64,000 bases of DNA. Source: Chiloscyllium plagiosum (lineage: Eukaryota). Location: assembly GCF_004010195.1 (NCBI RefSeq), contig NC_057749.1:3675595-3739594 (forward strand). Reading direction: 5' to 3'. Made by a program: the position numbers and the translations under genes. This document shows positions 1-64,000 of this stretch, piece after piece. Under the pieces are notes generated by a model, which searched no databases, was not told the DNA's origin, and saw only the letters and a list, made by a program, of their open reading frames with translations. Numbering within the stretch: the first letter of the stretch is position 1; every line of letters begins with the position of its first letter.

Positions 1-319
1 TAAATTGGCGATGACTGGATGCGACCAGCGAGGTGAAGAAGGGACAGCAGAGAGAGGAGGAGGGAAGACCTGAGCTAATGAGACGTGGAGGCAGCACCTG
101 TGGAGCGAGATGCTGGACAGTGAAGACATTTTTGCCTGCATCATCGCTGAGCAGGGAAAAAAACTAGGAACGTCACGTTTCGTTTCAGCCAGTGATGAAG
201 TTCCGTTTTTGTTTGGAAGCTTTGAAATTTTTGTCTTTTGGGTCCTTGTTAAATCCCTTTTGCAGTGCAGAAGACCACATTGGAAGCAAGCCCATGACCA
301 TCCAGTTATTGGAGTCACG

Positions 320-394
320 TAGTCTTACAGCACGGGAACAGTCTCTTCGTTCCAACTCACCCACGCTGACTAGATATCCTCAATTAATCTAGTT
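320..394 (-). mobile_element. short CR1/HER1-type LINE 3' end fragment
   Basis: Resembles the 3' termini of the LINE copies at 6905 and 24280 (tacagca..gaaacag..cttcg.tccaactc..agatatcc..aatctagt). Confidence 0.6.
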
Positions 395-1176
395 CCTCCC
401 ATTTCTGTTCAGAGGGATTTGGATATCCTTTTTGCATAAATCACTACGGGATGCAGGGCTGTGACAGAATTTCTTAAAATCTGTCAAGAATCATTGATAT
501 TGTGCATTGTTATCAAACATTTAAAATGGCTGCCCTGGGTCCTGCAGCCTAGGCTTCATGACTGTCTCAGTCCCAGTTTTCCATTGTGTACTCCACAAAC
601 GCACAGGCCCACTCCTGATGACCCAGATGCTCAGGCCGTTTAAATGTTCTTAAAACGAAAACCACACCGAATGTTAGAGTGAGGAATGGCCAATCTGTTT
701 GTAAGCGTCTCGGTTCTTCCCCTGTCCAACCTTGAAATGTATATTTTGTTCAATCCCCCACCCTGACCAGCTCCCCCTTGCTGAGTTAGGACGGAATTCA
801 ATTCTCAGCAGAACGCACTTACATTGCGGTGTTGCATAAATGGTTGTGACAATTTCAGAGAGCTGCTAATGATCTGTGTGCACCCAGCAACCCTATTAAA
901 CATTAAACATTTGGGTTCCTTTCCAAATATTTTTGCCTGAAAACTCATCACTGAATATTCTCTTTGTGATCAAACGAAGCCTTTGCGTGTGCTGCAGATG
1001 GTGTTGGGTTAGGGGTTTCAGTAAATTAGGAGGATTCAGTAAATTGGCTCATTGGCAGGAACCCAGTTATGTAAATTATAACAAAAGCGAAAGCAAGTCA
1101 AACCCAGACTTCTTCAAAGAAAGCAGTTTTCCAGCTGAGTATATGTAGAGAATAAAACCAAATCAGTGCTTGTTAG

Positions 1177-1547
1177 CGAGTTTTGAGAAGATTTGTACCT
1201 CAGGTTGAAGTTCTGGATGTAGGTTTGCTCACTGAGCTGGAAGGTTCATTTTCAGACGTTTTGTCACCACATGAGGTAACCTCTTCAGTGAGCCTCCGGC
1301 CAAAGCACTGCTGATGTTTCCTGCTTTCTATTTATATGTTTGGGTTTCCTTGGGTTGGTGATGTCATTTCCTGTGTTGACATCATTTCCTCTGGTGACGC
1401 CATTTCCTGTTCTTTTTCTCAGGGGGTGGTAAATGGGATTCAAGTCAATGTGTTTGTTGATAGAGTTCTGGTTGGAACGCCATGCTTCCAGGAATTCTCG
1501 TGCATGTCCCTGTTTGGCTTGTCCTAGGATGGATGTGTTGTCCTAGT
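1177..1547 (-). mobile_element. Penelope-like element 3' fragment (same family as 3192-4020) with decayed hammerhead core
   Basis: Colinear with 3192-3495. The minus strand around 1250-1295 reads CTCA-CTGAAGA-G-GTTACC-TCATGT-GGTGAC-AAAA-CGTC-TGA. Confidence 0.7.
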
Positions 1548-1718
1548 CTCAGTGCTTGTGGTCAGACCTTGGTTTCGCAATTAACAAGGTTGCACCATGG
1601 AATGGGTGCAGTATGGTGCATTGAAGCTGTAATATTGGGAAAGACCTCATGAGAACTAAGCTGGAGGTATGGAGGCTGAAGAGAAAGGATGGCAGTATAA
1701 ATGTATTCTGGATGGGGA

Positions 1719-1813
1719 TATTCCTGAAGAAGGGCTTATGCCCGAAACATCGATTCTCCTGCTCCTTTGATGCTGCCTGACCTGCTGCGCTTTTCCAGCA
1801 ACACATTTTTCAG
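1719..1813 (+). mobile_element. short Penelope-like terminal fragment with hammerhead core
   Basis: CTGAAGA(1724-1730)-A-GGGC-TTAT-GCCC-GAAA-CATC-GATT, followed by the family's ctcctgctcc..gatgctgcctgacctgctg..ttttccagca segment, which is linked to a GIY-YIG body at 50262-51387. Confidence 0.75.
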
Positions 1814-1904
1814 CCCTTTTCTTCTGAGGCTATGTCCTGTGGTCCTAGACTGTCCCATGAGGAGAACATTCTCTCAGCATTTCCCCTGTCAAGCCCCTTA
1901 AGAA

Positions 1905-2590
1905 TCCAGAGGTCCAGGCTAATGCTTCACAGACATTGTTCCAATCGCAACGGTGGAATGTAAATCTGGAATTCAAAGCTGGCCTTGGTAATGGCAACCA
2001 TGAAATTGTCAGTAGTTGCCAAAAAGAACCCTGTCTGGTTCATTAATGCCTTTCAGGGAAAGAAATCCACCATCCTTACCTGGTCTGGCCTACCTGTGAC
2101 TCCAGACCCACAGCAATGTTGTTGAGTCATAACTGCACGCTGGAGAGGCAGTGACCTAGTGGTATTATCGCTGGACTGTTAATCCAGAAACCCAGGGAAT
2201 GTTCTGGGGACCTAACTTCGAATCCCGCCACGGGCAGATGGTGGAATTTGACTTTAATAACTATCTGGAATTAAAAATCTCATGATGACCATCCTCAATT
2301 CTCGGAAAAACCCATCTGGTTCACTAATATCTTTCATCATGAGCACTGTTCTGGCTTACATGTGACTCCAGACTCCCCAGCAATGTGGTTAACTCTTAAA
2401 TGCCCTCTGTGCAATTAGGGATGGGCAATAAATTCTGGCCTAGTCAGGGATGCTTGTCATTCTGTGAATGAATAAAGAAAATAAAAATTGGCCTAGCAAG
2501 CCTGATCCAGGTCAGAGGCAATTGTAGTGGTCAGCTGTACGACAAATATGGACCTTACCAGCAACTCTCACATCTCTTGAAAGAGTAACT
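1905..2590 (+). mobile_element. tRNA-derived SINE (second family) with a complete copy of the same family nested at about 2142-2487
   Basis: tRNA-like head ggcagtgacctagtggta..ttcgaatccc. The body tctggttcactaat..tgtgactccagacccacagcaatgtggtt occurs twice here and again at 34435-34745. A-rich end. Confidence 0.7.
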
Positions 2591-3191
2591 TAAAAAAAAA
2601 GAATGCAACTCTGGTGTGGGTTTCCAGTTAGATTGGAAAGATACTACTCCATTGGCAATGACTGTTGCACAAGCCTAGACACTGTATAATTGATGAGATG
2701 AGTAAGAGGTCTTCACTGCATTTTCAAATAGGGAATACCTAGCACTCTATCTGGAGAACATTCAAAATGTAATCATTGAATCACTTCCCCGCTGAGTTGC
2801 GCATCGACTGTAATTCTTGATTAATTACCAAGTAAATGAGATTTAATATCAGAAATGAAAATACAAAATGCTGGAAAATATTCCGCAGACCTGGCAGCTT
2901 CTGCTTAAAGAGAATGTTTCCTATTTAATTTTGGAGTTTTGAAGCCACAGTAAGATCAAGCTGTATGTGCTCAGTTGGAATTGTACCATAATCGATGTTG
3001 CCCTAAAGGTCCATGTTTAACAGCAGCCTGAGTGTGTCTCTTCATTTTGATTTCAATGAACTTTCAATCCGAGTGTAGATATTATGAAGCTATTGCAAAG
3101 CAAGAACAAGATGATTGAGACTTCATAATCACAAGATTGACATAAACTGTGTGGTTCAGGAAATCCTATCTATCCACTCATTCTCCAAAAT

Positions 3192-4020
3192 CAGGTTGTA
3201 GGTTTGCTCGCTGAGCTGCTGAGTTTGTTCTCAGATGTTGTGTCACCATGCTGGGTAACATCATCAGTGAGCCTCCACTGAGGCACTGGTGTTCTGTCCC
3301 ACTTGCTACTTATGTGTCTCGCTTTGTTGTGATGGATGATATCATTTCCGGTTCTGTTTCTGTGAGGTTGGTAAATGGGGTCCAAATCCATGTGTTTGTT
3401 AAAGGAGTTCTAGTTTGAATGCCAGGCCTCTAGGAATTCCTGCGTGTGTCTTTTTGTTTTAGCCTGTTCCAAGATGGATGCATTGTCCCAGTCGAACTGG
3501 TGTCCCTCTTCGTCTGTGTGTATGGATACCAGTGATAGTTGGTCACGTATTTTGGGTGGCTAGTTGGTGCTCATGTATCCTGGTGACTAGTTTCCTACCT
3601 GTCTGTGCATTGTAATATTTGTTGCAGTCCTTGCAGGGTACTTTGTACATAATGTTGTACGCATATGGATAAAGAGGGACACCAGTTCGACTGGGACAAT
3701 GCATGTGTCCTGGGACAGGCTAAACAAAGACACACACGGGAATTCCTAGAGGCCTGGTGTTTAAACCAGAACTCCATCAATAAACACATCGATTTGGACC
3801 CCATTTACCAACTTCTGAGAAAAAGAACCGGAAATGATATCACTCACCACAACAACCAAGACAGATAAATCGCAAATGGGACAGAACACCAGCACTTCAC
3901 CGGAAGCTCACTGATGATGTTACCTAGCATGGTGACAAAATGTCGGAAAGTAAAGACACCAGCTCAGTGAGCAAACTGTCAACCTGATCCATACCCTGAA
4001 CCAGAGATCTTCTCCAAAGT
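3192..4020. mobile_element. Penelope-like element, inverted (fold-back) arrangement with GIY-YIG C-terminal remnant
   Basis: 3192-3650 (-) and 3655-4020 (+) are diverged reverse complements. ORF 3665-3868 (GHQFDWDNACVLGQAKQRHTREFLEAW..NSINKHIDLDPIY) resembles the C-terminus of PLE GIY-YIG endonucleases. 15-bp TSD ctcattctcca(a/g)aat at 3177-3191 and 4021-4035. Confidence 0.8.
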
Positions 4021-4114
4021 CTCATTCTCCAGAATTTCTGGCTGTCATATTACAGCACCTTAACTGGCTTAATCAGCTCTACTATTGTTCCTTATCTTGC
4101 TGTGTTGTTGTATT

Positions 4115-4468
4115 GATAGGTTTATAGAATAATGAGGGGTATGTATAAGGTAAGTGGCAGGCGCCTTTTGCCAATATGGTGGGTTTCAAGACCACGGGGT
4201 ATATTTTTAAGGTGAGAAGAGGGAGATTTAGAAAAGACATGAGGGGCATTTTTTTTTACACAGAGGGTAGTTCATGTGTGCAATCAACTTCCAGAAGAAG
4301 TGGTGGACAAGGTTTAAAAGACATTTAGATAAGTACATGAACAGGAAATGTCTGGAGGGATATGGGCCAAGTGCAGGTAGGTGGGACTAGTTTAGTTTGG
4401 GATTGTGTTCAGCATGGACTGGTTGGACCAAGTGGTTTGTTTCCATGCTGTATGACTCTATGACTCCA
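4115..4468 (+). mobile_element. CR1/HER1 LINE 3' fragment
   Basis: Decayed RT C-terminus and 3' UTR ending ctgtatgactctatgactc; colinear with other copies in the window. Confidence 0.8.
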
Positions 4469-5130
4469 TTCCAGACCAGATAGGTAGTGTATCTAAAGGC
4501 ATTCGACTTGTGACATTCTGGCTTAAAAGTACCTGTCCTTTAACTTCAGTTACTCTCCTACTGCAATGGCCATCAATGTAGTGTGTTCATCAGTCAGTTA
4601 TGTGCCTGTAACAAACAGTACGTCAATATGCATAGAAAACCCAAACTATATATAGGCCTGGTGTAACAATGTGAATAGTTATGTTGTTAATAAACTTCAA
4701 GATATCTGATTCTGTAAATATCTGACCTTTGTGGTATGTGGACATGTGTGATTTGGATTGGGTACTGAATTAGCCCAAGTCGTGGTGTTTGATGTGAGAA
4801 ACCACTTCAATTCTGCTGCAAACGATTATGCCTGCATATAAAATCACCCTCTTGGTGTCTGTTTTCAACTAGCTTCTGCTCTGACCACTTGTTCTCCTGA
4901 CCTAGTTAATTTTTAGTTAGGGCTTTGTACCAATCTTACATTGTACTGAGTTAAATTGAAACCACATAGTGGTGTATAGTGTTTTGACCTGATTAACTTC
5001 ACATATTATGATAGACTGTCTCACACAACATGGATGCTGGGAAAAAATAGGCACAATAGTAGAGCTAGATTACGTCAGTTAGGTGGTAGTATGGGGGTAT
5101 TAAAAAAAAGAGAGAGAGAAAGAGGGATAA

Positions 5131-6476
5131 AAATGAATAGCAGTGTCAAACAGTCTGCTAAGAAAAATAAATTATGATAGACTGTCAAGTTTGGCAAATG
5201 TTGATCTATTTTGAGTCATCTTCTGGATTGCACAGTATGAACGACTGAACAAATGCTTGTCGGTAGGTAACTCCTTCACATCAAGTGTCCCTTTCTAGTT
5301 AATAATTAGGTGTGAAAGATCAGCCATCTATAGCATTGTTACCGTTGTATTTATGTAAATACAGTAAAAGGGTGCGTACATCCCTACAAGCCAGAGCCAT
5401 TTAATTACATAAATTATGAACAAAGAGACGATATAAAACAAAAGTCATTTTCTGGTCACCCAGTGGCTCTTTGGTTTTTATGAATTGGCTTCCTCAGAAG
5501 CTAACCTGAAGTAAGGACTGGATCCACAAAAAGGACAGCTGTTGAAGCCTCCGGCCACCACCTCAAGGACATCTGACCGGTTCCACTATGTCTCTGCCGC
5601 CAAAGTCCCCTCATCGTCGCCATGACGAACGAGAAGGACTCACCAAGTTGGCAATGTACAGCCACGAAGCCGGTGAAATTCTAGCTGCCGTCAAAGCCCA
5701 GAGACTGTCCAAACCCCTGCGGACTGGCCCATGTCCCAACTCCCTAGGGTCATAAATGAATAGCAGTGTCAAACAGTCTGCTAAGAAAAAAAAATTATGA
5801 TAGACTGTCAAGTTTGGCAAATGTTGATCTATTTTGAGTCATCTTCTGGATTGCACAGTATGAACGACTGAACAAATGCTTGTCGGTAGGTAACTCCTTC
5901 ACATCAAGTGTCCCTTTCTAGTTAATAATTAGAAAGGGACACTTGATGTGAAGGAGTTAACTACCGACAAGCATTTGTTCAGTCGTTCATACTGTGCAAT
6001 CCAGAAGATGACTCAAAATAGTTAATAATTAGGTGTGAAAGATCAGCCATCTATAGCATTGTTACCGTTGTATTTATGTAAATACAGTAAAAGGGTGCGT
6101 ACATCCCTACAAGCCAGAGCCATTTAATTACATAAATTATGAACAAAGAGACGATATAAAACAAAAGTCATTTTCTGGTCACCCCGTGGCTCTTTGGTTT
6201 TTATGAATTGGCTTCCTCAGAAGCTAACCTGAAGTAAGGACTGGATCCACAAAAAGGATAGCTGTTGAAGCCTCCGGCCACCACCTCAAGGACATCTGAC
6301 CGGTTCCACTATGTCTCTGCCGCCAAAGTCCCCTCATCGTCGCCATGACGAACGAGAAGGACTCACCAAGTTGGCAATGTACAGCCACGAAGCCGGTGAA
6401 ATTCTAGCTGCCGTCAAAGCCCAGAGACTGTCCAAACCCCTGCGGACTGGCCCATGTCCCAACTCCCTAGGGTCAT
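5131..6476. repeat. tandem duplication (5131-5753 / 5754-6476) with internal 92-bp inverted duplication
   Basis: Units are identical apart from about 3 differences. 5930-6021 is the reverse complement of 5829-5920 with one mismatch. Confidence 0.95.
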
Positions 6477-6904
6477 GAAGTCCAACCCACGACGCCATCA
6501 CTGAGGAAATCGCCAAATCCCCCACAGCCATGAAGAATGACCTGCTGTTTCATTCCCCTGCAACCCCGCTCCTCCACCTCGGCTGCAGAAAGAAGAAAAG
6601 ATGACTTTGATAAGAAAGGTAAAGTTAAATAGTAAAAGAAAAGGAAGGGTGTGGCCGGTTGGGTGAGAAGGATTGGACAAGCCAGGAGCCAGAACACAAT
6701 CTAACATGTTGCCTCCGCCATCTTGCTTGGGAATCTCTGGACCATGTCGTAATGGAGATTTTCCTATCAGGGGGCTGAGGCATACCCTCAATGTCTGTCC
6801 TTGTATTATGGGAGCACAGACTTGAAAAACAGTTGGATTACTGTTCCCAAAATCCTGACTGATCCACCCTTCGAACAAAGCTCGATCAAGTGGCAAACTT
6901 AAGG

Positions 6905-7653
6905 AGTCATAGAGATGTACAGCATGGAAACAGACCCTTCGGTCCAATCCGTCCATGCCAACCAGATATCCCAACCCAATCTAGTCCCACCTGCCAGCAC
7001 CCAGCCCATATCCCTCCAAACCCTTCCTATTCATATACCCAACCAAATGCCTCTTAAATGTTGCAATTGTACCAGCCCCCACCACTTCCTCTGGCAGCTC
7101 ATTCCATACACATACCATCCACTGTGTGAAAAGGTTGCCCCGTAGGTCTCTTTTGTATCTTTCCCCTCTCACCCTAAACCTATGCCCTCTAGTTCTGGAC
7201 TCCCCGACCCCCGGGAAAATACTTTGTCTATTTACCCTATCTATTGCCCTCTTAATTTTGTAAACCTCTGAGGTCACCCCTCAGCCTCTGACACTCCAGG
7301 GGAAAACAGCCCCAGCCTGTTCAGCCTCTCCCTGTAGCTCAGATCCTCCAACCCTGGCAACATCCTTGTAAATCTTTTCTGAACCCTTTCAAGTTTCACA
7401 ACATTTTTCCGGTAGGAAGGAGACCAGAATTGCACTCAATATTCCAACAGTGGCCTAACCAATATCCTGTAGAGCCGCAACATGACTCTGATCAATAAAG
7501 GAAAGCATATCAAACGCCTTCTTCACTATCCTATCTACCTGCGACTCCACTTTCAAGGAGCTATGAACCTGCACTCCCAGATCTTTGTTCAGCAACACTC
7601 CCCAGGACCTTACCATTAAGTATATACGTCTTGCTAAGATTTGCTATCCCAAA
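6905..7653 (-). mobile_element. CR1/HER1 LINE 3' fragment (RT C-terminus + 3' UTR)
   Basis: ORF 6981-7277 (EVYKI..IDRVNRQSIFP..SRTRGHRFRVRGERYKRDLRGNLFTQ..VWNELP) is the typical CR1 ORF2 C-terminus; tail ctctatgactc. Confidence 0.9.
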
Positions 7654-7894
7654 TATATACAGCACATTTAATAACTGCAGGTCATCACAAAGCATTTCAC
7701 AATTAATTAAGCACTTGGCTCTTATGAAGTATGGTCACCGTTATAAAGTCGGGAATACTGGATCCAGTTTGTGCCCAGTAAATTCCCTAAAACAGTAATG
7801 AGTTTAAGTGATGAGATGGTCTGTTATTGATGGTGTTGGGTGAAGTATTGATCTGGATAAGTGGAGCATTCTCTCTCTTTTTGGAGCGTGGTAT

Positions 7895-8780
7895 GTGCTG
7901 GGATGTCAGAACTGGGCTGAGGTTGTGGTGAGGACATTGGTGAGGCCTCTTCTGGATAAGTGTCCAGTTCTGATCACCCTGTTACAGGAAGGATATTATT
8001 AAATTGGAAAGTGTTCAGGAGAGATTTACCAGGATGTTTCCAAGAAAGGAGGGGTTGAGTTATATAAATGGACTGGAAAAGCTGGGACATTTTTCCGCTG
8101 GAACATCAGAAAAGGTTGAAAGGGCGACCATATTGAGTTTTATAAATTCATGAGGTGCTTAGATAATGTGAATGACAAGGGTCTTTTCCCCAGGGTGGGG
8201 GACTTCAAAACTAGGAGGCATATTTTTAAGGTAAGTGGAGAAAGATTTTAAAAAGATATGAGGGGCAGTTTTTTTTTAATATACAGAATGTAGTTCGTGT
8301 GTGGAATGAGCTGCCAGAGGAAATGTTAGATGTGGGTACAGTACAACGTTTAAAAGACATTTGCATAAGTTTATGAATAAGAAATGTTTGGAGGGATATG
8401 GGCCAAGCGTAGCCAGGTGGGACTAGTTTAGTTTGGGATTATGGTCTGCGTAGACTGGTTGGATGGAAGATTAGATTAGATTTCCTACAGTAGGGAACAG
8501 GCCCTACAGCCCAACAAGTCCACACGACCTTCCAAAGAGTAACCCACCCAGACCCATTCCCCTACCCAATATTTACCCCTGACCAATGCACCTAACACTA
8601 TGGGCAATTTGCGTGGCCAATTCACCGGACCTGCATGTCTTTGGACTGTGGGAGGAAACCACAGCACCCGGAGGAAAAACTGGCAGACATGTGGAGAATG
8701 TGCAGACTCCACACAGACAGGCGCCCGAGGCTGGAATCGAATCTGGGTTTTGTTTCCGTGTTATATGACTCTATGATTCT
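7895..8780 (+). mobile_element. CR1/HER1 LINE 3' fragment interrupted by an antisense SINE
   Basis: Decayed CR1 ORF2 end (gtccagttctg..aggaaggat..agatttaccaggatg). The 3' UTR resumes at about 8746 (tgtttccgtgttatatgactctatgattcta). Confidence 0.8.
8469..8746 (-). mobile_element. HE1-type V-SINE, 5' truncated
   Basis: Reverse complement of the family core ctgtctgtgtggagtttgcacattctcc..ctcccacagtccaaaga; (TCTAA)n tail. Confidence 0.85.
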
Positions 8781-8884
8781 AATTCACTGTAAAGCTTTAT
8801 GTGAGGAGTGTAAAGGGAAAAAAATTGGTTTCTATTCCTTGCACACCATCCGCCAAAGATGTTGTACAGCTTTTTTTTTTAAGA

Positions 8885-9125
8885 ATTAGAATCTGAAGAG
8901 TGTCCACCAGACCCATTCCCCTTCCCTATTACTCTATATTTCCCCTGAGTAATGCTCCTAGCCTACACATCCCTGGACACTATGGGCAATTTAGCATGAC
9001 TAATCCACCTAACTTGCACATCTTTGGACTGTGGGAGGGAACCAGACCACCCGGAGCAAACCCACATAAACACTGGTAGAATGTGCAAACTCCACACTGA
9101 CAGTCGCCTGAGACTGGAATCGAAT
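8885..9125 (-). mobile_element. HE1-type V-SINE, truncated
   Basis: Same family core on the minus strand. Confidence 0.8.
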
Positions 9126-9849
9126 TGTTCTTGGGGAAGTGGTAATGTCCCTCCTCTGAACCAGTAGGTGAGCGTTCAAGTTCCACGTGTCCCAGACGTG
9201 ATGTAACGTGACTGAGCAAGTTGATTGAAATATCCACAATTTGTTGGTGTGGATTCTATTCAATGTACCAGTTTCTTGACAGAGATGAGCAACACTGACA
9301 GGTGAAGGAAAGCTGAATGAAATTTCCCTTTTGACCTGCAAAGGTCAGGTAACAACAATAACCTGTATTTCCTTATAGCATCTTTTAACTTACTAAATGT
9401 CCTGAGTTGCTTCATTTGAATGTTATAAAACAAAATAGGACTCAGAGTCTGCCTCTCAGTTATTAGGTCAGGTGACCAAAAGTGTGGTCAAAGAGAAACA
9501 TTATACGAAGTGTCATAAAGGATGGATTTCAGAGCTTGGGCCCTAAGCAACTGAACGCGCAGCCACTGAAGATGGAGCATTTTCTAAAAGATCCCTCTCT
9601 GGATATGGGCACCACTGCCTGGACCAGCATTTATCACATGTGCCTGGTTGCCCTGGAGATTGTGGTGAGCTGCCTTCTTGAATCACTACAGTAGATAGAC
9701 CCACAATGCCCTTAGGGAGGCACTTGCAGGATTTTGACCCAGTGACAGTGAAGGAGTGGCAGCAGATTCCCAAGTCGGGATGGTGAGAAGCTCGGAGGGG
9801 GAAGTTGCAATTGGTGGTGTTCCCACTTATTTGCTCTCCTTGTCACTCT

Positions 9850-9975
9850 GAAAGTTAAAATCACACAACACCTGGTTGAAAGTACCTAGTTAAAAAAATA
9901 AACCTGTTGGACTATAACCTGGTGTTGTGTGATTTTAACTTTGCCCACCCCAGTCTGACACTGGCATCTGTACAT
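9850..9975 (+). mobile_element. short fold-back insertion (Penelope-like terminus, family of 31319-31417)
   Basis: Inverted arms aaagttaaaatcacacaacacc / ggtgttgtgtgattttaacttt plus a ~33-nt unpaired tail. Shares aacctgttggac with the 31.3-kb copy. Confidence 0.6.
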
Positions 9976-10203
9976 CTTGTCCTTCACAATGTCATAGTTG
10001 TGAATTTCAGAATTGGTTTAGGGAGCCTTTGTGACCTCCTTGTGTCTCTTATGGATGGGACACACTGCTGCTACTGAGTATCGATGGTGGAGCGATTGAA
10101 TGATTGTGGACTGCTTTGTCCTGGATGGTGTCAAGGTTTCCTTAGTGTTGTTGGAGCCGTACCATCCAGGCAAGTGGCAAGTATTCCATCACATTCCCAA
10201 CTT

Positions 10204-10960
10204 CCCAAAGGTCGAACTCGAATGCTGAATATAGGATTAAAGACAGGATTCTTGGCAGTGTGGAGGGACAGAGGGATCTGGGTGTGCAGGTACATAGATC
10301 CCTCAAAGTTGCCACCCAAGTGGATGGGGTGGTTAAGAAAGCATATGGTATTTTGGCTTTCATTAACGGGGATCGAGTTTAAGAGCCACAAGGTTTTGCT
10401 GCAGCTCTACAAGTCCCTGGTGAGACCGCACTTGGAATATTGTGTCCAGTTCTGGTCGCCCTACTATAGGAAAGATACAGAGGCTTTGGAGAGGGTGCAA
10501 AGAAGGTTTACTAGGATGCTGCCTGGACTGGAAGGCCTGCCTTATGAAGAGAGGTTGAATAAGTTCGGACTTTTCTCTCTGGAGAGAAGGAGGAAGAGAG
10601 GAGACCTGATCAAGGTATACAAGATACTGAGAGGAATAGATAGGGTCAATAGCCAGAGACTTTTCCCCAGGGCAGGATTGACTGGTACGACAAGTCATAG
10701 TTTGAAGATATTAGGAGGAAGGTGTAAAGGAGACATCAGAAGTAGGTTCTTTACACAAAGAGTTGTGAATGCATAGCCAGCGGTGGTGATGGAAGCAGAG
10801 TCATTGGGGACATTTAAGGGACTGCTGGACGTGCACATGGATAGCAGTGAGTTGAGGGGTGCGTATGTTAAGCCGCTATATTTTACATTAGGATTAGATC
10901 TTGGCACAGCATCGTGGGCCAAAGGGCCTGTTCTGTGCTGTACTTTTCTATGTTCTATGT
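10204..10960 (+). mobile_element. CR1-clade LINE 3' fragment (young)
   Basis: ORF 10084-10776 contains LYKSLVRPHLEYCVQFWSPYYRKDTEALERVQRRFTRMLPGL..RGDLIKVYKIL; tail ttctatgttctatgt. Confidence 0.92.
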
Positions 10961-11756
10961 CACGTGTACCTCGCAGATGGTGGGCAGGTTTTGGGGAGTC
11001 AGGAGGTGAGAGTTATTCAGTTAAAATCAGGGACACTGGAGACCAGAGTTGGGCAGTGCAGGAATTCTCGGAAGATATTTTCCAGGATTGGAAAACCTGG
11101 ATGGAAATTTGAACATGAAGTTGTTGCTCACCTGGGAGCCAGTGGCAGTTGGCGAACAGGGGCGATCAGGGAGTGTGATTATTAATTGGAAGGGCCAAAG
11201 AAATCTTCGCTCTATTGATCCAATCAGCACTTAAATCTCCAATCTTCCTGGTTGGTGACAACCTTGAATTGCTTGTGAGCTTCCAGGGAATGTGTAGATG
11301 TGTACAGGGTCCTAGATTTAGATTTCCAGTCTGAGAGATTGGAGTGAGGTAGAGCTCCCACTGTGCTGTGCGTTGAGGCCAGTTGCTGCTTGGTTCAGCC
11401 GCAGTTACGAAGCTGTGCAAGGTTGGAAGTTGAAAGAGAAGTACTGAAAACAAAACAATGCTGGAGATCACAGCAAGTCAGGCAGCATCCACTGAGAGTG
11501 AGCAAGCTAACGTTTCAAGTCCGGGTGAGATGTTGGACAGAAAAGCGAGAAGGTGCTCCTTCATTGGAATAGACTTCCCCTGATTGATATTTCTCTAGTC
11601 ACTTAACTCTGCTAACTAAATAAATGCGTGAAAATCGGTCTGCGCTAAATGCTTACAAAGCAGCTGTTTGATCAGAAATATCATCTAAGGGTTAAACTCA
11701 ATGAAAAGAATGGCAAATGAGGATTTTGGAAAATGAGACATGGCACATTGTTGGCA

Positions 11757-12105
11757 ATGGTGGCACGGTGGCTCAGTGTTTAGCACTACTGCTTCATAGC
11801 GCTAGGGGCCCAGGTTCAATTCCAGCCTCTGGCGGCTGTCTGTGTGGAGTTTGCACATTCTCCCCGTTTCTGTGTGGGTTTCCTCTGGGTGCTTCGTTTT
11901 CTTCCCACACTCCAGAGACGTGCAGGTTAAGTGAATTGGCCATGATAAATTGCCCATAGTGTTCAGGGCTGTGCAGGTTAGGTGCATTAGTCAGGGTTAG
12001 ATATAGGATAACAAGGTAGGGAATGGGTGTGAGTGGGTTACTGTTCAGAGGGTTGGTATGGACTGGGCCGAAGGATCATCTTCCACACTGTAGCGATTCT
12101 GTGGT
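11757..12105 (+). mobile_element. HE1-type V-SINE, full length
   Basis: tRNA head with A-box tggctcagtg and B-box ggttcaattcc, V-type core, and a 3' end shared with the CR1/HER1 LINE tail. Confidence 0.9.
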
Positions 12106-12139
12106 TCAGAGGCTGTGGTTGGTGACCCTGGTTTATATG

Positions 12140-12140
<1 letters not shown>

Positions 12141-12176
<36 letters not shown>
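12141..12176 (+). repeat. (ATC)12 microsatellite
   Basis: Direct reading. Confidence 0.98.
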
Positions 12177-12177
<1 letters not shown>

Positions 12178-12224
12178 CGCTTTGTCGAGCGTTCTCAATG
12201 GTGTATTTGTCATATGTGGTTATC

Positions 12225-12760
12225 AGTAGTTCATTAGGAAACACTCATGCCTTTGAATCAGAAGATGCATATCCCATTCTATAGAGCTGAGCACATATTC
12301 TGAGCTGACTCTGCCCAGTGCAATGATGAGGAGTTGATGTACTGTTGAAGGTATTGTTTGGATGAGTTTTCATGCTAAGTTCCCATCACCCATCTTGGGT
12401 CACAGCTCCCATGGCATTGTTGAAATCGGTGCCTGGGGAGTCCTTCTCGCTGTTGTGGTCAATATTTGTCGCTTGATCAAACCTGGGCATTATCGCGATA
12501 TTAGGAGAAAGTGAGGATTGCAGATGTTGGAGATCAGAGTCGAGAGAGCGGCGCTGGAAAAGCACAGCAGGTCAGGCAGCATCCGAGGAGCATGACATTC
12601 GGGCATGTGCTCCTGCTCTTGAAGAGCTTATGCTGAAAAGGTCGACTCTCCTGCTCCTCGGATGCTGCCTGACCTGCTGTGCTTTTCCAGCACCGCACTC
12701 GTTATTACAGTATTGTCTTTAAGTGGACCAATGCATTTGCTACTTTGCAAGAGTGACTTT
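12225..12760 (+). mobile_element. ancient Deu-domain-like SINE, interrupted by 12504-12700
   Basis: Decayed motifs (cccatggcattgttgaa..ggggagtcc..ggtcaatattt) resembling the Deu-SINE core; related to 44590-44980. Confidence 0.45.
12504..12700. mobile_element. Penelope-like fold-back insertion (decayed)
   Basis: Inverted arms gctggaaaagcacagcaggtcaggcagcatccgaggagca / tgctcctcggatgctgcctgacctgctgtgcttttccagc, with the ggagaaagtgagg tail on the left arm only. Confidence 0.85.
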
Positions 12761-14149
12761 GGGAAGCAATACCCATCCTCGGATTTGCTGGTGTCAAGAT
12801 TCCATGAGGCCAGTATCAATTCCAAAAGAATTCCTGCCCACTCTGTGTGGGCTCGACTAAATTAGTCTCATTTAAATCAGCGGCTTCTGGGTTCAGAGGC
12901 CAAAATCAGATGATTTTGAACAGGCTGGCACGTATGGTGTGGCTGTAAGCAGGAAATGGAAGCAAGGTAAAGCTCCGTGCTCCCTTGAACTTTGAACTCT
13001 AGACTCTCCTGCCCTGCCCTCTAGCTGTATTCCTGGATTTCCCTCCAGTGTTCACGAGTTGACCAATTGCAGCCTTGTGGTATTCTGAGTGATTCTCTGT
13101 GGGGTAAAGGATGCCAATCTGTGACCACCTTTTGAGTGAAGAAATTTCTCTCCATCTCCATTTTAAATGACCCCCTCCTCCTAGACTCTCGTCGGGGGAA
13201 CGACACACTCTAAGCGTTTACCCTGTTGAGCCTTCACAGAGGTTTATGCATTCGACTGAGGAGCTGTACAGATGCAACTCCTGAAGGGAAGTTCTGCCAG
13301 TATGCCTCCTGCACTCACCATCTCTGAACAAAGTGCATATTTGGCTGATTGATCCTCACTGTATAGAGAATATCTCTGAAGCAGAATGCCTTGTAACAAA
13401 ATTCATTGGACTACAAAATCTGTTTGTCTCAAAAAATGTATTTTCATACTGGAATATAATGTAAATATTTCTGTACCTAAAATTAAAGCCTCGTTCTGCT
13501 TCATGAAGCTATTCCGACTAAACAGTTAGTAAATTGAATCAATGAAATGCGTGGGCAAACATTCACTGCTAACTTGCCGTTCTCAATGTTAACTATTCCT
13601 TTGCACTTATGGTTTCCTGTAGCTGAGCATCAGAGCGCTCCAACAGGTTACAGGACACTGTTTAATGCCTCATAACTCCAAGCTGAGCTGAATAAATCTG
13701 TCCTTCATGTGCAGCACATCTCATTTGTGGAGTATGATGCATGAGAGAGAATTTATCTCCAGGCAGATTCCAGCATCTGAGTGCAAGAAGGCTCCAGCCT
13801 CCTACAATGGCATTGATAGTATCATTTTGGTGCCATTAGGCTGCTCTGGTCGTTACCTTCATAGCATCTGAAATGAACGTATGAAAGATGTGCTGTGGCC
13901 AATATCACAAAAGCTATTTCACTGGAAATGCCACATTAGCTCATATTGTGATGGGAAATCAGGTTATTCGGCTTATATCAAGTCTGTGTTAATGCTCTTC
14001 ACTACACTCCACCTAATCTCCGAAACCATCTCAATGAACACTATCGGGGAATAGTATGCACAGTCGTCAGGCCCTTCGGCCCACCCAGTCTGCACTAATT
14101 GCTATTCTGAACCCCTTTTCCAGCACCTAGTCCAAAGCCTTATATGCCC

Positions 14150-14316
14150 CCACCCCCACCCCATTTATCTCTCAGCCCCCCCTCCACAATCCTGATGAAG
14201 TTCTAATGCGCGAAACGTCGACTCTCCTGCTCCTCAGATGCTGCCTGACCGGCTGTGCTTTTCCAGCACCACACTTTTTGACTCTGATCTCCAGCATCTG
14301 CAGTCCTCACTTTCCT
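14150..14316 (+). mobile_element. Penelope-like 3' terminal fragment with hammerhead core
   Basis: CTGATGA 14192-14198 and GAAA-CGTC 14212-14219 (stem II decayed), then the family tail ending cctcactttcc. Confidence 0.8.
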
Positions 14317-14667
14317 GTTATATACCTCGATAATCCAATTGCACATCTAAATACTTCTTCAACGTTATGATGGTTTCCAGACTCCCACTTCCATCTGAGT
14401 GAAAAGGATATACTCACAATCCTCTCTAAACCTCTTGCCCCTTTACCTCGAGTCTAGGCTCCTCGGTCATTGATTCCTTCATCAAGTTTGAGTATCAGGT
14501 TGATATTCTGCTCCTTTTTTTAATCATCGTCATCTGAGAGTTTTAGATTTTTGCTGGGGTTTTCCAATCCTAACTTCTTCAGAAAGGCAGAGTGTGTTTT
14601 AAATTGAACTGCTTTTTTGTATCGTGTTGTTATGATGGAGAAAGAGGAGCCAGTTCCTTTTTCGATT

Positions 14668-15055
14668 TCTGATTGAATTTGATTTATTATTGTCACGTAC
14701 TGAAATGCAGTGCAAAGTTTTTTGTTTTGTGAGCTATCCAGACAAATCAATTACATAAGTGCATCAAGGCAATAGCACAGAATGCAGAGTATATTATACT
14801 TACAGCAAAGGTGCAGAGCAAGATCAACTCTACTATATGAGAGGTCTGTTCATAAGTCTGATAACAGCAAGGAAGAAACTGTTCCTGAATCTGTTAGTTC
14901 GTGTTTTCAAACTTCTGCCTGATGGAAGAGAGTATAACTGGAATGGGAGAGGCCTATGATTATGTAGGCTGTTTTCCCGAGACAGCGGGAATTGGAGTCA
15001 GTGGAAGGAAGGATGGTTTGCGTGATGGACTGGGCTGCATTCACAACTCTCAGTA
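14668..15055 (-). mobile_element. Rex1/Babar-like LINE 3' fragment
   Basis: Minus translation ILRVVNAAQSITQTILPSTDS..RCLGKTAYII resembles the Rex1 RT C-terminus; 3' tail tgacaataataaatcaaattcaatc. Confidence 0.65.
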
Positions 15056-15208
15056 TTTGATGTGATTTTGCTAAGCGTTCATTCACGAACACACTGAAAA
15101 ACTCCAGGGTAGTTAAGCAGCTTTTTATGTGATCAATGTGTGGCTGGGTAGCTAGCTGAGATAGGAGTGAAATTGATCTGGAGGGTGAGGAGAGGGGTGT
15201 AGGCTGCT

Positions 15209-15330
15209 GGGTTCTGGTCGGGTCAGGAGAGTGAAGAAAGGGGAGTAAGGTGGTGGGTTCTAGTCAGGTCAAGAGGGTGAGAGAAGGAGTGTAAGATGGT
15301 GGGTTCGAATCATGTCAAGTGGGTGAGGTG
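15209..15330 (+). repeat. imperfect G-rich ~46-bp tandem repeat, about 2.6 copies
   Basis: The motif gggttct(g/a)gtc(g/a)ggtca(g/a)gag.gtga..gaa.g..gtaag.tggt recurs. Confidence 0.6.
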
Positions 15331-15529
15331 GGGATGGGCTTTGTATGGGGATATAGTCAGATTACTTTGGGATTGGGAGTTGAAGGGTTAGGGTTTGGAT
15401 GGTGGCGTAACTGCATGTTATTAAGTCAGAGAGTTATCCAGGAGTTAGACTAGGATGTTTCTGTCTAAAGTTTACAGGCAACTACCTAGCTTATTGAAAG
15501 TTGTTGGAGCTGCTCTGATCCCAGGCAAA

Positions 15530-16135
15530 TGGGGATAGGTTTATCACATTCTTGAGTTGTGCCTTGTAGGTGATGGTAGCCAATTGGAAGTCAGGAAGTT
15601 AGTTACTTGCTGCAGAATTCCCAGCCTCTGTTGTAGCCACAGTATGTATTGTTGGCAGTTCAATTTGGTTTCTGGTCAATGGTGACCCACAGAGTGTTGA
15701 CATTTGAAGATTTGGTGATAGTAATGTCATTGAATGTCAGGTGGAGATGGTTGATTCTCTATTATTAGAGCTGGTCACTGTCACACCACTTGCCTGATGC
15801 AAATATTACTTTTGTCTCATCAACCCAAACATGAATGTTGTTTAGGTCTTGATGCATTTGGACAAAGACTTTTAGTATTTGAGGAAGTAGGAAAGGTGCT
15901 GAGCATTATGCAACCATTAGCAAATATCTCCACTCCTGACCTTATGATGGCAGGAAGGTCATTGGTGAGGTAGTTGAAGGAGATTGGGCCTTGGATGCTG
16001 CTCTGATGAGTGCAGTGATATCCTGGAACTGAGATGACTGACCTCCAGCAATCGCAGCCACCTTCCACTCAGTTATTATCATTCCAACTTTTACCTTCTG
16101 ATTACTATTGATGTGGGGCTTGTTTAAGCTTCTTT
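15530..16135 (-). mobile_element. old LINE RT fragment
   Basis: ORF 15820-16068 contains decayed RT motifs (S.QGP..F..L.NDLP...IFANGC, i.e. GS.LGP..NDLP..FADD). Confidence 0.7.
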
Positions 16136-16404
16136 ACTCAAAGACAAACACCAATAGGTCTCCCATTCCAGTTATACTCTCTTCCATCAGGCATAACTCT
16201 CTGTGGAATGGAATCGTGCAGATTCACAATGCTCTGAGCAGAGAAATTTCTCAACTCTCTCTCAAATGGATGTGCCCTTAGCGTAAAATTATGAATCTTA
16301 GATCTAGCTCCCCTAGTCATGAGAAGCTTCAGACTTGTCAAGTTCACTAGGAATTTTCTACTTCTTTATGTGGTCACACCTTGTTCTTCTAAACTCCAGA
16401 GAGG

Positions 16405-16493
16405 TTTCAAAAAGTGTAGTGCTGGAGAAGCACGGCACAGTATCTGAGGAGCAGGAGAGTCGATGTTTCGAGCATGAACTCTTTATCAGGAAT
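16405..16493 (-). mobile_element. short Penelope-like terminal fragment, decayed hammerhead
   Basis: Minus strand reads TTC-CTGATAA-AGAGTTCATGCTC-GAAA-CATC-GACTC. Confidence 0.65.
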
Positions 16494-16799
16494 GACTCCA
16501 GCAAGTATGAATTCAATTTATCTTTGGAGGATAATCGTTGCAAATCTGGCGAATCTAATAACTTGTTTAGCCAATGTATTTAATTTTTGGTACAGGTTAC
16601 AAACTTGCGGGTGATAGTCGTCCATTTAGCATTCTGTAGGCTGTCAAACAATCTTTGATAAGTTGATACACAAAAGACAACTGAGCAATATTTTGACTTG
16701 ATAGATTGTCAGGACGATGAGAATCAAGACCTATTGGTGTAGATAGCAGTTGTAAATAATTGCATGGGTCCAATCAGCAGAGGAGTCCCTTAGGAATTG

Positions 16800-17004
16800 G
16801 TTGAAACTTTATTGCTGGAACAGCACAGCAGGTCAGGCAGCATCCAGGGAACAGGAGATTCGACGTTTCGGGCACAGGCCCTTCTTCAGGCCTGTGCCCG
16901 AAACGTCGAATCTCCTGTTCCCTGGATGCTGCCTGACCTGCTGTGCTGTTCCAGCAATAAAGTTTCAACTTTGATCTCCAGCATCTGCAGACCTCACTTT
17001 CTCC
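16800..17004. mobile_element. young Penelope-like fold-back insertion with perfect 81-bp inverted arms
   Basis: Arms 16800-16880 and 16889-16969, tail 16970-17004. TSD ccttaggaattggt at 16788-16801 and 17003-17016. Confidence 0.93.
16857..16890 (-). ncRNA. minimal type-I hammerhead ribozyme core (stem I disrupted)
   Basis: CUGAAGA-A-GGGC-CUGU-GCCC-GAAA-CG-UC-GAAUC. All core nucleotides are present, with palindromic ACGU. Confidence 0.7.
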
Positions 17005-17518
17005 TTAGGAATTGGTGTCAGTATTATCCTTCTTTACCTACCTCATCAGTAATCTCGATGTATGTGAAACATTATCTTCTACAGCCAGACGTCTACCTTG
17101 CTCCCTCATTGGGTAAGACATGAATCAGAGAATAGTTGCAATGCAAATGGAGGTCTTTTGGCCCACTGTGTCAGCATAGATCTCTAAATGAGCATCATGT
17201 GACTTGGCAACACTCTCTCCTGATCTTTCAGTGTAACCTTCCATGCCAGACCATGTGTGGAAGCCTCCTGAGCTGATCTACTGCAATATACTGTGATCTG
17301 TTTATCTAATTATAATAATTATCATTTTAACTTTTTTTTTCTAACTGATACTATGGATCACTGTAAGGTAATGTAACTTTTTTTCTTTTATTTCTCTATT
17401 TTGTATCTAAAATTTATGCCAAGGTATTTTGTACCTAAGATGGTGCCATGAAGAGTGACATTGTAAACTTTTCACTGTAGTTCTGTACTTGAGTACACAT
17501 GACAATAAACTTTAATCT

Positions 17519-18560
17519 AGAGTCATAGAGATGTACAGCATGGAAACAAACCCTTTGGTAAAACTTGTCCATGCCGACCAGATATCCCAATCTAATCAAG
17601 TCGCACTTGCTAGCACCTGACCCATATTCCTCTAAACCCTTCTTATTCATACACCCATCCAGATGCCTTTTAAATGTTGTAATTGTATCAGCCTCCACCA
17701 CTTCCTCAGGTGGCTCATTCCATACATGCACCACCCTCTGCATGAAAAAGCTGCCCCTTAAGTCTCTTTTATATCTTTCTCCTCTCACCCTAAACCTATC
17801 CCCTCTANNNNNNNNNNNNNNNNNNNNNNNNNNNNNNNNNNNNNNNNNNNNNNNNNNNNNNNNNNNNNNNACCAAACGCCTTCTTCACTATCCTATCCAC
17901 CTGCGACTCCACTTTCAAGGAGCTATGAACCTGCAATCCAAGGTCTCTTTGTTCAGCAACACTCCCTCGGACCTTACCATTAAGTGTATAAGTCCTGCTA
18001 AGATCTGCTTTCCCCAAGTGCAACACTTTGCATTTATCTAAATTAAACTTCATCTGTCACTCCTCAGCCCATTGGCCCACCTGATCAAGATCCCATTGTA
18101 ATCTGAGGTAACCCTCTTCACTGTCTACTACACCTCCAATTTTGATGTCTTCTGCAAACCTACTAACTATTCCTCCTATGTTCACATCCAAATCATTTAT
18201 GTAAATGATGAAAAGTAGTGGACTAGCACCAATCCTTGTGGCACTCCACTGATCACAGGCCTCCAGTCTGAAAAGCAACCCTCCACCACCCCCTTCTGTC
18301 TTCTACCTTCGAGCCAGTTCTGTATTCAAGTGGCTAGTTCTCCCTGTATTCTATGAGATCTTGCTAACCAGTCTCCCATGGGCACCCTTGTCGAACGCCT
18401 TACTGAAGTCCATATAGATCACACACACCGCTCTGCCCTCATCAATCCTCTTTGTTACTTCTTCAAAAAACTCAAATCAAGTTTGTGAGACATGATTTCC
18501 CACGCACAAAGCCATGTTGACAATCCCTAATCAATTCTTGCCTTTCCAAATTCATGTAAA
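17519..18560 (-). mobile_element. CR1/HER1 LINE fragment spanning gap 17808-17870
   Basis: Minus ORFs give PLLFIIYINDLD..SRFAEDIKIGG, MKFNLDKCKVLHLG and RGDRFRVRGERYKRDLRG. Confidence 0.92.
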
Positions 18561-18579
18561 TACATCTAAATCTAGCATT

Positions 18580-19070
18580 TTAATTTAAGTATTCATCTAA
18601 TGCCCTCTTGAGTACCCTGATTGAATCTACCTACACCAGACTTTCAGGCGGTAGAGATCCAACTCACTTTCTGGCTGTAAAAGCTTCTTTCCATATCACA
18701 ATTGCTTCCTTTGCAAATCACTTTTAATTCTGTGCCATCTCATTCTTGATTCAGTTACTAGTGGGAACAGTTTTTTTTCCATGTTTACTTTGTCCAGACT
18801 CCTCATAATTTTGAAAACCTTGACCAGATCTCCCTTTAGCCTACTGCTCGGCCAGGAAATTAGATCCAATTTCTCAAATCTGTCTCTGTGAGTGACATTC
18901 CACATCCCTGCGGCCATTCTTGTAAATCTCTTCTGCGCTGCCTTCAAAGCATTCACATCCATTCTGAAGTGTGGTATACAGAATTGTACTCCATACTTCA
19001 GCTGAGGTACAATTAGTGTCATTTACTGATTCAGTATAACTCCTTGCTGTAAGCCCTATTAATAAAGCCT
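18580..19070 (-). mobile_element. older CR1 LINE 3' fragment
   Basis: ORF 18696-19022: PQLKYGVQFCIPHFRMDVNALKAAQKRFTRM..LKGDLVKVFKIM. Confidence 0.85.
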
Positions 19071-20105
19071 AGCCTAAGTTTTGAATATTTCAGTATATTC
19101 TGATTATAGGATCACTGCAGGTAGTGATTAGTTTAAACAGATCCCTCTGCACCTGACATTATTCATCCTTAGCTAGTTGTCTTCCTTGCCTCAGTATTTG
19201 CAATGCTCAGAGTTCAGAAATGTCTTAACTCCGCTGAGTATTCAATGCTTGGAGAATACTTATTCAGAGAAGCTTCAATTCTTTTCCTTACCAGATGTTT
19301 CACCAGCTGCTTTCTTTGTGACTAATTAACATACCATTAAGTGAATTTGCTAGGTCTCTGTATCACAGATGCACTGTTGTGTGAAGAAATATTTATTCTC
19401 ATCTTCAATTGTGCTTGATGCTTGTTAATTTTACACTGTTCCGTCCGTGCTCCATTGACTAACCTGGATCCAGTGCACATTGGTCTTTCCTCTCAGTACT
19501 TTGCGATTGACAATTACACATCCTTTCAATCCACTTCACTCCCCTGAAGAAAGCGAATTAGCTTGTGTGAGTCTCTCTGGACGATTTGTGTCCCTAAATT
19601 CAGGCACCATTTCCTTCATTTAGAGCTCCTTCCTGACATCATTAACTTGGATTTCACATTGAAAACAGACATTTACCTTTGTTATCCCCACATCTCAAAT
19701 GGATCTTTCGACACGATGGCCAACTTCAATTAGATTGCAAGGTCCAGGGCCAATTTTGACTCTTGAATCAAAATATTCTGCCAAGTAGCAGTAAACTGCA
19801 ATCTCCTATTTACTTTGGAAGGGAGCAAATACCTCTCAGTGTGATTAGGTTAAAAGTAAAGTTGCATTTCTTTACAATGAGGTAATTATACAGAAGCAAT
19901 AGGTACACTTCAAGTAACTGCTAATATAGTTTGAGTACACACACTGTTTCAAACCTTTTAAAGTCCTTTCCAAATCACTAAGCTGTGGCTCTGATCATTT
20001 TAACTGCTAGAAACTTCCATGGAAGTTTCTGTGGTAAAGCAGCCCCTCCTGGCACCAGGCAGTCATAGCAAAGGACTTGGTTGTAGAATCATAGGGCAGA
20101 GTTTT

Positions 20106-20430
20106 CATAGAGTCATATGGCAACAGACCCTTCGGTCCAACTCATCCGTGTCGACCATGGTCCGGTATCAAACTAGTCCCACTTGCCTGTGTTCGGCCCA
20201 CATGTTTGCAAATCTTTCCTATCCATATACTTCTTTTAAATGTTGTAACTGTACCAGCTTCCACCACTTCCTCTGCCAGTTCATTCCACATACAAATTAC
20301 TCTGTATTAAAAAGGTTGTCCTTTGTGTCTTCTTAAGTCTTTTTGCTCTCATCTTTACAATGTGCCCCCCCCCCCCTTATTTTGAACTCCCTAACTCTGG
20401 AGTAAAGGACCCTTGCTATTTACCTTTATA
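20106..20430 (-). mobile_element. CR1/HER1 LINE 3' end
   Basis: Colinear with 6905-7240. Confidence 0.75.
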
Positions 20431-21214
20431 GTTTTTTGAATTTTTTTCTTTCAAAGTGATAGGGAAAGGCGAACCCTAGTGAGAATACCCAGTATTACCC
20501 ACCTATCAGCTCATTAATAGGTAAACAAGGGCAAATAGTTTGTCCTATTTAAGGCTTCAGAAGCTGCTGACCAATCAGAGGCTGGTAGCTTCTGAGTCTT
20601 AAAGTCTGCCATTCCAGGCCTATTCCCTGAGGGAATCACTGGAAAGAAGGTAAGTTCTTTTTTCCCTTCTTGAAGTGTTGGGAGTGGGGTTGGGAGGCTC
20701 GGTTTTGAAAGCAAAGATAAAGAGTGTGACTTTCAGAAACCCCTTCTGTTGCCCCATAGGTGTACTTCAGATTGCCCCTAGCAGGGGCATTAAGCCCTGG
20801 ACCCAAACCCATCAGGAAGGGGTCACTATGGTTTCTCATCTGCTGGTGATTCAGGACATTGGAAAGGTGGCAACTTGATACGTCTGAACATGGCACTTAA
20901 TTGAGCAATGCTGATAATTGTGGAAGGTTCCATAGGACCCCTCAGGGGGTGCTTAATTATGGAAGTGTTCAGAAGGGTGAGGTTGCCTATTAATGTACCC
21001 TCCTCGGTACCCCACCCGAGGGAGGGAAAAACCACACTGAGTGTAGTTCAGCACAGAACGAGCTCCTTGCTCCCATTGATTATGCATTGACTCTTTTTGA
21101 CTTTAGGCTGGTTCTTTCTTTTCCCCTGCCCTACAACCTCTCCATCAAATACATAGTACTTTTCAAAAAAGGCCAACATTGGAAGGTAATAGAAAAACTG
21201 CTGTCAAAGGATAA

Positions 21215-21495
21215 TTAGAATCCCTGCAGTGTGGAAGCAGGCCATTCAGTCCATCGAGCCCACCTCTGAAGAGCATCCCACCCAGGTGCAATCCCTACCC
21301 CTAACCCTGTAACCCTGCATTTCCACAGGCCAATCCACCCACCTGCACACCTTTGGACTGTGGAAGAAACTGGATGAAACCCACACAGATGGGGGAGGAA
21401 TGTGTAAACTCCACACAGACAGTCGCCCGAGGGTATAATTGAACCTGGGTCACTAGTACTGTGAGGCAGCTGTGATAACCACTGAGCCACCATGC
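21215..21495 (-). mobile_element. HE1-type V-SINE
   Basis: Full head-to-tail family match on the minus strand. Confidence 0.88.
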
Positions 21496-22184
21496 AGTGC
21501 CCTCCTCTATGTCTTGAGTCAACTGGAGAAGCTTTGCTCTGAAGTGAACACTGGTTGGATTGAGGGGAGCAGCACTTTGGAAGATGGGTAATTTGGAAAC
21601 ACTTCCACCTTCTTCGCTTAACAGACTACTTCATTGTCACTCATCTGTCTGAACATAAACTATTTCTACCATAAACTGTCACTGTTGGCAGTCTATTGAC
21701 TCATTGGTTCATGTACTAGGCTGCCTCAGGATGGATCCACTGTCTGACCCCACACTATGTTTTCATTGCCTTCCCGCACTGTGATAGTTTGCCACATCTC
21801 AGGAGCATAGCTATCCACAGACGGATGTTGCATCCCTTTGGCCTGTTTTGTATCATTGTTTGACCCATTACCAATTTCTGCATCGTTTATCTATCCAGTT
21901 GCTTATGGTCTATAGAGAGCTAACTCTGTTTGGAAAGCCAGTTTGTTCAAAAGAACAACTTTCTTGAAAGGGGTGCAATCTGTTATCTAAGTTCTGAGTA
22001 AAGCAAAATGAGACATAAGGTTTGAAGCATAGGCTGTTCAGGGTGTTGACCATGCATAATAGCCAACCTGGCATTCACTGCTGGCACAAGGTGCCAGGCG
22101 TATGACAGATACCAGAATCCCCCTCCCCAGGGCTCAGCTAGGTGGCAAACGTTGCAATGGAATGATCAGTGACCCCTGCCCCCT

Positions 22185-22480
22185 ACACACAGACACTGAT
22201 ACACATGACAGATGACACACAATACTTACCCACACATGTCACATGATATGTCTCACGCATGCATAGAGATGGCATATGACATGTCACACACATGTCTGTC
22301 ACATGGTGCATGTTACATGCACATCTCACATTACATGACGTGTCACACAAGCACACCTCTCACACAGCACATGACATGCCACATGACGTTACCCATTCAC
22401 CTCCCCCTCATGGCATGTCACCTGCATGTCTCTCATGCACACCTTTCACATGTGCTGCGCATGCATGCCACATGCGTGTT
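22185..22480. repeat. low-complexity CATG/CACA-rich cryptic repeat
   Basis: Dense recurrence of acatg, catgtc and cacac. Confidence 0.8.
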
Positions 22481-23334
22481 GCACTTCAAACCTTCTCTGA
22501 TCCTGTGGGTAGCTACCTTGAATGTCCTCAAGAGATGTCCAAGCACATGGAGGTCTTCCATCATTCCCATTCGCGTCAGCCCACAGTGGCCAAAGATGGT
22601 GTACGTGAACAACCAGATACTGAGGTGCACTACTTCCATGTTGTGGACCAGAGGCTGTGCAAAACTAAGACAACCTGTTTTGACTGAGACAAATGGCCTC
22701 CTGCTGTGCCTCAGTACATAATTAGCTTTATTGATGAAAGCCTCCCATCGACTATGTACTTTGGATGGTCAATAATTGCACTTCAGCTCCTTCATCAATG
22801 TCCAACTGCAATGAGGAAGGGAAATTTCTGTTAGCTTCTGAGATTCTGTATTTGCATTTGTGGAAGGTGAGGACAATGAGCATCCTTCAAAAAAAAAGGC
22901 CAGAGAGTCTGCCATTTATATCCTGATGACTTGTAATCACCGGCTGGGTAGCACTTTGAAAATAATCAATGTTGTATGAGATGTTTAAGAACGTACGCAT
23001 GCTGTGTTTCTGCATTGGTACCAAAAAATTGTCAAAAATATGACAATTCTGCAACACAGGGATTTCCCATTTTAAATTCATAATATGTAAAATTGGCACC
23101 TTTTCATGAGGATGTTCTATTTTGTTTAAGTGTCTCAATATTTCCAACAAGTGCACAAATACCGAATCCGACTTCCACTTGTGTCAAAGCATGGACATCA
23201 AGGGCAGAATGGGTTTTATTCTGCTGTAGATTTCTGTAATTGAAGGATAGCAGTGATTTCTTGAGGCAAAAACGTTCTTAAAACCTGGTTTGTGTTTCTC
23301 AGCATTGGAATCGGAGACTATTGCATATCTTTGA

Positions 23335-23495
23335 AGAGATAGCACAGAAACAGACCTTTGGGTCCAACTCATCCATGCCGACCAAGTTTCCCAAACTAAA
23401 CTAGTCCCATTTGCCTGCATTTGGCCCATATCCCTCTAAATGTTTCCTATTCATCAGTCTGTCCAAATGTCTTTTAAATAGTGTAATTGTACCTG
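23335..23495 (-). mobile_element. CR1/HER1 LINE 3' end
   Basis: Colinear with 6910-7070. Confidence 0.8.
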
Positions 23496-23777
23496 AGACA
23501 GAGCAAGGCACTATCGGATTATTTGAAGAACCAGCATGGATAGGACAGCCCAAATGACTATGGAAACTGAGAGTTCAATGCAAGAGAAAGTAAACTATAT
23601 TTAATCAATGTCTCCCTGAGAGTGTAGTCACGTTTGTATTGGAAGATGCATAGTCCCATGTACTCCTTCAGCACTATACTTGATCCGTGATATTTTAGCC
23701 ACCTCTAGTCACAGTATCCATCTAAAATGTCAATAGCTTCATTCTCTACTTTGCTGGCCCCTCTCTCTCTCTCAAAT

Positions 23778-24062
23778 AGAATCCCTAGAGTGTTGAAGGA
23801 GGCCCTTCGGCCCCTCAAGGCCACACCAACTCTCTGAAGAGCACCCAACGCGACCCCCTCCATTTCCATGGCTGACCTGATCATCCTTAGACACTATGGC
23901 ATGGCCAACCACCTAACCTGCACATCTTTGGACTGTGCAAGGAAACCCAAGCAGACACAGGGAGAAAGTGCCAACTCCACGTGGTCACCCGTGGATGGAA
24001 TCGAACCTGGGTTTTTGATGCAGTAAGGCAGCAGCGCTAACCACTGAGCCACCATGCTGCCC
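23778..24062 (-). mobile_element. HE1-type V-SINE
   Basis: Family head (ggcagcatggtggctcagtggttagc) and core on the minus strand. Confidence 0.85.
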
Positions 24063-24278
24063 ATGTAGGGCCATCTAGGAAATATCCATTTCACATAACG
24101 TCGAGACTGGAAATGGCTGCACAGCTGGCTTTTAATCCTTCGTGGTCAACATTCCAAACAGAGTTTGTGACTCTATTGTGAGAGCCCACTATGTCCCTGG
24201 ACCTCCATAGATAGATGAAGTTAGAATTCAGATTACTGAACTCTCTATTCACTGTTCATGAGACTGTCTGTTTTGAAT

Positions 24279-25686
24279 TAGAGTCGTAGAGATGTACAGC
24301 ATGGAAACAGAGTCTTCGGTCCAACCCGTCCATCCCGACCAGATATCCCAACCCCACCTGCCAGCACCCGGCCCATATCCCTCCAAACCCTTTCTATTCA
24401 TATACCCATCCAAATGCCTCTTAAATGTTGCAATTGTACCAGCCTCGACCACATCCTCTGGCAGCTCATTCCATACACGTACTATCCTCTGCGTGAAAAA
24501 GTTGCCCCTTAGGTCTCTTTTATATCTTTCCCCTCTCACCCTAAACCTATGCCTCTAGTTCTAGACTCCCCAACCCCAGGGAAAAGACTTTGCCTATTTA
24601 TCCTATCCACGCCCCTCATAATTTTGTCAACCTCTATAAGGTGACCCCTCAGACTCTGACGTTCCAGGGAAAACAGCCCCAGCCTGTTCAGCCTCTCCCT
24701 GTAGCTCAGATCCTCCNNNNNNNNNNNNNNNNNNNNNNNNNNNNNNNNNNNNNNNNNNNNNNNNNNNNNNNNNNNNNNNNNNNNNNNNNNNNNNNNNNNN
24801 NNNNNNNNNNNNNNNNNNNNNNNNNNNNNNNNNNNNNNNNNNNNNNNNNNNNNNNNNNNNNNNNNNNNNNNNNNNNNNNNNNNNNNNNNNNNNNNNNNNN
24901 NNNNNNNNNNNNNNNNNNNNNNNNNNNNNNNNNNNNNNNNNNNNNNNNNNNNNNNNNNNNNNNNNNNNNNNNNNNNNNNNNNNNNNNNNNNNNNNNNNNN
25001 NNNNNNNNNNNNNNNNNNNNNNNNNNNNNNNNNNNNNNNNNNNNNNNNNNNNNNNNNNNNNNNNNNNNNNNNNNNNNNNNNNNNNNNNNNNNNNNNNNNN
25101 NNNNNNNNNNNNNNNNNNNNNNNNNNNNNNNNNNNNNNNNNNNNNNNNNNNNNNNNNNNNNNNNNNNNNNNNNNNNNNNNNNNNNNNNNNNNNNNNNNNN
25201 NNNNNNNNNNNNNNNNNNNNNNNNNNNNNNNNNNNNNNNNNNNNNNNNNNNNNNNNNNNNNNNNNNNNNNNNNNNNNNNNNNNNNNNNNNNNNNNNNNNN
25301 NNNNNNNNNNNNNNNNNNNNNNNNNNNNNNNNNNNNNNNNNNNNNNNNNNNNNNNNNNNNNNNNNNNNNNNNNNNNNNNNNNNNNNNNNNNNNNNNNNNN
25401 NNNNNNNNNNNNNNNNNNNNNNNNNNNNNNNNNNNNNNNNNNNNNNTTTGACAACCTCCAGTCTTCCGGCACCTCACCTGTGACTATCGATGATACAAAT
25501 ATCTCAGCAAGAGGCCCAGCAATCACTTCTCTAGCTTCCCACAGAATTCTCGGATACACCTGATCAGATCCTGGGGATTTATCAAGTTTTAACCGTTTCA
25601 AGACATCCAGCACTTCCTCCCCTGTAATCTGGACATTTTGCAAGATGTCACCATCTATTTCCCTACAGTCTATATCTTCCATATCC
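24279..25686 (-). mobile_element. CR1/HER1 LINE spanning gap 24717-25446
   Basis: Minus ORFs give EEVLDVLKRLKLDKSPGSDQVYPRILWEAREVIAGPLAEIF..GEVPEDWR and the RT C-terminus. Confidence 0.92.
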
Positions 25687-26577
25687 TGGAGGGATCAAAT
25701 TCAATTGGAGGGACCAAATGCACCTTGAGTGACCGCATAGTGGAATACCTGCTGAATAGAGCTCTCTAAATCCAAATAATGTTGATCTTGCTAATGTTGA
25801 TCTTACTTTATGCACCTCCTGTGCAGTGTAATCTGTCTGCCTTACTCTGTCTAAGCACCCTATGATTGGTATATCCTTGTTTGTTATGATCTGCCTGAAC
25901 TGCTCGCAAAATGGAATGTTTCCCTGTACTTATGTACACGTGACCACAATAAATCAAATCAAAACCGAAATTGCTGGTGAAACTCAGCAGGTCTGGCGAC
26001 ACCTGCATTCAGTTCAGAAGCCTGACCCTGAGCCTCCAGTCGGTGTTGTTTTAATTTTTTCCTGCTTCCACTTCTGCTCTGACTTTCCGGTCCTTAGCCT
26101 CCTAGCAAGCCCAACACAACATGGCACTTCACAATCTCCTTGCCTTCACAGCCAGGTCTGCTGAGTTTCTCCAGCATTCTCTGTTTGTGTCAGATTTCCA
26201 GCATTCTGTGGTATTTGCTTTTATGTCAGCATCTACACTGAGGTCTGCAATTTCAGATTGGAACTTCAGTGGTCGTGCTTTTTGACCGCATCTGAGGTTG
26301 CTATTTGTAGCTTCTCTAGGCCTTGTGTTTCTTCACTTGCCCTGCATTCACCTCCTTTAATTCATGGCAAAGTTGGATGGTTTGGAGAGTGGGATGTGGC
26401 CTCCTGCAAAATCTGCCCAGAGACAAGCGCATGTGACCTGGTTGGCGTGGGGAAAGAGGCTAAGTCAAAGGTCTTTGCAAGTAAAGTGCAAACTTTAATA
26501 ATTGGACACAGCTTCCATGCATTTGACTCTGTGTTAATCCAAAGAGTAGGAAGAAGACCCATGAAAGGTGGGTCTTT

Positions 26578-26921
26578 GCAGGTGGCATAGTGGTTCAGTG
26601 GTTAGCACTGCTGCCTTACGCGCCAGGGACTCAGGTTCGATTCCAGCCTTGGGTGACTGTCTGTTTGGAGTTTGCATGTTCTCTGTGTCTGTGTGGGTGT
26701 CCTCCCGGTGCTCTCGTTCCTTCCCAGCATCCAAAGGTGTACAGGTTAGGTGGATTGGCCATGCTAAATTGCCCCATAGTATCCAGCGATGTGCAGGTTA
26801 GATGGATTGGCCACGGGAAATGCAGCATTTATAGGGTAGGGAGGGATGCTCTTCAGTGGGCTGGTGTGGACACGATGGGCAGAACGACCTGCTTCCATAC
26901 TATAGGGATCCTATGATTCTA
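26578..26921 (+). mobile_element. HE1-type V-SINE
   Basis: Full family match; tail ctatgattcta. Confidence 0.9.
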
Positions 26922-27161
26922 GGTGTTTCTATGCCCGGTAGAAAAAAGACTATTTTTCAATTAACCACCAAGCAATGTGTTGGTGAGAGTAGGTTGGCCC
27001 TTCAAAGAAACATAGTTTGTGGAGCTTTAAAAGGAAGGGGTTTTGAAGAGGGTGCCTCACTATTAGGAGTCCATTTAATTATGCTCAGAAGATTGAATAC
27101 GTCATTGTATTTCAGACACTAGATGATTCACCCTAGTGTGCCAAGGTGAAGAGATCCTGTC

Positions 27162-27510
27162 GGGGTGGCATGGTGGCTCAGTGGTTAGCACTTCTGCCTC
27201 ACGGTGCCAGGGTCCCAGGTTCGATTCTAGCCTCGGGTGACTGTGTGGAGTTTGCACATTGTCCCTGTGTCTATGTGGGTTTCCTTCAGCTGCTCCGATT
27301 TCCTCCCACAGTCCAAAGATATGCAGGTTAGTTGAATTGGCAATGGGAAATTGTCCATAGTGTTCAGGGATGTGTATGTTCGGTGCATTAGTCTGGGTAA
27401 AAGTGGTCTAGCAGAGTAGGGGAATGAGTCTGGGTGGGTTACTCTTCAGAGAGTAAGTGTGGACTTGGGCTGAAGGGCCTGTTTCCACACTATAGGGATT
27501 CTATGTTATG
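27162..27510 (+). mobile_element. HE1-type V-SINE
   Basis: Full family match. Confidence 0.9.
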
Positions 27511-28570
27511 GTATGTTGAACTCACAAATAGCTTTCTACCGAGAGTATGGTGCAATGCATGAGTATACTATGGACATTTCAGTTCTGTTGAGAAATAAGT
27601 GGGAAATACAGTTTCTGTAGTTAAAAGTAGTTGCCTATTAAGTAATGTTTAGTCGGTGTTCATGTTAATTTGTTACAGTGAAAACCTTAAAATGTGAAAT
27701 TTTGTGTGTGGCCTTTTGCTTTGGTCAGAAGAAAATTAATATTTAAACAACATTTTATTGGTCTCTCTGGGATTCATACCACCCACTGCTATCCTTTTTA
27801 AATTCCTTGTACCATTTGCGATAGAATCACTTACCTTCAAGCTATTCACAAGTGATCTCTTTTGTTCCGTTTCACCTTATCGCCTTCTTTGCTTCTGTAC
27901 TTGTTACATCTCTTTGCCTTCCAGTTCTGAATTGTTAACTCTGTATGCTTTTTTTTTGTATTTATTGATGTTATTTCATTAAAATTGCAATGAAGAAAAC
28001 GGAGTCTGCCTTAGAAGCACACATTAAAAACGGGAGCCCTGACAGGATTACCTGTCTGTATTGGATGTAGAGTTCTGTGCGTTTGACTGATCTTTGCATC
28101 TGAATTAGTAATATGTGGACTCTTGGCAATGAAAGACCACTTGGGAATGGCAAGAAAATCTGTTGTTCTATGCTAATTGTATGGGTTTTATCACCCTGTC
28201 CTAAATATTATATAACAACAAAAACAAACTGCAGATGCTGGAATCCAAAGTAGACAGGCAGGAGGCTGGAAGACCACACCAAGCCAGGTAGCATCAGGAG
28301 GGGAGAAGTCGACGTTTCGGCTTGCTGAATATTGCATGGCATCTTTGCGAGGGGGAGAGGGGGTGGTGCTAGTGGTGTGGTGAGTGTGAAGTCCTGATTT
28401 TCTTTTATATAGTGTGGGAATCCTGGTGTTTTGAGATATGTTCTTTATCTTGGCTTGTAGTTCTTGTGAAAAAACTTCAGAGATGTGGTGATGGTGCCCA
28501 AAAGAAAGGCAGACCAATGTCAGGATGCCATCAAATGTTTGCTAGTCAATGATGCATTTCAAGTGTAAAA

Positions 28571-28770
28571 GTTGAAAAGTGTGCTGCTGGAAAAACACAG
28601 CAGGCCAGGCAGCATCCGAGGAACAGGAGAATCGACGTTTCGGGCATAAGCCCTTCAGGAAACGAAACGTCGATCTCCTGCTCCTTGGATGCTGCCTGGC
28701 CTGCTGTGTTTTTCCAGCACCATACTTTTCAACTCTGGTCTCCAGCATCTGCAGTCCTCACTTTCTCCTT
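28571..28770. mobile_element. Penelope-like fold-back insertion
   Basis: Inverted arms start and end at gttgaaaag/cttttcaac, with the tail on the right arm. TSD tttcaagtgtaaaag at 28557-28571 and 28771-28785. Confidence 0.9.
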
Positions 28771-29148
28771 TTTCAAGTGTAAAAGGCCAAGGTGAAGTTG
28801 CCATAATCCTATCAGACTATTAGCTGCTCTGTTATTAAAGAGAGAGAGAGGACTGGTGGTGGTTTAACCTGAGGGTTACCACACCTCGTGAGGGGAGATG
28901 TTGAGAAAGAGAGTCCTTCATGGTAGCCTCAAGCGGTGTAGGAATTGAACGCACTCTGTTGGGCGTCACTCTGCACTGCAAACCAGCCATGCAGCCAACC
29001 ATGTAATGTATGAATCAATGTTGTCCATTTGCACCCATGAATAATCTTGTGATAACCAGTTTCCTGTTCTGCTGATGGGGATTGGATGGATACCTTCCAC
29101 TCCCATCACTCAGGTAAAACATCCACTAGTTCCTCTCTCTTCCTCCTT

Positions 29149-29331
29149 NNNNNNNNNNNNNNNNNNNNNNNNNNNNNNNNNNNNNNNNNNNNNNNNNNNN
29201 NNNNNNNNNNNNNNNNNNNNNNNNNNNNNNNNNNNNNNNNNNNNNNNNNNNNNNNNNNNNNNNNNNNNNNNNNNNNNNNNNNNNNNNNNNNNNNNNNNNN
29301 NNNNNNNNNNNNNNNNNNNNNNNNNNNNNNN
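29149..29331. other. assembly gap (other gaps: 17808-17870, 24717-25446, 51744-52565)
   Basis: Runs of N. Confidence 1.
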
Positions 29332-30624
29332 GGTCAGGTAGAACTAGATTGACTTTGCCTTGACCTTGTAAACTTAAAATACTTCACTGACTGGCACACC
29401 CTTGATGGAATTATAGGCAAAATTAGTCTGCGCTTATTAATCCCATGGGATCTGTTATGGCTACATGAAAGAGCGGATGGTGACTCAAAGTGTGAAGCTA
29501 ACACTTCCAAATATTGAGGGATTGTCACACTGTTACAATGGAGTATCAGCTGGGTTTTTCTGTTCTCCCAGATCCTGCGAGTGTGAAGTCCTTTCGACAG
29601 AGTTTCCGTATCTCTTTATATTGTTCAGCACTAGTTTCTTGAAAATGTTCCCACTTAGCACGTGAGTCTGCATTCTGGCTCCTCGCAGGGATCAGCCGTT
29701 GGGACTTGTTGCCGGGTGAGTCATGAAAAATGTAGGGCATTGAGAGCTGTCTCCGTCAGGACATCGAAAGCTGGAATTAATTCATGATGGGCTGAGAGCT
29801 TTTGGCTGCATTAATAATTAAGCTCATCCAGTCCCTTTCAAAAAGGAAGAAGGCAGGACATCGTCCAAATGCAAAGGACTAAGGATTATTTGAATATCTC
29901 AGTCTGCTTTCTGCAGCTTGTCTATCTGTCGGTTAGCATTAATATGTGCTGCATGTTTGTATACCATTTGAAGCAAAAATTTATTTGGCAATGACTGAGT
30001 ATTTGTCAGCTTCAGTTTATAGCTTCTGCCTTGAGCATTCAGGAGATGATCAGAGCTACAGTGACCTCCTTGACGAACTCCTTGACTAATTTCGGTCCGA
30101 AAGGATTTCCGCAGGCTTTATTCCTTACCCAATCTCAAGTTAATTTTGACCTATTTTATCACTTTTTCCAGATTACTTTTTTTTGGGAAAAATGCTAATA
30201 CCGTGATGCAGAAGGTTTTTTTTGGGGACAGGGAGAAATGAACTAGAGCCTCTGTGTTTGCCCTTCAATGTTCCTATCTCTCGATCTCAATTTCATAAGT
30301 GGGTGGTGATTGTTCACTGCTGCCAACTCTCCTTTCTAACCAACTGTTCAGACATGCCATTATTCGCCTGCTGTGGAGCAGGATGGTAGTTGAACCCAGG
30401 CATTCGAGCCCAGAGGTGGGGACACGATCAGTTCACCACAAGAATCCTTTAAACAGAGCAGTTAACAGATTATGGATAGGGATGGGATTCAAACTCACAC
30501 ATGCAGAGCTCATTAGTTGAGCAGTCCATTGCCTAAACCTCTCCGCTACCCTGTTGCAACTTTCTTTTTTTTTCCGATGGTCTGTCTAGTTGTGATGGAG
30601 GATCGACCACCATAATGTCTTAAA

Positions 30625-30990
30625 AGTCATAAAGCTTTTACAGCATGGAAAGAAGCCCTTCAGCCCATTGTGTCTGCACTAGTCATCAAGTATCTATCTG
30701 TTTCTAATCCCAGTTTCCAGCTCTTGGTTTGTAGCCTTGTATGCGAGGGTGCTTCAAGTGCTCATGTAAATATCTTTAGGGTTCCCCCATCCGCTATTCT
30801 TTAGGTGGTGAGTTCCAGATCCACACAGTTCTCTGGGTAAAAGAAAATTTTCAAGTTCCCTCTAAACCTTCTGGTCCTGGCCGTGAAGCTGTGAGCCCTG
30901 GTTATTGATCCCTCTACTAAGGGGAAAGTTGTCTCTGCCCCTCAGCCTTCTGTGCTCTGAGGAAAACATCCCTAGGATATCCAGACTGTA
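30625..30990 (-). mobile_element. decayed CR1 LINE 3' fragment
   Basis: tacagcatggaaagaagcccttcagccc..ccctctaaacctt; colinear with other 3' ends. Confidence 0.65.
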
Positions 30991-31318
30991 AAAAGATGAG
31001 GCAATAAATTATGTCTTGTGATAGCAGTAGGTACAATTATTATCACATGTTAGGCATATTTCCAACAATCAGAAGCCAGGTATGTCACATCTGTCTCCAT
31101 CAGGATCTTATGCAAGACTAATTTGTTTCCTAAGACTGTGTGCCGTCATTAGATTGGGTGGAGCTCGATACAGCTCAATATTAACTCTTGATTACCTTAT
31201 ATAATGTTGAGCAGTAAAATACTGCATGCTAAAAGTAAGACCTTCAGTATTTAGTGTCTTTGCAAATTTTGGAATGTTCCAAAGCAGTTTACAGCCAATG
31301 AAGGACTTTTTGAGATGT

Positions 31319-31417
31319 CAGAAATCAATGACACCGGGTTTTGTCCAACAGGTTGATTTGAAATCACTAGCTTTCGGAGCGCTGCTCCTTCATCAGGGGA
31401 AGTGGATGGAAGCGTAC
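31319..31417 (-). mobile_element. short Penelope-like insertion carrying a hammerhead core
   Basis: TSD ctttttgagatgt at 31306-31318 and 31418-31430. Confidence 0.75.
31362..31400 (-). ncRNA. minimal type-I hammerhead ribozyme
   Basis: UCCC-CUGAUGA-A-GGAGC-AGC-GCUCC-GAAA-GC-UA-GUGA. Intact core, 5-bp stem II, palindromic AGCU, stem I pairing at 3 of 4 positions. Confidence 0.72.
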
Positions 31418-31433
31418 CTTTTTGAGATGTAGT

Positions 31434-32028
31434 GGTGACTGTCTGTGTGGAGTTTGCACATTCTCCCCATGTCAGTGTGGGTTTCCTCTGGGTGCTTTGG
31501 CTCCCTCCCACAGTCCAGAGATGTGCACATTAGGTGGATTGGTCATGCTAAATTGCCCTGTAGTGTGCAGGTGAGGTACGTTAACTATGGTAATCATAGA
31601 ATGGAATCCCTACAGTGTGAAAGCAGGCCATTCGGCCCATTACATCCAAACCAACCCTCCGAAGAGCATCCCACCCAGACCCACCCACTACCCTATCCCT
31701 GTAATCCTTTATTTCTCATGGCTAATCCACCTAGCCAGCACTTTCCTGGACACGATGGGCAATTTTAGCATGGCCCATCTACTTAATCTATGGGAGGAAA
31801 CCAGAGCACCCAGAGGAAACCTGCGCAGATATGGGGAGAATGTGCAAACTCTGCACAGACAGTCACCCGAGGCTGGAATCAAGCCCAGGACCTTGGCACA
31901 GTGGGGAGCAGTGTTAACCACTAAGTGTGGAGTTAAATGGATAGGGTGAGTTGCTGTTTGGAGGGTCGGTGCAGACTTAACTGTCCAAATGGTCTCTATC
32001 TGCAGTATTGAGGTTCGATGATTCTATG
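31434..32028. mobile_element. HE1-type SINE (+) with an antisense HE1-type SINE (about 31594-31922) nested in it
   Basis: Host core at 31434-31592, host 3' part resumes at about 31925. Confidence 0.85.
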
Positions 32029-32467
32029 AAAGATTGTAATGAACTTGCACGCAGCAAGCTGCCTCAAATAGCAATGTAACCATGGTTGTCTGGTGGTGTT
32101 GGACGATCAATATTAACCAGGATAGGGGGAAGAACATTCATTCTCCTTTTCAAAGTGGGTTCGTTTTGAACCATTTGAGTGGCAAGGCCCCACAGATCAC
32201 ACCTGGACAATGGGATGTATCAGAGGGAGGTGACTTCACCAGCGGATTTCTTTGTCGTCTTTAAGTGCTATGCAAGGATCTGCCACCAGGGCAGTCACTG
32301 GTTAGCAGTCTGAAGTTCTGGGCTCTCATTGGAGTCAATCTATCATTGTCTCACTCATATCAATCCAGTGAGGCAAGAGTTTCGAGAATGATTGATTGCG
32401 TCCATAATATTTGAGCAATTTCTCAGCCCTTGAAGGACAAGAGATTTACTTCTTAACAAATGAGAAT

Positions 32468-32627
32468 GTCCACAGTGTTCAGGGATGTGTAGTTGAGGTG
32501 CATTAGTCAGGGGCAATGTAAAGTAATAGGGTAGGGGAATGGGTCTGGGTGGGATACTCTTCGGAGGGTTGATGTGGACTTGTTGGGCCAAATGGCCTGT
32601 TTCCACACCGTAGGGATTCTATGATTC
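32468..32627 (+). mobile_element. HE1-type SINE 3' half
   Basis: gggaatgggtctgggtgggatactcttcggaggg..gggattctatgattc. Confidence 0.85.
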
Positions 32628-34436
32628 CATGAATGCAGTTGAAATGTGTTTTTCTTTTTATCAATGAGTGCTTTCTTTCCTGAGCATCATGGTTTGTTCT
32701 CTGGCAAGGTTGAAGATTGTGGTTCTGTGCATTTTGCAACCTTAACTCATTGTGAACAGCTTGAAGTGCATCTCTGCAGGGAATTAGCACTGGAGGAACA
32801 AGCTGTCATTGCACTGATATTATCCCAGAGCCTCCAGGTATTTGCCCCACATGGTAGCACTAAGGATTGCAAAACTGAAGTCCTAATCAAAGAAAAGAAC
32901 TGTGAGAAACTGGAAGGGTTAAACGTTCCTTTTGAGTTTTCTCAAAAGTGTGCGGATGCACTTCATACGAGGTAACATGCCGCCACCCATCTCCCCCCAC
33001 CGACTGGAGAGATCATTCACCCAATCCGCTGTCAATAGCCATGTCTAAGAGCTAATGGGTGAGCAATGATGAGCATCTTGCCCTCTCACAGAGCGTTAAC
33101 ACTGCTGGCCATTCAGTGTAACGCTAACAGCTTCTAGGTCCTAAAGCCTACAGTTCAAGGCCTTCTCGGCACTGGATTCTGCTGTTCAGAGCCATCTCCT
33201 TACGAGCCATCTGTGCGTCTGATTGCCCCCAGATGAGGCAGTTGGAGGATAAACTCCCACCATCCCCAACCCAGAAGGCAGGACACTATGGAGCCTGGTC
33301 AGGAAACGAGTTGATCTTTCTGCCTAACGGGTGAGCAGGGAGGTGGTGAGTCAAGGTCTTTATGTGGCTATTAATTGACCACTTAAGCACTTCTCTCATC
33401 CCTGACAATTTGGGAAAATTGCCCTTGACCCTCCTTGACCCACTTGTTTGGTGAGGTGGCATGAAACAGGTGAGTTTCTCTCCAGTGCCAACTTGCCCAA
33501 ATATTGCCCTCCTCTTGTCAACTCCCAAGAGGGAGCATTTACTCCCTTTGTTCCTATGTTCTCATAGAGCAAAACATTTTTACTGCTTGTAAAAACAGGA
33601 GGCCTTTTTGTGTTACAGAAGTGGATCCTGTGGAAAATGTCCCTTCTCCAATATTGCTTTTAAATAGAAAACAGAACAGTGACCCAGTTTTTTGCAGATC
33701 GTGTGAGCTGTTGTTGCCGTCCTTGCTGATGAGAGACTGGGAGGGTAAAGTTGAGCCTGGGAACTCTTAAACAAGGTGAGATAGTCCAGAGGGACTGAAA
33801 TGAAGTAAGGAGAGAGGGAGCTTTGTGTGTTTGTGCCAAGGCAGCAGCCAGGGTCGCAGAGTGGCAATCAGTAATCCCCCTAGCAATCTACTATCCAGCT
33901 GCTCTAGAAAGTAGCACAGTTCACTGTTGTCCATGGAAATGGAGAGGAGGAGGGGTAATGGGTGGATAAAAAGAAATGATTTGATTGAATTGTGTGGGAA
34001 ATAAAAACCATTCACCCACTTTCAGCCAGTATGGATAGCTGATTGACTGACTAAATTAATAATGAGCTATTTGTTTAATTATTCATATCTTCTCTTTGGA
34101 ATTGCCAGCTGGGAGACACAGTGAGTAAACCACAGAAGCAGTTGTAATTAAGGCTAATGTGTAAACAACATAATAGTGGTCATTAAAAGAATTGACAGCA
34201 TAGATGATGGCCACTCATGAGCTGTTTCTGCCCCAGATGAGCCTTCTCCCATCCTACCATTAACTATAATGAACCATTTCACTCTGCTTTCTCTCTGCAC
34301 AGATGCTGCCAGGCACACTGAGTTTCTCCAGCCATTTCTATTCTTTTGTTTCTGATTTCCAGCATCTGTAGTTCTTCGTTTTTATTTGGGATCAACCTGC
34401 TTGATTGTGATTTTGTCTGCCTATTCTAATGGCTAG

Positions 34437-34745
34437 AGGGGGAGGTGGTGACCTAGTGGTATTATCACTGGTTATTCCATATACCCAGGTAATGTTCTCA
34501 GTTTGAATTCTGCCACAGTAAATGGTGGAATTTGAATTCAATGTTTTAAAAAAAATCTGGAATTACGAGTCTGATGATGACCATGAATCAATTGTTGGGA
34601 AAAGCCTTTTAGGGCTGCCATCCTTCCCTCATCTGGCCTACATGTAAATCCAGACCCATAGCAATGTGGTTGACTTTCAACTGCCCTCTGGGATGGGCCA
34701 ATGCTGGTCTAGCCAATGGTGCCCCCATCCCGCAAGTGAATAAAA
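34437..34745 (+). mobile_element. tRNA-derived SINE (second family)
   Basis: Colinear with 2142-2487. Confidence 0.8.
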
Positions 34746-34859
34746 CACAACAAATCTAACAGGAACTCTCAATATTTCCCTCCTTTCCCTTCTCCTACTA
34801 ATCCTTAAATATGAGTCTGACAGAATTCTCACTCTGATGTTTTTTTTTACCATCCCCAG

Positions 34860-35201
34860 GAGTCTTCAAGATCCAAGTACCCGAAGTCCCCGTGGTTGCC
34901 ATCTTTGGAAAAGACATCACCCTGAACTGTTCCTTCACCACCAATGCCACTTTCTCCCTGGGCGACCTCAGTGTCATTTGGCAGCTCACGGAAACTCGGA
35001 AGATGGTGCACAAGTACCCGCACCAGCCGGACCAACAGGCAGACAACTTTGTGAACAGGACAGCACTGTTCACCGAGGAGCTGGAAAAGGGCAATGCTTC
35101 TTTACTGTTGAGGCATGTCCGGATTGAGGATGAGGGCAGCTTCACCTGCTTTGTGAGAATTAAAAGCCACCAGAGTGCTTCCATCATGCTCCGATTGGCG
35201 G
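34860..35201 (+). CDS. CD276: CD276 (B7-H3) IgV-domain exon, phase 1-1, 342 nt
   Basis: Acceptor ttttttttaccatccccag|GA and donor GCG G|gtacga. Translation is (G)VFKIQVPEVPVVAIFGKDITLNCSFTTNATFSLGDLSVIWQLTETRKMVHKYPHQPDQQADNFVNRTALFTEELEKGNASLLLRHVRIEDEGSFTCFVRIKSHQSASIMLRLA. This matches the B7-H3 IgV signature I recognise (human VQVPEDPVVALVG..LIWQLTDTKQLVH..NRTALF..GNASLRL..DEGSFTCFVSI), with canonical Ig Cys/Trp/Cys. Confidence 0.96.
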
Positions 35202-35334
35202 GTACGAGAATGTGACATTGTGCCCACAGCAATGGGTTGACCTACATCGGCTCCCAGTGTGATATTACCACCACTGAAGCATATCCTCCCCACTTTTTGT
35301 GCAGTTAATTCCCTCATGACAAATGATAGCATCT

Positions 35335-36170
35335 TTCCTAATTACTTCTTGTACCTGCGTACTAACACTTTTGTGATTCATGCACAAGGACACCCAGGTC
35401 CCTCCCGTATCTCAGAGCTCTGCAATCTCCCAAAATGATGATTTTTGCATTCTACACACCAAAATGAACTATCCACATTTTTCCACATTATGCTTCATTT
35501 TCTAGTTCTTTATTCACTCACTTAGCTTTTTTGCATCCTCCTTCTGTCCTCTTTGCTCTTGCTTTCCTGCATATTTTTGTCATCAGCAAAGTCAGCAACA
35601 GTACCTTCTGACTCGTCATCTAAGTCGTTTGTGTAAATTTGTGACTAGTTGAGGGCCCAGCTCTAATGTTCATGACACTTTCCCTGTGACATATTGTGAA
35701 ACCTGTAAAAGACCCATTAATGCCTCCTCACTGCTTCTTGTTAGCCGGTTAACTTTCTCTCCATGGCAACATGCTACCCAGTCACACCATGAGCTTTCAT
35801 TTCTTCAATACCCTTTGAGATAGCACCTTATCAAATGCCTTCTGAAAATCTAAGTATAGTGCATCTGCCAGTTCCTCTTTATCCACATTATGTCATACCT
35901 TTCCAATAGATTCTGTAAACATGATTCCTCTTCCATGAAATCATGTTGACTCTGCCTGATTATCATGAACTTCTCCAAGTGTCCTGCTATACTGCCTTCG
36001 ATAATAGCTTTGAATATTTTCTCTATGACAGTCATTAAGTAACCTGACTTGTAATTTCTTGCTTTCTGTTTCTCTCAATTTTTCTGAGCAAAGAAGCTAC
36101 ATCTTCCAATGTAACGGTGTCATCCCTGAATCAAGGAGGGTTTTGGAAAATTAAAACCAATGCATCTCTA
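35335..36170 (-). mobile_element. old CR1 LINE RT fragment in the IgV-IgC intron
   Basis: ORF 35850-36035 (KIFKAII..HLEK..IIRQSQHDFM..SCLQNLLE); the adjacent minus frame reads DFQKAFDKV. Confidence 0.8.
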
Positions 36171-36694
36171 TTTCATGAGGAACCAGGGGAGCTGTTCCTC
36201 ACTGGGCATTGCTTGTCACAGTGTGGGCAGAATTAGAGAGTGATAAAATAAGATAGAAAAAAAGAAATGTGAAGTAGACCAGCTAATATGATATGATAGA
36301 ATTTATAGAAATGTCTTCCAAGAAGGTAACAGAAAGAGTACAGTTTGATATATGTCTGATAACCAAATGTTGTTGTATTTAGTCTTGAACTATAATAAAC
36401 AGTGTTATAAAGACTAGGCCTGAAAACATTCTCTGATTCATGGACCTGACTTTCTTGAGCCAAATGCCTGAAGGTGGGCATAAAACCACATGAGAGATGT
36501 AAAGGCTGGCTGAGAGGAAAGTGGAATTGAGACCACAATCAGGTCTCCACCAGGCTAAGCAGCCTTGAAGATCCACATGGCATAATCCAGATCCTGTATC
36601 TCTGAAGCTATTTGTCTTGCATTCACCAAGACAAATTCAAGAATGCCAGATTTTGAAATGTGGAATTCTCGCTTTTGGCTCGATAAGTGTAATG

Positions 36695-36882
36695 TCAGAG
36701 TTAGGCCATTGAGCCCATCAAGTCTTCTCCGCCATTCAGTCATGACTGACCAGTTTCTCATCCCCATTTTTCTGCCTTCTCATAACCCCGATCCCCTTGA
36801 CAATCAAGAACCTATCTATCTCAGTCTTAAATACACTCAATGGCCTGGCCTCCACAGCCTTTTGTGGCAGTGAATTCCATAG
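36695..36882 (-). mobile_element. CR1 LINE 3' end
   Basis: Translation LWNSLPQKAVEARPLSVFKTEIDRFL; similar to 48225-48410. Confidence 0.8.
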
Positions 36883-37066
36883 ACACGTAGTTAGTAAAAT
36901 TGAGATAAGGAATGAAATGAACATAAGATGGTGTTGATTGGACTGGTCAGGACCTGGAGAAATCCTAATGGCCAAATGGCTGCAGAGAAGTCGTGAAGTA
37001 CTTTTGGAATGAAACGTGTTGGACTGGTTGAGAGTATTTGCCTTACTTATACTTCTGTTGTTTCAG

Positions 37067-37363
37067 CTTCTTACTCCAAACCCAGTCTGCACTTGGAACC
37101 CAACAAGAATCTCAAGCCTGGTGATGAGGTAGCCATTGCTTGCCACTCTTCTGGCGGTTACCCCCAAGCTACGGTGCAATGGCACGATGGGAAAGGGAGC
37201 AACATCACCGAGAATGTCACCACTTCGCAGGTAGCCAATGAGGAGGGCCTATTTGACGTCCGCAGTGTGATCCGGGTGATACTGGAGCCCAACAGCACGT
37301 ACAGTTGCCTGGTGAGGAACGAGCTGCTGAACGAGGAGACCCAAGCCTTGGCAACCATTACAG
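37067..37363 (+). CDS. CD276: CD276 (B7-H3) IgC-domain exon, phase 1-1, 297 nt
   Basis: Acceptor acttctgttgtttcag|CT and donor ACA G|gtcagt; splices in frame with the IgV exon (G+CT=Ala). Translation [99 protein letters not shown] matches B7-H3 IgC (human [44 protein letters not shown]). Confidence 0.96.
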
Positions 37364-37863
37364 GTCAGTTGCACATTGCTGTAGCCAACTTGGCGATCTG
37401 AGGTCTGCAAAATATAATAGGACATTGTAACAGCACAACTTTCACAGCATCCATTCCAATTACTGTGAGCTGCCTCAAAGGAGTTCTGAAGTGTTTGCAA
37501 CATCTGTTCATCCATTCTGCTCTGCAGTGAACCAGCTGAAAATCACTCAACATCACAATAGGATATCGGCAAAACATGTTTAGAAATTTTGATGGGCAAT
37601 TTTGTTTTCTTTTTAGAAGGGAGAGTGCGGGAAAATGCGCTGTTTCCAATTTTGTAACCATTTAAACCCATTACAAGTGTGGTAAATGATGGTAGTGTGG
37701 CAGAAGCCTTGCAGTATCTCTTCAAATGTTTTCATTTATAGCTGGTTACAACTTTTTTTTTAGACTCTTGTGAAGGCTAACATGGTAGATCTTCCGTAAA
37801 GGAGCTGGGTATATTTACTGTAGATCAGGTAAGTGAGGAGGAACTGTTTCCACTGGCAGACAA

Positions 37864-38460
37864 GTCATAGTCATACAGAAAAAAGAAACAGACCCTTTGG
37901 TCAAACCAGTCCATGCCAAACATAATCCAAGACTGAACTAGTCCCACCTGCCTGCTCCCGGCCCATATCCCTCCAAATCTTTCCTATTATGTACTAATCC
38001 AAATGTATTTTAAATGTTGTAATTGTACCCACATTCATCACTTCCTCAGGAAGTTAATTCCAACTTGAGCCACCCTCTGAGTAAAACATTTGCATCTTTT
38101 TTAAATCGCTTTCCTCTCACCTCAAAAGTGTGCACCTAGTCTTGAAATCCCCCATCCTAGGGAAAAAGACAACTACCATTAAATCTATCTATACCTCTCA
38201 TTATTTTATAAGCCCCAGCCTATCCAGCCTTTCTTTAAAATTCAAACCTTCCGTACCTGGCAACATCCTGGTAAATCTCTTCTGAACCCTCCCTAGCTCA
38301 ATAATATCCCATTAAATCTATCTATACCTCTCATTATTTTATAAGCCCCAGCCTTTCTTTATAATTCAAACCTTCCGTACCTGGCAACATCCTGGTAAAT
38401 CTCTTCTGAACCCTCCCTAGCTCAATAATATCCTTCCAATAACTGGGCGACCAGAACTGG
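37864..38460 (-). mobile_element. CR1/HER1 LINE 3' fragment containing a ~130-bp tandem duplication (38176-38308 / 38309-38432)
   Basis: Family 3' end; direct repeat ccattaaatctatctatacc...caataatatc. Confidence 0.85.
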
Positions 38461-39429
38461 GCAAGTTGGTAACGAGAACGCGCAAGTTTTTAGATCAATT
38501 TTTTATGGACTGAGTTGATATGCTGTGGAAATTCACTGCCTGGAAGCAGGGTGGGAGAGTGGAAGCAGATTTAATGCAACTTCTAAAATGGAACATTTGG
38601 AAAGGAAACATGGGAAAGTTATGGTGTAATGGTGTAATGGAGTGGGACTAATTAGATAGCTGGACAGAAGAGCCAACATCGGCACAGTGAGCTCAATGAT
38701 CTCTAGTGCTGCATCAGTTTGTATTAAATGGTAGAGGTGGCTAGCTTTACAATTCAGAATAAACCTCTCATTTCACAGGCCGTTCTCATTTGCTTGAGTT
38801 GACGGCCAATGAACTGAAGAGGTTTTGCAACTTAATACAGTTAAATCTACCTTAATTTAACAATTGGAAGCTTTTAACCAGAAATCTGCAACAAAAGGAA
38901 TTGTATAAACAGCTCAATGTTTGCTGAGAACTGTGATTCTATTTAATTAATTGGATTCTGAAAGTAGCATTTAACTTTGTCCAATCAAAGTAATTTCACA
39001 GTGTGTTAGATTAAAACTATAGAAGGAATGCAAAGCCTTCTTTAAAACACAATTAAATAGCAGGATTGCTTTGCAGTGTATTTGTACTGGCCTTGTCAGA
39101 TTAATGTTAACTTGAAGGATTGACAGATTTAACCTTCAGGTTCATTCGTCCATCATTCATCTTGTCCTTAAGTTAGGAGGACAAGGCTATATGTGTGCCT
39201 ATTATTGGTTAAGTGTATGACCTCTCTAACATGAAATGTCATTGACTTAGCAAATGTTAAATAAGCGAAGGTGACAGTGATATATTTGCGTGTGCCCTGT
39301 GCTAAACTTGAATTTGAATGAAGACTTACCGAACCTGTCCTGGAAATCACCTTTCAGTTGAAGGTAGAATTCCGTTTCTGTTGTTGTGAATAGCCATGGG
39401 GTTCAACAGCCAAAGAAATTGAGGTATGT

Positions 39430-39670
39430 GTTTTATTTCATGACATCACTGGCAAGATCAGCATAGCTTGCCCATTCCCTAACTGCCTTGCTGTGCATCT
39501 AGAGTCACGTGTAGGCCAGGTGACATGAGGTTGGCAGATTTCCTTCTCGAAAGAGCATGAATGAATCAGATGTGTTTTTGCAACAGTCGATATTGCCTTG
39601 GTCACCATTACTGAGACTAGCTGTTGCTTACAGATTTTTGATTTATCAACTTAATCTGAAATCCATTAAT
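39430..39670 (-). mobile_element. tRNA-derived SINE (second family), decayed
   Basis: Reverse complement of the 1905-2487 family (gagtcacgtgtaggccagg..ggcagatttccttc). Confidence 0.6.
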
Positions 39671-40373
39671 TCATAAAGTGATTCAAACTCGAGTCCCCAC
39701 AGCCTCTGTCTGGACTACTGGTTCGCTTTCATTCCCAATGTAGCACAGTCTCCACACGTACATAATGGAATTTAAAGAAGGCAAGCATTTAACGAGCACT
39801 TCAGCATGGGAGTGAACACTCTGATTGTTTTTCTCTGGATCCCTTACATAGCAGAATGAAATAATGAATGATTCCACTCCCCCTCCCACCACTACCGAGT
39901 TCCACCTGTCAATTGGTGTAAAGCTGAGTGCAGTGAGGATAGGTTTTAAGACATGAAGGTCACACCAGCATTGTTGGAATCCAAGAGTGAAATGTGAAAG
40001 AATACTCAAGCTTAGTCCTGTGGAAAACCACCTGGCACTAAGAAGAAGCTGTAGAACTCGAAGGTGACTTAACAGTCTTCAGTGTTTTCATACCATTTAT
40101 CTTTCAATCGTGGGAGATCTTGCTTTAAAAGTGAGCATATACCTTTCCTGCTTCCATTGTTGATTTGCTTCCAGTGTGGGCGATTTTAGAGCTAAGCTGT
40201 GGGAACTGGTGGCATTCCCCCACGTCACTGGTCACTTGCACACTATTCCAGCTGTAAGATTCAGTTGCAAAGATGCTATTCCTTCACCGTACAGAATTTT
40301 TGTTGAGATACAAGTGATGGAGTTTAGGATGCAAAAATGAAAATATAACTAAAACAAACAAGGGAGGCGTGGT

Positions 40374-40713
40374 ATGGCATGGTAGTTTAGTCGTTAGCAC
40401 TGCTGCGTCACAGTGCCAGGAACCCAAGTTCGACTCCAGCCTTGGGTGACTGTCTGTGTGGTGCTTGCACATTCTCCCCGTGTCTGCGTGGGTTTCCTCC
40501 GGGAGCTCCGGTTTCCTCCACAGTCCAAAGATGTGCAGGTTAGGGTGGATTGGCCATGCTAAATTGCCCGTAGCAGGGATGTGTAGGCGAGGTAGATGAG
40601 CCATTGTAAATGCAGAGTTACAGGGATGGGATAGGTGGGATGGTCTTTGGAGGGTCAGTGCAGACTCGATGGGCCACATGTCCTTATTCTGAACTGTAGG
40701 GAGTTTGATTCTA
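40374..40713 (+). mobile_element. HE1-type V-SINE
   Basis: Full family match. Confidence 0.9.
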
Positions 40714-41789
40714 AAAGCAGAAAATGCTGTGAATGCTCAGCAAGTCAGGCAGCAACTGAAATAAAACTTTTGTTAATGAGCTGCTCAGTATTGAACTACT
40801 GCTGACATTCTTTTTTTGCAATAAAGTTCATTGGTGTGCAAGTTCTTTTTTCAGTTCTGTTGTCAGATCAACTGTTTTGTACTGCAACATATCCATTTCT
40901 GTGACCCAGACTGTCATTTTGCTGTGCCTTGGATTTTTAAGGTTGCAGCCTAATATTTCAAAGTGACTGCCTTGAGGGTGACCAGAGAAGGTTATAGCTG
41001 CTCAACTCCTTATCGCACGTTGGAAGTCACCTTAGAGATGAAGGGGAATATTTCCAGCCTGATCATTGATACGTGCAATTAGAGATACCATTGTCCTACA
41101 TCTTTCCAGCAAGGTTGTCAGCCAGAACTGTATGCACTTCAACAGAGATTGAAATCATAGCTGTGTAGGAGTTAGTTATCATTGTAATGTGCCATCACAT
41201 GCTGACTGACTGAGGTTCTCCCTGAAGACTGGCGTCTTGCTGTTGTGCAAATGTTCAAAAGTCTATTTTTACAGAACTGTAGGAGTTCTTTGCTAGTTAC
41301 CATGTGTTAGTGGTATTGTAAACACAGTGGTAAGATTTCCTCTGCCTGACCTGCTTTTGATTAGCAGTGGTCAACATGAAGAAGTCTTTTATTTTTCTCG
41401 TATGCTATTTTCATGATACCATTAACTTGCAGTGACCAAAGGGATCTTTCTCCTGCAGTGACAGATTGAACAGAAATTGTTCCTTTTTTTTATATAAGGA
41501 GATCTCTCAACATGAACATGATTAATTGTGAGCTAGCTTTGCATATTGAGAAATTACAGATCTGGCAGGATTAAATTCAACCAGGTGTACTGGGAAAGTG
41601 ACACACATCCCCTATACCAGTTCCAAAAATTCAAATTTGCTCATGTCCTTAATACTAAACCAATATAAAACATGCAGCTGATTCACTTCTGAGCACCTAC
41701 TCTAGGAAAGCTTGAGAAATGAGTTCTTGCCTCTTCCACCCTTACGGACAAGCCCTTAACACTATGGCAGCCCCAGTCAATGTTTAGAA

Positions 41790-43040
41790 AGTTAAAATCT
41801 TCTACCATAACCACAGTATTATTCTTACAGATAACTGAGATCTCCTAATAAATTTGTTTCTCCATTTCCAGCTGACTACTGAGAGGTCTATAGTACAGTT
41901 CCCATAAGGTGATCATCCCTTTCTTGTTTCTCAGTTCCACCAATGAAGTTTCCTGGACATATTCTCAGAACAGGAGAAAGTGAGGACTGCAAATGCTGGA
42001 GTACCAGAGTTGAAAAATGTGGTGCTGAAAAAACACAGCAGGCCAGGCAGCATCCGAGGAGCGGGAGAATTGACGTTTTGGGCATAAGCCCTTCATCACC
42101 GATTTTTTGATTTTTTACCTGAAGAAGGACTTATGCCCGAAACGTCGATTCTCCTGCTCCTTGGATGCTGCCTGGCCTGCTGTGTTTTTCCAGCACCACA
42201 TTTTTCAACTCTCATAATCTCAGAACATCTTCCCTAAGTACAGCTGTAATGTTATTGCTAATCAAAAATGCCACTCCCCCTCCTCTCTCGTCCCCTTTCT
42301 ATCCTTCCTGTAGCATTTGTATCCTGGAATATTAAGCTGCCAGTCCCCTGTTTTTTAACCATGCCATGAGTTCATCTGCCTTTCCTGCTGGGCCTATTGC
42401 GTTGAAATAAATGCAGTTTCATTTATCAGTCCTGCCTCGTTCTCTGCTTTGTTCCTGCCTGCCCTGACTATTTGACTTGCTCCTTTTCCCAACTGTACCA
42501 GTCTCTGACTGATCTCTTTCCTCACTATCTTCCTGGGTCCCCCTGCCCCCACCTTACTCGTTTAAATCCTCCCAAACAGCTCTAGCAAATCTCCCTGCCA
42601 GCATATTAAGCCCCTTCCAATTCAGGTGCAATCTGTCCTCCTTATACAGGTCACTTCTCTTCCAATTCAGGTGCAATCTGTCCTCCTTATACAGGTCACT
42701 TCTAACCCAGAAGAGATTCCAATGATCCAAAAATGTGAATCCTTCTCCCCTGCATCAGCTCCTCAGCCACATATTCATCTGCTCTATCCTTCTATTGTTA
42801 CCCACACTGGATTATAATAATCCAGATTACTACCCTTGAGGACCTCCATTTTAAAGTCCTGCCTAACTTCCTATATTCTCCTTGTTTTCTCTTCCTGTGT
42901 CATTATTTCCAATGTGTACAAAGACCACTTGCTGGTCCCGCTCCCTTTCAAGAACATTCTGCACCCTCTCTGAGATTTCTTTGATTCTGATACCAATGAG
43001 GCAATTCTGATGTCTCTCTGTCGGCTTCAGAAATGTCTGA
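41790..43040 (-). mobile_element. CR1 LINE internal fragment: ORF1 SGNH esterase remnant and start of ORF2 AP endonuclease
   Basis: ORF 42863-43060 contains VVFVHIGNNDTG (GxND block of the CR1 ORF1 esterase). Minus 42240-42340 reads LNIPGYKCYRKDR..RGGGVAFLI (APE). Contains a 45-bp tandem duplication at 42614-42703. Confidence 0.75.
41973..42212. mobile_element. Penelope-like fold-back insertion with two back-to-back hammerhead cores
   Basis: TSD cata(t/a)tctcagaaca at 41958-41972 and 42213-42227. The + core is CTGAAGA(42119-42125)-A-GGAC-TTAT-GCCC-GAAA-CGTC-GATT. Confidence 0.9.
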
Positions 43041-43544
43041 TCTGGAGAAATGGGCAGCATTCCACTGCTCTCTCACCATATGTTTTATAGGTTGTGGAGA
43101 GCTTTTAGGGCATTGAGGGGCAATCCACTTGCTGCAAAATGCACACAGAGTTCGTGTAGCTCCAGCAGTACTGCAGCAGTTCGTGGCATTTATGGTGAGT
43201 CAGTGAGGTTTTTCAATGCCTCCATATTATGAAGTCACAATCGTCCTGTTTCTCTGGCATGTTTTATTGTGCCAAAGCTTCTGATTACACAGCCGAGCAT
43301 AAGCGTGTGAGGAGGTGGTGAAGGAAATTGTCAAACAAGCCACTGTGAAGTTTAGCACACAGGCTGTTCATAACTCCTACATTTGTGAAATGATGAGATG
43401 AGAACTTACAGACTGGTCTTGATTATTGCCGTTGTTATTTATCATTGGAAAGATTGGATTTGAATGATGGCTGCAATCTGGTGTATCATGTCAAACCAAT
43501 TAGAAGCTTAAATTTGGCTGTATTTGATGAGAGAAAAATGATCC

Positions 43545-43940
43545 TGTCGTGATTACAATGAGGTCAGCCAACTGGACGTCATACAATATGAGTTCCCTGA
43601 TTGGGGCTGCTAATCTGGTCCAATCAGGGAGCCCTAGCTGACATAAAAAGATTGTGTTAAAGTTTCGGGTCAAGTGACCCTTCCTCAGGTGTTCGGAGGA
43701 AGGGTCACTTGATCCGAAATGTTATCTCTGATGTCTCTCCACAGATGCGGACCTGCTGAGCTTTTCCAGCAATTTCCGTTTTGTTCTGATTTCCAGCATC
43801 TTTTAAAAAGGTTGGGTTGTTCGGGATACTGCCACTCTGGTGCCTGCCTGTAGATGAGGCAGTACCCTAGTCAGGGACTGTCCTGGTGTAAATAAGGGGT
43901 GATCTTGTGACAGGATTTCTGTCTCTGCGGAGTTTTTTCT
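43545..43940 (+). mobile_element. probable solo LTR, interrupted by a Penelope-like insertion
   Basis: Begins TG; flanked by 5-bp direct repeat gatcc (43540-43544, 43941-43945). Contains an inverted CCAAT pair, TATA-like ataaaaag and AATAAA-like taaataag. Ends in CT rather than CA. Confidence 0.5.
43659..43803. mobile_element. Penelope-like fold-back insertion with paired hammerhead cores (GGGTC/GACCC family)
   Basis: Minus core CTGAGGA-A-GGGTC-ACTT-GACCC-GAAA (43663-43688); plus core CGGAGGA-A-GGGTC-ACTT-GATCC-GAAA. TSD taaaaag(a/g)ttg(t/g)gtt at 43644-43658 and 43804-43818. Confidence 0.8.
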
Positions 43941-43962
43941 GATCCCTGGCCTAATTTTTACA

Positions 43963-44125
43963 GGGAGAAAGTGAGGTCTGCAGATGCTGGAGATCAGAGT
44001 TGAGAGTGTGGTGCTGGAAAAGCACAGCAGGTCAGGCAGCATCCGAGGAGCAGGGGAATCGACGTTTCAGGCATAAGCCCTTCATCACCGATTTGTTTTA
44101 AATTTTTTTGTATTTTTTTTTAAAC
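43963..44125 (-). mobile_element. Penelope-like terminal fragment
   Basis: Family tail, plus the core GTGATGA-A-GGGC-TTAT-GCCT-GAAA-CGTC-GATT preceded by an A-rich leader. Confidence 0.85.
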
Positions 44126-44323
44126 AGGATCCACTTCAACACTCTGTGCCCATATCCAGACATTTTGGCAAAAAAAAAGAGAAGGAGAATGAATTTGCTT
44201 AACTTTGAGCTTTAATTTGGCTACTTTAGATGCAATGAGATTGCTGAGGCCTTCAATTGGCAAAGCAAACTTCAAAAAGTCTGTAAGTTGTTATTGCATG
44301 AGAGTTGTGCCCATTCCTTCCCA

Positions 44324-44450
44324 GGAGAAAGTGAGGTCTGCAGATGCTGGAGATCAAAGTTGAAACTTTATTGCTGGAACAGCACAGCAGGTCAGGCAGC
44401 ATCAGGATGCTGCCTGACCTGCTGTGCTGTTCCAGCAATAAAGTTTCAAC
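44324..44450. mobile_element. young Penelope-like fold-back insertion with perfect 45-bp arms
   Basis: Arms 44359-44403 and 44406-44450, tail 44324-44358. TSD cccattccttccca at 44310-44323 and 44450-44463. Confidence 0.93.
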
Positions 44451-44589
44451 CCATTCCTTCCCACTCTCTCCTACGTTCCCTCACACTTTTTTAAACCAAC
44501 GTCATGCTTGTTATCTTGATCCAGAAGTTCTATTGAGAGACTCAGGAAAGAAAACCTGTCATGTTCCCCATGAGAATATAATACCAGTC

Positions 44590-44982
44590 ATAGCTCAGTT
44601 GATAACACATTCATTTCTAACTCAAAGGTCTTGGGTTCCAGTGACTCGAGTGCAACCGATGCTGCAACACACCGTGATAGGCACGCTGCACCGTCAGAGG
44701 GCTTTGCTTTCCAGGGACAGACATTCCAGCTGAGGTGTATATGCAAAACACCATATTGTCCCACTTCAAAGTGAAATGAGGACGTTTTCCCTGGGTGGTG
44801 ACTGTCTCTGTTCCTCACAAAATGACTGCAGGACCTGGCCATGATCACGTTGTTGTTTGTGAGACCTTGAAGAGCGGCAGCCCCATCTTCCGACGTTACA
44901 GCAGTAACTGTGTGTCAAGAATGATTACCTGTAAAGGGCTGCCACGCACTGAGGTCACGTATAAATGCAAATTCTTTCTTTG
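44590..44982 (+). mobile_element. ancient Deu-domain-like tRNA SINE
   Basis: Head tagctcagttgata..gggttcca, core gctgcaccgtcagaggg, tail tataaatgcaaattctttcttt. Confidence 0.5.
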
Positions 44983-45807
44983 AGTTAACAGTGACTTGAC
45001 AGCTTTTTAGCACGTCCTTTGAGGCTGTCCTGTATGAGTATATGTTGTGAGATATTAACATTGAAAGAAGTATGGCGGTATGAACAAGGTTCAGAATGTG
45101 GCATTGCTGATCTCACCTGGCTTTCCTTTTTCACTTTCTGCTATGGTGGTCTGGCAAATAAAAGACGACATCATCTATTTTTTTGACAATGAATACAGTC
45201 TTTGGGCTGATTAAAACTGAAATGAGCTGCCTGGGAGTTGAGGGGGAATTTAAAAAAAAAAAAGAGTGAATGAGAATGATTTTGCAGGAAGTGAGGAAGG
45301 GGGAAAAGTATAAGAAAGGCCTTTTTAATTTTCACGCATATTCCCGGGAAAGTAATCTTATGGTTTCTCCTATTCTCCCAGTTCCATTTCATTGATGCTG
45401 ACTTTCCCTCTGGTGCCTTATCCAATTCAACATTGACTCTAGGTTATCAGTCTTTATAACGAGAAAGGCAATTGTAAGAATTTGGTGGACACATGCCTTA
45501 TCTTAAGCACTAAATGTACAAACACCGGTTATAAGGAGAATGAGATAGAGGGGGCATTATGGAGGACAGCTGATTTTCTCTTGTTTCCAGTTATTGTGTT
45601 TGTCCATTGGAAACTCATTTGGACAAATTTCTAAAAAAAAATCATGTGGAAAAACTGGATTCAGTCAGAATATAAGATGTGATTCCTTTTTTTTTATTGG
45701 AATGGATTGCTCATCACAGCTGATCCAGATCTTAGAGCATAAACTCATTTTTGTGCACCTTCAGTGTTTTAATACTTCACTTTCAAACAGGACAGTGATT
45801 TCAACAA

Positions 45808-46010
45808 TGTAAATATAGAACAGCACAGTACAGGCCCTTCAGCCCTCAATGTTGTACAGGCTTTTTATCCTACTCCAAGATCAAATGAACCTACATACCC
45901 TACATTTTACTATCATCCATGTGCCTAGCCACGAGTTGCTTAAATGTCCCTAATGTATCTGACTCTATTACCACTGCTGGCAGTGCATTCCACGCCCCCA
46001 CCACTCACCT
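45808..46010 (-). mobile_element. CR1 LINE 3' end (subfamily of 10204-10960)
   Basis: Reverse complement of about 10765-10955. Confidence 0.8.
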
Positions 46011-46200
46011 GTGTGAACTGTTCAAGGTTTTTGTTTGTACTCTGTTTCAGTCCAAGACGAATGAGATGCACATCAGCCCGTGTAGGTGCAAATGAAGAAA
46101 TGCCTGAGTAACATTGCCCTTAGTCTTTTAAAGAATATGTTAAAACAAGAGTGACGATATGTATGATTCTGTAAGCTGTCAACGGACAAAATATGTGAAT

Positions 46201-46384
46201 AGAGACAAAAAAAAACTGCGGGTGCTGGAAATCAGAAACCAATGAAATTGCGGGAAATTCTCAGCAGGTTTGGCAATGAATGTGGAGAGAAATCAGAGTT
46301 GATGTTTCAGGTGCAGTGAGCCTTCTTTGGAACTTTGTTGCAGCAGACCTGCTGAGATTTTCCAGCAATTTCTGTTTTTGTTTC
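46201..46384. mobile_element. decayed Penelope-like fold-back insertion
   Basis: Arms gaaattgcgggaaattctcagcaggt / acctgctgagattttccagcaatttc. TSD aaatatgtgaat at 46189-46200 and 46385-46396. Confidence 0.75.
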
Positions 46385-46859
46385 AAATATGTGAATGTGA
46401 TTTCTGCCACAAACTGCAAAAGTTTGCTTGAACAGTGCCTGTGCTCGGGGGACTCAGTGCAATTTTGACTTGCCCTGGAAAATGGGGACAATAATGGTGT
46501 CCTGTAAATACAGGTAATGTTAATACCTTTAACTGTTCTGATTGCTGTGAAATCTGCCCTCTTGAAGTTCCTCTAACTGAATCACTCCACATTGCCAGCA
46601 GTGTCTTCAACTTCCTAGGCCCTGTACTCTGAAATTCTTTCTCTGAACCTCTCCATTTGATTATGTAAGATCCTAGAACAACCTTGTGATGATGTCTCAG
46701 AGCTGCACATCAATATACATAAGTAGCACTGTGTGAGCGGAGTTAAAACAGAAAACTTAATTTCTGGAAGACTCATATAAGCACCAGAATAGATTAGTCT
46801 TTACCGCATGTAACTATAAATGAGAGCCTGCGATATTAATGATTACCATGAATAGCAGT

Positions 46860-48435
46860 ATTTGATATTAATAATAAATAGTTAGATGAATTTGCTACTG
46901 CCATTGAGAAGTATGAGTGGATAATTTGACTTGGCAATGATCTCTTATCAGGTGCTGTAGAATCCATATGGGTGTATAACAAGGGGACAATATACTGGTG
47001 AGAGCAGTCTACAAACTCCCCAACAGCTGTTTTATACGTCAGAGAATAAATCAAGAAACAAATTGGGCATGTAAAAATGGCCAAGCATTAATCATAGGTG
47101 ACTTTAATCTTCATATAGATTAGGAATATCAAATTAGCAGAAGTACCTGGAAGGATTCATAGGACGTTTTTGTTCCAGAAAAATATTCCAATGTGTCATG
47201 GATCCAACCAGGAAACATGCTATTCTGAATCCAGTACTGTCAAGCAATGAGGTTGGTTTAATAATGATCTTAGAGTAAAGGATCCCTGGCTAGGACAGGA
47301 GCCCGTAGATTGGTATAATTCAGTATTAAGTTTGAGAGTGAGAAACATAGATTAGATACAACTGTGCCATACTTAAATAAGTACAGGAACAAAGTTTAGC
47401 AGAAACGACCGTGAGGAACAATAGCAGATGGTTAAGAAAACAGTTTATGACTTAGAACAAAAGTATGATACATTAACGGTCTCGATGAAGGAACTGAGGG
47501 CATTGTGGCTAAGTTTGCAGACGCTACAAAGATAGATAGAGGGACAGGTCGCTTTGAGGAGGCGGGGAGGCTGCAGAACGATTTGAACAGGTTGGGAGAG
47601 TGGGCAAAGAAGTGGCAGATGGAGTACAATGTGGGAAATTGTGAGGTGATGCACTTTGATCGGAAGAATAGAGACATGGGCTATTTTTTAAAAGGGGAGA
47701 AAATCTAGAAGTCTGAAGTGCAGAGAGACTTGGGAGTTCTAGTCCAGGATTCTCTCAAGATAAACTTGTATGTTAAGTCAGTAGTTAGAAAGACAAATAC
47801 AGTGATGGCATTTATTTTGAGAGGACTTGAATATAAAAACAGGGATGTACTTCTGGGGCACTATGAGGCTCTGGTCAGACTACATTTGGAATATTGTGTG
47901 CAGTTTTGGGCCCCATATCTCAGGAAGGATGTACTGGCCCTGAAGCGTGCTCAGCGGAGGTTCATGAGAATGGTCCCAGGAACGAAAAACTTAACATATG
48001 AGGAACGTTTGAGAACTCTGGGTTTATACTGAATGGAGTTTCGAGGGATGAGAGGGTATCTAACTGAAACATATAGAATGCTGAATGGCCTGGACAGAGT
48101 GGATGTTGGGAAGATGTTTCAATTGGTAGGAGAGACTCGGATCTGAAGGCCATAGCCTTAGAATAAAGGAAAGATCTTTTTGAATGGAAATAAAGAGAAA
48201 CTTCTTCAGCCAGCGAGTGGTGAATCTATGGAATTCTTTACCACCGAAGGCTGTGGAGGCCAGGTCATTGAGTATATTTGAGATGGCGATAAACAGGCTC
48301 TTGAGTATCAAGGGGATCAAGGGTTACAGGGAGAAAGCAGGAGAATGGGGTTGAGAAACATATCAGCCATGATTGAATGGCAGAGCAGACTTGATGGGCT
48401 AAATGGCCTCATTTCTGCTCCAGTGTCTTCTGGTA
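46860..48435 (+). mobile_element. CR1 LINE fragments (old endonuclease part, then RT and 3' end from about 47480)
   Basis: ORFs AKFADATKI..WAKKWQMEYNVGNCEVMHF and YEALVRLHLEYCVQFWAPYLRKDV; upstream IIGDFN-like ataggtgactttaat. Confidence 0.88.
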
Positions 48436-48857
48436 GATTCTAATGAGAAAGAAGGATTTTAGAAAGGGGGAAGAAACCAACCTTGGTCAACTAAGGAATT
48501 TAAATATTGTTGGTAATCATTCATTAATGAGTAGAATTATCCATCTAGGAAATTTCGTGTCTCTGGTCATGGGTTCTGTAGGTTCTTGTATAGCTATTGA
48601 GCTTGACCCGAGAGCCACACCTGCAACCACACATTTCGCAAATGTTTCCAGGAGAGTGGAATTGATCTTTGGCCTTAGCTGTTTGGATCGCTTTTAAGGA
48701 CAATTTCCTATTGGAAGAGAAACATACAACATCGCCAAGATTAGTAACAAACCAGAAAGTTCTAAAAGCCAACATAAGAAGTTAAAAAAATAAGGTTTAA
48801 TTTCTCCTTCTTCAATATTAGAGTAAACTAGCCAGAAATATAAAAAAAAGATTATTA

Positions 48858-49120
48858 CCTGCACTACCCTCTGTGAAGAAGTTGCCCCTTAGGTCCCTTT
48901 TCTATCTTTCCCCTCTCACCCTAAACCTATGCCCTCTAGCTCTGGGCTCCCCCAACCCAGAGAAAAGACCTTGTCTATTGATCCTATCCATGCCCCTCAT
49001 AATCTTATAAATCTCTATAAGGTCACCCTTCAACCTCCGACGCTCCAGGGAAAACAGCCCCAGCCTATTCAGCCTCTCCCTATAGCTCAAACCCTCCAAC
49101 CCTGGCAACATCCTTGTAAA
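48858..49120 (-). mobile_element. CR1/HER1 LINE fragment
   Basis: ORF 48902-49129: FTRMLPGLEGLSYRERLNRLGLFSLERRRLKGDLIEIYKIM. Confidence 0.9.
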
Positions 49121-49189
49121 TGACTCCATTCAAATATATAAAATTGGAAAGTCAGGTTAAAATTAACATAAACCCTGCAGAGAATGAGG

Positions 49190-50255
49190 CTGGGAAGTAA
49201 TAATGGGAAGTCACAAAATGACAGGAAAGAACACTTTGCATCAGTCTTCATGGTAGAAAGCACCAGTAGTAATTCAATGATATGTCATAACGAAGGGACT
49301 AAGCTGAAGAGGAGGAAAGCAATAATTAGAGGAACGTTTGCTAGGAGGAGGTACAAGGAAAGCTAATGGGGCTAAAGGATGTGGACCAGATAGATTGCAT
49401 CCTTGATGTTAAGTGAAGTAGCTTCAGAGTTAGTGGATGTTCTGATTATATTCTTCCAAGAATCCTTAGATTCTGGAAGAGTCACAGAGGATTAAAAACT
49501 GCTCATGTAACACCCTTATTAAAAAGTGCAGGGACATTAATAAACAGTAAACAGACGCTACTTAATATCTATCATTGGGCAAATGTTAGAATCCAACATA
49601 GGTGATGCAATAACAGAGCATCTATAACCGTATAACATAATCGAGCAGAGTTGGCGTGGGTGCTTAAAGGAGAAGTTAGCCTATGAAATTTATTAGAATT
49701 CTTTTGAGGAGGTAACAAGTAGGATGTATGAAAGTGGACCAGTTGACTACGATATGTTTGGATTTCAAGAAGTCGTTTGCTCAGATAAGATACATAAGGC
49801 CACTTCATAAGAGCTGAAGGTGTGGTAGGTTGTGTTTTAGCATGGATAAGAGGACTGGTTAATAAAAGGAGACAGATGGGATGGAGGGGACTTTTCCAGA
49901 ATGGCAGCGTGTAACCAGTGGAGTTCCACAGGGATCAGTGCTGAGCCCATAATTGTTTGCAATATATATTAATAACTTGGATGAGGAAAATGGAGATGAT
50001 GCAAAGAGTCTACAGAGGGATGCAGAGAGGTTAAGTGAATAGGCAACAACTTGACAGCTGTATACAATGTTGGAAAGTGTGGGATTCTGCACTTTGGCAG
50101 AAAGAAGAATAGAGCTGAATGTTATGAATGGAAAGAGGCTGCAGAAACCTGCAGCGCAGAAGGAATGGCGTGATCATGTGCATAAATCACAAAAAGCTAG
50201 CATTCAAGTTCACTGGACAATAAGGAAGGCAAATTGGCTGTGACCATTATTTCAT
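49190..50255 (+). mobile_element. old CR1 LINE ORF2 fragment
   Basis: gtaaccagtggagttccacagggatcagtgctgagccca encodes VTSGVPQGSVLSP (RT motif); many stops and indels. Confidence 0.85.
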
Positions 50256-50261
50256 AGACAA

Positions 50262-51743
50262 GGAGGAAGTGTGGACTGCAGAATCGAAAAATGTGGTGCT
50301 AGAAAAGCACAGCAGATCAGGCAGCCTCCAAGGAGTAGGGGAGTTAACGTTTCGGACATAAGCCCTTCATCAGGAATTATGGCGGGGAGGGCAATGGATA
50401 TTGGGTCGGGGGGGGGAAGGCAGCTGAGAGATATATAGGAGGGTGGGATTGGGGCTGGGGCAAAGATAGCTGGGCAGGAGATAGGTAGATGCAGGTGGGG
50501 ATTGATGGTGATAGGTTGATTGGAAGGGTGCAGCGGAGAGGTAGGAAGGAAGACAGACAGGTAGGACAGTTCAAGAGGGTGGTGCCAAGTTGGACAGTTG
50601 AATCTGGAATGAGGTGATGGGGAGGGGAGATTTGGAAACTAGTGAAGTCAATGTGGTTGGAAGGTTCCAAGGCGGAAGGTGAGGTGTTCTTCCTCCGGTC
50701 GTCAGGTGGCTTGGATTTGGCAGTGGAGGAGGCTCAGGACTTGTATGTCCTTGGTGGTGTGGGAGGGGGAGTTGAAGTGATCGGCCACAGGGCAGTTTGG
50801 TGCATGTGTCCCAGAGATGTTACCTAACACGTTCCGCGAGTTGGCATCCTGTTCCCAAATATAGAGACCACAGCGGGAGCAACGGACACAGTAGATGAGG
50901 TGGGTGGATGTGCAGGAAATTCTCTGCTGGATGTGGAAGGATCCTTTGGTGCCTTGTACAGAGGTGAGGGGGGAGGTCAGGGCACAGGTTTTACACATCT
51001 TGCAGTGGCAAGGGAAGGCGTCAGGTGTGGAGGGTGGGGAGTTAGGACCTAATGTGGGAATCATGGAGGGAATGCTGATAAGAGTGGGGAGGGGAATATG
51101 TCTCTGGTGGTGGAGGGGTCTGACTGTAGGTGGCGGAAATGGCAGAGGATAATGCACTATCTCCGGAAATTAGTAGGGTGGAAGGTGAGGCCCAGGGGAG
51201 TTCTATCCTTGTTGTGGTTGGAGGGGTGGGTTCAAGGACAGAGGTGAAGGAAGTGGACGAGATCCACTGAAGGACATTGTTGGATCAAGTGGGAGGGGAT
51301 TTTGTGGTCCTTGAAATAGGAAGCCATCTGGGATGTCCTGGAGTGGGATTGCTCCTCCTGGGAGCAGATGCGGTGGAATTGGGAGTAAGGTATCCTTTCT
51401 TTCAATTCCTTCCTCCTGGTTCTTTGCTTCCACCAAAGACATGCAAGTCCTGGGTCTTCTCCACTGCTAAATCCAAGCCGCCTACGACTGGAGGAAGAAT
51501 GCCTTATCTTCAACCAAATGGCATCAACACCAACTTCAACAGTTTCCAAATCCCTCCTCCCACCTCATTCCAGATCCAACGCTCCAACTCGGCACCGCCT
51601 TCTTGACCTGTCCCACCTGTCCATCTTTCTTCCCACCTATCTGCTCCAACCTCCCGACCAACCCATCATCATCACACCCCACCTGCATCTATCTATTGCC
51701 TTCCCAGGTACCTTCCCTGCCCACCCTCCACCCTCCTATCTAT
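50262..51743 (-). mobile_element. Penelope-like element (GIY-YIG endonuclease remnant, hammerhead-bearing 3' terminus) with inverted segment at about 51425-51743
   Basis: Minus translation IPYSQFHRICSQEE and CHCKMCKTC..THLIYCVRCSRCGLYI..PVADHFNSPSH. Core CTGATGA-A-GGGC-TTAT-GTCC-GAAA-CGTT at 50346-50373. 51425-51743 mirrors about 50430-50770. Confidence 0.88.
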
Positions 51744-52565
51744 NNNNNNNNNNNNNNNNNNNNNNNNNNNNNNNNNNNNNNNNNNNNNNNNNNNNNNNNN
51801 NNNNNNNNNNNNNNNNNNNNNNNNNNNNNNNNNNNNNNNNNNNNNNNNNNNNNNNNNNNNNNNNNNNNNNNNNNNNNNNNNNNNNNNNNNNNNNNNNNNN
51901 NNNNNNNNNNNNNNNNNNNNNNNNNNNNNNNNNNNNNNNNNNNNNNNNNNNNNNNNNNNNNNNNNNNNNNNNNNNNNNNNNNNNNNNNNNNNNNNNNNNN
52001 NNNNNNNNNNNNNNNNNNNNNNNNNNNNNNNNNNNNNNNNNNNNNNNNNNNNNNNNNNNNNNNNNNNNNNNNNNNNNNNNNNNNNNNNNNNNNNNNNNNN
52101 NNNNNNNNNNNNNNNNNNNNNNNNNNNNNNNNNNNNNNNNNNNNNNNNNNNNNNNNNNNNNNNNNNNNNNNNNNNNNNNNNNNNNNNNNNNNNNNNNNNN
52201 NNNNNNNNNNNNNNNNNNNNNNNNNNNNNNNNNNNNNNNNNNNNNNNNNNNNNNNNNNNNNNNNNNNNNNNNNNNNNNNNNNNNNNNNNNNNNNNNNNNN
52301 NNNNNNNNNNNNNNNNNNNNNNNNNNNNNNNNNNNNNNNNNNNNNNNNNNNNNNNNNNNNNNNNNNNNNNNNNNNNNNNNNNNNNNNNNNNNNNNNNNNN
52401 NNNNNNNNNNNNNNNNNNNNNNNNNNNNNNNNNNNNNNNNNNNNNNNNNNNNNNNNNNNNNNNNNNNNNNNNNNNNNNNNNNNNNNNNNNNNNNNNNNNN
52501 NNNNNNNNNNNNNNNNNNNNNNNNNNNNNNNNNNNNNNNNNNNNNNNNNNNNNNNNNNNNNNNNN

Positions 52566-53012
52566 GAAATGAGGAAACTGGTGAAATCTGAGTTCATCCC
52601 TTGTGGTTGGAGGGTTCCTAGGCGGAAGATGAGGCGTTCTTCCTCCAACCGTCGTGTTGCTATAGTCTGGCGTTGGAGGAGTCCAAGGACCTGCATGTCC
52701 TTGGTGGAGTGGGAGGGGGAGTTGAAGTGTTGAGCCACGGGGTGGTTGGGTTGGTTGGTCCGGGTGTCCCAGAGGTGTTCTCTGAAACGTTCCGCAAGTA
52801 GGCGGCCTGTCTCCCCAATATAGAGGAGGCCACATCGAGTGCAGCGGATGCAGTGAATGATGTGTGTGGAGGTGCAGGTGAATTTGTGGCGGATATGGAA
52901 GGATCCCTTGGGGCCTTGGAGGGAGGTAAGGGGGGAGGTGTGGGCACAAGTTTTGCATTGCAGCGGATGCAGTAAATGATGTGTGTGGAGGTGCAGGTGC
53001 AGCGGATGCAGT
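52566..53012 (-). mobile_element. Penelope-like GIY-YIG endonuclease fragment, frame intact for about 130 codons
   Basis: Hand translation from 52960: QCKTCAHTSPLTSLQGPKGSFHIRHKFTCTSTHIIHCIRCTRCGLLYIGETGRLLAERFREHLWDTRTNQPNHPVAQHFNSPSHSTKDMQVLGLLQRQTIATRRLEEERLIFRLGTLQPQGMNSDF. It contains the YIGET motif, the conserved Arg, and CCHH residues. Confidence 0.9.
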
Positions 53013-53511
53013 GGTTATCAGACCAGCCATGATTTCATTGACTGGCAGAATAAAGTTGATGGGCTGAAAGGCCTACTTCTTGTCTTGAGGTTTATTATGT
53101 TCCAGACGTTGAATAGGAAGGGAATAGTGTTTGGACTCTGTTGACTTTGTAGACACGGGTAGAAATCTTCTAAGGAAGAAGACACCAAATTTTAATGAAC
53201 ACACTGAGCAACATTAGTTTTTGTACGTTCATTAATGTCATCGCGTTAATGGGATTTTCACATCGCCATTTACTCCTAGTCAGCATGAAAATCTTCCCAT
53301 TGGGCTCTCTATTCAAGCAGTTCTGATTATCTTCCCCAAGATTCAATTAAGGTAATGATGATGAAGGATTTACTGGAGGAAATGATAAAATCTTTATTTG
53401 AATGTGACCTCTTTTCCCATCTTCAGGCTTTACCTTGGCGCCTCAATCAGCGAATTCTAGAATTTCACAGCAATGAAGGAGCCTAAGAAGAAGGGTATTG
53501 GACTTGAATAA

Positions 53512-53612
53512 TTTCTGAAGAAGGGTTATTGGACCTGAAATGGTCACTCTGCTTTCTCGCCACAGATGCTGCTAGTTTTGCTGAGTTTTTCCAACAGTTT
53601 CTGTTTTTGCTT
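53512..53612 (+). mobile_element. short Penelope-like terminus with decayed hammerhead
   Basis: CTGAAGA-A-GGGTT-ATTG-GACCT-GAAA-TGGTC, followed by the acagatgctg..ttttcca..ttctgttttt tail. Confidence 0.65.
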
Positions 53613-53616
53613 CACT

Positions 53617-54600
53617 CAGATGATCCCTGGTATGGACGGATTGTCTTCATGAGCAAAGGTTAAATGTGGGTTCCCTCCGGGTGCTCCAGTTTCCTCCCAC
53701 AGTCCAAAGATGTGCAGGTTAGGTGGATTGGCCAGGCTAAAATGCCCATAATATCTAGGGGTGTGCAGGCTTGGTGAATTAGAATTAAAATTAGAATTCT
53801 TACAGTGTGGAAACAGGCCCTTTGGCCTAACAAGTCCACACCGATCCTCCGAAGAGTAACCTACCCAGACCCATTCCATTACCCTATATTTACCCCTGAC
53901 TAATGCACCCAACCTACACATCCCAGAACACTATTGGCAATTTAGCATGGCTAATTCACCTAACATGCACATCCTTTGGATTGTGGGAGGAAACTGGAGC
54001 ACCCGGAGAAAACCTACGCAGACACGGGGAGAATTCCGGTTGCCCGAGGCTGGAATTGAATCCGGGTCTCTGGCACTGTGAGGTAGCAGTGCTAACCACT
54101 GAGCCACTGTGCCGCCCAAAAAGCCATGGGAAATGCAGGGTTAGGGTGGGGTGGGTAGGCCTGGCTGGGAGGCTCTTCGGAGTGTCAGTGTGGACTTGAT
54201 GGGCTGAATGGCCTGCTTCCAAACTGTCGGGCTTCTATGATTCAATGATAAACAGGTTGGGACTTTACTCATTGTAATTTAAAAGAATGAATGAAAATCA
54301 ATTGAAACATATTGGCTGCTTAAGGGGCTTGACAGGTAAATGCTGAGAGGATGTTTCCCCCTCATGGGAGAGTCTGAGACCATAGTCTCAGAATACACGG
54401 GCACTGACTTAAGACAACGATATGGAGGAATTTCTTCTCTCAGGATTGAGAGTCTGAGGAATGCCTTGCTATAGAGAGTTGTGCTACAGAGTTCTTGTGA
54501 ATATTTAAGGCTGAGATTGATTGTTGACCAGTAGGGGAGTCGGGGTTATGAGGAAGGGACAGGAAAGTGCGTGTGAGGCATTCGTGGTCAATAAAATAGT
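53617..54600. mobile_element. triple nest: CR1 fragment (+) > HE1 SINE (+, 53665-54245) > antisense HE1 SINE (53778-54117)
   Basis: Each host resumes colinearly after the inner insert. Confidence 0.85.
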
Positions 54601-57304
54601 GCTGGCCTATGTCAGCATTTCTTGAATGAATACAAAGTACTTGCAATTTGTGAACTGAGTAAGACTGCTGTTCTGCTTTGTGTGTTATGATTTGTCATCT
54701 TCCTTGCAGAGTTCCTCTCTTGCGTCTACAGGCCAATGCGTCCATTCCTTTCCTATCCAAGGCCAGCAGGATCTATACCCTATTCCCTCTCTAGCGTCAG
54801 GATGTCCGCCCACCCCAACATACAAGTCAAGTGAGACTGTTTCTCAAGATAAGGCATGCATGATTATGTGCGAGCGATTGCATTCAGATAGTGACATTAA
54901 CATAGTGAGACATTGCAAGGAGCTTCACTAGCACGTTATCAGACAAAATTTCACATTGCACCACGTCAAGATGTCACAATCAATGGCAAAACATGGATTG
55001 GTTTTCAGTCCTTGCACGCAATCTTAGAGAGTTTGCAAATTTTCCCAGTTGGTACTGCTCGAATATGTGGTGCTCTCACACTTGGGAACCATCCGGAGAA
55101 CTGCAATGGATTCAGAATTAATTTCCATGATTCTGCATTGTTGACTGATGATGTGAGGTGAACCATGCATTGTTTGTTTTTTTTTGTCCATTTGATAAAT
55201 AATTAGTTCAAAATTCATGATGGATATACCGCTTAGCCAGCTCCTGTGATCTTCCATCAATTTTTGTCTCTGGTCTGGAGAAATTACTATTCACGGTATG
55301 AAGCAACTAAAAGTGCAGGAGTGGGAAGCATTAAGTATCTAACATAAATATGGTGTTATGCCTAACATAAAACATTTTAGCTCAAAGCTAAAAGGCTGGA
55401 TTCAATTTTAATTCCAATAGAAATTTTAATGAACAGTAACCAAAGACTCAAGTTAATAAAATGTATTATGTTCTTCCCCAACATTATAGTCAGTCTGACT
55501 TGTTCTGATTTGAACTTAAAACCTCCAAACTGCTTGGTGTTATTGTCTACTCGTTGATCACCAACTGTTGTCATGGTGACCATAGGGTGATTCTTAATTA
55601 AAAACTAAACAACGTTTCAAACTTTCCACCCTTCCAAATCTCACTCCTCCTTTTAAGATGCATTTTCAAACCTATCTCATTGACCAAATCTTGTGGTGAC
55701 CTTTGACCCAGAAGCAGTCCAGTAAAGGAACATTTTTAATTTCTCTGAAATGCCTGTGGAATCTGAAAGCTTGCAAAGGAAAAGTCAAGAGTTTGCATCA
55801 GGTGTAAAAGGATTAGTTGTAATTTTTCTTGGCTAATAAGAAATACTGGTCCATCTGTCCTGACAACACATAACCATAACCATGCAGTATTGACCAGGAT
55901 GAAGCTAAGCAAGAAATGTTGTAGTCGGACACAAAGCCAAGCAAGAGAGTGTGGCAGTGATCAGTGTGTGAGGAGACAAACTCACCGCCTTAAAGAACAA
56001 AGGAGAGCTGCAGGAGAGAGAACACAGCAGGCATATTTACAAGGAGTTGTGTGTAATATAGTTAAACAGGACAGAAGTTCTCACATCCATCTTGGCATGA
56101 GGCTAGTTGAAGAGCTGAAGGGACCATCTGCGCTTGAGGGCACAGGAGATGTATGGCGTCAAGCTGATGTGAGCCTTTTATACAAAGGCTATATTTCTGA
56201 TATTTTTGCTGCATTTCTATTCCCAGTAATTCACTGGGAGTCTTTCTTTTCCACCATCACAGCTTTGAAATTCAGCAGTTTGAGGACAAGGTGAAGTTAT
56301 CTATAGATTTATGCAGGCTCCTAGTTAGTACCCTTGCCTGTAATCTGACAATGAATAGGTTAGCTTATTCCGGGTCAAATAACAGAACTGATAGCCACGA
56401 TTAATTGCAAACAGTGGTAGAGCAGTTTACTTGGATCTGTTATCAACCGTACTTCTTATTCATGGTTATCTTTATTTCCAGTAATCACTGCAAACATCTC
56501 CATATCATTCCACAAACAGGTGCCTTTATCGATGCATTGTATGCCCTTGTGCGTTGTGCCTCTGACTGTTCTCACAATTCATTAATCTTTGCAACGTCTC
56601 TATCATAAATTTTACACTGGTTCTAGATATCTGACGTGCTGCTAATTTTGGAGAAGGCAATTTGAGTGATAAATTGGCTTATTCCAGGGCAGTGACAGTT
56701 AATGACTCTTCACCTGAAGAAGCCTTGCAGAGATTGTGGCTTTGAGATTTTCGCCTTTAATCGGAATCATGCATGCAGCACTGAACTGCTCAGAGCTCGA
56801 GCAGTTAATGTTCGGCTACTGATTTTTGGCTGCACCTTTTAAAATATAGCCATCACTGTTGTAATCTTCAAAATACAAGATTCTAAAGAGATACTTCTGA
56901 GGGGTTGAGGTAAAGATATTTCTTTGCTTTAGGAATAAAATGAGTTTAATGTCTCTTTCATTTTCCACATTGTTTTTTTTAGTCCTCCAATTTTGGGCTG
57001 GTATAGTATCCAGTGCCCATTTCCTTTACCCCAAAGTCAAGTGCAGTACGTAAGGGAAAGAGGTAATTCAGTGTGCAACTTTTGCGAGATCAGTGCAGAT
57101 CAGTGGCTGATCTCTGTCCGGGTTTAAATTCTCACTCCACTCAAACTGCAGGAATGTTCCCTTCTGACCACTTTGGGATTATTTGGGTTGTAAGCATCAA
57201 ACAAAAAAAGTGGTTGTTATCCAATACTTTTTTGGCAATTTAATATACGTTTTGTCCGCTGTTTGAGGTGGCACACTTAAAATCAAAATCTTGGAACTCC
57301 CTAA

Positions 57305-57790
57305 GGGCATCATGCTGGTTCAGTGGTTAGCACTGCGGCCTCAGGGACGCAGGTTTGATTCCCGCCTCGGGCGACTGTCTGTGTGGAGTTTGCACATTCT
57401 CCATGTGTCTGCGTGAGTTTCCTCCGGGTGCTCAGGTTTCCTCCCACAGTCCAAAGACATGCAGGTTAAATGGATTGTCAATGTCAAATTGCCCCAAAGT
57501 GTCTAGAGATGTGCAGGTGGGTTAGCCATGGGAAATGCAGGATTAGATTAGATTAGATTACTTACTGTGTGGAAACAGGCCCTTCGGCCCAACAAGTCCA
57601 CATTGACCTGCTGAAGCGCAACCCACCCAGACCCATTTCCCTACACCTAACACTACAGGCACTTTAGCATGGCCAATTCACCTAACCTGCACATTTTTAG
57701 ACTGTGGGAGGAAACCGGATAGAGCGTGGATCTGGGTGAGGTGGTTGGGCTGAATGGCTTGCTTCCACTCTGTCGGGATTCTATGATTCT
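57305..57790. mobile_element. HE1 SINE (+) with antisense truncated HE1 SINE (57542-57718) nested in it
   Basis: The (GATTA)4 antisense tail begins right after host gggaaatgcag; host 3' end resumes at 57719. Confidence 0.85.
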
Positions 57791-58356
57791 CCCTTGCTAG
57801 CAGCTCTGTGGGTGCAGCTGCACCACTCAGAATGCAGTCATCCAAGAAAGCAGCTCACCTCCAACTTATTGAGGATGCCAACATCTGAAAGTCAAATTAG
57901 AAGATCTGTAAATGATAAAATGTGCAGAATCACTGGCAGGAGGCAGGAGATTGGCACACGGAGCATTGTTCACTCGGAGAGCTGGTGCAGATATGCCTTC
58001 CTTCTGCAGTGCATCGATTCTGTGATTTGTTTTTGTGTGAAAATAATTAATCAGTGCTTATAGGGACCCTCTACTGAAACCACCAACAGCAACTTCTGCT
58101 GAACTCCTGCACTGGAGAATCCATTCCCTCCATCAAAAGCAGGGTGAAACGAGGGAATATGGCCTGACATCAAGGGCTAAGCTGATGAGGGGTGATGTCA
58201 GGAAGCTTATCAACAGACAGAGGTTGATGGGAATCTGGAACTTTCTGGCTTCTCAAAATGCTGCTGAGGTGTCAATTGAAAATCTTCAACTTCTGATGGA
58301 GTTTTTGTTTGTCATGGGGATTATCCAACTAAGATATCTGGTGTTTTAAAAGGGAT

Positions 58357-58790
58357 TAGAGTCCTAGAGCCCTACAGCACAGAGAAAGGGCCTTCAGCCT
58401 AAACTAGTCCATGCTGACCAAAATGTCCAACACGCTAACCCCATTTCCCTGGTCTTGGCCCATATCCTTCTAAACTTTTCCTATCCATGTATTTGTCCAA
58501 ATGCCTTTGAAGTGTTGTTAATGTACCATTTTCACTGGCAGCTCATTCCATATGCGTACCGCCCTCTTGTGTAAAAATGCTGCCCTTCAGGTTCCCTTTT
58601 ATTCTTTCCCCCTCACCTTTAACTGATGCTCTCTAGTCCTCAATTCCCCAACCTTGGGGGAAAAAGACTAAAGTGCATTCACCCTACATGCCTCTCATGA
58701 TCTTCTACACTTCTATAAGATCCCCACTCAGTCTCCTATGCTCTAAAGAAAAAAGTCCTAGCTTGTCCAACCTTTCCCTATGACTCAGAT
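58357..58790 (-). mobile_element. CR1/HER1 LINE 3' fragment
   Basis: Colinear with 6905-7345. Confidence 0.8.
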
Positions 58791-58794
58791 TATA

Positions 58795-58972
58795 TCATGG
58801 GATGTGGGTGTCATTGATGAGGCCAGAATTTGTGGCCCATCCCTAATTGCCCCTTGAACTGAGTGTTTTGCTTGACCATTTCAGCGGGAGGTTGAGAGTC
58901 AACCACGTTTCTACAAGTCAGTAATTATGTGTAGGCCAGGCCATGTAAGGAAGGGAGATTTCCCTCCCTAAG
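58795..58972 (-). mobile_element. tRNA-derived SINE (second family) 3' part
   Basis: Reverse complement of the gcaattagggatggg..ctggcc tail. Confidence 0.65.
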
Positions 58973-59214
58973 TGGATGGAGATCTGTCATGACTTAATTG
59001 AATGGCAGCACTGGCGAAAGGGCCAAATGGCCTATCCCTAATCCTGTTCACTTTCATAGTTACATTTAACAATGACTATGACTCTGTGTGAATCTGTGAA
59101 CAGAATGCCAACAATGCAGTCTTGTATTGGAATCAAATGCTGTGGGAACCATATTAAGACTTGTGTACAAGTTGAATGTTGAAAAGGAGAGGCGAATGGA
59201 CTTGCATCATGATG

Positions 59215-59442
59215 GTGGCTGTGTGGAATGCTCTGCCCCAGAGGGCAGTGGAGGCCCAGTCTCTGGATTCATTTAAGAAAGAGTTGGATAGAGCTCTCAA
59301 AGAAAGTGGAATCAAGGGTTATGGAGATAAGGCAGGAACAGGATACTGATTAGGAATGATCAGCCATGATCATGTTGAATGGCGGTGCAGGCTCGAAGGG
59401 CAGAATGGCCTACTCCTGCACCTATTGTCTATTGTCTATTGT
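59215..59442 (+). mobile_element. young CR1 LINE 3' end
   Basis: Near-identical to 63477-63660; (CTATTGT)n tail. Confidence 0.88.
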
Positions 59443-59684
59443 TCAGATATTTGCTTAACAGGCAGAAAAATCACAGGGCCAGCTGATGTGGAAAAAAAGT
59501 TAAAGAACTCAGCTGTTTCTCATACCAAATTTTAACTAAGATACCTGAAGGATTAACTATGGAAACGCCTTGCAGAGGAAGAAAGAAACCAGAGAGGAGA
59601 GATTAGAATTAGGTTTTATTGCCACATGTACTCAAGTACAGCAGTACAGTTACATGCAATGCTATCTTAGGTATAAAGTAAAAA

Positions 59685-59883
59685 TCGAAACTGTGGAAGC
59701 TATAAATCAGAAACAGAAATTGCTGGAAAAGCTCAGCAGGGTCTGGCAGCATCTGTGCAGAGTAATCTGAGATAATGAGTTGAGTGACCCTTCCTCAGAA
59801 TTGATGGGAGCTAGGAAAAAAGTTCAGAGAAGGGTTGCTGTGTAGGTTTAGGACTCACTTTCAGCAATTTCTGGTTTTGTTCG
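59685..59883. mobile_element. decayed Penelope-like fold-back insertion
   Basis: Arms cagaaattgctg / cagcaatttctg; minus-strand remnant CTGAGGA-A-GGGTC-ACTC. Confidence 0.6.
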
Positions 59884-60120
59884 GTACAATGTCCCTAGTT
59901 ACAAATCTTGGGTATTAAAATAGATTAGGTACAAAAATAGAGAAATAAAGAAAAAATCTAAAAATGCTGCTGTACAATTCTTAGTATAAATTAGGAAAAT
60001 AAACAAATAAAATAAACATTACAGCCCTTCTATAGCTTGCAGCCACTCAGTGTGGGGGGCTTTCCACACATCGTCTCGCTCTTGCCCCCTGCTGGGCCAA
60101 AGCCAACTGGGCTTGCAAGC

Positions 60121-61085
60121 CACTGACCGCCCCCTGTGACAGGCTGACCACACCGTGCTCCAGTCCACCCACTGACCGCCCCCTGTGACAGGCTGACCAC
60201 ACCGTGCTCCAGTCCACCCACTGACCGCCCCCTGTGACAGGCTGACCACACCGTGCTTCAGTCCACCCACTGACCACACCCTGTGACAGGCTGACCACAC
60301 CGCGCTCCAGTCCACCCACTGACTGCAATCTCTGACAGGCTGACCACACCACGCTCCAGTCCACCCACTGACCGCCCCCTGTGACAGGCTGACCACACCG
60401 CACTCCAGTCCACCCACTGACCGCCCCCTGTGACAGGCTGACCACACCGCGCTCCAGTCCACCCACTGACCGCCCCCTGTGACAGGCTGACCACACCGCG
60501 CTCCAGTCCACCCACTGACCGCCCCCTGTGACAGGCTGACCACACCGTGCTTCAGTCCACCCACTGACCGCACCCTGTGACAGGCTGACCACACCGCGCT
60601 CCAGTCCACCCACTGACTGCCATCTCTGACAGGCTGACCACACCAGTCTCCAGTCCACCTACTGACCGTCATCTTTGACAGGCTGACCACACTGGGCTCC
60701 AGTTCACCCATTGACCGCCATCTTTGACAGGCTGACCACACCGGGCTCCAGTCCACCCACTAACTGCCATCTTTGACAGGCTGACCACACTGGGCTCCAG
60801 TCCACACATTGACTGCCATCTTTGACAGGCTGACCACACCGGGCTCCAGTCCACCCACTGACCACCATCTTTGACAGGCTGACCACACTGGGCTCCAGTC
60901 CACCCATTGACCGTCATCTTTGACAGGCTGACCACACCGGGCTCCAGTCCACCCACTGACTGCCATCTCTGACAGGCTGACCACACTGGGCTCCAGTCCA
61001 CCCACTGACTGCCATCTCTGACAGGCTGAACACATCGGGCTCCATTCCACCCACTGACCATCCCCTGTGACAGGCTGACCACACC
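60121..61085. repeat. 49-bp GC-rich minisatellite, about 20 copies
   Basis: Unit cactgaccgccccctgtgacaggctgaccacaccgtgctccagtccacc; the second copy starts at 60170. Confidence 0.97.
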
Positions 61086-61574
61086 CCCTGCCAACTGCCC
61101 CACAGTAGCATCACATTAAAGTTCTTTTTGAGTTCATTCATAACACTGCTTTTCATTTTGATGATTTTTGGGTTTGACCATTATAAGAAACTGAACATTG
61201 AGTGTTGCTGAAAAGGGCACAATTTGTTCAGTCAGCTCCCTCCTCATACATAATGGAATATGGTTTTCTCTTTACATTGGTAGTTTCTGTAAAGTGTTCT
61301 GATGAACGCAAGGTTAAAACTTTGATGGAACATGTCTTTTAGCTTGTCCACTACAATAGCTTAACGGCATCTAAAAGGAGACATGAAGTTGAGACGTATT
61401 CAAGCGTGTACAACTTCAAAAAGAAACACTTATTTATACGGCATGACAGGAGGCTGCTGATTGATTTGAGCTGTGGTTGGCATGGCGATGTAGTGGAAAC
61501 TATTAGTCGTCAGTCTTTACCCAGTTTGAGTTTAATCAGTTAACAGATCAACTTTGTTCACCCAGACATTGCAA

Positions 61575-62190
61575 TATTCAGACTACATTGTCACTCTAGA
61601 TCATGGGTGATCATCTCCTCAATGCCATTTTCTAACATCATTCCATATTCCCTAATGTCTCCAGTCTCCAAGAAAGCTATGGATCTCTGCCTTGAACCTG
61701 CTCAAGGCCTTTTTGGGTAGAGAATTCCAAAGCTTCAATCACCCTCTGAAAGAAGAACTTCCTCCTCAATCGCAGTCCTAAGGCAACCTCCTATTCTGAG
61801 ACCATGTATCCTAGTGCTAGAGTGAGTATCCAAACTGAATCATTCTGTCACGTTCTTCAAGAATGATTTAACTTTCAATGCAATCATGTCCCATTCTTCA
61901 AAACTCTAGGGAATACAGTCCCACTTTCCTTAATCTCTTCCCATAGGGCAATACTTCCACTCCAGAGATTATTTATGGCACTGTCCCTACGTCAGCTATA
62001 TCTTTCCTTGGATGAGGAGGCCAAAATTGTAAGCAATATTCCAGATAAATTCTTGCCAAAGTTGTATACAACTGTGGCATTACTTCTACAACTATACACA
62101 AATCCATTTGAAACAGAAGGGTCTGTTTCCGTGCTGTACATCTCTGACTCTAAATGCTGAAATACCGTATACCTTCTAATTGCTTGCATA
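61575..62190 (-). mobile_element. old CR1 LINE 3' fragment
   Basis: gggtagagaattccaaa..ttcaatcaccctctgaaagaagaacttcctcctca is the antisense of the FFSQRV.NLWN.LP-type coding segment. Confidence 0.6.
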
Positions 62191-62927
62191 TATGTTTCTG
62201 CTAGCTTTTCATAAAATCACAGATGTGTTACTGTGCAGAAATGACATGTCTTGCTCAGATGGGCTGGTTTTGAGTGGTTAACGCCTTGATGCTGGGCATA
62301 TTGGCTTGGGAAAGGACAGTGATGTTAGACAGTCGCCTCTTGTTACCTGAATTTGGAGAGTCTTGCAAAAGGCATCACTGGTGGGTCTTTGAGGTGCCTG
62401 CTGTAGGTTGTCCAAGGGTCTAATGCACATAACAACAGGGGGATCATTGCCGCCCAGTGTTTTGTTCTCTTCTGCACAGACCTGCAAAGTCCGTGTGTGC
62501 TTGTGAATCAGACATTAGTGTGCCAATCACCATGCATAGCTCCTCATCAGCTGTGCACAGAACTTGAAAGAAGTCTTACTGGCCATCAAAACAGAACAAT
62601 AAGTCTTTGGTTTGACACCCTGGTCCTCAAATATTCTTTTTTTCTCTCTTCTATTGATTGAAGATGGCATATTGGAAGCAATGATGAATTTGGTTGTCTG
62701 TTTTCATTCATTGAAGTTAGTCTCCCAGATTATGGAAACGGCCTGTATTTTCCAGGATGGTATCATTGATCTGAATTGATGGGTACAGGTACTTAGAGGA
62801 GGAACTTCGGCTTTCTGCATTTTTTTTTCTGAAAGGCTTATTTTTCTGTGCATTTCAGAGATGGGGTTGATGATGACCTGGAACTCTGTTTTCGAGTAAA
62901 CACCCAGACGAGAGTCAACCGGGTACT

Positions 62928-63660
62928 GGGTGGCAGGGTGAAATGTGATGAGGATGTTAGGAGATTACAGGGTGACCTGGACAAGTTAGGTGAGCGGTCA
63001 GATGCATGACAGATGCAGTTTAATGTGGATAAATGTATGGTTATTCACCTTGGTGGCAAGAACAGGAAGGCAGATTACTACCTAAATGGAATCAATTTAG
63101 GTAAAGGGGCAGTACAGAGAGATCTGGGTGTTCTTGTACACCAGTCAATGAAGGTAAGCATGCAAGTACAGCAAGTAGTGAAGAAGGCTAATAGCATGCT
63201 GGTCTTCATAACAAGAGGGATTGAATATAGAAGCAAAGAGGTTCTTCTGCAGCTGTACAGGGCTCTGGTGAGATCACACCTGGAGTACTGTGTGCAGTGC
63301 TGGTTTCCAAATTTGAGGAAAGACATTCTGGCTATTGAGGGAGTGCAGCGTAGGTTCACGAGGTCAATTCCTGGAAAAGCGGGATTACCTTACACTGAAA
63401 GACTGGAGCGACTGGGCTTGTATACCCTTGAGTTTAGAAGACTGAGAGGGAATCTGATTGAGACATATAAGATTACAGTCTCTGGATTCGTTTAAGAAAG
63501 AGTTGGATAGATCTCTCAAGGATAGTGGAATCAAGGGTTATGGAGATAAGGCAGGAACAGGATACTGATTAAGGATGATCAGCCATGATCAGATTGAATG
63601 GTGTTGCAGGCTCGAGAGGCAGAATGGCCTACTCCTGCACCTATTGTCTATTGTCTATTG
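62928..63660 (+). mobile_element. young CR1 LINE 3' fragment
   Basis: ORF 63013-63495: MQFNVDKCMVIHLG..LYRALVRSHLEYCVQCWFPNLRKD..LRGNLIETYKI; (CTATTGT)n tail. Confidence 0.92.
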
Positions 63661-63824
63661 AAGCCCTGTGACTGAGGCTGGAGTGACTTCAGTCTTTGTC
63701 TAACCAACCCAATTTTCAATCCAATGTGTAAGTTATCTCTGTGCCTTTTTGCTGGAGGTGAAACGCAGCAAAACGGATGGTTTTGGGGCATGGTCTTATT
63801 TGACCCCAGTCGGTGAGATGGACT

Positions 63825-64000
63825 CGGTGATATTATTCATTGCCCACACAAAGTGGGCTTTGTTGTCTTAGCCGTCTTTTTACTGCCCCATTCCTCATTG
63901 CTCAGAAAATAGTCAACCGCATTGATGTGGGTCTGGAGTCACATGTAGACTGAACCAGGTAAAGGCTGCAGTTTCATGAAGAAAGTAAGGTTTTTATGAC
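63825..64000 (-). mobile_element. tRNA-derived SINE (second family), runs off the window
   Basis: agtcaaccgcattgatgtgggtctggagtcacatgtag is the reverse complement of the family body. Confidence 0.7.

Follow-up and report, generated by a model that had tools for sequence, protein, structure and literature searches.

Penelope-like elements (PLEs) carry minimal hammerhead ribozymes in their pseudo-LTRs, described as dimer-dependent in the available sections of Cervera and De la Pena 2014 (PMC4209133). Hammerhead dimer cleavage is also the subject of Lunse et al. 2016, as cited in the accessible part of PMC6765202. For an anole PLE, two-site priming on both strands was shown in vitro (PMC11167929, accessible text), and PMC8557442 (accessible part) still describes the function of PLE hammerheads as unclear. 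Our literature search returned no report of Penelope-like hammerheads in sharks or Chiloscyllium (subscription papers and supplements may contain shark families), and nothing on an untemplated cap-derived base in PLEs or on the intron orientation of their hammerheads.

The window, i.e., the whole 64-kb stretch of Chiloscyllium plagiosum DNA that was analysed, lies entirely within the CD276 transcription unit (signal exon 27 kb upstream, TM exon 77 kb downstream), and its motif copies are intronic (Table 1). The six plus-strand sites are thus all sense. A first-pass annotation had counted at least 42119, 43694 and 53515 as mutated sense cores in the CD276 pre-mRNA; this holds, and the list is extended by 1724, 3911 and 14192. 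The motif density at CD276 equals the genome background.

Table 1. Penelope-like copies and CD276 exons in the 64-kb window
Feature	Positions	Strand	Remarks
Family C PLE end with endonuclease remnant and tail; core 1288-1255 (G12 mutated)	1214..1599	-	
Family A stub, starting at A four nt 5' of core; core 1724-1751, palindrome broken	1720..1815	+	sense
Family C PLE end, GIY-YIG remnant, decayed core 3267-3234	3176..3692	-	head-to-head with 3911 copy
Family C PLE end, decayed core 3911-3944	3653..3988	+	sense
Family A head-to-head pair, truncated cores	12524..12699	.	absent from the first-pass list
Family A copy with intact catalytic boxes and one mismatch in stem II; core 14192-14219	14184..14297	+	sense
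Family A copy with mutated G8 and partial tail deletion; core 16489-16462	16420..16495	-	
Near-perfect family A fold-back insertion	16790..17012	.	~12-bp target duplication
Family A head-to-head pair, both cores 5'-truncated	28570..28746	.	15-bp target duplication
Family B stub with AGCU palindrome; core 31396-31368 intact	31310..31406	-	13-bp target duplication
CD276 IgV exon	34853..35206	+	tblastn 96% to named CD276; Pfam V-set
CD276 IgC exon	37060..37368	+	
Family A head-to-head pair, cores 42099 (-) and 42119 (+)	41997..42210	.	10-14-bp target duplication
Family A2 head-to-head pair, cores 43688 (-) and 43694 (+), both decayed	43660..43790	.	
Family A stub truncated at C3	43983..44088	-	
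Fold-back of two coreless family A tails	44343..44444	.	14-bp target duplication
Long family A copy carrying a frameshifted RT C-terminus plus GIY-YIG endonuclease, then 3' UTR, core, tail	50293..51402	-	
Second family A endonuclease remnant	52565..53014	-	runs into N stretch
Family A2 copy, palindrome and UH broken	53515..53620	+	sense
Family A2 copy with a deleted GAAA box; CUGAGGA at 59798	59720..59798	-	

Among the 17 hammerhead sites originally listed, 16 contain a recognisable minimal type I core, with CUGANGA at 0-1 mismatch (except in the 5'-truncated 28657 copy, with 3 mismatches), one extra nucleotide, pairing in stem II, and 0-2 mismatches in the GAAA box. The remaining site, placed at 59785(-), actually lies at 59798(-) and has lost its GAAA box. 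The stem II pairing described for the families was confirmed, as were the stem III palindromes, ACGU in families A, A2, and C, and AGCU in family B. Both boxes, a full stem II, the palindrome, and UH occur together at 3/17 sites (16889, 31396, 50373), all on the minus strand, and at none of the six plus-strand sites. The window holds six exact-box cores with a stem II of at least 3 bp, compared with a mean of 1.15 and a maximum of 3 in 20 Markov shuffles; likewise, a 1.61-Mb sample of the same genome yielded 77 strict motifs, versus 0 and 1 in two shuffles. The extra nucleotide sits between positions 9 and 10.1 in 116 of 123 descriptor matches, and a loopless palindromic stem III followed by UH is seen in 77, most of the others being CpG-decayed forms. 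In the family consensus, stem II is paired and flanked by intact CUGANGA and GAAA boxes, while most single copies are decayed. A short stem I, about which the initial description was silent, closes the type I fold. It covaries between families and within family C, where the third pair is G-C in 18 copies, U-A in 10, and C-G in 6 (35/36 paired), although these copies stem from few masters and are hence not independent events. The Rfam hammerhead models gave no match to the motifs at E-values up to 10; an Rfam mir-15 match at 44343..44444 is false; this locus is the fold-back of two family A tails.

Several observations tie these motifs to PLEs. The reported junction between the core at 50346-50373 and a GIY-YIG body was upheld by tblastn: the long family A copy, whose core is intact, matches P0121 at 58% and 51%, and the RT-bearing P0125 at 34% (PF00078, the RT domain, is carried by the homologues P0125-P0127, P0133, and P0134). 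Its frame at 50705-51169 includes a CxxC linker, and Pfam GIY-YIG scores 17.9 bits on the neighbouring frame 52565-53014, below the cut-off of 22.6. More generally, long copies of families A, B, and C extend upstream of the pseudo-LTR into a GIY-YIG endonuclease (tblastn; for family B via locus L115), while none of 11 family A2 copies showed an upstream body or endonuclease link. As the linker cysteines are seen in family A and partly in family B, both would be Neptune-type, a clade read from the linker; family C is presumably of the Penelope/Poseidon clade. These copies also display 5' truncation, an inverted partner, and a 30-40-bp tail, each motif being trailed by a tail with two alternative end points, about 35 nt apart. 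Over half of the family A copies are head-to-head pairs within one 10-15-bp target duplication, and such a pair is a single insertion. For example, the arms of the 41997..42210 pair are 100 nt long and 90% complementary, and the minus-strand core 16889-16862 of the 16790..17012 fold-back is intact, with the 5' strand of stem I lost. One 30-mer alone occurs in 31,927 exact copies, equally on both strands. Beyond the tail, where the start of a full-length ORF was sought, 162 family A ends share only host repeats. Architecture and endonuclease linkage thus agree with the proposed identity, and on this sequence evidence the motifs are assigned to the minimal type I hammerheads of PLE pseudo-LTRs, in four families, with cleavage as a prediction.

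The ends of the copies are informative about how they were made. Family A copies begin 4 nt 5' of the core, often after an extra G. Of 220 tail-anchored 5' ends, 108 fall at -12..+2 from C3, 10 at -200..-13, 22 further upstream, and 1 at the cleavage site, so that the start density drops about 50-fold beyond -12. This 5' wall is broader in family B (32/75 at -20..+2) and is absent in family C, where 9/44 copies start within -60..+35. The 3' ends cluster at +86..97 (49/129) and +122..128 (56/129). Genome-wide, the non-templated base before the family A start A is G in at least 2,993/5,176 cases. In tallies by eye, G precedes the start A in 68/100 of the first listed copies, versus 14/100 one place 3' and 19/100 one place 5'; in an older mixed sample, it was found in only 7/19 copies starting at this A. 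Purine-flanked starts number 261 at the cleavage site versus 155 at each of two neighbours, and 12 of 30 inspected cleavage-site starts are point mutants; no excess of copy ends at the cleavage site is found in family A. A single-cell polyA run under the same species label gave 2,119 reads on a family A unit, in both directions and without a start or end pile, and a second run gave none, but such a library cannot reveal 5' ends and is uninformative on start or cleavage. Taken together, the 5' wall, the extra G, and the lack of a cleavage-site excess suggest that the transcript start is capped and that the template was uncut, and family A stubs are likely copies of the front part of the element RNA, with its cap and without a cut.

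The suggested comparison of core integrity between sense and antisense intronic copies was carried out on 13 genes or gene stretches, 1.5 Mb of oriented sequence in all, and no difference was found. Overall, 190 copies are sense and 213 antisense (403 copies, p 0.27), counting both arms of a pair and some A2 tails within the family A set; the unpaired copies number 67 and 87, respectively (p 0.13). All catalytic positions are intact in 59/103 sense versus 59/109 antisense copies (p 0.68), the odds ratio of 1.14 having an interval (0.66-1.95) that permits up to about one-third lower odds of intactness in sense. G12, which is part of a CpG, carries a mutation in 15 of 62 sense copies and 13 of 60 antisense ones; for the remaining ten core positions, the counts are 17/620 and 18/589, respectively. 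A per-position table of the tail was set aside, as indels between the references confound it. Core decay is CpG-driven and alike in both orientations. The idea that sense cores were disabled by mutation therefore gives way to plain CpG decay: antisense cores are equally broken and sense copies are not depleted. With neither orientation nor integrity bias, neither host-protective disabling nor a CD276-specific role is supported, and the copies in the CD276 introns are probably inert and harmless to the gene.

The extra G and the wall might alternatively be products of junction chemistry, through inverted-arm microhomology or an endonuclease preference for GAT/ATT, the true start lying elsewhere. 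The anole protein does cut preferentially at ATT (PMC11167929, accessible text). In the shark, the G falls within the arm or the target duplication in 18/30 inspected junctions, being derivable from the inverted arm in 10/30 and lying within the target duplication in 8/11 non-inverted ones. Nevertheless, it is in neither arm nor target in 9/19 inverted junctions, the target duplications of unselected copies have no evident GAT bias by eye, and the fall in start density beyond -12 also speaks against this reading, as does the upstream context of the family A start, which we take to be initiator-like. We consider it rather unlikely. Improbable, for its part, is a self-propagating SINE-like or retrozyme-like stub family, with an internal promoter and a cleaved or circular RNA cycle, even if the copy number is very high, the stubs are of near-unit length, and Drosophila Penelope has an internal promoter (PMC2377424, available part). 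The flanks vary from copy to copy, the stub ends match PLE run-off products at both 5' and 3', long copies continue into the endonuclease, and the ends show no excess at the cleavage site. Moreover, the insertion RNA of the anole element must extend beyond the priming sites (PMC11167929, as far as available), a part that stubs would lack. Same-strand tandem ribozymes around a non-coding unit, which define retrozymes, are absent from the window, where the copies are solo or head-to-head with unrelated flanks.

In a further reading, sense cores would pair with each other, in trans or within the CD276 pre-mRNA, and thereby cut this transcript; they would then either regulate the gene or have been selectively inactivated. 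Fully intact cores are indeed found at 0/6 sense versus 3/11 antisense sites in the window (chance about 0.24, by hand), and two small subsets of unpaired copies lean antisense, and thus towards host selection: family C, with 5 sense versus 15 antisense copies (p 0.04, uncorrected, one of nine tests), and family B, intact in 4/10 versus 7/8 (p 0.07). Partners exist in principle, as 13 of 19 covered sense cores in 209 kb of CD276 keep all catalytic bases. Dimer complementation is, however, unlikely, because the two best sense family A cores, 14192 and 42119, are 28 kb apart with a stem II mismatch each, and because a 100-bp fold-back onto its inverted arm locks up 42119. Most copies have partly lost stem I or are embedded in long fold-backs, and the dimer fold lies 5-14 kcal/mol above the minimum-energy fold, a rough gap from a model that ignores tertiary contacts. 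The anole PLE ribozyme cleaves only with its protein (PMC11167929, available text). Finally, the 403 copies have no strand or integrity bias, which argues against pre-mRNA cleavage, and none of the sense bias or better sense integrity that would mark a domesticated intronic hammerhead. Cleavage of the CD276 pre-mRNA is thus very improbable, and at background density no special relation to CD276 is supported.

We are therefore confident that the motifs are pseudo-LTR ends of at least four PLE families, inserted at background density and probably inert, with insertion from a capped start and an uncut template as the inferred route. In family A, transcription from the element promoter would begin at the first stem I base and give a capped RNA. 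The RT-endonuclease would then nick both target strands and prime at two internal tail sites, and the RT would copy 95-130 nt up to the uncut 5' end before adding a cap-derived G. Long copies may arise from read-through RNA. Selection would maintain the ribozyme in master elements, in which cleavage likely requires both dimer formation and the element protein, and inserted copies would decay neutrally. We lean, by a little, towards a bolder proposal: that the genome is a fossil 5'-end map, in which tens of thousands of stubs record a capped start exactly at the first hammerhead base and reverse transcription of uncut RNA, primed on both target strands at two internal sites. The ribozyme would then be a protein-gated self-decapping or unit-length switch and would not generate the insertion template. 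Minimal hammerheads in sense orientation, present by the thousands in introns, seem cheap for the host, which fits weak, protein-assisted activity. The junction statistics constitute genomic support for the in vitro finding of an uncut RNA template, and the family A junctions also yield a precise candidate transcript start.

The class itself is already known, and the CD276-specific angle falls away. As in the minimal hammerheads of PMC4209133 (available sections), the shark motifs have type I topology, no loop III, a palindromic 15.2-16.2, the extra nucleotide between 9 and 10.1, and G10.1-C11.1, with several families per genome, mostly solo copies, and opposite-strand pairs. They differ by a stem II of 4-6 bp, a stem I of 3-4 bp, and a copy number far above the 4,000-9,000 of coelacanth and Xenopus; within these sections, the shark is not named among the hosts, and 5'-end mapping and intron orientation are found only here. 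PAc, a Poseidon element of Anolis carolinensis (Frangieh et al. 2024, PMC11167929, accessible text), shares the two 3' ends about 35 nt apart in the tail, priming on both strands, an uncut RNA as the main template, and a cleavage site without ends. Its evidence is in vitro and RNA-seq, whereas that for the shark is genomic DNA junctions, which add the 5' wall with its extra G and families with a Neptune-type CxxC linker. Endonuclease-bearing (EN+) PLEs (Craig et al. 2021, PMC8557442, accessible part) likewise display strong 5' truncation, an adjacent inverted truncated copy, and a 30-40-bp tail on one end; truncation is variable there and focused on one position in family A. Lastly, full-length LINE-1 copies have a 5'-junction G ascribed to the mRNA cap (PMC11702581, available text), whereas here the G marks internally primed stubs of 95-130 nt.

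The minimal hammerhead layout was recognised in 16 of the 17 sites listed in the first-pass annotation, all of which were read out, and its claim of recurrent motifs is borne out by counts well above those of shuffled sequence (six exact-box cores in the window versus 1.15 expected from 20 shuffles; 77 strict motifs in a 1.61-Mb sample versus 0 and 1 in two shuffles). The last site lies at 59798(-), not 59785(-), and misses its GAAA box. Both boxes, full stem II, the palindrome (loopless stem III) and the UH are combined in three sites, 16889, 31396 and 50373, all on the minus strand. No Rfam model catches these minimal hammerheads, and four N stretches (1,798 bases) of the window are unread sequence.

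Four families of stubs, the pseudo-LTR ends of Penelope-like retroelements (PLEs) that hold a core and then a tail, were recovered: A (4-bp stem II), A2 (5 bp, with a tail related to A), B (5 bp, with an AGCU palindrome) and C (6 bp). One exact family A 30-mer is present in 31,927 copies in 3.56 Gb. Stem I, absent from the first-pass annotation, has 3-4 bp and covaries between families and inside family C. Of 36 family C copies, 18 have G-C as their third pair, 10 have U-A and 6 have C-G; these counts mirror a few master elements and not independent events. A GIY-YIG endonuclease lies upstream of the core in long copies of families A, B and C; no such body was found for A2, and the remnants score under the Pfam GIY-YIG cut-off. 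TATAAA-type boxes are found about 40 nt (B) and 48 nt (C) 5' of the core in L115, L123 (long-copy loci) and other long copies, a spacing that would presumably place starts 10-20 nt before the ribozyme.

Features of the window and of the surrounding gene
Feature	Position	Strand	Remark
CD276 coding exons	G000:C40:3648002-3884814		about 237 kb; single IgV-IgC form
CD276 IgV exon	34853-35206	+	
CD276 IgC exon	37060-37368	+	
Family A endonuclease body	50642-51402		immediately before 50373 core; homologues with RT domain
Family B endonuclease body	locus L115		
Family C endonuclease bodies	1354-1599, 3269-3692, 3653-3865		
Inverted arms flanking long family A copy	50463-50616, 51561-51714		beside second endonuclease remnant; nested or tandem-inverted PLE structure, entering an N stretch
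Long/short-arm pairs, one duplication each	16790-17012, 28570-28746, 41997-42210, 44343-44444		all four also fold-backs
Other fold-back insertions	12524-12699, 9849-9964		
Near-identical duplication	5197-6318		copies separated by 723 bp, 99% alike across 300 nt
Inverted arms within that duplication	5820-6030		
Tandem array	60022-61203		49-bp period
Other abundant shark repeats	11797-11997, 26620-27400, 53625-54250, 57338-57790		many copies; SINE and LINE ends, presumably HE1/HER1 type

Stub anatomy, copy number, the endonuclease link, end distributions and the lack of strand bias were observed directly. For family A, 220 of 311 tail rows were kept after identity, coverage and flank filters, and 108 of their 5' ends fall at -12..+2 of core position C3, with a peak at -5..-3; ten lie at -200 to -13, 22 are longer, and one is at the cleavage site. 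This wall is broader in family B, and none was found among tail-anchored 5' ends of family C. Purine-flanked starts at the cleavage site amount to 261, versus 155 for either of two neighbouring positions, and point mutants make up 12 of the 30 starts examined; there is no real peak there. The 3' ends of family A form two groups, near +90 (49/129) and near +125 (56/129), matching the 30-40-bp tail described for PLE insertions (PMC8557442) and the pair of priming sites in the anole PLE (PMC11167929).

An inverted arm lies upstream in 124 of the 220 family A copies (both arms of a pair counted). Pairs typically show one long and one short arm within a single 10-15-bp duplication, so every pair represents one insertion event, probably with priming on both strands. 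The stretch 44364-44445, which scored as mir-15 on both strands in Rfam (57.6 versus gathering 57.3 bits), is actually a two-tail family A fold-back with a 14-bp target duplication, and such stubs will yield false microRNA calls in sharks. In the CD276 pre-mRNA, five further fold-backs would fold into long hairpins of double-stranded RNA, possibly editing substrates.

Stubs probably arise from a capped RNA that begins with the first stem I base, through run-off copying of uncut RNA and twin priming; dimer- and protein-dependent cleavage would act within master transcripts. Where the base preceding the start A (4 nt before the family A core) departs from the element's own C, at least 2,993 of 5,176 copies genome-wide have G there, as do 68/100 of the first copies listed, versus 14/100 and 19/100 at neighbouring positions (tallied by eye). 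A comparable 5' G, derived from the cap, is described for full-length L1 (PMC11702581). Junction microhomology is a live rival source, and G was seen in only 7/19 of an older sample. Among 30 G-junctions (two duplicate loci included), ten could draw G from the inverted arm, in nine it is part of neither the arm nor the target, and eight of the remaining 11, which are non-inverted, have it also in the target duplication, a pattern that agrees with the cDNA's cap-derived C selecting its partner. No paper with a cap signature was found in the PLE literature searched, outside which lay subscription papers and supplements.

Among named proteins, the Ig exons come closest to CD276 from a Chiloscyllium bamboo shark, with 98% for the IgC exon. 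The signal exon precedes the window by 27 kb and the transmembrane exon follows 77 kb beyond its end, so the whole window is inside the CD276 pre-mRNA; the sense cores previously placed there (42119, 43694, 53515) stand, and their total rises to six. A 104-kb intron separates the IgC exon from the transmembrane exon.

A CD276-specific role for the cores is not borne out, sense and antisense copies being similar in number and integrity. About 1.53 Mb was oriented by gene strand via CD276, CUB-domain and spectrin-repeat exon runs (each treated as a single gene; 75 kb of unknown strand left out), and copies were located through their tails, without reference to the ribozyme. Strand bias is lacking among oriented copies, overall (190 sense versus 213 antisense, n = 403, p 0.27) and in unpaired copies (67 versus 87, p 0.13). 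Of the core-covering copies, 59/103 sense and 59/109 antisense ones retain intact catalytic bases (p 0.68; odds ratio 1.14, 0.66-1.95). Core decay centres on CpG: G12 is mutated in 15/62 sense and 13/60 antisense copies, the other ten positions, pooled, in <4%. Counter-trends are seen in unpaired copies of family C (5 sense versus 15 antisense, p 0.04 uncorrected) and B (intact in 4/10 versus 7/8, p 0.07). Within the window, 0/6 sense and 3/11 antisense cores are fully intact, a difference within chance; the best two sense cores are imperfect and 28 kb apart, one being buried in a fold-back. A folding model that ignores tertiary contacts puts the active dimer fold 5-14 kcal/mol above the minimum.

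The shark elements are further members of an already known PLE hammerhead class: PMC4209133 (Cervera and De la Pena) reports the same motif class, with low dimer activity, in PLEs of fish, coelacanth, frog and reptile.
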